Below, one piece after another: positions 1 to 64,000 of a stretch of 64,000 bases of DNA. Within the stretch, counting starts at the first letter, position 1. The number at the start of each line of letters is the position of its first letter. The position numbers were made by a program, and so were the translations under genes. The notes under the pieces were generated by a model. The model was not told the origin of the DNA, did not search any database, and saw only the letters and a program-made list of their open reading frames with translations. The stretch is from assembly GCA_964016885.1 (NCBI GenBank), contig OZ024740.1, forward strand, positions 198,586,001 to 198,650,000. Direction: 5' to 3'. Source of the stretch: Eledone cirrhosa. Taxonomy: Eukaryota.

Positions 1-703
1 AAAGGCAAAGCCGATACAGCTTGGGACCAGTGTTTTGCATTTCACTTTTCTAGCTGAGTGAACTGAAGTAGCGTAAAATGAATTCTCTTCTTGAAAGCCA
101 AAACATACCGCCCTCTCCTGGAATCGAAATCATGAACCTATGACGATGACCTTACACTCCAACCAATCAACCACGCACCTTCACTAAAGAAGAGGCTGTA
201 TGTTGCGAGAATAATAGAAGTAAAGTAAAATTTGGAATACCTTTGAAATACGAAAGTCTATGAGACACTATCTCATCAATTACTTAATACGCAAACAGAG
301 AACCCTTATACACATGAAAATGGCAAATTATATCAAAGTGAAAGAAGACAATTTAATGTGAAGATGTTGAAGAATGACAATTGAGAATTTATTGAACTCT
401 ACTGAAAATTTTACTTGATATTTGGTTTAAATCGCCATCTCAGTTTTATTCTGTCTATTATCTCTGCTTATCATTCAAATAATTATCTAAATTATTTCTC
501 TATTTCTATATCCTTCTAATTAGTTATCTATTTAATTATTTAATTAGTTCTTGCCTCCTCTCTCAACTCCTAGAAATGTGTGTTCCTTCGGTGACTGTAA
601 ATAAATGATGTTTACCACTTCTAAAGGATATCCATAGTATAAAAAGACTAATTAAACACCATACAGATATTCCCCCACCCCCACCCCCATACACACACAC
701 ACG

Positions 704-754
<51 letters not shown>

Positions 755-764
755 TATGTATACG

Positions 765-829
<65 letters not shown>

Positions 830-865
830 ACAGAACATTCAAAATATATGTTTAATACATTTTAT

Positions 866-911
866 TGCTGACAATCGTTTCTCCAAATAGTTGTTTGGCT
901 TTATCGGAGCA
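866..911 (-). ncRNA. Degenerate type I hammerhead ribozyme relic
   Basis: Minus strand reads TGCT-CCGATAA-(agccaaa..tttgga)-GAAAC-gatt-GTC-AGCA. Stems I and III pair, but the CUGAUGA core carries two substitutions. Confidence 0.45.
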
Positions 912-1240
912 TTGGCAAAGTTTAAACACATAAATACATTCCTATTCAACAGAACATTCATAAAGATACCTTGATAATATTGTTGCTATCAATAGTGTCA
1001 TATTCAAAGTCAGTCAAGATGTTGTGGTCTCCACCAAAGGATATAATAAAGAGTATAAAAGAAGGTTACTCACATAGGAGGATATTATTGGTACATAAAC
1101 ATATAGGCAGTAAGAATGCAGAGGTATTAAACATATACAGAATAATATGGCAAAGAATACAGAGGTATTAAGCATATACATCATAATATGGCCAAGATAT
1201 CACAAAATATAGGTGCAATAGTTTATATATAAGTATAAAT

Positions 1241-1280
<40 letters not shown>

Positions 1281-1285
<5 letters not shown>

Positions 1286-1349
1286 ATCCGGAATACATTG
1301 AGTTCTTCATACGGATTGGACACTACCGTAAACTCTTGGTAGATTTATC

Positions 1350-1355
<6 letters not shown>
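1281..1355 (+). repeat. ~75 bp dispersed repeat (also at ~15349-15422), probable PLE terminal fragment between TA tracts
   Basis: atgatatccggaatacattg...ggtagatttatctacat is near-identical to the segment downstream of the hammerhead at 15088-15225. Confidence 0.7.
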
Positions 1356-1397
<42 letters not shown>

Positions 1398-1513
1398 TAT
1401 ATATGCATTGACTGAATATGAACGTGTGCTTTTTTCTCACCCTTTCTGTCATTTTCCCCTGTTCCTTCCTCTTGTCACTCTTTACTTTCTTTTTATATTG
1501 TCTTTTTAATTGT

Positions 1514-1551
1514 ATCTTCTGATGAAAGACTAGTGTCCGAAACGTTAAGAT
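1514..1551 (+). ncRNA. Minimal type I hammerhead ribozyme (PLE type)
   Basis: ATCTT-CTGATGA-aaGAC tagt GTCc-GAAAC-GTT-AAGAT: 5-bp stem I, short stem II, palindromic loop-less stem III (ACGT), GUU triplet. Confidence 0.7.
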
Positions 1552-1663
1552 TCTTTCTGCTATTTCAAGTGTTAAACTATTATACTTCTTCCACGTAATG
1601 TGACGTTTGTTTTTATTTCTGTTTACCTATTGCACACACACACACACACACACACATACACCC

Positions 1664-1738
<75 letters not shown>

Positions 1739-2154
1739 GAGAGTATGAACATATGTATATAATATTGAATAATGTCTAAATAAGAATGAGTTTAGTAGCT
1801 AATTAATCCATTAATCCATTGTTTTACGATAATTTCAGAGAGAAAACTGATTTATAGACGAGTCGAATGCTAAGAGTTGCATAAGAACACATTGATAAAT
1901 GTTCCTCTCTGCTATGACCGTAATTCAATGGATGTATAAACTACTAGATCTTTTCTTAATCCATTACTGCTCAACATTATATATTTGACTCTATATTGTT
2001 AGAATAGTAAACGCCATGTAATGAGATACTATCTTTCTACAGAATAAAATCAAGCGTGACTGTAAATGTGTGCATAAATTGTAGTCTTAGTTATCTCTAC
2101 TCTGTGTATATAGATAACATTTCTCTATCTTTATTATTAATATTATTATTGATG

Positions 2155-2267
2155 AATCCCGCCGAGGTTGACTTTGCCTTTCATCCTTACGCGGTCGATA
2201 AAATAAAGTACCAGTAATGCACTGGGTAATTGCTGGCCTTGTGCCTAAAGTAGAAACAATTATTATT
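2155..2267 (+). mobile_element. 5'-truncated tRNA-derived SINE (Meta-domain-like)
   Basis: Matches the 3' half of the SINE family. attattattgatga is repeated on both sides (TSD). Confidence 0.85.
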
Positions 2268-2567
2268 GATGATGTAATTTGAATTTGTAAATTTGCCGGT
2301 TATTTTTTGTAACAGTTCCTGATGATCTGATTGCGCTAACATCGCATTTGAAATTGAGTGGCACTGCTTCAGCAATTTTTAGACAACTTAACCAGAGAAA
2401 CAATTGTCAAACTGTGAATAAATCCCCTTTTTTGTACTGTTGACCATGTTATTCTTCACTTTTTCAATTATATATATATAGTTAGGAAAGCAGAAAATTG
2501 TTTATTGTAATCCAGCTCGTGGATAAAATCCTTTTTTTAATGCTTACCTGTGTTTTCTCTTTCATTG

Positions 2568-2635
<68 letters not shown>

Positions 2636-3355
2636 TTATTATTATTATATATATATATATGTTATTATTTCTGGCATATTATTACAACAATATGACCCTC
2701 CCCAAGTATAACAATATTTGTTTCGACACTCGGTTTGATATCAAAATCCCTGCAAAATAAATAAATATATATATATATATATATTTTTTTTTTTTTTCAA
2801 GTTATTTTTTCAAGATATTTTTTCAAGTTCCAATTGAGTTCTAGCACGTTGCCTGAATTCCTTTTAGAATTCATTGTCCTGCGCATGTATTGTTTTTTTT
2901 TGGCGGTAATATACTTCCTCATTTTTTAATCAGTTTGAGTATTTCTTTGGAACTGCTGGAGTAGCAACCTAACAGATACCTCAGGCACTGATGGTGATTA
3001 TCGCTAAATACTGATATTGATTAGATTATCAATATTAGTATTATTGGGCACCCACTGAGGAATTATAAGAGCCCACTTGAATATATATCTGTTGATCGTA
3101 TACAAGCTCCTACATGAATTGGTATAATTTCACCCAAATTGTAGGAATCTTATAATGAAACGAGACGTCCGTTTGGGAAGAGATATATTCGATATGTCTC
3201 ATATGAAATAATACAGCCAATTTTCCACACAATACATTTAGTTAGCACCCCGAACGCTTAATTAGGAATATACTCACTTATTTCATAATGTTTGTTGAGT
3301 GAGTTGGAATTTGGCCGGAGTATCGCTAAAAGCTTTCTCCGATAATGTATTTATT

Positions 3356-3387
<32 letters not shown>

Positions 3388-3469
3388 AATATAATTAGGC
3401 TGCTCAGCCGTTAATATGCATAAGGAAAGTATATACTTTCAGACGTTCAACCATCTGACAGGAAGGTAT

Positions 3470-3512
3470 ACGATGCTGACGATAGCTAATAAGCTTGAAA
3501 CTAGTACATCGT
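3470..3512 (+). ncRNA. Type I hammerhead ribozyme
   Basis: ACGATG-CTGACGA-tAGCT aata AGCTt-GAAAC-TA-GTA-CATCGT. Stem I extends past a bulge (acagga/tcctgt), stem III is the palindrome ACTAGT, and the triplet is GUA. Confidence 0.8.
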
Positions 3513-3587
3513 TCCTGTGTCAGTGTTGAACAAAAAGGTGAGGTGGTTGCCTAAACACTGTACGGTGTAATTCGGGATGTTTGTTGT

Positions 3588-3785
3588 TTACAAACAAACC
3601 GAGCATTATAATAAATTTTCGGTAAACCGATACATGCATATATATATATGTGTGCATGTATGTATATATATACATACTACTGTACGTCTGTATACATATA
3701 TGTATGTACGGATACATACATACATACTTACATTTAAGTAACTGCCGTACTAAGAGTGAGAAATGAAATTTCGTTTCATTCTACT
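3588..3785 (+). repeat. ~200 bp dispersed repeat, second copy at ~9935-10128
   Basis: acaaacaaaccgagcattataataaa...gaaatgaaatttcgtttcattcta occurs twice with high identity. Both copies follow hammerhead-like motifs. Confidence 0.85.
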
Positions 3786-3820
3786 CACATGGGTTTATAA
3801 ATGAGGCTTGTTTACATAAT

Positions 3821-3999
3821 TGCAGTATCGGTAGAGGGTCGGACGCCATGCTTTCCAGCATAGTTACGTCCCTTTACGATCTGAGTTCAAATCCCGCCGA
3901 GGTTGACTCTGCCTTTCATCCTTACGGGGTCGATAAAATAAAGTACCAGTAATGCACTGGGTGATTGCTGGCCTTGTGCCTAAAGTAGAATCAATTATT
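3821..3999 (+). mobile_element. tRNA-derived SINE (Meta-domain-like)
   Basis: A-box-like gcagtatcgg, B box gagttcaaatcc, central gcctttcatccttacggggtcgataaaataaagtaccag, ATT tail. Confidence 0.9.
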
Positions 4000-4087
4000 A
4001 ATATTCGTAAACTCAGATTACATTTAATGTATTCAGTCATGTAGTACGAGACTTTTATTTTCTCATATATATATATACACACACAGA

Positions 4088-4169
<82 letters not shown>

Positions 4170-4801
4170 CACAGTTATAACGTTAGTGTACAATTCGGCT
4201 GCTAGCACACTTCTTAGTACATATTTTACCTAATTACCAACATGAGCTAATTAGTAGGTCCATTTGTGAATAATACTAAGAACGAATGGTTATATAAACC
4301 CACCGAAAGCGTGTTCCCTTATTAGTGTACAATTCGGCTGTTTAAATGATATGCACGTGTTGTGATGAGACCACAATTAAGACAGAACATGGTTTAAAGG
4401 TGTTTATCTGTGTTTCAATTTACAGGGAAATTCGTATTTTCGTGGTATGTTTACAATCCTAGATATTGAATATGTGTATATTTAATATGTAGTCATGCAT
4501 ATTTATATACACATTGGTGCAGTCAAGGTTACACGCAGTGTATGTATACAGATGTAACTTCATGGCTCACTTCAGTCTACTTCTCAATATATATATATAT
4601 AAATATAAATAATAAACATTTTAACATTTTTTCTTTCTTTGCTTTTCCTTGATTTTATAAATATAAATATATATATGTATCCATAAATATATAAAATCAT
4701 GATTTACGAAGCCAAAAGAAATTCGGGGCTACAAACTTATGAGTGGACACATTATGTTAATAGCAAGGAAGAAAAACGCGTCGGGTGATGATAATTATAT
4801 A

Positions 4802-4915
<114 letters not shown>

Positions 4916-5661
4916 CCATAGGAGAGAACTAAACCTCTATATTCGCGGCCTAGTACGATCGAACCTGTAACGCTCACCATTCTTCACTACACACGTATCT
5001 CCTAGTTGTGCGCAAAGAGCTAATTCCTAGCACTGATTCCCTATTCCAATATCTTTGAAATGCTGAGACACAAAGAAATATATGGCGCTTTGATTAGATC
5101 TAAGAACGTAATCTATAAGAAATAAATTCCAGTCATTAGTCGATATTTTGACTGCCTATATGACCTGAACTTATGAACCAATTTATACAAACTGATAATC
5201 AGGGTTATTAGATTATATAAAAATGTTAACGTTTATATCAAAATCATCACTTCCAATCAACACATTTCTGGCTGTCATTGATGAATTTGTTGGACAAAAC
5301 ATTTCAGTAATATCACATCAAATAAACTGAGACCCTGTATACATAGCTGCAATAAAAGGATAATTTATGAGTTAAACTATTGATATCTGTTTTTACAGAT
5401 ACAAATGGTTCGATTTTGAAAGAAAAGTGAGGAGACGAGATATAATGAAAATCATGCATTTCCAAGAGTATTCCCAATCAAAGATATGTGGGGGGAGTTT
5501 GGTAGAAGGAAACAGCATTACCCCGTCATATGCGCGCACACACATACAAATATATATATATGTATATATATATACATGCATACTTACACATGCATACCTA
5601 TATATATAGATAAACATATACATATTTACTATATAAATATATACTAATATATATATATATA

Positions 5662-5703
<42 letters not shown>

Positions 5704-5748
5704 GAGAGAGAGAGAGAGAGATAGAGAGAGAGAGAGAAGGAGAGAGTT

Positions 5749-5783
<35 letters not shown>

Positions 5784-5879
5784 ATCTGCAGTGCTGAGAC
5801 CGGGGAGACAACTATCATAGGAGAACTCAATGCATGGGGAGATGCTGAGTGGGTATAAGTATCCCTTCTATCACAAATG

Positions 5880-6062
5880 ACGATGGTATCGCACCTAGAA
5901 AGTTCCCTTCCGAGGCACAAGCCTGGGCAAGGTGTGTCTGTAGAACATCGGTAATCGCCCATGCATACCAGTCTTTCCTCTCTACACCAGTGATGTTGTC
6001 CAAATGAAAGGCAAAGGCCGATACAGCTTGTCACCAGTGATGTCGCAACTCTCATTTCTATT
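5880..6062. repeat. Dispersed retroposon-like repeat fragment, shared with positions 1-55
   Basis: aaaggcaaa(g)gccgatacagcttg..accagtg is present at both loci. Confidence 0.5.
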
Positions 6063-6239
6063 GCTTAGGAACACAATACCACACCACCATATTGATTCTT
6101 CACTTCCTGAAAGTTAAAAGGTCGTTTGTTGTTAAAATTCGCAAAGAGCTGGAAGCCGCTAAACGGTGTCACTACTGAAGTAAAACGCAAAATGCATTCT
6201 AATGTTCCTAACACCAACAGAATACTCAGAGTTGTATAA

Positions 6240-6800
6240 AAAGTGTAAACAAATATGGAAAAGAGAGTCAATTAACGCTATTTATAAGGAGGTCCACGTT
6301 TCAAGGTACACTATCAGAAGAATTATGATTGAGGACACCGGTACCTATCATATTTCATGTGGAGAGGCTAATTCATGCCTGCAAACTGAACAGATAACCG
6401 TCTGAACAGCGCGATGCACTTGTTGAACAAGTTGAAACATCAAGATTTATGTGCTTTGGGTTTTTTCCTGGAGTGAAAACTTTGATTAGGACCAAACAGT
6501 GAACCGAAGTATTGACAGATATTTATGCAGAGACTAAAGACGTTTCAACGTTTTTTGAACACAACGATTCCTGTAAATGTGCTGGTTCTGTGAGTCGCGA
6601 GCAACGAGGGAGATGTTATGCTGCGTCACTTCTTAGAGCTTAAGGACCAATACTGCTGTCTATAAGGAGGTGTTGTAGAAGGTTATGATGCGTTGTATAG
6701 AGAGCATGAGCAAACGAAAAGCATGCACCTAGCAGAATGACACTGCCTCGTCTCATAAGACCAATAAAACCGAAGAATTGATGCGTTTTAGGTTCACTTC
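6240..6800 (+). pseudogene. Decayed Tc1/mariner-superfamily transposase fragment (maT/DD37D-like)
   Basis: Frameshifted pieces read VSRYTIRRIM (HTH region), LLNKLK, SNEGDVM, NTAVYKEVL and QNDTASSHKTNKT (compare QQDSAPAHK). Confidence 0.6.
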
Positions 6801-6987
6801 ACAACATTTTCATGAGTCAAATACACGTATTTCGCTGTGTAAGTTATTGTTTCGGCAGCGAATCACCCATATTCGACAGATGAAAACGTGAATTTAATCA
6901 GATTTTTATATTAGAGCTTGTCCTTCGAATGAGTGCTCTCTGCTAATTGTGGCTATAATTTTTACAAAATTTACAACACTATATATT

Positions 6988-7021
<34 letters not shown>

Positions 7022-7049
7022 CGAACGGGTTTATAAACATATACACATA

Positions 7050-7106
<57 letters not shown>

Positions 7107-7122
7107 CTCTCTCTCTATATAT

Positions 7123-7417
7123 ATAGGAACAAGTATGACCCCGACGGCAGAGCTCAAGCCGTTTCGACGGCTAATTCTGGACTGAGGCGTGGTAGGGTCG
7201 GAAAGTGTTCTACTACGGAAATAGGAGCTAGATAATGAAGGAAATGTGGTAAGGAACCAGATGGACCATAAAGCACCAAAGTACTCAATACTTAGGGTAG
7301 TAGAGTGGGTAATAGGAACAAGTATGACTCCGACGGCAGAGCTCAAGCCGTTTCGACGGCTAATTCTGGACTACTTTGGTGCGTTATGGTCCATCTATTT
7401 CATTACCACATTTCGTT
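7123..7417 (-). mobile_element. PLE-type terminal fragment with 61-bp direct repeat plus ~46-bp inverted repeat; 3' half of a hammerhead
   Basis: Direct repeats 7123-7183/7312-7372 and inverted repeats 7238-7283/7372-7417. Minus strand reads GAAAC-GGC..GCC-GTC. Related to 11705-11850. Confidence 0.65.
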
Positions 7418-7420
7418 CGT

Positions 7421-7454
<34 letters not shown>

Positions 7455-8104
7455 TAGAGAGAGAGAGAGGGGGAGAGAGGGGTGTATACATGCGTATATA
7501 CAAACATTAACAGAAAAACAAAACCAGAACACGACTGAAGGTTGTTCTAATTGTGAATATTAGTTTAACGCTCGGGAGATTTGCAAAACTTTAATTACAT
7601 AAAGTTTCAATCTACGTCTGTCTTGAGACGGTAGAGAGAGAGAGGAAGAAATAACATTTAGGAAAGTGACATCAAAAACAAATATTGAAAACGAATAGAC
7701 GAAGAGTAAATATAAACATATTTGGTCTTGTTCTTCAATCATCACGTTCGTAATGCAAAGAATTATTTTCATCATACAAGTAAACTCAAACATGTTCGAC
7801 AAGTACGCCGTGTGAGTAAAAGGGGAGCTGGAAATTGAGTGGAACAAACTGAGGTGATGGGCTCAGTCTGAGTCGGCACACTACAAAGGAATTGTTGTTC
7901 AGGTCTTGACTAGGGCGAGCTGTGATGAAAACCAATATAAAACACTAAGTGTGTAGGTGACTTGACAAATGAAGGTCAATAATGCAAGTACCTGACTTGA
8001 AATATAAGCCCGCTGACTAATGACTGAATCCTGTAAATATATTCTGAAACATATTAACGGGGGTCACATAGTTTTAGGAAAATATAATGTTACAAACAAT
8101 ATAT

Positions 8105-8291
8105 AATTGTTTCTACTTTAGGCACAAGGCCAGCAATTACCCAGTGCATTATGGTACTTTATTTTATCGACCCCGTAAGGATGAAAGGCAAAGTCAACCT
8201 CAGCGGGATTTGAACTCAGATCGTAAAGGGACGTAACTATGCTGGAAACCATGGCGTCCGACCCTCTACCTATACTGCCAATCCACCGCCT
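8105..8291 (-). mobile_element. Full-length SINE with 16-bp TSD
   Basis: Family match. acaaacaatatataat occurs at 8092-8107 and 8293-8308. Confidence 0.9.
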
Positions 8292-8867
8292 AACAAACAA
8301 TATATAATGCTCTTTATAGAGGTACAATGACAGAAATTTGAAATGAGATACTTAAATCAACTACATGATATTTAATTCTACTGCGATACTCCTCTCTCTG
8401 AATTATGAAAGCAATCAATTAACCTATTCGGGATTAAAACTACGAATGTAATAAGGGAAACAAATAACAAATACGACAAAGTATTATGTTTGGCGTTCTG
8501 CCAATTCACTCTCCAGACGAGTCTATAATTTTGTTTTGAATTTAGGCACAACGTAAGCGATTTAAAATCAACTCCAGTATTTGGAAGGTTTTTATTACAT
8601 GAAGCCGTAGATGTTTGAAAGGCATACTTAATCTCGGTAGGATTTCAACTGAGATCATTAAGAGCAATAATAAGGAAGACAAATTATTTTGGCGGACGAT
8701 CGAACGACTCAGGTGAGCGTGTTATGATGCTACATAGGTGTAATTAGTGGAGATATATCAACATATACAATTGCGAACCAGCAGGAAATTACCTCTGAAA
8801 TATATCATATCCTAGCTTTTACATAATAAATTTGATGTGATGAACTAAAACTTTATTACCTTCTACT

Positions 8868-8870
<3 letters not shown>

Positions 8871-8933
<63 letters not shown>

Positions 8934-9417
8934 TGAGAATGTCTCTGTGTGTGTGTGTGAGTTTGAATCTAAACCCAACCGACTGTTTTCAAACTTTACA
9001 CATGTAATACTTATGTTTTAGGAAGTGTTCTGAGCAAAAACAATTGCAAATTTTCAATGCCCTAGGGACCGCGTTAGGCGATCAGTGATCTCTCTCTATA
9101 ATTCTTAGTCTTTCTCTTTTTATATAGATACATACATATAACGTCGCACCCTTATAATATCTGTCTGTATGTCTGGCTGTCTGCTGCCTACGGTTATTCT
9201 GCCACCTTTGCTCAAGAGAAATCTCACACTCATTCCCCAAACAGTTGGTAAGTGCACATAACTTCTGCCTCACGTTTTAAGCCACAGTGTTGCTTACTTA
9301 CGTACCACCAGACCCTTACTTCTTTGCGAGCCGTGGTTGTGGCAATACTAAGCTCAGCTAAGGCGGTTATATATTTCACAATACCTTATCCCGTGCAACG
9401 CCGGGTACGAATGCTAG
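8871..9417 (+). mobile_element. Non-autonomous Helitron-like element
   Basis: Starts ctatata...aaaa and ends with hairpin cccgtgcaacgccggg followed by CTAG|T, the canonical Helitron 3' terminus. The 5' TC is not exact. Confidence 0.65.
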
Positions 9418-11656
9418 TATATATATAAAGTTGCGTTAATATTATGACTATGATAATATTAACTGGAGTAGTTAAACTCGTTTACAAGTTAATTTAAATT
9501 TCAATGCAGTGGTGGTCACGCAGAGCTGTTAAACATTAATTTCAGAATGTAATTGGAACTCAAAATAAAATTCTCTCTATCTATAACTCTCACACTAGCC
9601 ATGTCTTCATCATTGCCATAATTGAATTGTTTTTTGAATAGTTTTTGAAATTGCACTTTTGATTTTTTTTGGAAAGGCCTGTAAACTGTTAACACAATGA
9701 ATAATTAATAAGTGCTTTAATGTAATGAATTGTTATCATAAGTGCAATAATAATGAAGCCTTTAATAAACTCTGATGATTCCGATACCGTATTGAAACAT
9801 AGAGGTTAAATTATAATATTATAACCCACCGGTAGAATGTGTATGCCGGCAGAAACATCTTTTAGTTTGATAATGCATTGAATCATCAGTGTTTCTGAAG
9901 TTAATGTATATATATATATGTATATATATATATATACAAACAAACCGAGCATTATAATAAATGTTCGGTAAACCGATACGTGCATATATATATGTGTGCA
10001 TGTATGTATATATATACATACTACTGTACGTCTGTATACATATATGTATGTACGTATACATACATACATACTTACAATTAAGTAAGTGCCGTACCATGAG
10101 TGAGAAATGAAATTTCGTTTCATTCTATTCCATTTATATATATATATATATATAATTATATAATTATAATAAAATACGAAGACTAGCTCTACATAATTCT
10201 TTGTATTACGTGAATATCCACATGTGCGTATATATATACATATATAATATAATATATATGAGTGTGTCTGTGCGTGTGTGTGTGTGTGTGTGTGGCAAAA
10301 TCGTGTCGAACCTGGGATATCTCACTCATGAAGACCCAACACCCCGACAAATAGGAATACTTAAATACATTCTTATGCCTAAGTCTATATTCTGTTATAT
10401 GTCGAAGCAAAATCACAAATATAAATTCACTTTCTGGCAGATTGTTAGGATTTTCATATATATAAGCATAAGGTTGTATTTAAAAGAAGATTCAGTTTCA
10501 CATGCAGTTATTAGATAGTCGATTGGTACAGTGCTTCGATTTACAGTTAACTTTCATTCCTATATGTTGTCCTGTTCTCAGCGCTCCGAGTTTCATTTCC
10601 ACTCGAGAGTTTATCGTTTTCATATTTGGGGTCAATAAAGAAAGTGCGAACCAAGTGCTGGGGCATATCCCTTCCCTCCCACGGTAGCATCGCGGATATT
10701 CCACTGGAGTAATGTGTGGAGGGGTTAAAGATAGCCATTGTCTGCTCGTGCCTACATTGGAATCTAAACACATTAGCGAATGCATGGCACAAGCTCAAAA
10801 TTCTTCCTCGATTGAAAGTGAGGGCCTTTGTTTTGTTATTTATAGGTTTAACATATCTCACGTTAATGACAACTCAATCCTTGGCACCGCCTATATTTAA
10901 CATATTTTGCCTATGTAAAACTATAGACTTATTCAGTCGCTATTTTCGTAAAACACACTGGTGCATATATTTCAATGCATTATAACTGTCAATCACTGTC
11001 AATCCAAATATTCACATGCCATACTCACTATCCAATAAGACACTAATTTATTTCTTAGATCAGATAAACGAAATGTTCCTCGTTGGAGAACATTTTTTAA
11101 AAGTTCGGTAGCAATTAATAAAAGTGTTTCATATATTTCCATATATCGCCCCTGTCTATTTCTCTGTAGGTAGAGGTGTAAACATATACTTCACCATTCT
11201 CACACACATGTGTCACTTTTTTTAACATTCTTTCTCTAAATATATATGTGCCTGTAGGCGGTAGTAAAATACCGCTTTTTGACACATCCAGATGCATACA
11301 CACATACACACTATCTCTCTCACACATACACTCACACACCCACATATATATATATATTCAATGTAATATTTTGGGAGAGTCATGCTGCCAATAAAAGATA
11401 CACACACCAGTTGAGTTTTTCTGGTTTTTGTTTTTACTATTTGAGTAAATATAGATTAGTAACTAGATGGTTGTTTAATTATTGATAGTCATGTTAATTA
11501 TCAAAGCGTTTTTGTGACCTCCTCAATGAATATTCTTGTTAATCTGTGTCCTCTTTTTTTTGTATTTTGCTCCATCTTGATTTATTTTTATATATGGTTC
11601 AAAACAAGATTTCACATCAAGAATCTTGCCCACCCCCACCAAAAAGGAAAAACGAA

Positions 11657-11704
<48 letters not shown>

Positions 11705-11712
<8 letters not shown>

Positions 11713-12330
11713 AGATTCAGGACCCCGATGTCGAAAGGACCGGAGCTCAGCCGTTGGGGTCCTGAATCCTTTCATATTACCCACTCTACCACCCCAAGTA
11801 ACGAGTAATCTGGTGCGTTATGGTCCACCTAGTATTTTACCACCTTTCTCTCTCTGAGCACTCGATGTTTAGGTTCACTTCTTTGTCGAGGTGTAGAGCT
11901 ATACAGAGCTTCTATGGTTTTACCAGCGTTCCTTAAACGTTTAGCAATGCTTTTTACCAGCGTTCCTTAACGTAATGGAGGCCGCACCTATGTATGAGTA
12001 CTCCTTATTTCCAGCTGTGACGACATCCACTATGTTTAGGGAGCGTTGGTATAACCATAGAAGCTCCCTTAAACATAGGCTGAAACGATCCCAACTAGAC
12101 TGGCCGATTTGATCTGGGACCTCAAGGACAGGAACATCGAATTCCAGATCATATGGTCAGTCAAAAGACGCGTGGTCCAACTCCCCAGTGACAGAAACCA
12201 CTGCAGGTTATGCCTGGCCGAGGTGGCTGAGATAATTAAATTAAAATCTGCCATAAACTATAGGTCGGACATAATTATCAATTACAGACACACCAGATTG
12301 AACACCTTTTCTACACAAACATTCGGCTGA
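11705..12330 (+). mobile_element. Penelope-like element fragment: terminal hairpin plus C-terminal GIY-YIG endonuclease region
   Basis: Translates FRERWYNHRSS...LIWDLK...IIWSVK...CRLCLAE...INYRSD...RH, matching the PLE endonuclease C-terminus (CxLCxxE, LNxRSE..CxH). A 24-bp-arm hairpin lies at 11705-11777. Confidence 0.8.
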
Positions 12331-12530
12331 GGGCCGCACACTCACCATGAGCCAACATAATATTAACCACCTTTGCCCTGTCTCACCGTCTTCATCTCAG
12401 TGCATTTGTTTTATAGCATGTAACCCTTTGTAAGTCCAAATGTTGTATATATCATGCCGCATACATCACCCCCACCAAAAGACACATCGCCATACACCCC
12501 TCATATTAGTACCATTATGTTCTAACTGTC

Positions 12531-13156
12531 CTCTCTGTCAGGTTTTACCTTGTAATCCACTGTAGCATCCGATCCTCTAAATATAATGTTGTTCAAATCA
12601 CCCCATCGCCACCACCACCAGCACCACCACCGCACATATCGTTACATGTCTACTATCCCACACCTACAACCTTGTTCCCCCATGTTCCCTCTGTCTGTTT
12701 TAACCTACAATCATTCGTTAAATTCGATCCTGTAAATGTACTGTCGCACACACCACCACCGCCACCACTAGATACAACTCCATACTTCAACAATCATTAA
12801 CATCATTAACATCACCAACACATATCACTTCTCCCTTCAGGAACCACAATGTGATATCTGCCCTCTCAGTCAGCTTTACCTTGTAAACCACCGTAACATC
12901 TGATCATGTAAATATATTGTTGAACATATCACCCCATCATCACCACCACCACCACCACAACCACACACATCGCAAGATGTTCACAACCTTGTTTTCCCGT
13001 GTTCCCTATGTCACTTTTTAACCTGTAACACATCGTATAATTCGATCCTGTATATTTTCTGTCACTGACAACACCACCACCGCCACCACAAGGCACATCT
13101 CCATACTCTAACAATCATTAACATCATTAACATCGCCAACACATACTTTCCCTCCC
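12531..13156 (+). repeat. Diverged ~330 bp tandem duplication (C/A-rich), in the presumed PLE 3' region
   Basis: tttaccttgtaa.ccac.gta.catc...caatcattaacatcattaacatc occurs at ~12540-12835 and ~12872-13150. Confidence 0.8.
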
Positions 13157-13186
13157 TACACAACGCAAGTGTGGGTGTCTGTGTGT

Positions 13187-13228
<42 letters not shown>

Positions 13229-13500
13229 GGACATGATATTCCTACACTTATTTAACTCGAAACATATTTGGATCTTAAAGTTTAAACTTATCTACGGAAC
13301 AGGTTTGATTTTGAAATTTAAATGTGTCTAAACATCACGGCCTTTTGCCAATACAGTTCGTCTCCGTTGATTTATTATTTTAAATCGATATGGACAAACT
13401 GTAGTATAATAATTAGTATACTTCAATCTGGCTAAATTTTTCTTTCACAATATATATACAGATGTGTTGGTATCTGTGTTTCATCACATACATATTAATT

Positions 13501-13583
<83 letters not shown>

Positions 13584-14860
13584 ATATATATATATTTATA
13601 TGTACAACGGCATCTCCATTGGCTCTCCCCCTTCCTCTATCTATGTTCTACGCCATCTCCACTGAAACTCCCTCCTCTCTCTATACATGCACACACGTGT
13701 ATATATATATATATATGTGTATGTTTATATGTATGTGTGTGTATGTATGTGTGTGTGTGTATGTGTGTGTATGTGTATATATGTCAGTGTGTATATACGC
13801 ATGTGTATGTATACAAGGTTTTTGGCAGACTAAGTGTGTCTAGGTATATATCTCCTCATTGTATTTGACACCACCAACACATCCACCACACCACCATAAA
13901 CACCATTACCATAAACCACAAACCACACCCATATCACACACAATAATCAGCCACAAATACATGCCAATCTGTCTACCGACAACCCACCACCCCGCCCCAC
14001 AGCCCATCTTAGCCTGCGACCATTACCACCATCTTATCATCACATCCACCCCAACATACACTACAAGCGAAAACATCTCTATGATCTATTCCACCAATCA
14101 AAACGAGCCTATTGACCAACATATGAACTTCTGACTTTATCATATAGCATGTATACTACTAGCATCGAGTTGCGGATTATTGAGTCGGGTAAGATCGATA
14201 CAGATCGAACCTTTGAGCTGATCAGTGGCGAAACGCGCTTCACCTACCAATAAATGTAATGAAGGAGTAACCAATCGTCCTTGTTATCTTTTCAATATAT
14301 ATATATATATATAAATTAATAAAAATAATGAATAAAAACAAAGAAACAGTTCCTTATATTAAAAATGTACCCCCCCCCTCCCAATAATAATTATTATTAT
14401 TTTTTTATTTCCCCTTCGTTTTTAACAGCACTCTTCAATTACGCCTAACTCTTATTTATCATATCTATATGAATTAATATAAATTTATCAATATAAATAT
14501 ACCTATCAATTTAATTAATTTATTTTCTTTTTATAGATGTAAATTCCCTATATTTTAAATAAGATTGATATTTTTCACTAACACATTTATCTTAAAATGT
14601 TATTCGCCTTAGATATTTACATTAGCATTATTCTTTTATAACATCAATTTTTCGTGTACCTTTTACCGACTTGACCTATTTTCATCCCTAAAATAATCTT
14701 ATCATTCATCATACTCTTTCCATTCAAAACTGAAATCTGCTTTCCTCTACCCCTAAATTAACGTTCTATTACTACTATTCTACCATCTTGACCACTTCCT
14801 ACCTTTCTATTGGTCAATTCAAAACCTGTTCCCAAACAGACCTATTATTTTAAATCTTAT

Positions 14861-15050
14861 AGGGTGGTGGATTGGCAGTATCGGTAGAGAGTCGGACGCC
14901 ATGCTTTCCAGCATAGTTACGTCCCTTTACGATCTGAGTTCAAATCCCGCCGAGGTTGACTTTGCCTTTCATCCTTACGGGGTCGATAAACTAAAAGTAC
15001 CAGTAATGCACAGTTAAATGCTGGCCTTGTGCCTAAAGTAGAAACAATTA
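14861..15050 (+). mobile_element. Full-length SINE
   Basis: tggcagtatcgg A box, gagttcaaatcc B box, TSD-like attat(t/a)ttaaatctt on both sides. Confidence 0.9.
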
Positions 15051-15087
15051 TATTAAATCTTTGTTGGTTTTTTTCAATAAACAAATA

Positions 15088-15225
15088 TCATTATTTCTGA
15101 AGACAGCATATATATGTGTAGGTATGTATATTCCCTCTGATAGTTTGTAAACATTTTACATATATCTATATGATATACATACCAACACAATCATATATAT
15201 CCTAGAAACGATCGTAAAATGATGA
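15088..15225 (+). ncRNA. Type I hammerhead ribozyme with ~100-nt stem II
   Basis: TCATTATTT-CTGAAGA-[atatatatg tgt.ggtatgtatat...atatacatacc.aca..catatatat]-GAAAC-GATC-GTA-AAATGATGA: 9-bp stem I, palindromic stem III, GUA triplet. Confidence 0.75.
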
Positions 15226-15417
15226 ATTTTTTAATATAAGGAACTGTTTCTTTGTTTTTATTCATTATTTTTATTAATTTATCTTCACTTTGTTTTCCTG
15301 TATTTTTCATCGAAAAAAAAAAAAAAATTTGAATACATCTTCTCTTTTTATGATATTCGGATTACATTGATTTCTTCATACAGATTGGACACTACCGTAC
15401 ATTTTGGTAGATTTATC

Positions 15418-15492
<75 letters not shown>

Positions 15493-15504
15493 GTATATAT
15501 ATAT

Positions 15505-15658
15505 CAGTGGCGAAGGGTAACCTGGAAAGCAGGGCATGCAGTCCAATCGCCATGGCGGTAATTGGTGCTGTGCAGCCTTACAAGTTCCCTCTAAATGGCC
15601 CTCTTGGTCAAAGCTACATGTAGTCTTATCTAGTGTGTGAGTGTGTGAGTGTGCGTGT

Positions 15659-15690
<32 letters not shown>

Positions 15691-15944
15691 TATGTCTTTA
15701 TGTGTCTACGATTTAGCAAGCAGCCAAAATTCTGCTTGCCTCATCCGACGCTGTCGTTTGTCTGTGTGTATACGCGTGTGTGTGTGTGTGGGTGTTATCT
15801 TTTTATGTGTCTACAGTTTAGCAAGCAGCCAAAATTCTGCTTGCATCAACCAACGCTGTCGTGTGTTTGTGTGTATGTGTGTGTCTTAGTATTTTATGTG
15901 TCTACGGTTTAGCAAGCAGCCAACATTGCTTGCTTCAACCGACG

Positions 15945-16036
<92 letters not shown>

Positions 16037-16178
16037 GTGTGTCTGTCTGTTATCTTTTTATGTGTCTACGTTTAGTAAGCAACCAAAATTCTGCTTGCTT
16101 CAACCGACGCAATTGATCAACTCAAGATTCTATAACGCATGCACTGCATGCGTTGCATGCACGCACCCTTCGCCGCTG
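15505..16178. mobile_element. Non-autonomous TIR DNA transposon (hAT-like MITE) with internal minisatellite
   Basis: Terminal inverted repeats cagtggcgaagggt / acccttcgccgctg, atatatat on both flanks, and four internal copies of tgtgtctac..tttagcaagcagccaa...gacgc separated by (GT)n. Confidence 0.75.
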
Positions 16179-16188
16179 ATATATATAG

Positions 16189-16500
16189 AGAATAGAAAAC
16201 GAAAAATCAGTGATGCATCTAAACTCAATTTATTGTGTGTTACAATTGTTTCGCCGGCGGACAGCTCGAGACGCGATCATTGTGTGGATGTTTTGGATTC
16301 TGGACCCGCAGGTTCGACGGACACGTCTAATGATTTCGGAGAATATGCTCCGAAATCATTAGGCTTGTCCGTCGAACCTGCGGGTCCAGAATCCAAAACA
16401 TCCACACAATGATCGCGTCTCGAGCTGTCCGCCGGCGAAACAATTGTAACACACAATAAATTGAGTTTAGATGCATCACTGATTTTTCATTTTCTATTCT
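16189..16500. repeat. Near-perfect 312-bp palindrome (~153-bp arms, ~6-nt loop)
   Basis: The arms are reverse complements with few mismatches, centred at 16344/16345. Each outward strand contains GAAAC-AATT-GTA followed by AATAAA. Confidence 0.95.
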
Positions 16501-16575
16501 ATCATACACTGCTCTGCAAGAGCATAGATTGCTCAACCGGCATACTTGCCTATGGAACCATCTTAGCTACCATCA

Positions 16576-16717
<142 letters not shown>

Positions 16718-16859
16718 AATAGAAAGTCAATGAATTGGAATAGGCTTAAGGTCCTCAGCAACGTGACCACTCACCGGTATGGGCATCGGATGGATCTACT
16801 TTGCTAACAGATATAAGTGATATTCTTATCCTATATCTAATGTGGATGTTAATGTCAAT

Positions 16860-17430
16860 AACTAAATTCCTTTAAGGTTGGAAATCTCTCAGTAGAGCTT
16901 TCACGCAACATACACGGAAGTTATAGCAGCTGAAAAGCAAATTAATAACAGGTAAATCACCTGATGATGATGGAATACAAGCTGAGGTGTACAAAGATGG
17001 ATGTAACGTACTTGCGCATAAGCTGTTGGACTTCATTGTTTTGATTTGGAAGAATAGCCATTACACGTCAATATAACGTAAAGGCAAACAAGAATTGTGT
17101 GACAATCATCGGAGCATCTCACTGATGCGGAGTATATAACTGTTACGGGCAAGATCGTTGTTCGAGTTGTTCTGGACAAAATAAAGACTGACGTGGTATA
17201 TCATGTTTATCCAGAATACCAATATGGCTCCATGGCTGCGAGCTGAATCATAGCCATGATATATTGCTTGTGGTAGGCTGAAGAGAATGTACGGGAGAAG
17301 AATATCGAACTGTGTATAATCTTTCTTTACTTGACACCATTAATTGTGAAGATTTGTGGACAATGCTGAAGAAGATTGGCATTCGTAATAAGATGCTGAA
17401 TGTTATAATAGCCTTCAAGAAAAACATGTA
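16860..17430 (+). pseudogene. Decayed RTE-clade LINE reverse transcriptase fragment
   Basis: KSPDDDGIQAEVYKDG, CDNHRSISL, PEYQYG, DTINCEDLWTMLKKIG, with stops and frameshifts. Confidence 0.8.
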
Positions 17431-17881
17431 AGCTTCTCTTTAAGTTAGATAGAAGTTCATCAGATAAATCAGGGGGGAATAATGGCCTGTCCGTTTGCTA
17501 TTTACAAGCATACGAATTTGTAAGCAGAATTTCCTCTGCAGCATAATCGTATCGCCTAACAATAACTGTGAGGAATCGTGGACTCTATATAGAAAACATT
17601 ATCAATGACTATTGAGATATATGTGACATGTTCAGAGAGAAAAATAGAGAAAAATAATTTGGTTATGAAGAAAAAGTATGAGTTTCTCGTATATTCATCT
17701 TCTATAAAATATATTGTATATTAGAATTGGTGCTCTGAAATAGCGATATATATATGAATGTATATATAGTGTATTTTGCAATACACTGTATGCTTAATTA
17801 AAAGCATTTTTAAGACCTTACGCTATTGTTTTAAAGCAGTAACTATGTCACTTACTTCTTTTTTCAACAAACAAAGGGAGA

Positions 17882-17929
17882 TAAGCTGACAGATCTCCGT
17901 TTCAAACTGTTGGTATTCCTCAGAGCTTA
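17882..17929 (-). ncRNA. Type I hammerhead ribozyme (antisense copy)
   Basis: Minus strand: TAAGCT-CTGAGGA-ATAC caaca GTTT-GAAAC-ggagatct-GTC-AGCTTA. One stem II mismatch. Confidence 0.8.
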
Positions 17930-18135
17930 GCACTCCCTTTGTTCGTTGAAAATTATGAATGTTGAATTCTTATAGAATTCCAGTAATAATCAGGAACTGA
18001 TTATACAGAGCGGTTGCCGGTCCAGCAAAAATTTAAAATTAGAATTGGTGCTCTGAAATAGCGATATATATATGTATTTTGCTGGAATTCTATAAGAAAC
18101 CAACATTCATAATTTTCAACAAACAAGGGGAGTGC

Positions 18136-18183
18136 TAAGCTCTGAGGAATACCAACAGTATGAAACAGAGATCTGTCAGCTTA
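18136..18183 (+). ncRNA. Canonical type I hammerhead ribozyme
   Basis: TAAGCT-CTGAGGA-ATAC caaca GTAT-GAAAC-AGAgaTCT-GTC-AGCTTA. Stem I extends ~20 bp past a bulge (ttttcaacaaacaagggga / tccctttgtttgttgaaaa). Predicted cleavage after 18177. Confidence 0.9.
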
Positions 18184-18421
18184 TCTCCCTTTGTTTGTTG
18201 AAAAAAGAAGTAAGTGACATAGTCACTGCTTTAAAACAATAGCGTAAGGTCTTCAAAATGCTTTTAATTAAGCATAATACACTATATATACATTCATATT
18301 GTATATGCTTTTATATACTCATATTATGCGTAACTACTCAGAAATATTTGAAGTAGGCAGCCAATAAATAATTTGTAAATAAATGACAGTACAATTGGTC
18401 TAATAAATATTTTTCATGTAT

Positions 18422-18564
<143 letters not shown>

Positions 18565-20294
18565 CGTTTATGTATATAGACAGAAATATCACTTTATCTG
18601 AAAGTTTATCATATTAAACGCCTCTATATTTATAATGGAACATTAATATCTGCCAACCCTCTGGTAATAATTAAAAAGAAATACTCACAACTATTTTACG
18701 GATTTTTAATCACAAGAGTTTTTAGGAAAGAAAAGGAAACAAACTAAAACGAAATATCGTTGTCCACGTGTTATATTTGTCTCTATCACAGATATTGGAA
18801 ATCAACTCTTTTTTTAATAGCTAATCCACTCTGTAACGTTAAAATTCTTTGCTTAATTTGAAGAGTTGCTTTTTATATTTTGGCTCTCTTTGTTCTTTAA
18901 CTGACCATTATGTTGATCTGATGGAGACTTTCGTTTTGTCGATATGCTGCGAGCAGACCTGCCAAACTCTAAAGCCCCCAAATGGGGGTGGGGTGCATGA
19001 AAAACATCGTCCCAAATGGGGAGCAATGAGGCAAAATGGGGAGATTTTACATCTCTCACCCACCTAATATAGGGTGACAGATATGCCAGTTCGACGGGGA
19101 GAGATGACAGGTGAAAGTTTAGAGAAATGTGAGAGTTTACTGAAATGGTTCAGTGATGAATTGATGATGTATTTATATTTTGTCTTAGTTAATGAATATA
19201 GTAAATCATAAATGGACCTTACATCGATATCGACAATGTGTGTTCTGCTGTTTATTATCTTCTGTCAAAATTATTATCTTCTGGCTTAAATTAGTGTGTA
19301 ATAAGCTGTATATTCCAAATACACGTGTACATTTACCTCTTTTGAAACCAGCTCAATCAAACCTGGTTGTTGCTCTATGGAACAAAATCCCCTACTTTAA
19401 ATGGTTTCTATTTAAATTAAAATCTCTGAATATAATTTCATATTAGAAAGATGTTAAGTTATTCTCTTATATCTTAGATAAATAATAATTTTAGTAAATC
19501 CCTTGAAATCCTTAATTAATTTGAATAGAGTGTATTTCATTAGATATACGATGACGAAAGGTTTCATGTATTTCTCGGGGAGGGTGTGCGCGATACTGTT
19601 TGGTGACGATGGTCCGTTGAACCACAAATATATCCATCCATCTAAAGAAAAAAATGCATCCATCTAAAGAAAAAAAAAATTCGTCTACGCAATTTACAAA
19701 TATCGGGTCAAATCGAAGCTATATTAAAAAGACATATCTACGATTTTATACAGTGCACCTAAACCTACAGCATCTTGAATGTGGTGTGCAGATAACAATT
19801 TTTTCATGCTGCACATATTATATGCTATATTATAGAGGCGTTGTGTCTTATTAAATATCCAGGTTTATGCTTCGAATACAATGTCCATAACATCAATACC
19901 AGTAATGGAGCATATATTCTATTGCAAGTATAACTGGCCTTGTGGCAGATATAAAAAAAAACATTATTAGCCATTTTTCGATGACATCTTTGATATACAT
20001 TTCTAAATAATTGGGAAAACGTAAGAGAGGCAATCAATTAAATGCCGTTTTAGAAAAGATTCGTAAACATGTTTGTAAAAATATTGGTGCGTACTTTTAA
20101 TATTATATACATATTAATATTATATAAACCAAGTTTTGGTACGACGAAATTAATTGTAGCATTCTATTAGGCTTTGTACGTTTTGGTTTCACTTTTCTTT
20201 CATCCAAGTTAGAAAATATACGATATAATCAAACATACACCTCCCCGAAATTCGAAGCCCTGTACTAACCTTAGACAACAATGAATATTTACAT

Positions 20295-20432
20295 AAATTA
20301 CTGGTGCTTTATTTTATCGACCCCGTAAGTATGAAAGGCAAAGTTAACCTCGGCGGGATTTGAACTCAGAAAGTAAAGGGCCATAACTCTATGCTGAAAA
20401 GCATGTTGTCTGACGCTATACCGATACTGCCT
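20295..20432 (-). mobile_element. SINE copy (variant)
   Basis: tttattttatcgaccccgtaag.atgaaaggcaaag...gatttgaactcag. Confidence 0.8.
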
Positions 20433-21949
20433 AATGTCGCATAATTATTTGTCTTGTTATCCTGTAAACCAATATCAGCAGTGCGTCGGACAAAATGTTT
20501 TGCGTTATTTCTTGCGGCTACTACAGAGTTCAATTTCATCTTTCATACTCGATGAAATAATATATTAGAGAAAGGTAGATGTAATCGACTAAACTCCTAC
20601 CAAACGTTTTGGCGTTGTGCTAATTCAACATTATTATATACCACAGGAGTTACAATAGATTGCCAGACTCAGTAGAACGTCGCGTATCTTTCATGGTCAT
20701 ACTTAGCTAGGATTCGTAAAGTTCAGAGTTCAAAATGTACATTTCAGCATACTAGATTAAACTCAAAAGAAAATATGAGTATAGGCGAGCATCTAACGGG
20801 ATATCATTTTGCTACAGAGTACAGACAGTTTTATATGTTCAGTCACTTAATCACTCATGAACCTTGGATAACATTTGCGTCTGAGGAACCTATAAGCTCG
20901 TGATATGCTTTAGTTATTTAAGAAGATTATACACTTAATTTTAACCGAAATCCTATCACTGTGAACACCGACCTCCTTCACTAGACACCCCTATATAAAA
21001 TCCAGGAATTAGTTGGAGTGTCAGTCAATTACTTCAATACCAATGTTGACAGAAGGATGAAAGGCAAAATATACGTTGATGCGTTTGAAATCAGAATGTA
21101 ATGTGCCAGGACAGATAGCACACAATAATTTATACGACGTGTTAACGGTTCTGACTACTACCAATATTCATAGTTCACTTAGTCGATTATATACCTTTCT
21201 TTATATAATGTGCTCTCATGTCTAATCAAACAGATTTGTATTTCTCTAGTCAGTAATGCCATTTATAATTATGACGGAAGTATTGGGTGAAAGTGATGTT
21301 TTTAACATACACGGTTCGTTGCCTTCAGTTAATGAGGTCTCCTCCATTCTTCTCCCACACCAATGTTTTTTTTTCAACTACAGTTGATTCAATAGACTAT
21401 AGTATACTTCTAAAATAATTGCCCGATTCAATTCAAAATATGAGGGATGAATTAAATAGACAAGATAGTTATATTGGAAAGATCTCAAATACAATGTCAA
21501 GACATAACTGATTCTAGATATCGAATGTAATCTAGGTGTAATAACATGTGTGGTTCTTAAACTCCACATTTTCTTCAAGTTATGTCATATGTACATCTAG
21601 AACATATCATTATGGGGTTCAATTCTGGACCGAATGGTGCACTCTCTTCTTAAGGAAGATATTTCATTTCACCTGACAAACCTTCTATGTGATACAACTT
21701 CATATGAGGTCAGTTAATCCTGTGTAGGTTTGAGCTGTAAACGTAATTTCATATATCATACTACCTCTTCGGGTGGCCATAATATCTAAGGCTCGTGCCC
21801 TATTGATTAAGGTGTTTGGCACACGATCATAAGATTGTTGGTCCAACTGCTGGGCTGTATGGCATGTTGAGTCCTCGATTCATTTCCCGTTGCCCCAGTC
21901 CACCCAGTCTTTGGAGTAACGTTACTCAATAGAGTGCGTAGGTCGGAGA

Positions 21950-22265
21950 GGTGAGAGTCACTCCAGGTAGAGTAGGTACTTCTCCGGCTTGAGAGATCAC
22001 ATCCCCGATACTATGGGCATATGGTTAGAATATCTGAGGAAAGAATCGTTGGACAGATTTTACGGGCAAAACTAGCCGGCAAGAGACCCAGGGATAGAAC
22101 CCGAGCATGGTGGTTGGATAACATCTATAAGCTTGGCTCGTCTCACTTGGGGATCGAGCTGGATTATTTGGAGATAGTTGCTTCTGACAGGACCCGCTAT
22201 AAGTAGTGTTTGAGGATTCTGCCCCCAAGAGTCTTTCAAAAATAAGTGGGTGAAAACGATGAAGA
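21950..22265 (+). pseudogene. RTE-like LINE 3' fragment
   Basis: YYGHMVRISEERIVGQIL...GKRPRDRTRAWWLDNI resembles the RTE C-terminal GH..R / GKRPRGRP..RW motif. Confidence 0.65.
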
Positions 22266-23325
22266 AGAAAAAAAGTATTTAATACATTATATATATTTCT
22301 TTAAATTATAATACCTCAATGACAATGTTCACGACAGAAGAACTTTCCGTAATTTTCACTTCGGCAACACGTTAAAAGAAAACATTATTTTAGGCCCCTT
22401 CTGTTATTCATAAAATGTCATTCAGTGGGACCCATCCGGGATCAGCTTGCGAAGTAAACTTAACTATTCGATCACAGAGCAAGCACTTCTGATAATCGTT
22501 GACGATGCCTACAATAATTTTAACCCAGACTCAGTGAAGTAATGATTATTTATCTTGAAAGACATCTATTGTACTACATAATTGAAAAATCAAATTCCTA
22601 TAGAAAAACTGAACACGTGAATAACTTCCGTTGATTTTCCGCTAAAATGATTGTCTTGAAATGAAATGATTTTAGATAATTTGATTGCAGAAAATAAAAA
22701 TAGATCTGAAATTTTCTGATGAATATGATAAGAAAAATTTCTAAATTAAAATGAATGATATTTCTTTCGTGAGTTCATTAATATCATTATGATATCAAGT
22801 GTGGTGGATTGGCAGAATAGCTGGGGCGTCGGATAAAATGTATTCGTTCCTGTATTCGTTCTGTCTTTTTACATTCAATTCCTGTCGATACCAACCTTGC
22901 CTTTCGGGTCGATAAAATAAAGTTCCAATTTTTGTCACATATTTGTCTGAACCTACGAAATAAATGAATTGATGTTCTTTAAGTCGCATTCACCATCTTA
23001 AAAAAACGTTTTCCTGCAAAGAACATGGTTGGAGTACATTTGATAATTAATCTCTTTGGATGAAAAGCTGAGCTGACCAAAATCAAAAACAAAAACATCA
23101 GTAATATAAGCAAATATTATCAGTGCTACTGTTGCTGCTGTGTCTTGAATCTTGAATTAGCAGAATCGTTAGAGGATCGAACACAATGCCTTGTATATTT
23201 GTTTCAGCTCATTATGTTCTGATATCAAATCACAGCCATCACATGTTTTTCTCGAATTCAATTTTGCTTTCATCAGTTTTCATTTTGTTTCCTTCCAGAA
23301 GTTGCTAATCTAATACTTTTCTGGA

Positions 23326-23731
23326 ATGGTTTGTCCATCTGATGAATATAGAATCAACGTACAACGTAGTGTCGACAGTCGGCCAAAAACTACCTCTCAA
23401 ACCTTTGACCGCTTAAGAGGCAAATTCTTTCAAATTCGTGAATACGCAGAGTTATGGCTCCTCACGGTAAGTGAATGTGTGTAGCCATGTGTTTAGAGTG
23501 CTGTACTCACGTTCATAAAGTCGGAGGCTCGATTTCTGAAAAAGATGTTGCACTGTGTTCTTAAACAAGACACTTCGATTCGTGTTGCTTTACATGACAA
23601 AGCTGAGATCCCTTCATTAAAGTACTCGATGAAACTCCTATGAGATGCAGCTTTGGAAGAGGTCAGCTAAACCCGTATGAATTGAGCATTACATTTTATT
23701 TTCCTTTCAGCCTACAAGAGTAAAGTGTTGA
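23326..23731 (+). CDS. Possible small two-exon ORF (53 aa), unknown product
   Basis: Acceptor ttttgtttccttccag|23299, ATG at 23326 open to donor ACG|gtaagt at 23466, acceptor ttttattttcctttcag|23711, then PTRVKC*. No recognised homology. Confidence 0.3.
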
Positions 23732-24723
23732 GCATCTGAACAAAGAAGCGGTACAGGTTCTAGCTGGCAAGAAAAAAGAGGGAGAAGAATATTTAGTGAA
23801 TACGATAAGATCAATCCGTGAAACCTGGAGACAGAGGGCAACGTTGTAATACATGACAGGATTTGGGCTTTTAAAGCTTGCTGGGCCCATCACTCTCCAG
23901 GTCTGAGCACAACCGATTACTTTCAGAGAAAGAAAAGGAGAGAAAGTTAGAGAGAAAAAGGAATGATGGAATCTAATACTGAACACGCACTTATTTATCG
24001 ATCTTGAATAAATGAAAGGCAATTTTACCTCGGTTAATTTAATCTCGAGTTCAGCAAATTGAATACCACGAAGTGTTATATGTGATATATTAACGATTCG
24101 ACCAATTTACAGCCTCATAATCAGCTACATCAAATGTATATTCCAATAGCCCTGAGCTCTAGAAAGAATAGCAGGGACGTACTTCCCAGGTATAGATATA
24201 TAGATAGATACAAAGAGTGGGTGAGAGTTAGTGAGACGTGAGAGAGCGAAAGCGAGAAAATGAGGTAGGGGAAGAATCTAACCCAAGTAAATGACTGGTA
24301 CTATATTCATCATTGTAGGAAGGTTGAAAGGTAAATTTGACCTTACATTTATATGTTTATATAATGTTTTTCCTCTACATACATTATTTATTAATATCAA
24401 ATTAGTCAGCGCATTATAGTATTGTTTTCTCCCGCTTGCTTGTAGCTGTTTTCTACTTCTGATACTTTATAATCAACTAAGTAAACATATTTTAATTTCA
24501 AACCGGTTAGAAGGCTTATGTTAGAAGGCTTATTTTAAATATCTTTCAAAAGTATTGCGTTATAACAGTGGAATAATTTTCTTAGGCTTCGATATGGAAG
24601 TTCATGTATTGATATTCCGGTACATGTTATTTCATCATTCTCAAAATTAAATCGGAAATATATAAATACCTTTCAGCGTTTGAATAGACTCAATGACATA
24701 TCTGATGAATTTATTGGTCAAGC

Positions 24724-24774
<51 letters not shown>

Positions 24775-24846
24775 CTTGCATATATATATATAGTAAAAAA
24801 ATGAAGAGTAACATGGTTGGCTGTACAGCAAGGGTCTTTATTTCAG

Positions 24847-24957
24847 GTATTGACAATTATTTCATTAATCAGGTGAGTATAGAGGCCGCTAATCGCTCGA
24901 AGAAGCGTCACTCGATCTCCATTACATTATTTACCTCTGACCAACTCATCAGAATAC
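24847..24957 (-). ncRNA. Type I hammerhead ribozyme with ~80-nt stem II
   Basis: Minus strand: GTATT-CTGATGA-GTTGGTCAG...CTGATTAAT-GAAAT-aatt-GTC-AATAC. Confidence 0.75.
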
Positions 24958-25535
24958 AAAAATAATTCCCTCAAGGCAAGTTGTATATATAAATAGCGTA
25001 TTATCAAAACAATAACATCAATAATAAAATATATATGATAAATAGGTAGAGAAGTTACAGATGTAAAAAGTAAAAAGTAAAAGGTAAGAAAAAATACAGT
25101 AAAAAAGCAAGAAAATGGAAAAATATAAAGAAATAAAGAAATAAGGATAAGTGAGAGCATGTAAGTACAGACTATAATAGTGGTGGTGGTGAGTAAGTGT
25201 TCGTATAAGGATTCTGTGGTGGGTTTAGTGCTAACATGAAGAGTCATATTCGAAACATACATAGATACGTGTAGAGAGTCTGACGTAGTGACAGATAAAA
25301 GTAAGAGCAAAAAATTAGAGATTAATTGTGAGATACAAGTATAAGATTTAAGGGCTAAGGGTGGATGATGAAGGGAAGTTTGACTAATGTGTGTGGTAAA
25401 TGTTTTGCTGATTGTCTTGTCTTAGTGGGGTTGATGGTGTTTCAGGGAGAGAGGGTGAAATAGATGTTAAAGGATTTATGATCTAGTGACCAGTTGGCCG
25501 TTTGACAGCTAATAGCGGTGTGACGAATTATTTCT

Positions 25536-25646
25536 GTATTCTAATGAGTTGGCCAGAGGTAAATAATGTAATGGAGATCGAGTGACGCAACTTCGAGCGA
25601 TTAGCAACCTCTAGACTCACCTGATCAATGAAACAATTATCAATAC
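25536..25646 (+). ncRNA. Mutated partner hammerhead (probably inactive)
   Basis: GTATT-CTAATGA-...-GAAAC-aatt-ATC-AATAC, with a G5>A core change and a stem III mismatch. Confidence 0.6.
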
Positions 25647-27376
25647 CTGAAATAAGCCCCTTGCTGTACAGTCAACTATGTTACTCTTCATACTTTTACT
25701 ATTTTTACTCCAAGTATAACCTACATAGGAATTACCGCGAACTCGCTGCCTAACTATGGAAACATCTTGTTGAGTTAAACAAAGCCGTACGTTAAAACTA
25801 TCCACGACGCAGAGTACTCACAATCTCTAACTGGATAACCTATAACGATAACTTATTACCCCATATATATACACACGCACACATCCACACACACACACAC
25901 ACACATATATATGTATATATATATATACATATATATGCAAGTATAAAAGAAATAGTGTGTTGGGCCAGAAAATTAAGGAAACAAAAAATAATTTCCAATC
26001 GTAGGTAAATTCATTTTAGTTTTTGTATTTTAAGGATCGTAATTGCCAACTATGACTGAACGTGGAACCACATGGACACAATGCCAATTACGTAACCACA
26101 CAGCCATTTTTTGCATCTGTTACCTCTGAAATATATAATTCTATTTCCTTTGCTGTTTAGTCAGAGAAAATGGATGTGACCATGGTGCTTTTCAGGCATA
26201 TGAAAATAATGGTAAGGGGGAAAATAATTGGGCATCTTCAAATCACAGATCTGAATGCTTGCAATAGAGTTGAATCTACTGAAGGTATCTATGGTGGTGG
26301 AGCTGATATTAATCCAATGAGACTTGAATTTTGAACTTGAACATTACAAATAGCCAGAACAACTTTTGCAATATATTTAATCAGAAGTGCTAACAACATC
26401 TCCAATTGGTAGTTTATTTGGTCTATTCCGAAAGGATGGAAGGTAAAGTTAAAAAGGATTTGAATGCAGATAACAGGGAGCTCCAACAAATAACACACAT
26501 CATTTTCTCAGACGCTCTAACGAGTCGGCAAAACCGCTGCTACTTTTTGTAATAACACATACATTAAGTGAAAAGTGCATGTGTGTATCCAGGTATGTGT
26601 GTGTGTGTGTTGGAGTTTGTTTATCTTGTTCATTATGTTTTTTGTGTCTGGGGATACAATTTTCTGTTTGTGTATACGTGTACCTACGTGTTTCGGTTTC
26701 TGTGTATTTATTTTGAGTATTGCTAATGAGGGAGTGCTTCAATGTTTAGTCGGTGTGTATATGTGTAAGCACGTGTGGGTCTATTCACTGAAATCACGAG
26801 ATGTTTACTTTCACAAGTGTAAGCAATATATTAAATTCATTCAAACAGGCAAAGAAACAGGATCAAATATTTGATCTTGACAACAGTATTGAAATATGTT
26901 TATATTGTATTAAGTCTGAATGAACGATTCGATATTTCAGGGTATATTAATTATCTCAAAACTCTCTTGTGTGAGGAGAGTAGCGAAAAAGTGAAGGTGC
27001 GGTTGCGCGTGCGATTCATGAACCTAGCAGCGCATTCTTCCCTTGAACGACCTTACGGCCCTTCGTCTAAAGCGAAATGAGTACCAGCACCACCTCTTGG
27101 TAAAGTCTGTGACAGAGGGTATTTGGTCCAGATAATGTCACGTAACGCAAAGAAAAGCAGGATAAGTTGTGACGTGAGCAACCACTAGGCATGGAAGATT
27201 CTTTAAAATAATTAGGGAAGAAAAGTAAAATAGCCGCCATCTGTGATGAAATGTAAGCATTGTATTTGCTTTATTTTATGTTATACTTAACGTCCTCAGC
27301 CCCACTGCCAAAGAAATATAGAACCAGTGTGATAAAAAAATTCGATAGAGGGAGCGTCCACACACACACACACACA

Positions 27377-27445
<69 letters not shown>

Positions 27446-28034
27446 CTTGTTAATCAAGCCAAACCAGAATCTTAATTTGGATATTGAAGCTGGAGTCGGA
27501 TCTATAACACAATATCGATCCAGAGCCATCCATCTATGAAACAGTCGTAACTAGGTCTAAGCAATAAAAAGGTCTCTGTGAAACCTCGTTTTATTCATCT
27601 TAATGTATACGTTCTGCTATAGCACTTTTGCATAGGATGCAAATATTAGTACCTTCCTCAGTAAACCACAAATCTATTGAATCACCCAATCTTATATATA
27701 TATATATATATTCTTCTCACATTTGAATTCGCTCCTGAAAGGTCTTTTTTCTAAGCGCTCATATATTCACCTAGCTTATGCTAACAGAATAACTATGAAG
27801 CTTGTTCCCTTCCTTCTACGGTTAGCTATCCTCTTTGTTGTTATCTTGTTTCACTCGCTTTACGCGTTTTAATTGTCCTAATAACTTAATTTAGTTATTA
27901 TTGCACCGACGTGAGGTATATGATTTTTAATGCAATGAAATATCTATGATCGTCGGCAAATCACTGATGAGGGACTTATTTTATTACATGTTTTCCATGT
28001 GCAACCAGCAGTATTCTTCTCCCCATATTTTCAC

Positions 28035-28149
<115 letters not shown>

Positions 28150-28631
28150 TATATTCATACACACGCACACACATCGTACCGAAGAAAGCTACGATAATTG
28201 CAATTGTATGCATTTCAAATTAAAGACACAACCCATACATTCTTTTGTGTCAAATTACAGTATGTAATTTAGGTTTGACAGGAAAGAAATATTGTTACTG
28301 GCTTCTCAATTATTCAAGCCGTTGATGGTAGTGTCATTCTTTGGCAAGTAAGCACCATCGAGGATATTCCCCATATATTTCTATGTTGAACCTAGATGTT
28401 ATTGATTTTTACGTCGTGCCATTGCACTAGCCTGTATGTGTCTAGTATTTTCATTATGAAAAAACGAAAAAATATATACATATAATGCAATATTTTAATG
28501 ACGTATAAGATTACATGAAGATATTGATTACTCGATAAGTATAAACATAGTCACATATGCATGTGCAGATATAGGCTATATATATTTACATCTCTATATG
28601 CGCACACATACACGCACGTACACGCACACAG

Positions 28632-28670
<39 letters not shown>

Positions 28671-30279
28671 TTTTAATCCCTGTGTTGGTGATGTATATGT
28701 GTGGATACAACTGATATATCTTCATGCATGTATCTGTTCAATAGCTGTATATAGTTTATTACTGTGACACTTCTAATCAAATAATTATCTCAAGCTCTCA
28801 CTTATCTCTGTTTCAATGTGTACGTGTTAGCGATATCAGATAAAGGCCATCAATGTATATCTAGCTCGCCCATCGAGGGATATAGCTTTACGAAGTGAAT
28901 AGAAAATATCTACGATGGCTGCTTCAAAGTACATACATACCATAAAATATATTTATTCATTAGGAAAATCTATAGAAAATATTTTGAATAAAAAACATTC
29001 CACCTGACATCTTTTTAATTAAATATACAATTTCGTTGTGGATAACGCGTGGCTTACTTAGTGCTTAGTATGTCGGTCATACAAGCATTGTGTCATAAGC
29101 ATTGGAAGAAGTAGAATAGAAGGTGACATGAAGCAGAGAAGGGAGATGAAGTAAAGGGAAGAAATTAAACAGTATTTATTGAATCGTGAGGATGAAAAAC
29201 GGCTTAAAATTAGCAGCAGTAGTACCAGCAAGAAGTTCACTTTGCAATGGATAAACATCCAGCCGACAATGCTTTGAGTCGCATAACTCCCCTTGAAATG
29301 GGATAAGCTCCAGCGTTCATAAAACCCGTGCCAACATGGAAAAACGAACAAAAACAATGATGATAATATTGATGATGATTATTGAGGTAATCTTTAATTC
29401 ATTGGATTAAACCTATGTTCCCCCCGTTGGTGTCGATAGTATTAATCCAGGGGCAGTGGCATGTCGGAATTTTTAAAAATGGGACAAAATGCTTTGTGGT
29501 GTCTGATTAGATTCTGTGTTATCAAAATTCGCTTCTTTTTGACATGTGGTGCTAACGGCAGTTAGTATCAGCAAAGAGCGAAGGAAACACATTCCTTTCT
29601 TGCTTCGAGCTGTCGTTCCCTTAATCAACTTTCTAATTCTAAGCTATGCTTAAATAGATATATCGGATTTACAGACTTTCGAGTTTAAAGTATATCTTTG
29701 TGAAAGTTTGCGTTTATTATTTTGTAGTGTTTACTTCGCGGCATAGATTACAAATCACGTAGAGGTGAGCTCTTCCTTTGATCCTTACCGGGTCTAAAAA
29801 AATGAAGTACCAGTAACACACTGGTGTTAATTTAGTCGTGTCTCATTAATGAAGGTTTGTCAGAATCACAAAATGAAAGAAAATAACAAAGAAAGAAAAT
29901 ATATATCATATATGCTATTATTAGTCTGGAAATTCTGTAAACAATAGGACAGGTGACTAGTGACAGCTTATATGATATTTATTTTCTTTTTTCTTTGTTA
30001 ATTACTTTAGTTTTGTGAGGCTATCAACACTTCTTTGATTGGTCAGGAATAATCTTATTTTCGATATCTTTAAAAGGTGAATAGGCAACGTGAAGATTTT
30101 GGAAAGCCACGCACAACAGTTTTAAAAGGACAGGCACATACACGATAGAATGGAATTGATCTCTGGTGGTTTCGATGACTGATGTGTCACTTGTTAAAGC
30201 AACATAATGAGCAGCTCTTGAACTTATCATGCAAGGCTGAGTATTCCACAAATACGTGTAACCTTATACTTCATTATAA

Positions 30280-30590
30280 AATAATTCTTTCTACTTTTTG
30301 GCACAATGCCAGCAATTACCCAGTATATTACTTGTACTTTAATTTATCAACCCCGTAAGGATGAAAGGTAAAGTTAACCTCGGCGGGATTTAAATTCAGA
30401 TCATAAAGGGACGTAACTCTTTGCGTCAAAGCATGGCGTCCGACCCTCTACCGATACTGCCAATCCACCGCCTATAAAATAATTGTTTCTTCTTTTGGCA
30501 CAAGGCCAGTAATTATCCAGTACATTAGTGGTACTTTATTTTATCGACCCCGTAAGGATGAAAGGCAAAGTTAACCTCGGCGGGATTTGA
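30280..30590 (-). mobile_element. Two tandem SINE copies (one full length, one 5'-truncated)
   Basis: Family match at ~30280-30473 and ~30478-30590. Confidence 0.85.
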
Positions 30591-30791
30591 AAATAATGGA
30601 AGTAAATATTTACAGATTTGTAATAATTTTGAAAGTATTTTTGAAAGTATTTTTGAAAATATTGTTTTTCTGAAAATGAAATAGCTAGCTTCATTTGTAT
30701 TCGAATGACTTGTAAACTGTTCTACAGTAATTTCACTGTATATATTGTCTACATACACCTAATACATGCCATTTCATTATATACCTGTGTG

Positions 30792-30968
30792 TAGGGCGGT
30801 GCCATAGAGTTACGGCCCTTTACGTTCTGATTTCAAATCCTGCCGAGGTTAGCTTCGCCTTTCATCCTTATGGGTTCGATGAAATTAATTAACAGTAACA
30901 CACTGGGGTCGAATTAATCGACTCTCCCTCCCACAAAATTCTTGGCCTTACGCCTAAATCATAAACCG
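30792..30968 (+). mobile_element. Older SINE copy
   Basis: gatttcaaatcctgccgaggtt...gcctttcatccttatgggttcgat...ggccttacgcctaaa. Confidence 0.7.
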
Positions 30969-32389
30969 TTATATGCCAGTGTGACGTGAACGTTCAGATA
31001 GGAATGACCTAGGAAAATACTTAGATTCGAAATAAAATGCTATGGAATGACTATGCATAGTCCTACACAAATCACATATGCAAGGAAAGTATTCGTGCAG
31101 CTATAAGGCGAAATAAGATAAACTATGAAGGACTACTAAACACCGTATAGATGGCATGGTCACATGACAAGATTTTTACCCAAACCCATCATCCAAGAAG
31201 CAGTTGAGGGAGAAAGAAGGATCTTAGAGTGCCATAGAAAAGTAAAATAAAATAAAGTGATTTAAATTTATACATGTTATATCACATAACTCTCGGACAT
31301 ACTATATATTATGGCCATTTTATTGACATTGATTCATTTTTTTTAGAAAAGATAGAAATACCTATCTTTGTACATATTTTCTATTGTTGGTATGGTTGAC
31401 AGAAGCCTGGAATTTGTCCAAGTTTTCTGGATGTTAATCTACTGATAGTACAACATTCCCCCATGTTTATTGCGCAGGTCACTCGCACGGTTAACTCCCA
31501 GATAATGCTGGTTCTTATTTTAGGTTGAGTGCCCTGAAACAACGTTAATTTAAATGTTTTTCTCAGGGTCACAACGTGTCAAAGTCTGCGGATTGAACCC
31601 GAAACATGATCGTGAGCTCAAAACCATAACAAATAGATTAGTGTATTAGGCTTCACACAGATTAGTGTATTAGGCTTCACACAGGGTTGGTGTGACCATT
31701 AGGCCAAAAAGACGGTCGCATAGATTGTATACAAATGAAGAATTTATGCCATTTCTTTCAGTTTATGGAAAATGTATACATAATGTATTTAGATTTCATA
31801 AAAAACACAGGGATACAACATAAACAAATATTGCTAAATACATGGGGAGCAAACTAAATCTGGGATAAAGATTGGATATAAAGGTAATATATTATTGTAC
31901 TCACCATGATCCGAGATAAAGAGATATGATGAAGTGAGTATAAATCTCAATAGTCTATGAGTGAGAAATTATATATAATATTTATATATATATATAGGGA
32001 TGTATATGTTTACGTGTGTGTATGTAGACTAGGGGTTAGATATGTCTTCTTACATTATTACCACACGTTGACAGTAAATATTTCCTTTCATTAATGTTGT
32101 GTCACCTGCAATGATATAATAATAATGATTTCTTTATTAGCCACAGGGGCTGACATGAAGAAGAACATTACAGACGGCACAGAACAGTACATGACGATAC
32201 AACATGGGTTTTCGTCGTCTAAACAGGTTATAACAAGATAGAAATAGGGATAGAAATAAAAAAAAATTCAAACAAAAAAATTCCCCAAAAAGGGGGAATC
32301 CTCCGACGGTCACTCATGGCGAAAACCACACAAAAGACCACGGCCACCCTGACCACCAGGGCAAGCACCCTCTCTCAGTTTCCCACTCC

Positions 32390-35300
32390 TCAGTCTACAA
32401 GCACATACTCAGGGCGGACCCATTCACTCGGACCAGACTCGCCACTTTCAACAAACTTACTAGAAGACAGCACTTGCCTCTCCACTCTGATTTTCCTCTT
32501 CAAGTGAAACTTGAAAAAGTTAATCAGGGATTGGCCGGAGAGGAAAGTCTCCGTCTTCAACCCTTTCAACTTGTCCACCACACAATCTCTTTCGCGATGG
32601 CCACCAGGCAGAAGAAAACTGCCAGCCCTCCTCCTCTTTAAAGGAGGATGGCGGGGCTATCTGTACAATGGACTCGGTCGATAACCGGATCCATCCTACA
32701 CGCAACAGCAGCTGTTCGACATAGCTCCACAAGTCAGCAATCATTGGGCACTGAATGAGTGCGTACGGGACGGTTTCTTCGCCCTGCGCGCATCTCGGAC
32801 AGGCTCGGCTGATAGCCCCTCCGTGCCTGTAGAGCTTATCCAGAACCGGTAACGCTCCCCGTTAGCACTGCCAGGCCAGGGATTTCTGGAAGTTGTCCAT
32901 AGGCCCTGGTCTGAAAGTTCTCTTGAAGAGGGCGAACAGCTGATCGTTTTCGACTCCCAGAGTCTCCTCGAGAGCGTCGTCACTCTTTCTCTCCACAAGC
33001 CCTCTATAGAACGCCGAGGTGGATGTTCCACTGATACTAGTGCCCAGCTGGTAGAGGGCGGTGAGTGCTTGGAGACATTCCAGCTTCTAAGCGCTATCCC
33101 TCGGTTATTTCCCGATCCAGGATTGCAGCTCCGTCAAGGAGACGAGGTGGGGAAAAGAGCGTCTGACAAACGGCGAACACGCCTGTTCACCGTCAAGGAA
33201 GCACCAGAGATGTCCCAGTCTCAGCTAATGTTTGCGCATCATCAGCCACAGCGTGCCTAGTCCTCCACGCAACGGGTCTTGACAACAAATGGATCGTCTA
33301 ACCATGGGAGAACGACCCTTCCACAAAAAGCGGAAGAGAAGGCGCTCCATTTTGGTCAGAGTTTGGCGGAGGCAAGTTACGATGGTCAGGCGGTAGAAGA
33401 TAACGGCCCATTTGTGAGTCAGAGAGGCCACCCAGCTCGTCACCTCTCTCCAGTTCTTCTCCATCTGGAGGTTCGGATTGAACCAGACCCCAAGCAATTT
33501 AACCAGTCCTTCCGTCCAACACACCACGACGCTGTTGGACGACATGGACTTGCCTCTCCAGGTGCCGAGTTGCAAGCCCACCGATCTTTCCTGGTTTATC
33601 TATGCTTCTGTTACCGCTTCGTATTCCTTGAGAGCGGTAGAGAGCATCTGGACGTGTTTGGTGCTCGACACCACCACGGTGACGTCGTCGGCGTTAGCTG
33701 ACATGGATATCCCGCATCCCAGTTCCCGTGGGATCCCCCTCATCGTCTGCAATTTGTGCAGTAACAGCTCGAGGTCCAGTAGGTACAAGAGGGACGAGAG
33801 GGGTCAACCCTGGCGGACCGAGCGCATGATGCTGAAAGGCTGAGACAGGTGACCATTCACTCTCACAATCGAGCAGATGTCGCTGTGCATTGCAACGATC
33901 CAGCCCCTAAAAACGGGCCCGAAGCCAGCCGCCTCGAGGACCACAGCCAGGTACCGATGGTCGACCCTATCAAATGCTTTAGATTAATCCAGGTTAATCA
34001 GGGCCCCACCCGTGTCAGGTTCCTTAACCACACTCTGTATTATGTATCGCATGAGATTGAGGTTGTCGTGGTGGATCTGTCCGGAATGGCTCATGTCTGC
34101 GCCTCTCCCACCAGATCAGCGACGACAAGCGCCAATCTCTTTGCTAACACCTTGGCCAAAATCCGGTCTTTGCTAACACCTTGGCCAAAATCTTAAACTC
34201 TGCGTTTAACAAAGTTATGGGCCTGAAGTCTATAACGTCCCCTTTGTTCGGGTCTTTTCTCAGCAGCGCCATCGCTCTCCGGCTCACAAAACTAGGAATG
34301 CTCCCGTTCTGCTGCCAGTTGCAGTTGACATCTGCCAAGATGTCGTCGAAACGTTTGGCATATACGCATAAAGCTCGTAGTACAGACCATCCAAACCTGG
34401 CGATTTATCCCTCGTGCAGCCAGACATCACTTCCAGTATTTCACCTGCTGTTATCGGCTTTTCGCAACACTGCGCTACGGTCGTCGAGAGCCGCGGAAGT
34501 TTGTCGAGGTATGCACCGAAGTCCATACTCCGGCTGTTGAAAAGCCGCACACATCTGATCGGGTTCGAGCAAAGACCGAATTGTTAACTTGTGGCCACGT
34601 CGAACCTCCACCACCCGGGCCCATTGAACGGCTTTCGTCCCCTCGTGTCTTAGAGAGCGCGCTCTAGCTAGGACAATGCAGCCTTCATGCGTTGAAGAAT
34701 TGGTCGAGTGTCAATCTCGCCGCAAGCAAATCGGTTGCGATGCCTGTCCTAAACGCCTCTTCTAGCTTTCTATCGAACTCTCCCTCTACTCTATTTTCCT
34801 CTATCGCTACTCCTTTGCTAAAACTCTTATCGTTTATACTCTAATAGCCCTTTTCAGGGAAAACCAACACCTGTTGTTGACGATCGCACCCGTCAACACA
34901 CGCTTAAATAATTCGCTAATCCGGTCTCTGTAAGCTTTGCGGGCCGGGAACGACGCGTTCAGCTTCCAGTAGCCGGGTCCTTGGCTATGAAGTCTATCTA
35001 ACTCAACTTCACAGATCACAAATGTGTGGTCCGTGTAGTCGAGTACTTTAAATTGTGGACAACCTACACTAGCCTTATCTGTTTCCCTACAGAATACCCT
35101 ATTTAAATACGATCTGGATGATCCGATGCAGTTTGTCCATGTCCACATTGGCACCCATCGGATATCTAGTCTATACCTGTCAGACAGTTCAAAACGTCTG
35201 AGTAGGTTCTTGAGGCTTTTACATCCTCGTGCTCTGTCTACTAGCCCCACCTAATCCCAGCGTGCATCTAAGATACCGTTCCAGTCGCCCACTAACACTA

Positions 35301-35706
35301 AAGAGCGGGACGTTCCAAGAAATGTCTCTAGACGTCTGAAGAAATCTGGCCGTCCTGCCCCTGTTGGGGTATAGATGGCTACTAGCCTGAAAGCATTGCC
35401 TTCGCTGCCGGTCACGTTCAGCACCACCGACTTACCTTCTGGGTGCAGGAAGATGGCCCGTATGGCGAGTTCCAAGCCACTCCGAAAAAGCACAGCAACT
35501 CCACCTCCCGCTCCTGGACGGCTGGGAGATGCGTATACATCGTAGCCGCCAAAGATCGATGCGAAGGCTCGTGCTTCGGAGATGCTCCTCTCGCTGATGG
35601 CCACCACATCTATGTTTAGTGACCTGAGGTCGTTGAGTATGTGACCCTGCTTCCAAGATGGCCCCAGGCCACGTATATTTATACTGCCTATTCTAAGTAC
35701 GGCCAT
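32390..35706 (-). pseudogene. Tx1 copy A ORF2 (APE endonuclease + reverse transcriptase), disrupted
   Basis: SINIRGL, LVGDWN, YTDH, GYWKLN, KSPGLDGL, FRPITLLN, NADDVT across several frames. Confidence 0.9.
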
Positions 35707-35744
35707 GTTGGTTGAGGAAACGGGGTAAGTGATAAATGATCAAT

Positions 35745-37723
35745 TTACCTTGATCGTGTGGGGAAGGGACAGTAGAACCGTCACTTTGGCTACGCATGGC
35801 TGTTTTCAAGGAGATGTCGGTGTATATCCTCTTGGTAACCGACCCTCTGAAGTCTCCAACTGCGTTGGGGAATTTTTCTTTTGAATGTTTTTAATGTTCT
35901 ATTTTAATTTTAATGATGTTTATATTTTTCAAGAGAGTTCTTGTGATATCTGTCTGCTGCTTTATATGTTGTAAGACGTCTTTATTTACCATGTTAATAG
36001 TTGTGTACTTTTTAGGATGAGGGGTGGTTTTGTTGCTGTTTTCTTGTTGCTGTTGCGTGCGTGTGCTTCGTTGTAGTTGCAATGTTGGTGTTTTTGGTGA
36101 TGTTGGTGGTGATGTGGTTGTTGTTGGTGGTGATGCTTGTGGTGGTGATGGTGATGGTGGTGGTGTTGCTGCAAGTCTCCTTGCAGCCTTTACACCTCTT
36201 TGTTTGCCTTCGCTCTTGGATTGTGAAGCTAAGGTTTTGTTTTTTTTTTTTTTTGTTTTTGTGGCAGACCGTTTGCCACTTCCCTCCCACCTCACACTCC
36301 ATGTCGGATCCCGTGGCGTCTGGGGTATGAGCTCCACTGCTGTTGGTGGCAGTAGTGGAGCCCGCTCCGGCGATATTGACGCCGGTATAGCTACTGCGAC
36401 GGTTGGTGTTGCCGCCACTCCTGCCGCTGTTTTAGTTGTCCGTGGCCTTAGTATGGGTACCACGGACGGTGCCCTCCTACTCACTATGGAAGGGTCTTCT
36501 GCCTCTGTTGCCTGTTCTGCTCTTGGTAGCAGCGGATCAGGCGTCGGAAGGAGGGGGACTTCATCTTGGCTGTCTTCTGTGGCCAGAAGAGCCTGAGGGG
36601 ACCCTTCTGCCGACAGAGATAGTACTTTGGACGTCTTCCTTCCACGCTTATAGGGAGTTGGAGTCCTTCCTCGAGGTCTATGATATCTGGGATGGCCTCA
36701 ATACAGTTTGTATTAGCATTTGGTCAGTTTGTATTAGCATTTGTATGCCTATTTCTGACCGGTTCTCTCTTCACATTCATTTTCTGTACTTGGAGTATAA
36801 TGGTCTTCTCCTCGATTCCAGCAGGTACAGACGCGGCCAGCCAAGGTATGGTCACGTCGGACCTGGGTCACTCTGACCCTCACAATTTTCTGCCCGCAGT
36901 TGGAGGGCACCAAGACTATTTGTTCACTCTTTAAGGTTTCCAAAGAGTGAGACTTCACCGCTTGGGGGTGGCGAAAAGTACGTCTACTGTGGCGTACTTT
37001 TTCCCTCGGGTGATGTGGGTTTTGCGCGCCCAGACGCACCTCAAGACCTTTTAGATTTGAGCCTCCGTGGCTCTCTCCACCCGATGTCACATTTTGCATA
37101 CGGTGCGGTAAGTTACCATGCGCAGTTCCTGGTCTTTAGACATCGGATGGAGGTTTCAGGGAAACTCTATTGTTATTTCTTGTCACCATGGCTCTTGCGA
37201 CTGCCCCCTCCTCTTCCCTGACTAGCACTGTCTCTATATTTCGGGCCACACCTGCGAAGGAAGTGGCCCCATTTTCAGCGGCACCATTATTGCTGCCGCT
37301 ACTGCTGCTACTGGTCTCGTTGTTGATGTTGTTGCTGTTGCTACTTCTACAAACGGTGTTGATGGTGTTGTTGCTGTTATCACTGTTGAAGTTGGTTGTG
37401 TTTTTGGTGCCACCTCTGTTGTTGTTTCTGCTGCAATTTGTATTGTTGCTGTTGTTGTTGTCGTTGTTTATTTTCTTGTTAATGGTGTTAATATCGTTGT
37501 TGCATTTGTTGTCACTTTTTTCTGTTATCCCTATTTTGGTTGTCGCTGTTATTTTTGTAGTTGGTGTGGTAATCTTTTTAAAATTCGTGTTCTCAGTGTT
37601 GTTGTCTTTGTTCACGTTGTTTGTGGTGGTGTTTGTTGTATCAATTTCTGTAACCCTCCTCTCAACTTTTACGCCGCTGTCGCACGACAGCAGACGTATT
37701 GCTGGCGGGCGTAGCTAAGCCAT
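35745..37723 (-). pseudogene. Tx1 copy A ORF1, disrupted
   Basis: N/T-rich N-terminus, SFAGVARN and LVPSNCGQKIVRV are shared with copy B ORF1. Confidence 0.8.
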
Positions 37724-37910
37724 GATTTTATTTTTTTATTTTTAAAAGTAAAATGTTCAAATATTGTTCAGATATTATACTTTCCCCTTCACAGGGAAAA
37801 GTCCAAGGGCTTATATCACTTACACAACAAGAACAATTTAACAACTATTAATTATAACAGGTAAATAAAGCGACTTACTGGGAGCGAGCAAAAAGACGTC
37901 CGAACAGACC

Positions 37911-38118
37911 AATAATAATAATAAAAATAATAATAATAATAATTGTTTCTACTTTAGGCACAAGGCCAGCAATCACCCAGTGCATTACTGGTACTTTATT
38001 TTATCGACCCCGTAAGGATGAAAGGCAAAGTCAACGCCGGAGGGATTTGAACTCAGATCGTAAAGGGACGTAACTATGCTAGAAAGCATGGCGTCCGACC
38101 CTCTACCGATACTGCCAA
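37911..38118 (-). mobile_element. SINE whose (ATT)n tail abuts the 5' end of Tx1 copy A
   Basis: Family match 37941-38118; tail 37911-37943. Confidence 0.9.
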
Positions 38119-39142
38119 AAGAATAATAATAATAACGTGGTGGTAGAAGGTCATGAAATCGCTCCCGTAAGTTTTTGATTTTTAACATATTTAAATCAAT
38201 TGTGAACTAACAATTCTTAGTACAAATGATACATAAAGCACCGAATCAAGTCTCATAAAAATTCGGATCCATAATATATTGTTATATCGCTCAAATATTT
38301 AATTTTGTATTATACATTTTATATTCGAAAAAGAAAATGGTTATAAATGGAAAAAAACCCCTCTGTCTACACTATATAGAACAGCCAAATAACAGAAATT
38401 TCACCAACACCAGAAACTAGATACACCACCTACCCAATCACCCCGCTGTGTACACTAAATACAACAGCCAGATAAGGGCAATTTCACAACCACCACCACC
38501 AATCCAAGCATCATAATAATAATTACTATTATTATTGTCTCAAGTTTTAACAAAATGTTTAATTCCAATATTAAGGGATTATGTCAACACATATATTAAA
38601 CATACGCGACACAAACGCATAGATACTACAGATCAAACAAAACTACAGTCTATTCAACAAAACTCAGTAACGACAACGCCACCGCCGCCACCACTCCACC
38701 CATCATTGCTACCACTATCCCATCACCGCCGCCACCCTTCCTTCATTGCTACCACCACTATTCCCCATTACCTTCTGTTAACTTAAGAAAGGGGAAGGTC
38801 GCGGTATCACTGGACAAGGGAGAGGTTAGCAAAAGATATAAATAGATTGACTTAGTGACCCGGCCACCGGCCAACGTCAACAACTATGGCACTGCTGGCT
38901 CCCGCCTTCCCTACCAACAATATAAAAAGCCCCAGCACCACCACCGACATAGTCAACAACAATAACAGGCAACTTCAGCAAAAAGTATATTATATTATTG
39001 TAATGCACTGGGCAGTTGCTGGCCTTGTGCCTGGAGTGGAGACAATTATTAATAATTTCATTCTTAAGCCACGCAATGCTCACATTAAGGAACCACTCAT
39101 GATAATAACAATTTAAAAAAACAACAAAAAAGAAAACCCCGT

Positions 39143-39231
39143 GACCAAGAAATACCGGGATGGCGGCCGGCGGGGAATAGCCGTGTCTCTAGGGGAGAAC
39201 GACCCCTCTAGTCTTGGTTGACACTCGTTCT
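39143..39231 (+). ncRNA. Candidate HDV-like ribozyme at the 5' end of the Dong-like element
   Basis: Ordered pairings P1 GACCAA/TTGGTT, P2 AGAAC/GTTCT, P3 GAC/GTC with loop CCCTCTA. P1.1 and J4/2 are non-canonical. Confidence 0.3.
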
Positions 39232-39296
39232 AGAAGTGGTAACACGAAATGATTACCCCTTGGCGGATAAGGATGAAACGCGACAAAATAAAGTAA

Positions 39297-42200
39297 ATGT
39301 CTAATGATAAAATCTCATACCGGATCGGCCGTCACCCGGATCAGAGAGGAAACAGACTGGGGTCGAAAAATCAGCTAATGGTTCAAACCTTCCCATCACT
39401 TCGGAGCTGGAGACCTCCCATAACCGGAATACTCCTACTGTTGGCCCTCCATGCTCACCACCAAGAAATCCAAAGAAAAAGAGAGAGAAATTGTCTAGGG
39501 AAGACAATAAAGAAGTCCTTGAGGCTTTCTACACTGCCATGTGCTACCCATCAAATACATCGAATACAGAACAGACATATATCAACTGGAAAAATAAACA
39601 TCCCGAAAACTGAGGCTATATTGACAGTAACAAACTAGCCAATATACGAAGAAATATTGTAAAAAAAATGTTACTAACTGATATAGAAATTGATCAGATC
39701 AAGCTATTAGCACAAAGTCAGCGAAGGGAAAATGAAACATGTGTCAGTGAAAACGAGGTAAATTGTAACACTTCGAATCCCAGGGTTGGGGCGGAATCAC
39801 TGACAACAGAACAAATTAAAGAAAGGATCGAAAAAGTGGAGGGAGTACATGCTCAAGATGAAACTCCAAATGAAAACAATGAGATCGTAAATGATAAAGA
39901 AATGAATGCGAATGAACTTGCCAACTTGAAGGATGAAATTATGAACGAATGGATGAAAATGAAAAAATCTGACATGGGGGAACGAGACACCCTCCCTAAG
40001 ATCCAGAACTCCAAACAGAACCAAAAGATAATACACAAGACTAACATAATTATCAAAAAAATTATCATCACAAACAAACTAAACATTACTGATTTAAATC
40101 ATCTCTATTATGCATCGGCTAAAGTCACCACTCACTTATGTGGAGTGAAGATGAAAAAACAAAGGAATTTCCACAAGAAATCTACTTGGCAAGAAAAAAT
40201 CAATCGCCAAATAAACCTTCTCCGATCTGGCATAGACATTTTAAAAAACAAACTAAACTTAAAAAATTGAAAAGAAAGTACAGTATAAAACCAACAAGTG
40301 ACATAGGCATGCTGATAGAAATAATCAAGCAAAAAGTGTCGGCCAAAGCTGCTCGTATAAGGCGCTTTGAAAAACGATCTAGATTTTATAAGGACAATAT
40401 GTTCAAAACCAACCAAAGAAACTTCTACAGAAAAATTAGTAAGTCAACAATAACTGCTAAATCAATACCACCCAAGGAGGAAGTGCAAGAATTCTGGGAA
40501 AAGATCTGGGCCGAAGAAAAAGTTCATAATATATGGATAGACAGACAAATGAAAGATACAGCTCACCTTGAGGAACAAACATGGGAAAATATAACAGTTG
40601 GACAGTTGCGTTTGGCTCTAAGAAAAACCAGCAAATGGAAATCCCCAGGAAAAGACAAAATACAACATTTTTGGATAATTGTCTTCACAGAGTCTCATGA
40701 GCTGTTAGCCCAACTTTACAATGAAATAGTTAAGGAGCCAGAAAAGATAGCATCATGGCTAGTTAACGGCATTACATTCCTGCTTCCGAAGAATGATGGA
40801 CAAACAATCCCAAAAATTACAGACCGATAAATTGCTTGACCACAATGTGTGAAATTTTAACATCAGTCCTAACTGAATATACATATAACCACCTGATAAC
40901 ACATGACCTATTTCCCATTCAGCAGAAAGGGTGTAAACGAGGCTCATATGGCTGTAAGGATCAGCTTTTGGTTAACAAAATGATACTGGAAGATTGTCAT
41001 AGTAGACACACAAATCTATCAATTGCTTGGATAGATTATAAAAATGCATTCGATAGTTTGCCACACAGTTGGATTGAAAAATGTTTAGAGATTTTCAAAA
41101 TATCCCCCGTTGTCAGGAGGTTTTTGTCATTCAGTATGAAGACATGGAAAACGACACTCCTTTTGAATAGTGAAACAAAATCACTGGAAGCTGGAGAAGT
41201 TAATATTAATTGTGGAATTTTTCAGGGTGACTATTTATCACCGCTTTTATTCTGCATCGCACTTATACCATTAAGTAAAATGCTCAATGAAACAAAACAT
41301 GGATATAAAGTCTATGACAAAACCATTAATCACTTGTTCAACACGGATGACCTGAAACTATTTGCAAAAAATGATGAACAATTGCAAGGGCTATTATCCA
41401 CTCTGGAGCAGTTCAGTGATGACATTAAAATGGAGTTTGGACTAGATAAATGCGCCAAAGAAACGTTCACCAGAGGAAAGCTGCTGAAAAGTTCAGACAT
41501 TAATCTTGATCGAGGGAATGTGATAAGAGAACTTGATCAAGAGGAAACTTACAAATATCTAGGTGTTTGTGAAGGAGACGGAATCAAGCACTCGACAATG
41601 AGGGTAAGGATAAGGAAGGAATGTTACCGTAGAGTAAGAGCAATTTTAAGAACGGAATTGAATGCAAGGAATAGGATCGATGCCATAAACAGGCTTGCCA
41701 TACCAGTAGTAACCTACAGTTACAATGTCATCAACTGGTAAAACACAGAGATCCGTAGGCTCGATACAAAAATTCGAAAATTTTTAACCATGCACAGAAT
41801 GCATCACCTTAAGGCAGATACATATAGAATACATCTCCCTAGGAAAGAAGGAGGACATTGCGTTGAAAACTGCAACAATTGGATTATCTACATATCTAAA
41901 GGAATCACATGATTGGATGATCAAACTCGTTTTGAAACACGAAAGCATCAACAGATCATACTCCATTACAAAATATGCACAAAGATACAGTAATGGACTA
42001 CACATTTCAGAAGTCCCATTTACTGCTGAAATGGAAAACACAGAAAAAGCAAAGCAGGTAAAAGTAACTGCAAAGAAAGAACTGCTACAGAGACTGGCTA
42101 AGAAATGGCAAGAAAAGCCTCCGTATGGAAAATACCCAGAACGAGCTAACAATCTTGATGTTGACAAAACTTTAACCCATCAGTGGTTAGCATCCTCTGG

Positions 42201-42850
42201 ACTGAAATCGGAGAGTGAAGGACTGATTATATCAGCACAAGATCAGTGTCTGCCAACATAATAAAAAATGGATGCAGCCCATTATGCCGTGTATGTAAAA
42301 AACAACCAGAGACCATTGACCATATAATTTCAATGTGCAGTCCTATAGCTCCAACCGAATACCTAAACAGGCATGACAAGCTGCACAATACATACATTGG
42401 ATAATGTGTAAGCATTTTGACCTGCCCCATCAAAAGAATTGGTGGGAGCATCAACCACCTCCCATACTTGAAAAAGATCACATCTCAATCTTGTGGAACT
42501 TTAGCATCCAAACAGACCGAAAAACAGATGCAAATAGACCTGATATAATATTGAAGGACTTTAAAAAGAGAGTATGCCTGCTAATTGATATGTTCGTTCC
42601 AATAGACAAGAATGTATCTATAAAAGCATTTGAAAAATTGAGCAAGTATAAGGACTTGGAGATAGAAATTGGAAAAATGTGGAAATTGAGAACTAAAACA
42701 CTACCAGAGGTTGTAGGTGCTCTAGGAATGATACCTAAGGGGTCTAATGATTACTTATCGCAAATCCCAGGAAACCCGCGTATAGGAGAAATACAAAAGA
42801 TAGTACTAATGGGAACTGCCCATATACTAAGGAACATTCTGTCAATATAA
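39297..42850 (+). pseudogene. R4/Dong-like RT-REL polyprotein, frameshifted
   Basis: KSPGKDKI, QKGC, WIDYKNAFDS, GIFQGDYLSPLLF, NTDDLKL (YMDD mutated), YKYLG, CRVC..ETIDHIISMC, RHDK, NRPDI..LIDM, KYKDL. Confidence 0.9.
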
Positions 42851-42993
42851 GTACATCACAAGTCTAAACACTAAAGATGCATGTGTGAGTATGTATGTTC
42901 TTTCTTGAACATGGCGGACCTTGTTGTCTCTTGAGGTCACTGGTTGCGACTTGGTGATAACTCGTATGAACATAAAGCAAGATAAATGCAGCT

Positions 42994-42995
<2 letters not shown>

Positions 42996-43046
<51 letters not shown>
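42996..43046. repeat. (TAA)17 between convergent Dong-like and Tx1 3' ends
   Basis: Pure TAA tract joining the two 3' ends. Confidence 0.95.
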
Positions 43047-43048
<2 letters not shown>

Positions 43049-43296
43049 TTTCTTTATTAACCACAAGGGTTTACATAAAGTAGACATTAAGGACAGTGCA
43101 GGACAATACAGGTCGGTACAAATGGGCATTTCTGCGTGTAAAAAACAAAAACAGAGGATGTAACAAAAAATAACAATGAAAAATTCCCCAATAGGGGGGA
43201 GACTTCGGAGGGACATTTGTGGAGAATGCCCAGTAAAAGGCCACAATGACCCTGACCACCAAGGCAAGTGCCGTCTCCCAGTTTTCCACCTTTAAT

Positions 43297-46200
43297 TTAC
43301 AGATATATACTCAGAGTAGGCCCATTCACTCGGGCCATTCTTGCTTCTCTCACCCATCTTTCAACAAAATGCTGGGAAGAGAGCACTTCCCTCTCTACTC
43401 TGATTTTCCTTTTCAAATGAAATTTGAAAAAGTCAATCAGAGCATCACCGAAGAGGTAAGTGCTCGTCTTCAGCCCTTTCAAACGTGTCCACCATACTAT
43501 CTCTTTCGCCATGGCCACCAGACAGATAAAAACTGCCTTGCCTTCCCGGCTAAAGGATGAGGGCGGGCCAATCCTCACGATGGACTCAGATGATAGCCGG
43601 ATCCGTCCTAAACGCGACAGCAGGTGTTCGACATAAACCCACAAGTCAACAATTTTCGGACAGTGGACGAGTGCGTGCAGGACGGTTTCGTCGCCCTGCG
43701 CGCATCTCGGACATGCCCGGCTGACGGCACCTCCATGCCTGTAGAGTTTATCCCGAACTGGCAAGGCTCCTCGGTAGCACTGCCAGGCCAGAGATTTCTG
43801 GAAGTTGTCCATAGGCCCTGACCCGAAAGTTCTTCCGAAGAGATTGGCTAATTGATTTTCGTCGACGACTAGAGTTTCCCCAAGTACGTCGTCGCTCTTC
43901 CCCTCCACTAATCCTCTATAGAACGCCGAGGTGGAGTTTCCACCGATCACATTGCCCGATTGGCCGAGGGCTGTCAGCGCCTGAAGACATTCCAGTCTCC
44001 AGGCGCTCCCTCTCGGTCTTCGCTTGACCCAGGACTGCAGCTCCGTCAAGGAAACGAGCTGGGGAAATACGTGTCTAGCAAACGGCGACTACACCTGATC
44101 ACCGTCGAGGAAGAGGTGGAGATGTCGTAGCCTGAGCGCGTGTCTGCGCATCATCAGCCACGACATGCCCAGCCCTCCACGTAGCGGGTGCTGACAACAG
44201 ATGGACCGCCTGACCATCGGAGCGCGTCCCTTCCACAAAAAGCGAAAGAGCAAACGCTCCAGCGCAGTCAGGAGAGGCTTAGGACAAGGTACGACGGTCA
44301 GGCGGTAGCAGATGACAGACGCGATGTACGCGTTAGCCACCTCCGCTCGACCTTTCAGGGATAGCTTCCTCTCCGCCCATTTCTGGGTGAGAGAAGCCAC
44401 CCTGCTCGTCACCTCGTCCCAGATTTTGTCCGTCTGGAGGTCCGGACCGAACCAGACCCCTAGCAATTTAACCGGTCCGTCCGTCCAGCGTCCAACGACG
44501 CTGTTGGAGGGCATGGACGTGCCTCTCCAGGTGCCGAGCTGCAGGCCCACTGACTTTTCCTGGTTGATCATTGCTCCTCTCACCGCTTCGTATTCTGTTA
44601 GTGTAGTGCCGATCGCCTCGATGTGTTTGGCGTTCGACACCACTACGGTGACATCGTCCGCATATGCTGACACGGATATACCGCATCCTAGTTCGCGCGG
44701 GACGCCCCTCAACGTCTCCAGTTTGTGCAGTAATGGCTCGAGAGTCAATACGTACAAGAGGGACGAGAGGGGACATCCTTGGCGGACCGAGCGCATGATG
44801 TTGAACGGTTCCGACAGGTGACCGTTCACTCTCACCACAGAGCAGATGTCGCTGTGCATGGTAGCGATCCAGCCTCTGAAGACGGGCCCAAAGCCAGCCG
44901 CCCTCAGGACTGCCGCTAGGAAACGATGGTCGACCCTATCGAAAGCTTTCGACTGATCTAAATTGATCAAGGAGCCACCCGTGCCAGGTTCCCTAGCTAC
45001 CCCCTCTACGATGTATCACATGAGGTAGAGGTTGTCGTGGATGGATCTGTCGGGAATGGCGTATGTCTGCGCCTCTCCCACCAGACCACCAACGACAAGC
45101 GCCAACCTCTTTGCTAGCACCTTGGCCAAAATCTTGAACTCTGTGTTTAGCAGAGTTATGGGCCAGAAATTATCTATGTTATCCCCCTTGTTCGGATCCT
45201 TTCTCAGCAGTGCCACCGCTCCTCGGCTCACATAACTGGGAATTCTCCCGTTCTGTTGCCAGTTGCAGTAGACGTCCGCCAAGAGGCCTCCGAACAAGTC
45301 TGGCATCTGTACGTAAAGTTCATAGGGCAGACCATCCAAACCAGGCGATTTACCCCTTGTGCAGCCAGTCATTGCCTCCCTTACTTCAGCGGCTGTTATC
45401 GGCTTTTCGCAACACCTCGCCTCAGTGGCCGAGAGCCGCGGCAGTCCGTCGAGGTAGACACTAAAGTCCATCCCTCGATCCGGCCCACCGCTGCCCCCGA
45501 ATAGCTGAGCTAAGTGTCGCTGAAAAGCTTCACACATTTGCCCGGGATCGAGTAGCATGCGCCCGTCGTGGTCCACCAAAGACCGGATCGCGGCTTTGTT
45601 GCCACGACGCGCCTCCGCCATTCGGGCCCATTGAACGGCTTTCGTCCCCTCGTGTCTGAGAGCACGCACCCTTGCTCTGACAACGCAGCCTTCGTGCTTT
45701 GTATTGAAGAATTGGTCAAGGGCCAATTTCGCCGCAAGGACGTCGGTCGCAATGCCTTTGCTAAGCGCCTCGTCTAATTTTCTAACTAGTTCTCCCTCTG
45801 CTCTATTTTTCTCTATTGCTAAAGCCTTACTAAACCTAATGGATTCTATTCTACTCGCTCTTTTCAGAGCAAACCACCACTTGTTGTTGACGATGGCCCC
45901 GTCAAGGCCCGCTTAACTAGTTCGCTAATCCGGTCTCTGTAGGCCTTGCGCGCTGGTAAGGACGCGTTTAGCTTCCAGTAGCCGAGTCCTCGTCTATGAA
46001 GCCTATCTAAGTCAAGCACACAGATCACGAATTTGTGGTCCGTGTAGCTGAATATCTTGAATTGTGGACAGCCTATGCTAGACCTATCTATTTCCCTACA
46101 AAATACTCTATCTAGATATGATCTGGATGACCCTATGCGATTTGTCCAAGTCCACATTGGCACATTCGGGAAATCCAATCGGTATCTGTCAGACAGTTCA

Positions 46201-46714
46201 AAACGCCTGAGCAGGTTGGTGAGGCTCTTGCACCCTCCACCCTTATCCGCTAATCCCACACAGTCCCAGCGTGCATCTAAGATCCCGTTCCAGTCGCCCA
46301 CTAACACTAAAGAGCGGGGCGTTCCAAGAAAGGTCTCCAGACGCCGGAGAAATCAGGCCGCCCTGCTCCTGTCGGGGCATAGACGGCCACTAGCCTGAAC
46401 GCTTGCCCGTCTCCGCTGGTCATGTCCAGCACCATCAACTTACCCCCTGGGTCCAGGAAGATAGCCCGTATGGCGAGATCCAAACCTCTCCAAAAAAGCA
46501 CAGCAACTCCACCCCCCGATCCAGGACGGCTGGGAGATGCGTACACATCGTAGCCGCCGAAGATCGGTGCGAAGGCCCGTGCTTCGGAGATTCTGGTCTC
46601 GCTGATGGCCACTACATCTATGTTTAGTGACCTGAGGTCGTTGAGCAGGTGACCCTGCTTCCATGACGACCCCAAGCCACGCGCATTTATGCTGCCTATT
46701 CTGAGTGAGGTCAT
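43297..46714 (-). pseudogene. Tx1 copy B ORF2 (APE, RT, C-terminal zinc finger), few frameshifts/stops
   Basis: SINARGL, ISETR, VYAP, GDWN, YLDRV, YTDH, LDQSKAFDRVDH, VRQGCPLS, YADD, CPRC..ETVLHALVHC. Confidence 0.93.
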
Positions 46715-46749
46715 GTTTAAAATAGAGTGGAAAAGATGGGAAAGACCAC

Positions 46750-48801
46750 TTACCGTACTTTTCGTAGAGGAGGGATGGTTTTTACATCCCTTTTCACTTG
46801 ATCGTCTGGTGAAGGGACCGTTGAATCGTCCCTTCGGCTGGTCGTCGGCTCTTCTATGAGTATGTCCGAATATACTCTTCGATTGATAGTTCCTCCTAGG
46901 TCCCTGAAATCACCAACTGCGTTGGGGAATTTCGTTTTAATGTTTGTGTATTGTTTCTGTGCTATTTTTAGCAGTCTTATGTTAGTTGGCGTTTTGATTG
47001 GTGCTGGTATTATGTAGTCGTGTTGTGAAATGTCTGTGTGTTCAATTATGTAAGACATTAGTTTATTGTTGTGTGTATTTATCGCCGTGCATTTGTTTTT
47101 CTGGGGGTGGGGTGTGGTTCTGCTATTTTCTTGTCGTTGTTGCTGGGTGTGTGTGTTTTGTTGTTGTGTTTGCGATGTTGGTGCTTGTGGTGGTGGTGTT
47201 GAAGGTGTTGTTGGCGGTGGGGTTGTCGCCGGTGGTGATGGTGGTGCTAGTGTGGGTGGTGATGGTGTTGGTGGTGTTGCTGCTGTGAGTCTCTTTGCAG
47301 TAGACTTTACCCTTTTCTCATTTCTTTCCTCCATTTTCAAAGGCGACGATGCGCTGCTTCTGCGTTTGTGCCTTCTTACGACCTTTTGTCATCCCTCTCC
47401 CACCTCACACTCCATGTCTGATTCTGTGAGGTCGGGGAGCTGTACCAGCTCCACTCTTTCACTTGTTGTTGTTGGTGATGTTTGCACTGGAGTCTCTGTT
47501 GCAGCTGCATTTGGTATTGCTGTTGTTGTTGTTAATATTTCCACTGCTGCTGCTGTTTTTAATTTCCGTGGCGTGGGTATGGGTGCCACGGACCTATCGT
47601 TCCTGGTTGCCGCTTGTCCTGTTGCTGGTAGCCGTGGACCCAGTTCCTGAAAGAGGGGGGTTTTCTCCTTTCTCAGAGTCTTCTCGTTGCAGAAGGCCCT
47701 GAGGTGAGTCTTTGATCCACAGCGAAAGCATTTCGGGCCTTTGCCCTCAACACTTATGGGCAGTTGAGTGCCGTTATCGAAGTCTATCACATCCGGGATA
47801 GCTTGGATGCACTCCTGGTTGGTTTGGATTAGCATCTCAATGGAGGTGCCGACCCAATCTTCTCTTACTTTTTTCTGTACTTGCAGTACAGTTGTTTTGT
47901 CATCGATTCCGACGAGGACAGACGCGGCCAGCCAAGAAGGGGCCATCCCGGGGGGGGGGACGTGGGTCAGTTTGACCCTCACAATTTTTTGCCCGCAGTA
48001 GGAGGGCACCAACACCATTTCCTCGCTCCTTAGGGTCACTACGGATTGAGCCTTTGCCTCCTGGGGTGTGGCAAAAAGTACGTCTACGGTGGCATATTTT
48101 TTGCCTCGGGTGATGTGCGTTTTCCGCTGCCACACAGACTCCAAGGCTTTTTGTATTTGGGCCTCTGTGGCTCTTTCAACCCTACGGGATTTTGTACTTA
48201 CTGTACGGTACGTGACCGTACAGTGCTGTTGGGTTTCGAAAAATGTTTCCGCTGCCTTGCAGATTGCTCGGTGTCCAGTCTTTGTCACCATCTTCTTCGC
48301 TTCCTCTAATTCCTCATTTGTTATGAGGATTGTTTCCAGGTTTTTCGCAATACCTGCAAATGAGATTGGTTTTTCTTTGCTGCTGTTGTTGTTGTTGTCG
48401 TCAGAGCTGCTGTTACTTTTGTTGTTGCTGCAGGTACTACGACTACTGTCTCCGCCGCTGTTGCTGTGGTTGTTGTTGGTTTTGCTGCTGGTGATGCTGT
48501 TGCGGCTGCTACTGTTGTTTTCATTGTCACTGTTGCTGTTGTTATTACGGCTGCTACTGCTATTATTCCTGACGTCAGACGAATGAACTGGGTTTTCGTA
48601 TTTCCCGCACACCTGTTTCGTCGTTGTCGTCGTCGTCGTGGAGAAATCTTGCACGCTTTGCACGAGACTTTTCTTTTTTGTCGTCGCTTGCGAAAGAGAA
48701 GGGAGGGAGAGAGACAATCTTCTCTCTGCTGTAGTGATGATTGAGGAAGAAGAAGACGGAATGAGTGGGAGTGACCTATGAAAATTCTTTTTCGTAGCCA
48801 A
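46750..48801 (-). pseudogene. Tx1 copy B ORF1 (gag-like, CCHC zinc knuckle), one frameshift
   Basis: 470-aa plus 196-aa ORFs; CFRCGSKTHLRAFC fits CX2CX4HX4C. The start is a non-ATG codon in this copy. Confidence 0.85.
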
Positions 48802-49018
48802 GTTGTTTTTTTTTGTTTAAAATAAATATTGGGCACAAAACCCCAATAAGCAGTTATTTAACCCCGAAGGGCCAAATAACGGGCAGAAAGACCCCTCTCA
48901 CGAGGAGGAGGGTGTTTTTGTCTACAAGTTCGTTAAAGTTTTAAACAATTTACAATTGTTATAGCGTTCAAAATTTACAATACCTTACAGAGCCGAGCCT
49001 CCGTCAACCATAGCATTC

Positions 49019-49060
<42 letters not shown>

Positions 49061-49062
<2 letters not shown>

Positions 49063-51976
49063 TTTCATTTATTAGCCACAAGGGCCGACATGTAGGGGAC
49101 AATACAAAGACAGGGACAGTGGGGGTTTACAATAAGGTCGAGTAAAAGTGCACAATGGCAAGACTAATTTAACAATGAAAATATAAAAATATAAAATAAA
49201 CTATGCATAAATATAACAAAATAAATTCCCCGATAGGGGGTGGACGACCTGGGGTGATTCGGGTACCCCACCAATCCTGAACCACCCTGCGCTTCTAGGG
49301 CACCCAGGGAGAGCACCCCTCTCCTCAAGTTAGCCAGCCTATAGGCGCATGGTCAGAGTAGGCCCATTCACACGAGCCATTCTCGCCAAATTCACCCACC
49401 TTTTAGCAAATGTACTGGGGGGCAGCACTTCAATCTCCACCGTCACTCTCCTTTCCAGGTGAAACTTGAAGAAGTTGATGAGGGATTGGCCGAAGAGAAA
49501 AATGTTTGTCTTTAGTTTTTTCAACCTGGTCCACCATATAATCTTTTTCGCAACTGCCACCAGACAGAGGAAAATGTCCTGCTCTTCCTGACATAAGGAA
49601 GGTGGCGGCTCGATCTTCACTATGGACTCGGCCGATAGCCGGATTCGTTCCACACGCGACAGTAGCTGTTCGACATAACTCCACAAGTCAGTAATGCACG
49701 GACATTGGACAAGTGCGTGCAGAACGGTTTCGTCGTTCTGTGCGCATCTTGGGCAGGTCCGTCTGACAGCACTTCCGTGCCTGTAGAGTTTATCCTGAAC
49801 CGGCAGTGCCCCCCGGTAGCACTGCCAAGAGAGGGATTTCTGGAAACTGTCCATCGTCCCCGGCTCAAATGTCCTCCGGTACAGACTGATCAGTTCGGCT
49901 TCGTCGAGGCCCAAAGCTTCTCCGAGTGCGTCATCGCACTTGCCCACCACTAATCCTCTATAGAACTCGAGAGTGGATGTTCCACTGATCGCATTGCCCG
50001 CTTGGTAGAGGGCAGTGAGTGCCTGGCAACATTCCAGGTGCCAGTCACCCAGTCTCGGTCTCTTCTTGACCCAAGACTGCAGCTCAGTCAAAGAAATGAG
50101 CTGCGGAAAGGCCCGTCTGATAAACGGCGACCACACCTGTTCACTGTTTAGGCAGAATATCTGGAGATGTCGCAGCCTCAACGCATGTCTGCGCATCATT
50201 GGCCACGGCATGCCCAGCTCTCGCGTAGAGGGTGCGGGCAGCAGATGGACCGCCTCACCAACGGAACTTGTCCCCTCCACAAGAATTTGAAGAGGAGACG
50301 TTCCAACTTGACGAGGCGCGGACGGGGGCAATGCACGACGGTTAGGCGGTAGTAGATGACGGACGCGATGTACGCATTCGCCACCTCCGCGCGACCTTTC
50401 AGTGATAGCTTCCTCCCAGCCCATTTTTGGGTGAGACTGGCTACTCTGCTCGTTACCTCGTCCCAATTCTTTTCCACCTAGAGGTCTGGTCCTAACCAAA
50501 CCCCGAGCAACTTTACCGGTCCGTCCGTCCAGCGCCCCACGATGCTGTTGGACGGCATGGGCTTGCCTCTCCAGGTTCCGAGCTGCACGCCCACCGACTT
50601 TTCCGGGTTAAGTTTGGCTCCTGTCAACCTTTCATATTCCTTCAGTAAGGTGCCGACCACCTCAATTTCTGAGGTGTTCGACACCATCACGGTGATGTCG
50701 TCCTCATAAGCCGACACCGCCTTTCCACGTCCCGGTTCAAGAGGGATGCCCTGAAACAGCTCTAGCTTCCGCAGTAAAGGCTCGAGAGTCAATACGTACA
50801 GAAGGGAAGAGAGCGGGCACCCTTCACGGACCGATTGGGAGAGCCGAAATGGTTCCGAGAGGTGGCCATTAACCTTGACCACCGAGCGTGTGTCGCTGTG
50901 CATTGCAACGATCCTGCTTCTAAAGACAGGGCCGAAGCCAGCTGCTTTGAGGACAAACTCCAGATACCGATGGTCGACCCTATCGAATGCTTTCGATTGA
51001 TCTAAATTATTCAGTGCCCCACCGAAGCCAGGTTTACACCCTACCCTCTCTATGATGTATCGCATGAGGTGGAGATTGTCGTGTATGAACCTGGCTGGGA
51101 TTGCGCAAGTTTGCGCCTCCCCAACCAAATCCTCGACGACAAGCGCCAATCTCTTTGCTAACACCTTGGCCAAAATATTAAACTCTGTGTTGAGCAGAGT
51201 TATGGGCCTGAAGTTGTCTCATGTATCCCTCTTGTTTTCGTCTTTTCTTATCAGCGTCACCACTCTCCTGTTCACAGAACTGGGAATACTCCATTCTGCT
51301 GCCAGTTGCAGTAGAGTGCTTCGAGGAGTTCGGAGAACAATCTGGCATATTTACGTAAAGCTCGTAGGGCAGGCCATCCAAACCGGGTGATTTGCGCCTC
51401 ATGCAGCCGACAAGGGCGTCCTGAATTTCGGCTGAAGTAATCGGCCTTTCGCAGCGCTCAGCGTCGACCGTCGAGATGCGCGGCAAGCCGTCAAGGTAGG
51501 GACTGAAATCTGCTACTCTCTCAACTCGCCACTCTCTCTGAACAACCGAGCAAAGTGCTGGCTCAAGGCCTCACACATCCGCTTGGAATCGCTTATCTCG
51601 TGTCCGTCTCGGTCCGCCAAAGACCGAATTGTGGTTTTATTACCACGCTGCGCCTCTGCCACGCGGGCCCATCGAACAGCTTTAGTTCCCTCGTTTCTCA
51701 GCGCACGCGCCTTAGCTCTGACAATGCAACCTTCGTGTTTGGCGTTGAAGAAATGGTCTAATGCCATTCTCGCCGCTAGCACGTCAGTTGCGATGCCACT
51801 ACAAATAGCCTCGTCTAACTTATCTACCAGCTCCCCCTCCTTTCTATTTTTCTCTAACGCTAGTTCTTTGCTGAACTCTATCGAAGTTACTCTAATCTCT
51901 CTTTTGAGAGAACCCACCACCTGTTGTTGATGATCCCCCCTATCAACTTTTGCTTAACTAAATTGTTGACTCGGTC
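49061..51976 (-). mobile_element. 5'-truncated Tx1/L1-clade LINE (copy C, distinct subfamily)
   Basis: LDQSKAFDRVDH, VREGCPLS, YEDD, CPRC..HALVQC. The 3' end lies in the (AAT)14 tract at 49019-49060. Confidence 0.92.
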
Positions 51977-53985
51977 ATAAAAGACAAACAAGATTGTCAT
52001 AAAAGACAAACAAATCTATCAAATGCTTCGATAGATTACATAAAAGCATTCGACAGTTTGCCACACAGTTGGATTGATAATTGTTCAGAGATTTTCAAAA
52101 TATCTCCCGTTGTCAGGAGGTCCTGCCATTCAGTATGAAAACATGGAAGACAAGACTTCTTTTGAATAATGAAAAAAAATCACTGGAAGCTGGAGAAGTT
52201 AATATTGATTGTGGACTTTTTCAGGTTGACTCCTTTATCACCACTTTTATTCTGCATCACATTTATACCATTAATTGAAACACTCAATGAAACATGGATA
52301 AAAAGTCTATGACAAAATCATTTATCACGTGTTCTACATGGATGACGTGAAACAATTTACAAAAAGTGATGAGTAATTGCAAGGGGTATTATCCACTGTG
52401 AAGCAGTTCAGTGATGACATTAAAATGGAGTTGACTAGATAAATGCGCCAAAGCCACGTTCATCAGAGGCAAGCTTGATCCGGGGAATGTGATAACAGAA
52501 CTTGATCAAGAGGAAACTTACAAATATCTAGGTGTTTGTGAAAGAGACAGAATCAAGCACTCGACAATGAGGGAAAGGATAAGGAAGGAATACTAGCGCA
52601 GAGTAAGAGCAATCTTAAGAACGGATTTGACATCAAGGAATAGGATCGATGCCATGAACACGCTTGCCATACGAATAGTAACCTACAGTTACAATGTCAT
52701 CAACTGGTCAAGCACAGAGATCCGTAGGCTCGATACAAAAATTAGAAAATTCTTAAACATCACAGAATTCATCATCCTAAGGCAGATACAGATAGAATAT
52801 ATCTCCCTAGGAAAGAAGGAGGACGTGGATTAATCCATTTAGATATTGCTTTAAAAACTGCAACAATTGGATTATCTACATATCTAAGGGAGGCACATGA
52901 TTGGATGATCAAACTCGTTTTGAAAAATTAAAGCATCAAAAGATCATAATACATTACAAAGGATGCACAAAGAGACAGTAATGGACTACAAATTTCGGAA
53001 GTTCCCTTTACTGCTGAAATGATAAACACAGAAAAAGCAAAGCAGGTAAAAGTAACTGCAAAGAAAGAACTGCTACAGAAACTCGCTAAGAAATGGCAAA
53101 AAAACCTCTTTATGGAAAACCCCCAGAAAGAATTAACAATCCTGATGTTGACAAAACTTTAATCCATCAGTGGTTGGCATCCTCTGGACTGAAATCGGAG
53201 ACTGAAGGACTGGTTATATCAGCACAAGATCAGTGTCTGCCAACACAAAATTATCAAGTCAACATAATAAAAGATGGATGCAACCAATTATGCCGTGTAT
53301 GTAGAAAACAACCAGAGACCATTGATCTTATAATTTCAATGTGCAGTCGTATAGCTCCAACCGAATACCTAAACAGAGCTGCACAATACATACATTGGGT
53401 AATGTGTAAGCATTTTGACCTGCATAATCAAAAGAATTGGTGGGAGCATCAACCACCTCCCGTACTTGAAAAAGATCACATCTGAATCTTGTCGATCTTT
53501 AGCCTCCATACAGAGTGAAAAATAGATGCAAATAGACCTGATATAATACTGAAGGACTTTTAAAAAGAGGGTATGCCTGCTAATTGATATGTCCGTTCCA
53601 ATAGACAAGAATGTATCTATAAAAATATTTGAAAAATTGAGCTGAAAGTATCTATAAAAACATTGGAAAAATGTAGAAGTTGAGAACTAAAACAATACCA
53701 GTGGTTGTAGGCGCTCTAGGAATGATACCTAAGGTGTCTTATGATTACTTATCCCAAATCCCAGGAAATCCGCGTATAGAAGAAATACAAAAGATAGTAC
53801 TAATAGGAACTGCCCATATACTAAGGAAGATTCTGTCAATATAAATACATGACAGGTCTAAACACCTAAAGACAGATGTATGTGTGTATGTGTTCTTTCT
53901 TGAACATGGCGGCCCTTGTTGTCTCTTGAGGTCACTGGTTGTGACTTGGTGATAACTCGTATGAACATAAAGCAAGATATATGAA
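51974..53985 (+). mobile_element. 5'-truncated R4/Dong-like element (copy D2)
   Basis: Collinear with ~40990-42990; FYMDD, CRVC, RPDI, and a closely similar 3' UTR ending in degenerate TAA. Confidence 0.92.
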
Positions 53986-53999
53986 ATAATAGTAATAAT

Positions 54000-54545
54000 G
54001 GTTTCTTTACTAACCACAAAAGCGTTTACAAAAACCATACATTAAGGACGGCACAGAACGGTACAAATAGGGGTTTCTGTGTATAAAAACAAACAAACAA
54101 ACAAAAACAAATGATGAAAGAAAAAAATTGAAACAAAGGAAGATTCAACAATAGTGGGGAGACCTTCGAGGTTCACTCGTAAAAAAAAGTCCACAAAACG
54201 CTACGTTGACCCTGACCACAAGGGCAAGTTTCATTTCCCAGTTACTCTGCAATCTAAAGGCTCATACTAGAGCAGGCCCATTCCCGTGGTCCATGCTAAC
54301 CTCTGTCACCCATGTTTCAACAAACTGCTGGGAAGGGAGCACTTCCCCCTCCACTCTTATTTTACTTTCCAGTCTCCAAGCGCTTACCCTCAATTTTCGC
54401 TTGACACAGCACTGCAGCTTTTTTAAGGATACAAGCTGGGACAACATGCATATGGTGATCGGCGACCATACCTGTTCACTGTTAAGGAAAAGATGGAGAA
54501 GTGGCAGCCTCAGCGGATGTCTGCGTATCGGACGCATATAACGAA
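54000..54545 (-). mobile_element. Tx1 3'-end fragment (copy E), internally deleted
   Basis: 3' terminus similar to A-C; peptide RRHPLRL..EQVWSP..KIRVEGEVLPSQQFVETWV. Confidence 0.8.
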
Positions 54546-55449
54546 GTTTCCCGCAATATTTCATGTAAGTCGTTCATCATCGACGAAACAATAGTAGATA
54601 TTATCAGAAAACAAAACACGAAGAATGTTAGACAACGAACAACAAACCCTACTAAAAATATATTTCATGTATGCATTGTCTCTAACATGAAATGTTCTTT
54701 GTTACCACTGGAACCATGCGTAAAAAATGGAACTTGTCGTAAAACATCCACAATAAGACTCGGAGAGTTTAGAAGCCCTGAATAATAACGATTAAACAAC
54801 AATAAACCAAAACAAAAAGGAATCAAGAAAAAAACAGAAAAGAAATGGAATGCCGATGCATGTAACACAAATTATTAATTATTCGTATTATAAAAATAGC
54901 GAAAGTTATATATAAAAGAATCACAAACATGTATGGATGCTCGTTCTTCAGAGTTCATAAAAAAATTGTAGAAAGATCGGTGCGCGCAAACATCGTCAAA
55001 ATGTAAAGCCCAAAGGTCGGTACCCCCAAAACATGATAACATTTTAAATGATGGTTGCCACAAATAGTATCGAAAAGACACAAATTGACACAAGAGGAAT
55101 AAATTTCGGTCCTACACGCATATCATACGGCACCACTATAACTAAAAATGAAAGAACAACACACAGAAACCATTTATCTAAACAACAACCCACACACTGA
55201 TTTAAAGCTTGGCGTCAACAAACTAGCAAATTTAAGATACTTGTATTAAAATAAACACATATAACATATAACATACATGGAAATAGAGGATTTAACGGAA
55301 ACACAACGAACATAAATATATTGAGAAATTATAACATGAAGATATAACCAACATATCGAAAAACATATAGTAAACAACAAACCCTAATATTAAAAGACAT
55401 ACAGATTACTGACAAACATAGACAGTAATACAAGTGAAAAGAATATGAG

Positions 55450-57100
55450 AAGAAAGGTGTTAAACAAGAAATCCTAAAGACAGAATTCATGACCGCATTA
55501 GGATAAAGCTGGAAATAATCCAAGAGCTCCAAACAACTGAAGATCTCCCCATAGACCAAACACCATAGACCACCTCTCAAAAAGGAAAAAAATAACTATT
55601 AATAATAATATAGCAATAATAATAAAAATACGTCAATATATACGTCAGAGTCTTAATAAAAACGAACAGAAATATCAGTATTCCATGTTTAAATAACATA
55701 AATGCAGCAGTCGCAGTTCTTACGATAGAAATTTATTACCTACATAGTTCAACACAAACACCCACATTAACATGGAAATCGCAACAAGATAGAAAATAAA
55801 AGAAAAGACATCTAAATTTTAATTAAAATATAAATGAAAAACAAAACTAGGAGATTGAAGGAAAATATAAATACTAGGGATATATGATATAACGAAAGAA
55901 CATTTTGGATTAAGGAATGTCTACACGAACGAACACATGGAAAGTCACAAAGAATCCGGAGATTTGATAAGCGCGAAAAGTCTTTTTTTTAACAGAGCCT
56001 CAACATAAATAACTCTACCAAAAACACAATAGGAGCAAAATAGATGTAAATGTAGCTCCGAATGTATAAGAAGAGGAAGAGTTCTGAAGGAGGTTGAGAA
56101 CAGAAAGAGCATGGAAATTACGATGGATAACTAGCGAGAACAATGAATACAACAGCGCAACAACTGCGAGCACATCATACAACAGATTGTGTGTCTTGAA
56201 AAATGAGAAGAAAAAAAAACAAGCACTGAGACATGACAAGATCTCAAACCTTTGGCTGAAATATGTAATAGAGGAATATGGGTAACGTGCAAAAATGTTT
56301 AATGAGATGCTGGCAGAGTAAGAGAAAACACCTAAATTGCTCACAAATGGGAAAATCCCTCTGATCCCTGAGTATAATGAAAGAGAAAAAACACCTAAAA
56401 CTGCAGGCCTTACATACAAAACTTTAAGTGACCTGGAACCTATCAAAACATCCTACTTTTAGAAGAACAGAAAAGATGAGGCAAAGGCTCAATTGGCTGT
56501 AAAGAGCAGTTGCTGATCAATAAAACTATAACTGAAAACTTCAGAAAAGCAAAAACAAAAAGAAAACCATATCAGCATGGCATGGATTGACAAGCAGAAG
56601 GCGTTTGACGGTTCCTTGTACATAGATACTGAACTCATTAGACATGAATGAATTGGCACCAACAATAATAAAATGTATCGAGTATGTCATGACTAGGTGG
56701 CAAATAGTTCTGCAGATAAAACGAAATATTGACCTATAAAGAATGGATTCACAAACGAAATAGGCTGAGACTTTGGACTAGAAAATGCGGTAATGCCACC
56801 CCGGGGAGAGGGGAAACTAGTGACAAATATCAATATCTTACTCTGGGATATACCAAAACAGGCGGACAATGAGACTCGAAGAACACTTAGCTGAGAACTT
56901 CATAGCCATAGAAATGTACCCTTGCTATCTTGACGATAGTAATATAGTAGCTCAATGGATAACAGAAATACAGATTTTATCCACACATTGAACTGACGCA
57001 ACACTCAGACAAATTATGGCGGCCACTCACATAATAGAAGATAGTCCTAACCTGAACAGAAAAGCCGAGTGGAATAACAACAACCCGCAACTTAATAATT
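55450..57100 (+). mobile_element. Highly decayed R4/Dong-like element (copy D3)
   Basis: Remnant peptides SQRIRRFDKR, GCKEQLLINK, ISMAWIDKQKAFD and FGLE. Boundaries are approximate. Confidence 0.65.
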
Positions 57101-57780
57101 GATGACAAAGAAGAAAAAAAAAGACATAAACAATAAAGCAGCAAACAATACAACACACATAGAACACACGGAGACATGAAGAAAAAAAAGACAAAACAAA
57201 CACACATATACACAAATAGAGACGTTGGGGCAAATGCATGCGCAGACACGAAAAACGATAAAGTCACCCCAAACAAAGACAAGATGGAGTAGAAGTTGAA
57301 GACCAGAAAAAACATAATCATTGAATGCATTACGAAATAATTTTGACAAACAAATGAATAACGAACAATAAAATTAAAGATAATATGAAAATTATATGGT
57401 GCAATATTGGCAATATTGGCAACATGGCCATCTCCAAACATGTTAATATCGGTTTCAACACACGATTTCACATGAAGGTGAAAAGTGTGAGGAAGAAAAT
57501 AAAATGACAAGAATGACTGATTGTTACGTAAGTAATTCATTAGTCCTTAAACGTTTTGTATTTAAGACCCATTATAAAGGGGGTTTTGTTGGGGATGGGG
57601 GCTTCGGGAGAATACTAGAATGTTTTTTTAAAATCTATGTTAGATCTCCGTGTTTTGCCTTTTCATCGCAAACAATGGATTATGGAGAAATCAGTTTAGA
57701 GCACCCAAGTCAACTGTATTGACCTAAGTAAGAACTGATACCACATAGACCTGAATCCTCCAAAGATTTTATAAGTAAAT

Positions 57781-57969
57781 AACTGTTTCTACTTTAGGCA
57801 CAAGGCCAGCAATTACCCAGTGCATTACTGGTACTTTATTTTATCGACCCCGTAAGGATGAAAGGCAAAGTCAACCTCGGCGGGATTTGAACTCAGATCG
57901 TAAAGGGACGTAACTATGCTGGAAAGCATGGCGTCCGACCCTCTACTGAAACTGCCAATCCACCGCCCT
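57781..57969 (-). mobile_element. Full-length SINE with TSD
   Basis: Family match; taagtaaataa on both sides. Confidence 0.9.
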
Positions 57970-58159
57970 TGTAAGTAAATAATATTAAACACCTTGTTAT
58001 TAACTGCTGTCCTAGGATGACGTGTTAGACTTAGCAAATCTTCTGAAAAGTGTATAACAGATTTTATTTCATAATGAAGATGGAAAAACAACCGTCACAC
58101 TCAAGTTACTGACACTCACACACACACGCGCATGTATATGTATGCATATATATATATAT

Positions 58160-58469
58160 ATTTATTAAAATAACAGATTAAAGTTTAAGCAAAGAATCGC
58201 TGCTTTCACCCTTAACGGCATCTTCTGAAACTAACAAAGTCAATCTGTAAACGCAGAAGTGGATATTTCAAAAATAGGTGCAACAGGAGGAAGACAGGAA
58301 GACGATACTTTGGTTCGCGGAAACGTTCCCTGGCAAAGAACGGGAAAAAAACGAATATAATACGTCATTAATAGGAGCGGTGAAAAACAATTACACACAA
58401 AAACAGAACCACGTTTATGGTATAAAACAAGTCGTAGACTAATGTTTTCTTAGGTGGTTCATAGAGACA
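58160..58469. repeat. ~300 bp repeat, copy 1 of 3 (others ~62095-62362, ~63001-63309)
   Basis: tttattaaaataacagattaaa...ttaggtggttcatagagaca. All copies start at the same point, two of them directly after TA runs. Confidence 0.9.
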
Positions 58470-58710
58470 AGTTTGAGTCTATACTATAACTGTATTTTTG
58501 ACCGTTGGTCAGTCAATGGCAACATTGAGGACCGAATAAATTAAATTTACCGATATAAAAGACACAGAAGCGAAAACCAACCAAATAGTGAGTGTGTTCT
58601 GTTATTAATTCTGGCAATATTACACAAATATGACCCTCCCCAAGTATAACAATATTTGTTTCGACACACGATTTCATATCAAAAACCTCGCAAAACTAAT
58701 TCATCGCCGT

Positions 58711-59508
<798 letters not shown>

Positions 59509-59549
59509 TTACTCGTTGTAACCCAACAATTTTAAATAAAACTTTTGCA

Positions 59550-59617
<68 letters not shown>

Positions 59618-59620
<3 letters not shown>

Positions 59621-59749
59621 CTGTTTCTACTTTAGGCACAAGGCCAGCAATTACACAGTGCATTACTGGTACTTTATTTTATCGACCCCGTAAGGATGAA
59701 AGGCAAAATCAACCTCGGCGGGATTTGAACTCAGATCGTAAAGGGACGT
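59618..59749 (-). mobile_element. 5'-truncated SINE in TA tract
   Basis: Family match. Confidence 0.88.
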
Positions 59750-59978
59750 ATATATATATAACGGCGATGAATTAGTTTTGCGAGGTTTTTGATATGAAAT
59801 CGTGTGTCGAAACAAATATTGTTATACTTGGGGAGGGTCATATTTGTGTAATATTGCCAGAATTAATAACAGAACACACTCACTATTTGGTTGGTTTTCG
59901 CTTCTGTGTCTTTTATATCGGTAAATTTAATTTATTCGGTCCTCAATGTTGCCATTGACTGACCAACGGTCAAAAATA

Positions 59979-60159
59979 TTGGCAGTATCGGTAGAGGGTC
60001 GGATGCTATCTTTTGACGTTTAGAGTAACGGCCCTTGCCATTCTGAGTTCAAATTCCGCCGAGGTTAACTTTGCCTTTCATCCTTACGGGGTCGATAAAA
60101 TAAAGTACCAGTAATACACTGGTTAATTTCTGGCCCTGTGCCTAACGTAGAAAGAGTTA
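59979..60159 (+). mobile_element. SINE copy (variant)
   Basis: ttggcagtatcggtagagggtcgg...gagttcaaattccgcc...gtagaaa. Confidence 0.88.
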
Positions 60160-60190
60160 TATATATATATATATAAGTATAGATATATAT

Positions 60191-60227
<37 letters not shown>

Positions 60228-60243
60228 TATACATATATATATA

Positions 60244-60312
<69 letters not shown>

Positions 60313-60325
60313 TCATATAAATATG

Positions 60326-60372
<47 letters not shown>

Positions 60373-61399
60373 GAATGTATGTATATATATATATATATAT
60401 ATATATAATATGTATATATGTGTATGTGTATATGTGCATAAATGAGGGATTCTTCGTTGAATACATATGATTGATTGTACAGATAAATCATAAATTAGTC
60501 ATATATGATTCATCTCGTCATAGCTTAAGTGTGAGGTGGCGCTATTTTTTTTATTGAAATAATACACATACATATATATGTGTGCTTGCAGGTTTAAATA
60601 TTTGTATATAAGTGCAGATAGAAGTGGGTATATGTGTATTATAGGGACAAATACATATATGTGTGTGTATGTGTGTATATATATAGATATACATACATTC
60701 ATATGTATATATATGTATATTTATATGAATCTATATATATATATATTTATATATATATGCATATATATATATGTGTGTGTTTGTGTATGTGTGAATATAT
60801 ATATATGTATATATATATGTATATATATGTGTGTGAATATATATATATGTATTTATATAAGCGCGTGTGTTCGTCTGTCTGTGTGTATGCGTACATTTCT
60901 CTATATCTATGTGATTATTTGTTTCTGTGGAGTATTTAGCTACATGGCTTTAACGAAAAAGAACGAAATAATTTCAGATCAGTGTTGACTATCTTTATCT
61001 AGCGACACAAATCGAATCATTAGATTAAATGATCCGCTAAGACACTATTTAATATTACTATTTTATCTCCATTTACTTTCCATTTCAAATCGATTCTGGA
61101 AGTATCAAGAAAAATTATTAATGAAGGTTAACGAGAAATAGAAATTAAATATAATTAGGAAATGAATAATTAAATAAATATGAAAGTTATTTTATTTATT
61201 TGTTTAATTTGTTGTTCTTTTTTGTGAATACCGAAACTTTGCATAGAATTAAAACAACGAAACAAACAAGTAAAATGGCGCAAGGAACGTGTGATATTTT
61301 TTTTAATGATTTGCAATTGTAGATTAGCTTATGTGCATACATACACACACCTGGACAGAGAGAGAGAGAGAGAGAGATGGAGAGAGTGAGAGAGAAAGA

Positions 61400-61449
<50 letters not shown>

Positions 61450-61485
61450 TATGTATATAAATGTATGCATGTTCATAGAGATATG

Positions 61486-61517
<32 letters not shown>

Positions 61518-61540
61518 CATATCTCTATGAACATGCATAC

Positions 61541-61618
<78 letters not shown>

Positions 61619-61626
61619 CTATACAC

Positions 61627-61662
<36 letters not shown>

Positions 61663-61666
61663 GTGT

Positions 61667-61750
<84 letters not shown>

Positions 61751-61858
61751 ATATATATGTATACACATGTATATATATATATATATATATATATACATGT
61801 GTATACATACATATATATATATATATATATTTTTTTTTCATACATACATATATATATA

Positions 61859-61907
<49 letters not shown>

Positions 61908-61931
61908 TGTTTGTATATGCAAGTATATGTG

Positions 61932-62005
<74 letters not shown>
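60160..62005. repeat. Compound (TA)/(TG)/(GA) microsatellite region
   Basis: Mostly simple repeats with a short unique AT-rich interval (~60900-61330). Confidence 0.9.
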
Positions 62006-62008
<3 letters not shown>

Positions 62009-62094
62009 ATAATAATAAATTTGAAGACTAAAATCAAAAGAGGACTCGATAAGGATAAATATATCTCAAATATATAAGAACCGTAGAGCAAATA

Positions 62095-63309
<1,215 letters not shown>

Positions 63310-63409
63310 TTCTCTGGTAATGAACGAAAAAAACGAAGATAATACGTCATATGTGGAGCAGGAAGAACAATTGCACGCAAAGACGTAAATTGTATAGCAG
63401 AAGTCGTAG

Positions 63410-63560
63410 ACTAAAATTCTAACTAGGAGACCGAATGAATCTACGCTTCAGAGTTAATGTATGTATTTATTTAATTTCTATTACCTCTGTATTGTATTTA
63501 TTTACTTTGTTCTTAACTCTGAAGCGGAGATTCATACGGTCTCCTAGTTAGAATTTTAGT
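63410..63560. repeat. 48-bp inverted repeat with 55-nt spacer
   Basis: actaaaattctaactaggagaccg...gagttaa / ttaactctgaagcggag...agaattttagt, two mismatches. Confidence 0.9.
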
Positions 63561-64000
63561 AAAATATTTTGAACAGTTCTTTGATTCTCATAACTTATAT
63601 ATAAATATATATATATATATAATACTTAGGTTAATAGGAGTTAGGTATTGTATATCCGTGTCCCATTAAGGTATTGGCAGCATAATAATTACCTCTATGC
63701 TTTGGAGCAGAGCCGTATATATGATAAAGAACACAAGAGCGTCTACAACATCAACAGATTTTTATTGGCTTACAATGTTTCTTCCTTACGTAACCGTAGG
63801 TTTCTTCAGAGCTATAAAAGGGGTTTGATTGGTGTTATGGACTCTACTCTTTGTTCCCGAATGTTTGGTTGGTAAAGAGAGTAAAGAGCAAAAGCAGGGG
63901 ACGATAAGTCTAATTTTGGTGCGGGAGGGTGGGGTGTGGGTCGTTGTTTACTAGCTGTGGTCATATTAATTCCCGGGAGTCGAGTGGTTAGTGGAGTCAT

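Follow-up and report, generated by a model that had tools for sequence, protein, structure and literature searches.

The window, a 64,000-nt stretch of Eledone cirrhosa DNA, contains a two-armed insertion of a 318-nt protein-free repeat that carries a predicted type I hammerhead ribozyme. We consider it highly probable that the repeat is a non-LTR retrozyme, that the reverse transcriptase (RT)-endonuclease of a Penelope-like element (PLE) copied it into AT-rich DNA, and that the fold-back at the locus is a by-product of this copying. The unit matches non-LTR retrozymes in size and form, being 318 nt long and non-coding, with a GC content below 50%, one type I hammerhead and no apparent LTR/PBS/PPT organisation. 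Its insertions also have the PLE layout, and the non-autonomous PLE- or retrozyme-like class proposed in the first-pass annotation is likely correct.

Self-comparison of the window showed a fold-back of ~580 bp with inverted arms of ~220 bp where the first-pass annotation had placed it. The core match of the arms (17789-17986/18079-18276) is 198 nt, ungapped and 95% complementary, with 92 nt in between, and the full arms (17752-17986 and 18079-18299) differ by 8 substitutions inside the arm and by a 14-nt deletion in the right arm. The annotated 36-bp direct repeat was recovered as 37 nt of exact match (17720-17756/18038-18074), or 39/40 nt when extended to 17759/18077. Mapping on the 30 best-matching loci showed that the 92-nt "spacer" usually sits reversed in front of the arm, indicating that the unit is a 318-nt minus-strand monomer (positions u1-u318). 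The monomer reads from 18077 to 17760 and is followed by 40 nt of its own start (17759-17720); no ORF of at least 150 codons overlaps it. Both 3' ends point outward, the left one with the 40-nt extension and the right one stopping ~8 nt past the monomer join. The copy is ~4% diverged, and a candidate AT-rich direct repeat of 9-11 nt, which may be due to chance, brackets both arms (Table 1).

Table 1. Features of the two-armed insertion, in window coordinates
Feature	Position	Strand	Basis
Left copy of the candidate target-site duplication, ATATTGTAT; AT-rich, 9 nt or, counting an ambiguous AT, 11 nt; may be chance	17711..17719	+	Read from sequence
40-nt tail (u1-u40 repeated), the outward-pointing 3' end of the left arm; equals the direct repeat annotated earlier	17720..17759	-	Tail concept: PMC8557442 (available text), PMC11167929
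Retrozyme-like repeat: complete monomer of 318 nt (u1-u318) lacking an ORF	17760..18077	-	Same register found as the unit of 45 insertions, with u318->u1 at tandem joins
Type I hammerhead with damage: U.U mismatch (helix II, 17905) and G.U pair (helix III, 17898); cleavage predicted after 17888	17861..17952	-	
Fold-back loop, 92 nt: monomer u1-u91 plus one junction base; no separate spacer	17987..18078	.	
Second copy, inverted and 5'-truncated: u92-u318 and ~8 nt more; tailless, with 14 nt deleted close to its end	18079..18299	+	
Type I hammerhead, intact, helix I extended by 20 bp; core at 18142-18148, cleavage predicted to follow C18177	18113..18204	+	
Candidate target-site duplication, right copy; overlaps the AT-rich end of the element	18296..18304	+	Read from sequence

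The right arm contains a complete type I hammerhead that can be read from the sequence, in agreement with the canonical ribozyme with a ~20-bp extended stem I annotated there. It comprises helix I (18136-18141/18178-18183) with its extension (18113-18132/18185-18204), the core CUGAGGA (18142-18148), helix II (18149-18152/18158-18161), GAAAC (18162-18166), helix III (18165-18168/18173-18176) and GUC with C17 at 18177; the CUGANGA/GAAA/NUH core, the three-way junction and the open helix I are those of type I. This was the sole descriptor match on either strand of the 64 kb. The 101-nt region 18110-18210 folded at z -6.1 against 200 shuffles and the 61-nt core alone at z 0.2, indicating that the fold signal stems from the helix I extension. 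The Rfam hammerhead models gave no match at the gathering score in the 64-kb window and none at E<=10 in 17500-18500; these models may miss this hammerhead variant. Rfam matches to MIR1435 and MIR1319 (51 and 26 bits) were far below the cut-offs and were rejected as reflections of the hairpin.

The left arm was annotated as carrying the same hammerhead on the opposite strand. We found that this copy, with its core starting at 17923 on the minus strand and C17 at 17888, is damaged: the U.U mismatch at 17905 breaks helix II, for which the predicted pair probability was 0.00, and helix III contains a G.U pair at 17898. Each change is private and occurred in 1/54 parsed copies. For the isolated right arm, the predicted probabilities of helices I, II and III were 0.5-0.7, 0.6 and 0.4, respectively. 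For the whole-locus transcript of either strand, all ribozyme helices had predicted probabilities of 0.00, and the full transcript was predicted to fold into a rod (about -363 kcal/mol) hiding both ribozymes, as the first-pass annotation had anticipated. For read-through RNA, its further proposal that a transcript of either polarity could self-cleave once appears unlikely, since the complementary arm is transcribed first.

We find it extremely improbable that the 580-bp fold-back is a functional ambisense unit in which the strands self-cleave or the rod masks the ribozyme as a switch. A hammerhead core does occur on both strands of the window locus, the predicted rod would mask it, and ribozymes were found on both strands in 17/45 insertions of the window's subfamily and in 7/12 insertions of a sister family. 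Nevertheless, the unit is the 318-nt monomer, the junctions and arm lengths vary freely among copies, the window junction is unique among the 45 insertions, 28/45 insertions bear ribozymes on just one strand, private changes have damaged the left ribozyme, and the predicted masking is complete, leaving no switch. The annotation of the fold-back with one ribozyme per strand as the element itself is therefore not supported. Since the left ribozyme is damaged and the read-through transcript is predicted to mask both, the window copy is probably inert, a dead end. The locus has one ribozyme per strand, and two in tandem are required for monomer release; the sole likely RNA product of this copy would be a 220-bp duplex within a read-through transcript.

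Stem III had been described as ACAGA/TCTGT, longer than in minimal PLE hammerheads and possibly active as a monomer. It is indeed longer than the usual minimal PLE form, but it consists of 4 bp with an AGAU loop and not of a 5-bp hairpin, since the loop would then be 2 nt. Helix III is usually 1-2 bp according to the available text of PMC4209133, a length exceeded by the 4 bp of the window copy, and a 4-bp helix III is normal in kind for retrozyme-type hammerheads, unlike minimal PLE-type ones. In most subfamilies the helix is palindromic through its loop, perfectly in three different sequences and near-perfectly in the others, and the window form was predicted at -1.8 kcal/mol as a hairpin vs -12.2 kcal/mol as a homoduplex. 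A palindromic helix III is linked to dimer cleavage by type I hammerheads in the same available text. Monomer action is possible, given the helix III probability of ~0.4 in the isolated arm, but the palindrome and the much more stable homoduplex are a known mark of dimer-acting type I hammerheads. The 4-bp helix with its loop, palindromic across subfamilies, suggests that dimer cleavage would be at least as likely as monomer cleavage.

Stem covariation was seen between subfamilies. When the right arm was compared with the sister family over 34 pairs, by hand, with the structure drawn from one of the two sequences and helices II and III registered by hand, 17 pairs were unchanged, 10 had double changes, 5 had compatible single changes and 2 were broken; the changed pairs were thus kept in 15/17 cases vs 6.9 expected (p about 7e-5). 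The core 3-8 pair changes from C3-G8 in the window subfamily to U3-A8 in the sister family, and across 77 distinct contexts it was C-G 39 times and U-A 36 times (75/77), with a search pattern that admitted only C/U and G/A at those positions. Helix II has four different forms across the subfamilies, each fully paired. The window's own subfamily showed no covariation, its changes being scattered decay, and CUGAGGA is kept in 52/58 of its copies, part of that sample having been chosen by CUGAGGA. On comparative sequence grounds, we regard the hammerhead as well supported by the between-subfamily covariation.

The repeat is present in many genomic copies, as the first-pass annotation would lead one to expect. 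Exact 21-mer searches of the 3.0-Gb assembly gave 217 matches for the core of the window subfamily, 1148 for the sister subfamily and 4449 for the shared 3' part; reversed 21-mers gave 0 each time. The window subfamily is 3.9% diverged from its column majorities (84 pieces). The sister family is 79% identical to it and includes a young set, in which the best 40 of 1191 candidates were 100% identical over 141 nt and many lie in 317-nt tandem arrays. Further subfamilies were found at loci L161-L213 and L235, and the variety of the family is visible in contigs from three sequencing runs of one sample. Tandem arrays consist of 316-318-nt units joined u318->u1 with no ORF between, and those of the sister family reach 6 units. 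At least two consecutive complete hammerheads in tandem are present at L044 and L050 and in the sister arrays, and are lacking at the window locus. Two sister arrays with a U3-A8 core are very young, with units 99-100% identical: L140 (G000:C3:49862744-49865175), 4+4 units head-to-head, and L131 (G000:C3:179580478-179581886), 5 units in tandem. The monomer circle was predicted to be strongly self-paired (-84 kcal/mol, z about -6.5 vs 60 crude shuffles).

We examined 45 distinct insertions of the window subfamily, which comprised 29 best matches and 16 position-ordered ones after overlapping loci and one segmental duplicate were dropped. The results showed that 32 were head-to-head with the 3' ends outward, 3 were mixed and 10 had a single orientation. 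The head-to-head insertions included 18 with a tail at one end and none at the other, 4 with no tail, 1 with a tail at both ends and 9 with one irregular end, so that exactly one end carried the tail in 18/23 cleanly classed cases. The window locus was counted among the 9 irregular ones only because BLAST stopped at the 14-nt deletion; read directly, it belongs to the tail/no tail class. In the sister set, 8/12 insertions were head-to-head and all 8 were tail/no tail. A further 17 position-ordered sister insertions included 11 with both orientations, and 8/8 of those with both ends intact were tail/no tail. In the clean young cases the tail is on one arm only (16/16). The inversion junctions and arm lengths differ by copy, no second copy with the window junction was found among the 45 insertions, and the flanks are mostly (TA)n. 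A MITE or foldback DNA transposon was rejected, as the ends are unequal (tail/no tail), the arms and junctions vary, and solo and tandem forms occur. At L034/L036 (G000:C1:26512603-26518524), an inverted duplicate of an entire insertion, flank included, lies ~2.6 kb away.

Partial copies start at u187 in three loci, 4 nt upstream of the predicted cleavage site u191, and elsewhere at u195-298. Hammerhead cleavage as the source of the template's 5' end was not supported, since the starts are at u187 or spread over u195-298 and not at u191. The inversion junctions of L197, L199, L209 and L189 lie inside the helix I or helix III palindromes of the ribozyme, which suggests joining by microhomology at hairpins.

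The two arms of an insertion share variants. In two young arrays, a private variant was present in every piece of both arms (9/9 and 4/4) and absent from other loci, 13 loci having been examined in all. In the older subfamily, shared non-majority letters occurred at 0.0054 within insertions (47 pairs) vs 0.0018 between them (3315 pairs), a ~3-fold difference. Opposite arms agreed at four polymorphic columns in 13/17, 17/20, 32/38 and 31/38 cases vs 59, 64, 49 and 48% between insertions; at one polymorphic column, u140, the window's two arms differ. In the position-ordered sister insertions, divergence was 0.040 between opposite arms, 0.020 between same-strand units and 0.058 between unrelated insertions. 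A circular template, as proposed in the available text of PMC7229834, fits this sharing. A homogeneous multimeric transcript as template, or later gene conversion, may also explain it.

Local duplication would yield shared variants as well, and snap-back junctions at an internal hairpin were seen at L060, L197 and L199. Such observations are what one would expect if a single copy was inserted first and the inverted arm arose later, by DNA-level fold-back or a template switch at AT-rich, hairpin-rich sequence. We judge this origin very unlikely, because a copy of the first arm would not yield unlike 3' ends, and the arms end at different family-typical 3' ends, one with and one without the tail, in all 16 clean young cases. 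Very young, near-identical insertions are two-armed already, and at the window locus the candidate target duplication encloses both arms.

In LINE-1 twin priming, both target strands prime cDNA, which gives an inverted 5' part, and the inverted piece derives from a different, upstream part of one RNA. In the family described here, by contrast, the two arms span one and the same sequence and each terminates at a 3' end of the element.

Copying by a PLE enzyme, which we favour, would proceed as follows. Tandem arrays would be transcribed, and the hammerheads, acting as dimers or monomers, would cut the array RNA to monomers, which would likely be circularised by a host ligase. The PLE enzyme would nick both strands of an AT-rich target and prime cDNA from each nick, one beginning near u5-14, the second at u40. 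These cDNAs would extend for variable lengths (0.1 to 6 monomers) and join at their 5'-truncated ends. More tentatively, the family may be the genomic record of a PLE copying ribozyme circles, in which one complex would prime both nicked strands on one circular RNA, always at two different start sites, and roll round it to give head-to-head arrays that share private variants; this is a possibility to which we give somewhat less than even weight.

ORFs of PLE-type RT plus GIY-YIG are abundant in the genome by motif, with some open frames of more than 700 codons, and the Pfam GIY-YIG model scored above its cut-off in 150/150 ORFs. We found no RT or GIY-YIG ORF within or attached to the unit, and an autonomous PLE as the identity of the unit was rejected, with no RT plus GIY-YIG ORF between pseudo-LTRs (pLTRs). 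The unit was not found as the terminal 3' repeat of an autonomous PLE among 110 PLE loci, a set drawn from few of the many PLE families (30 loci of family A, 30 of family B, 20 of a third family and the 30 top Pfam GIY-YIG loci). The best PLE match to the unit was a 23-nt AT-rich stretch in family A (E 0.005). Copies of the hammerhead family lie near a PLE ORF at L064, L072, L214 and L235 as separate neighbours, and an ORF piece at L019 matched nothing in Pfam.

These data bear on the view that the copies are 5'-truncated ends (solo pLTRs) of an autonomous PLE and that no independent retrozyme exists. PLE insertions are heavily 5'-truncated and leave such pairs (PMC8557442, available text), truncated Schistosoma PLEs carry dual opposite-strand hammerheads 100-700 bp apart (PMC4209133, available text), and two copies (L062 and L063) lie directly 3' of PLE ORFs, the one at L062 abutting a truncated ORF end, a single case. 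We nevertheless consider it unlikely. The monomers join u318->u1 in runs of up to 6 that no ORF interrupts, and in 29 other copies the PLE family beside L062 and L063 carries a different 3' region of its own. Furthermore, 0 of 74 mapped insertions (45+12+17) were seen to continue upstream into shared sequence, the all-against-all test covering the first 30 loci.

Two PLE families gave observations of their own. In family A (L067-L093), the 15 of 30 loci inspected by eye show, ~500-650 nt past the ORF stop, a hammerhead-like fold whose helix II holds an insertion of ~75 nt and whose core is CUGAUGA/CCGAUGA. A young and very abundant family was found at L061:753-2808 (72,399 first-look candidates), with open frames of up to 747 codons and 94-97% protein identity among the best 149 other matches; a relaxed core search found no consistent hammerhead in its 3' region.

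The repeat resembles the metazoan non-LTR retrozymes of Cervera & de la Pena 2020 (PMC7229834, available text) as a 150-450-bp, protein-free, low-GC repeat with one type I hammerhead per unit, in solo to tandem copies, with coexisting PLEs and a strongly self-paired predicted circle. It differs in that the commonest insertion is a head-to-head array with the PLE tail at one end ("inverted" occurs 0 times in the main text of PMC7229834) and in that most subfamilies have a U3-A8 core. Retrozyme target-site duplications, when present, exceed 4 bp; here the window locus has the 9-11-nt candidate and most other copies lie in (TA)n. PLE mobilisation of retrozymes is a hypothesis based on co-occurrence and pLTR similarity in the available texts of PMC7229834 and of a preprint by Li et al. 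2026 (10.64898/2026.07.22.740005). The preprint argues for a PLE origin of vertebrate retrozymes and, by its available text, sampled no mollusc; it reports that 8/9 predicted frog retrozymes failed to cleave in vitro and that 24/57 frog families matched a TE (21 of 22 PLEs), in contrast to the 110 PLE loci here, where no matching autonomous pLTR was found.

PLEs with an endonuclease (Penelope/Poseidon, Neptune, Nematis and Naiad) share with the family the partial tandems, the inverted 5'-truncated copy, the one-ended tail of 30-40 nt, the AT-microsatellite targets and the hammerhead in a terminal repeat (PMC8557442, available text; PMC11167929). The first of these describes PLE insertions as partial tandems whose 5' end carries an inverted, 5'-truncated copy, with an often one-ended 30-40-bp tail and a (TA)n bias, and names the way in which PLEs make tandem and inverted insertions as an open question. 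In the second, purified PLE protein nicked both strands of AT-rich DNA and extended them, two start sites bounded the tail, no start-site difference between the strands was seen, and hammerhead cleavage proved dispensable in vitro. In contrast to these PLEs, the unit has no RT or GIY-YIG ORF, and its hammerhead combines a long interrupted helix I with helices II and III of 4 bp each, whereas the PLE form is minimal. Opposite-strand hammerhead pairs 100-700 bp apart and a U3-A8 core have already been reported (PMC4209133, available text), both in the Schistosoma Cercyon PLE, whose motifs differ in being minimal (helix II of 7-8 bp, little helix III) and in lying in the pLTRs of coding elements. 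Among the literature matches listed, we found no report of a hammerhead or retrozyme family of this kind in cephalopods, although the supplement of PMC7229834, on other invertebrate retrozymes, may bear on this; a 2026 octopus repeat annotation mentions ribozyme 0 and retrozyme 0 times. The literature matches listed included nothing directly on twin priming with Penelope or on a retrozyme with a tail.

The window also contains other repeats. A second near-perfect palindrome, of a different repeat family, occupies 16189-16500, with 156-nt arms (97%), no spacer and AT/CA-rich flanks; it has 79-93% matches in 5 unrelated loci and is probably another head-to-head pair of 3' ends. A GAAAC..GUA stretch is present in it, and no upstream hammerhead core was seen there. 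At 15505-16178, TA-flanked 14-nt terminal inverted repeats (13/14) enclose four ~110-nt repeats split by (TG)n, an arrangement resembling that of a non-autonomous DNA transposon. Motifs alone identify the broken endonuclease/RT frames of LINE type at 35254-36697, 39614-42847, 43300-47388 and 50481-51218.

The window locus itself is an ordinary and probably dead insertion; its family is likely a new one among the retrozymes, a parasite type already known. Many near-identical copies of this hammerhead repeat, which codes for no protein, display the complete signature of PLE insertion, and the one-tail rule together with the template sharing between arms would tie retrozymes to PLE enzymology by mechanism, beyond homology. 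The family also offers a set of natural hammerhead variants in which the 3-8 pair (C3-G8 or U3-A8) and helices II and III are swapped. Both the one-tail rule and the young branch with the U3-A8 core provide handles on the PLE mechanism and, if circles are indeed copied, this very young branch would make this reading and the partner PLE directly testable in a mollusc.

Follow-up and report, generated by a model that had tools for sequence, protein, structure and literature searches.

All junction data presented here come from one locus, a cluster of LINEs within the window, a 64,000-nt stretch of Eledone cirrhosa contig OZ024740.1. The minus strand carries four LINEs of L1/Tx1 type (A, B, C and E), and the plus strand carries two Dong/R4-like LINEs (D and D2), which together take up ~5.9 kb of the cluster interval, and a SINE-like repeat (Table 1). 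An earlier note on this DNA had described four diverged Tx1-like copies in one orientation. This description holds, as all four lie on the minus strand and are 67–75% identical, but as an account of the cluster it overlooked the two Dong/R4-like LINEs and the SINE.

Table 1. Elements and repeat tracts of the cluster (positions and strands in the window)
Feature	Position	Strand	Description
(AAT)3 tract	32118..32126	.	3′ end of A; unique flank on far side
Copy A	32127..37910	-	Full-length L1/Tx1-type LINE, decayed; leader ~190 nt, then ORF1; ORF2 from 35706 with APE, RT and zinc-knuckle regions
(AAT)4-AAA-(AAT)6 tract	37911..37943	.	Abuts 5′ end of A; 11 units, 93% matches
SINE-like repeat	37944..38121	+	~180 bp, abundant; sits within 5′ tract of A
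(AAT)4-AA	38122..38135	.	Right-hand rest of 5′ tract of A, split by SINE
Copy D	39100..42994	+	Dong/R4-like LINE, decayed, near full-length (39100 is approximate 5′ limit); single ORF encoding RT, a CCHC knuckle and, at the C-terminus, restriction-like endonuclease motifs
(TAA)17-T tract	42995..43046	.	3′ tail of D (+ strand) and of B (- strand)
Copy B	43047..49018	-	Full-length L1/Tx1-type LINE, best-preserved copy; leader ~215 nt; ORF1 CCHC knuckle at 47730; ORF2 46714-43297 (APE, RT, zf-RVT), interrupted by stops and frame changes, two of each
(AAT)14 tract	49019..49060	.	3′ tail of C and 5′ flank of B
Copy C	49061..51976 (5′ end approximate)	-	5′-truncated L1/Tx1-type LINE, RT to 3′ end
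13-nt copy of nearby D2 sequence	51977..51989	+	Head-to-head C/D2 junction
Copy D2	51990..53983	+	5′-truncated Dong/R4-like LINE; 87% identity to D
AAT AAT AGT AAT AAT	53985..53999	.	Between 3′ ends of D2 and E; 5 units, one mismatch
Copy E	54000..54540 (5′ end approximate)	-	Old 3′ fragment of L1/Tx1-type LINE

Pfam Exo_endo_phos, RVT_1 and zf-RVT match pieces of B and A (Exo_endo_phos in A with E 2.9e-11), and profile A1 matched human L1 ORF2p (E 8e-113) and, less strongly, R2 proteins (3e-37). The anatomy is that of the L1 group, with an ORF1 (bearing a CCHC knuckle in B) and an ORF2 with N-terminal APE, RT and a C-terminal zinc-binding region. A and B both retain the catalytic motifs of APE, save for point changes in A, which has decayed through numerous stops, frame changes and deletions. 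These Pfam and profile matches confirm the earlier identification of an APE-endonuclease LINE, with the APE–RT–zinc-knuckle order of the L1/Tx1 type. Moreover, the RT motif of B, DQSKAFDRVDH, resembles DQEKAFDRVEH of fugu P0508 and is unlike DIRKAFDSVNW of Ciona P0442 and DAEKAFDKIQQ of human L1; we take a motif of this kind to be Tx1-type rather than L1-type. A Pfam MBD match in ORF1 was weak and below cut-off, a candidate 3′ stem-loop was also weak (-3.3 kcal/mol, covariation -0.06), and no Rfam families were found in the window.

DNA identities are 72.6–75.5% for A/B, 72% for A/C, 75.4% for B/C and 67–75% for E versus the others. The four copies represent three or more diverged families, and not the one family of the earlier note. 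Their relationships were surveyed in two RT trees, one made with FastTree from 190 rows with a midpoint root, the other from 65 hand-picked rows and 404 columns with SH-aLRT supports; copy E and matches covering less than about 280–330 of the 431 query residues stand outside these trees. In the second tree, the copies join Argonauta and the relatives of 40–44% identity (SH-aLRT 99.9), and then pseudoscorpion proteins (99.8). Fugu P0508 and turtle P0328 form a group (99.9) that, from its motifs, we assume to be Tx1-like; the link of the copies to this group has a support of 76.4 and takes in one further row. This tree contains no named Tx1 reference (Tx1L, Keno, Kibi, Koshi), so that the class here is Tx1-like; it assigns the copies to a lineage with octopod members that lies outside the fish/turtle group, and this position hints at a separate origin. 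Cluster look-ups of 30 proteins, Atlas and homolog searches returned nothing under the names Tx1, Keno, Kibi or Koshi.

The plus-strand elements fit the anatomy of Dong/R4, with single ORF, RT, CCHC knuckle, C-terminal restriction-like endonuclease and TAA 3′ end. The RT of D found its best PDB match in R2 proteins (E 2e-14), ahead of L1 (1e-5), and D matches the single-ORF protein P0209 over its whole length. We take its CCHC, RHD and RPDI...DM...K motifs to be a zinc knuckle and a restriction-like endonuclease signature; none of the 120 homologs listed carries the name Dong or R4. Both D and D2 end in (TAA)n on the plus strand, and each lies tail to tail with an L1/Tx1-type copy, D with B and D2 with E, through one common tract.

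On the sense strand, the 3′ ends of the L1/Tx1-type copies read GTGG(C/T)TAATAAAGAAATC-ATT in A and B, GTGGCTAATAAATGAAATC-ATT in C and GTGGTTAGTAAAGAAACC-ATT in E. All four run into (ATT)3-17 in a single phase, and all four carry an AATAAA/AGTAAA hexamer, resembling a poly(A) signal, 6–7 nt ahead of the junction; none of the four copies in the window ends in poly(A). This signature is conserved although the families are only 67–75% identical. The earlier description, AATAAA(t)gaaatc-(ATT)n in A–C and a degenerate version in E, thus holds, with the reservation that the tract of A is only three units long.

The 5′ ends are more divided. Both full-length copies begin within an ATT tract, (ATT)11 for A and (ATT)14 for B, and both in the form ...ATT|G, in agreement with the earlier observation at 37911 and 49019; the tract at the 5′ end of B is common to B and C and joins them head to tail, also as previously stated. 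In contrast, the 5′ junctions of both 5′-truncated copies (C and E) lack ATT, a point absent from the earlier note. Across the 41.5 kb beyond the cluster, three or more ATT-phase units directly upstream occur at 32 of 83,002 strand positions, and six or more at none. Chance thus falls far short of explaining the ATT tracts that border both full-length copies on either side. A preference for simple repeats in general was also considered and rejected, because perfect microsatellite bases outside the cluster are dominated by AT (2334, followed by AC with 594, AG with 204 and AAT with only 51) and long ATT tracts are absent there.

Alternatively, (ATT)n may be no more than a 3′ tail, the two 5′ tracts having arisen when elements landed in a local pile-up of LINEs in which AAT was already frequent through Dong tails and older ones. 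The 5′ tract of B is also the 3′ tract of C and may simply be the tail of C, two tracts are supplied by Dong/R4-like tails, only two full-length 5′ junctions from a single locus are at hand, and the truncated copies do not have a 5′ tract. However, tracts make up only ~160 of 22,400 cluster bases, so that two exact in-phase 5′ matches out of two are unlikely by chance. The 5′ tract of A, moreover, is separated from the nearest Dong-like element by ~1.1 kb. Its origin as the tail of the adjacent SINE was rejected, since this SINE is nested in the tract, bounded by a 14-nt AAT-repeat duplication, and none of the other full-length SINE copies in the window has an AAT-repeat tail (14 SINE matches in all, including this one); the tract is therefore not the tail of another element. 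Taking both sides together, we regard a tail-only origin as improbable.

The junctions could also stem from a single ancestral Dong–tract–LINE block that was multiplied by tandem or segmental duplication, and D-tract-B (40990-43415) and D2-tract-E (51990-54371) indeed align as a single 83% match. The two halves of this alignment have diverged unequally: over ~350 aligned bases each, D/D2 are 92% identical with 29/356 mismatches and B/E 80% identical with 71/353 (Fisher p 5e-6), and B/E are as far apart as A/B and B/C. D-B and D2-E are therefore not one duplicated block. In addition, A, B and C are only 72–75% identical and have no common flank. Block duplication is thereby largely refuted and seems to us very improbable; the junctions are independent and not duplicated.

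With moderate confidence, we consider A, B, C and E to be independent insertions of an APE-bearing L1/Tx1-type lineage that likely targets (ATT)n/(AAT)n, two of the tracts being common with Dong/R4-like elements. We infer that the ATT specificity resides in the endonuclease. According to this model, the APE domain would nick the AAT strand within a tract, and the transcript would extend a few units beyond the element end. From what is generally known of poly(A) signals and RNA cleavage, a hexamer so close to the junction would cause the RNA to end within the tract. The transcript would thus carry AUU units, which would anneal to the nicked strand and thereby prime reverse transcription. A second-strand cut inside the repeat would leave tract on either side, and hence every insertion would add a new tract. 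Dong/R4-like elements would also exploit this repeat, from the opposite strand and through an unrelated endonuclease. With two lineages on one repeat and opposite strands, insertions by either one would create landing sites for both, and mixed stacks would accumulate. The earlier proposal that each insertion builds the cluster is thus modified, in that Tx1-like elements do not act alone: two of the tracts are Dong/R4-like 3′ tails as well.

In this model, C, D2 and E would have lost their 5′ portions through later deletions. Secondary deletion is plausible for C, where a 13-nt templated copy of D2 sequence lies at the junction and may be a deletion-repair scar, and it is also plausible for E, which has an internal deletion of ~570 nt relative to B.

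Targeting may alternatively reside in priming and not in cutting: an element with its own (AUU)n 3′ tail and a relaxed endonuclease would insert successfully mainly where the tail pairs with an AAT run. The flanks in the window are consistent with this, lying in ATT at four of four 3′ ends but at two of four 5′ ends, and other LINEs also end in encoded short repeats (TAA in the I element, TGTAA in UnaL2). Moreover, A and B have an endonuclease hairpin-loop stretch of roughly the same short length as their nearest relatives, and shorter than that of the two aligned proteins of the fish/turtle-type group. However, both full-length copies lie in long tracts with the same 5′ phase and neither in AT repeats, which are far more frequent, or in short AAT runs, and the endonuclease of Tx1L is itself sequence-specific. 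We therefore think priming alone rather unlikely as the source of the association.

Aligned to contigs of four public sequencing runs, B proved multi-copy in every one, with 59,558, 73,408, 37 and 9,881 matching contigs; the alignment skipped repeat ends, so that these counts cover the body of B. The contigs span all 30 bins of B in each run. The last bin held 107,039 in run X5, with ~98,000 expected if flat and hence no drop, and 133,753 in run X1, with ~159,000 expected. The 5′ part of B is thus common to other copies almost up to the tract. One contig of run X8 reaches ~29 letters beyond the 3′ end of B, which fits a graph contig ending in a long repeat, and it was not counted. Among the metagenome matches listed, relatives were distant only (24–37% identity); none of their 80 loci contained an ATT/AAT run of at least five units or the lineage motif LGVW[FY]GPD. 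The ATT habit is accordingly not general among distant L1-type elements, close relatives being outside these loci. No relatives were found in viral and prokaryote collections.

Sequence-specific targeting in the Tx1 clade, as the earlier note stated, is documented for Kibi and Koshi (PMC4494074) and for Keno at U2 (PMC4640811). Targets described include (TC)n for Kibi, (TTC)n for Koshi and (TTCC)n/(TTTC)n for crocodilian families (PMC4494074, PMC3812793), and PMC4494074 calls a Tx1 family target-specific when one sequence type occurs in >20% of genome-wide flanks. The octopod copies resemble these elements as APE–RT LINEs of L1/Tx1 type associated with one microsatellite motif in fixed orientation and stacked head to tail through the target. 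They differ in their host and in a target, ATT, without C; no junction tract is of the pyrimidine-rich (TC)n, (TTC)n, (TTCC)n or (TTTC)n kind of the Kibi/Koshi subgroup, all being (ATT)n.

The same microsatellite is the target of Dong. LINEs of the R4 clade targeting TAA repeats include Dong (Bombyx), DongAg, DongBg and Rex6, and with DongBg of Biomphalaria a mollusc is among the hosts (PMC3812793, PMC1635306); Dong-R4 LINEs are also reported in Octopus (PMC13282606, PMC9115989). D and D2 share the anatomy and (TAA)n ends of Dong, whereas the four L1/Tx1-type copies possess two ORFs, with APE at the N-terminus, in place of one ORF and a C-terminal restriction-like endonuclease. Since their sense strand reads ATT and that of Dong TAA, they are oriented in the opposite direction within the tract. 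Two lineages on one repeated target are also found in TRAS1/SART1, which occupy (TTAGG)n in opposite directions, and in Keno/Utopia, which use one U2 snRNA site with different endonucleases (PMC7265360, PMC4640811). Unlike in those pairs, opposite directions and unrelated endonucleases would both apply here, and the target would be a dispersed microsatellite renewed by the insertions themselves.

In Octopus vulgaris, an ‘L1-Tx1’ class of 80 families and 56.3 Mb, with 13 recently active families, is described (PMC13282606); Dong-R4 covers 93 Mb there, against 56 Mb for L1-Tx1. This class is probably the annotation class of the present families. The word ‘target’ is absent from the main text of PMC13282606, whose supplement gives, for terms searched, only totals. 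The earlier note knew of no described ATT-specific Tx1 family, and our literature searches found none targeting ATT/AAT/TAA; Repbase, Dfam or published target tables may already list one. Microsatellite targeting by LINEs is already known; ATT/TAA as the target of a Tx1-type LINE is probably new.

More tentatively, it is possible that an octopod L1/Tx1 lineage evolved an ATT-specific APE independently of the vertebrate Kibi/Koshi group and converged, from the opposite strand, on the TAA target of Dong, the two lineages providing landing pads for each other and building mixed stacks in AAT tracts throughout octopod genomes. Should the targeting hold, ATT would be a new target for an APE-type Tx1-like element, the host group would be new, and so would the meeting of APE and restriction-like endonuclease lineages on opposite strands of one microsatellite. 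Such lineages would offer a natural pair for weighing the contributions of cutting and RNA–DNA pairing to targeting. They would also add a further specificity to the series of APE endonucleases and may help to account for the LINE clusters of octopods.

The four Tx1-like LINE copies A, B, C and E lie on the minus strand, and all four 3′ ends carry a common GTGG(C/T)TA(A/G)TAAA(T)GAAA(T/C)C followed directly by ATT units, the repeat beginning 6–7 nt past an AATAAA or AGTAAA hexamer. Poly(A) was absent at the four junctions inspected, and the 3′ tracts hold 3 (A), 17 (B), 14 (C) and 5 imperfect units (E). Both full-length copies also have an ATT tract at the 5′ end, of 11 units for A and 14 for B, and both 5′ junctions read ...ATT followed by G; the 14-unit tract is at once the 5′ flank of B and the 3′ tail of C. 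In these respects the earlier note was right, although it omitted two plus-strand Dong/R4-like copies, D and D2. Since A, B, C and E share 67–75% DNA identity within the window, they represent separate families rather than recent copies.

Copies of the cluster and other repeats in the window
Feature	Position	Strand	Remarks
Copy A	32127-37910	-	Tx1-like, full length
Copy B	43047-49018	-	Tx1-like, full length
Copy C	49061-~51976	-	Tx1-like, 5′ part missing
Copy E	54000-~54540	-	Tx1-like, 5′ part missing
Copy D	~39100-42994	+	Dong/R4-like, ends in TAA tract, 5′ end not defined
Copy D2	51990-53983	+	Dong/R4-like, ends in TAA tract
Copy of D2 sequence	51977-51989		13 nt, C/D2 junction
Tandem duplications in A	34146-34190, 36704-36743		~31 nt (RT region), 21 nt (ORF1)
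SINE-like repeat, ~180 bp	37944-38121		and 13 other places, e.g. 3822-3993, 8108-8281, 14872-15046, 57784-57958
SINE-like repeat, two tandem copies	30288-30591
Near-perfect long inverted repeat	16189-16500		97% over 312 bp; possibly fold-back or miniature DNA transposon
Near-perfect long inverted repeat	17752-18299		83% over ~550 bp; possibly as preceding
(TA)n/(TG)n tracts	58863-60852		palindromic layout, SINE-like copies in opposite orientations

On the plus strand the stack opens with A reversed, after which come a tract interrupted by a SINE, ~1 kb of further DNA, D, a tract, B reversed, a tract, C reversed, D2, a tract and E reversed, D being joined tail-to-tail with B, and D2 with E, through one tract each. 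D and D2 are 87% alike and have Dong/R4 anatomy: one ORF, matched along its length by a single-ORF relative, an RT nearer R2 than L1, and C-terminal motifs which we take to be zinc-knuckle and restriction-like endonuclease. Near the 5′ side of D there is only degenerate ATAATAACAAT. Dong elements target TAA repeats in silkworm, mosquito and a snail (sections of PMC3812793; PMC1635306), and passages of three papers describe Octopus as rich in Dong-R4 LINEs (PMC13282606; PMC8967140; PMC9115989).

The D–B and D2–E junctions align as a single block, which might reflect duplication of one D–tract–B unit. However, mismatches number 29/356 aligned bases for D/D2 versus 71/353 for B/E (p 5e-6), and B and E are as far apart as A/B and B/C. 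Hence these are separate insertions, and block duplication is ruled out for this pair and extremely improbable as a general account. The SINE adjoining A's 5′ tract sits inside the tract, flanked by a 14-nt AAT duplication, and among 14 matches examined in the window its other full-length copies are bordered by different AT-rich duplications and lack an AAT tail; the tract is therefore not a SINE tail, and insertion into a tract is seen most clearly for A. Copies of this repeat are 82–96% alike, most with AT-rich target duplications of 11–16 nt, and an Rfam search of the window gave no match.

Over the 41.5 kb of the window that lies beyond the cluster, ATT-phase units directly upstream were counted at 83,002 strand positions: at least 3 units occurred at 32, 5 at one, and at least 6 at none. 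With long ATT so scarce, chance does not account for an 11-unit tract at the 5′ end of A and a 14-unit one at that of B, and the arrangement is real and non-random. A general taste for simple repeats was ruled out by the perfect microsatellite bases outside the cluster (AT 2334, AC 594, AG 204, AAT 51). Neither 5′-truncated copy (C, E) has ATT at its 5′ junction, which counts against targeting and would suit ATT being a 3′ tail alone, with its 5′ occurrences coincidental, a reading we consider improbable. The C/D2 head-to-head junction has the 13-nt copy of nearby D2 sequence and a 3-nt shared GTC, resembling a deletion-repair scar of microhomology-mediated type, and E has an internal deletion; these could explain the missing 5′ tracts.

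Pieces of B match Exo_endo_phos, RVT_1 and zf-RVT, its ORF1 has a CCHC knuckle, and the endonuclease of A matches at E 2.9e-11. A profile built from B plus 17 relatives matched human L1 ORF2p at E 8e-113 versus 3e-37 for R2 proteins. The nearest named relative is from Argonauta hians (67%), unnamed relatives reach 76–81%, and the next group ~36–50%, a pattern that suggests an octopod as the likely host. Contigs from four runs aligned to B (59,558, 73,408, 37 and 9,881) covered 30/30 bins in each, depth not equalling copy number; B's family is multi-copy. Coverage runs almost to the 5′ tract, which supports B's 5′ end as the family's own end. Among homologous proteins, a Patella caerulea cluster (P0329, P0474-P0483; ~1150-aa APE-RT proteins of a single contig, with nearly consecutive locus tags SNE40_003393-003415) probably represents a related LINE arrayed in tandem, which may be target-specific too.

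Homolog, cluster and Atlas look-ups returned no protein named as a Tx1 reference. In an RT tree of 65 rows, rooted on relatives of D and free of named Tx1 references, A–C fall together with Argonauta and the unnamed relatives at SH-aLRT 99.9, and pseudoscorpion proteins join them next (99.8). The nearest larger group is a tight one (99.9) with a fugu and a turtle protein, linked at only 76.4, which we presume to be Tx1-like from its motifs; a second RT tree gave the same neighbours. RT motifs of the copies are closer to the fugu protein than to Ciona and human L1-type proteins, and "Tx1-like" seems a fair label.

We read this arrangement as most likely the trace of an L1/Tx1-type lineage that homes to microsatellites and has its ATT target in common with Dong, and from one locus and two full-length 5′ junctions we moderately favour targeting of ATT/AAT tracts by the A/B/C/E lineage. 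The element anatomy is observed, and we infer each mechanistic step. Insertion would begin with a nick that the APE domain makes in the AAT strand. Because the poly(A)-signal-like hexamer lies so near the junction, a few AUU units would be included in the transcript. By pairing with the nicked strand they would prime reverse transcription, and a second-strand cut inside the repeat would leave tract on both sides. As each insertion would add a tract, and Dong-like elements would use the same repeat from the opposite strand, the mixed stack would grow. Tx1L endonuclease is sequence-specific in vitro, a hairpin loop helping to choose the target (sections of PMC1950540); the loops of A and B, when inspected, had no feature predicting a target. 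Alternatively, the preference may be real and caused by tail pairing with a relaxed endonuclease. Encoded repeat tails are known in other LINEs (parts of PMC3747384), and we regard this main rival as possible, if rather unlikely.

Known Tx1 microsatellite targets include TC, TTC, TTCC and TTTC (text of PMC4494074), and other APE-type targets ACAY and AC (sections of PMC3812793). A literature search that took in the text of PMC4494074 found no ATT/TAA-targeting Tx1-type family; one may be listed in Fig. 3 or the supplements of that paper, in Kojima and Fujiwara 2004, or in Repbase or Dfam. Parallels are TRAS and SART, which use one target in opposite directions (excerpts of PMC7265360), and Keno and Utopia, which share one target with different endonucleases (excerpts of PMC4640811). 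Targeting here may be of separate origin from that of Kibi and Koshi. Microsatellite targeting by Tx1 elements is already known; an ATT target shared with Dong is what would be new.
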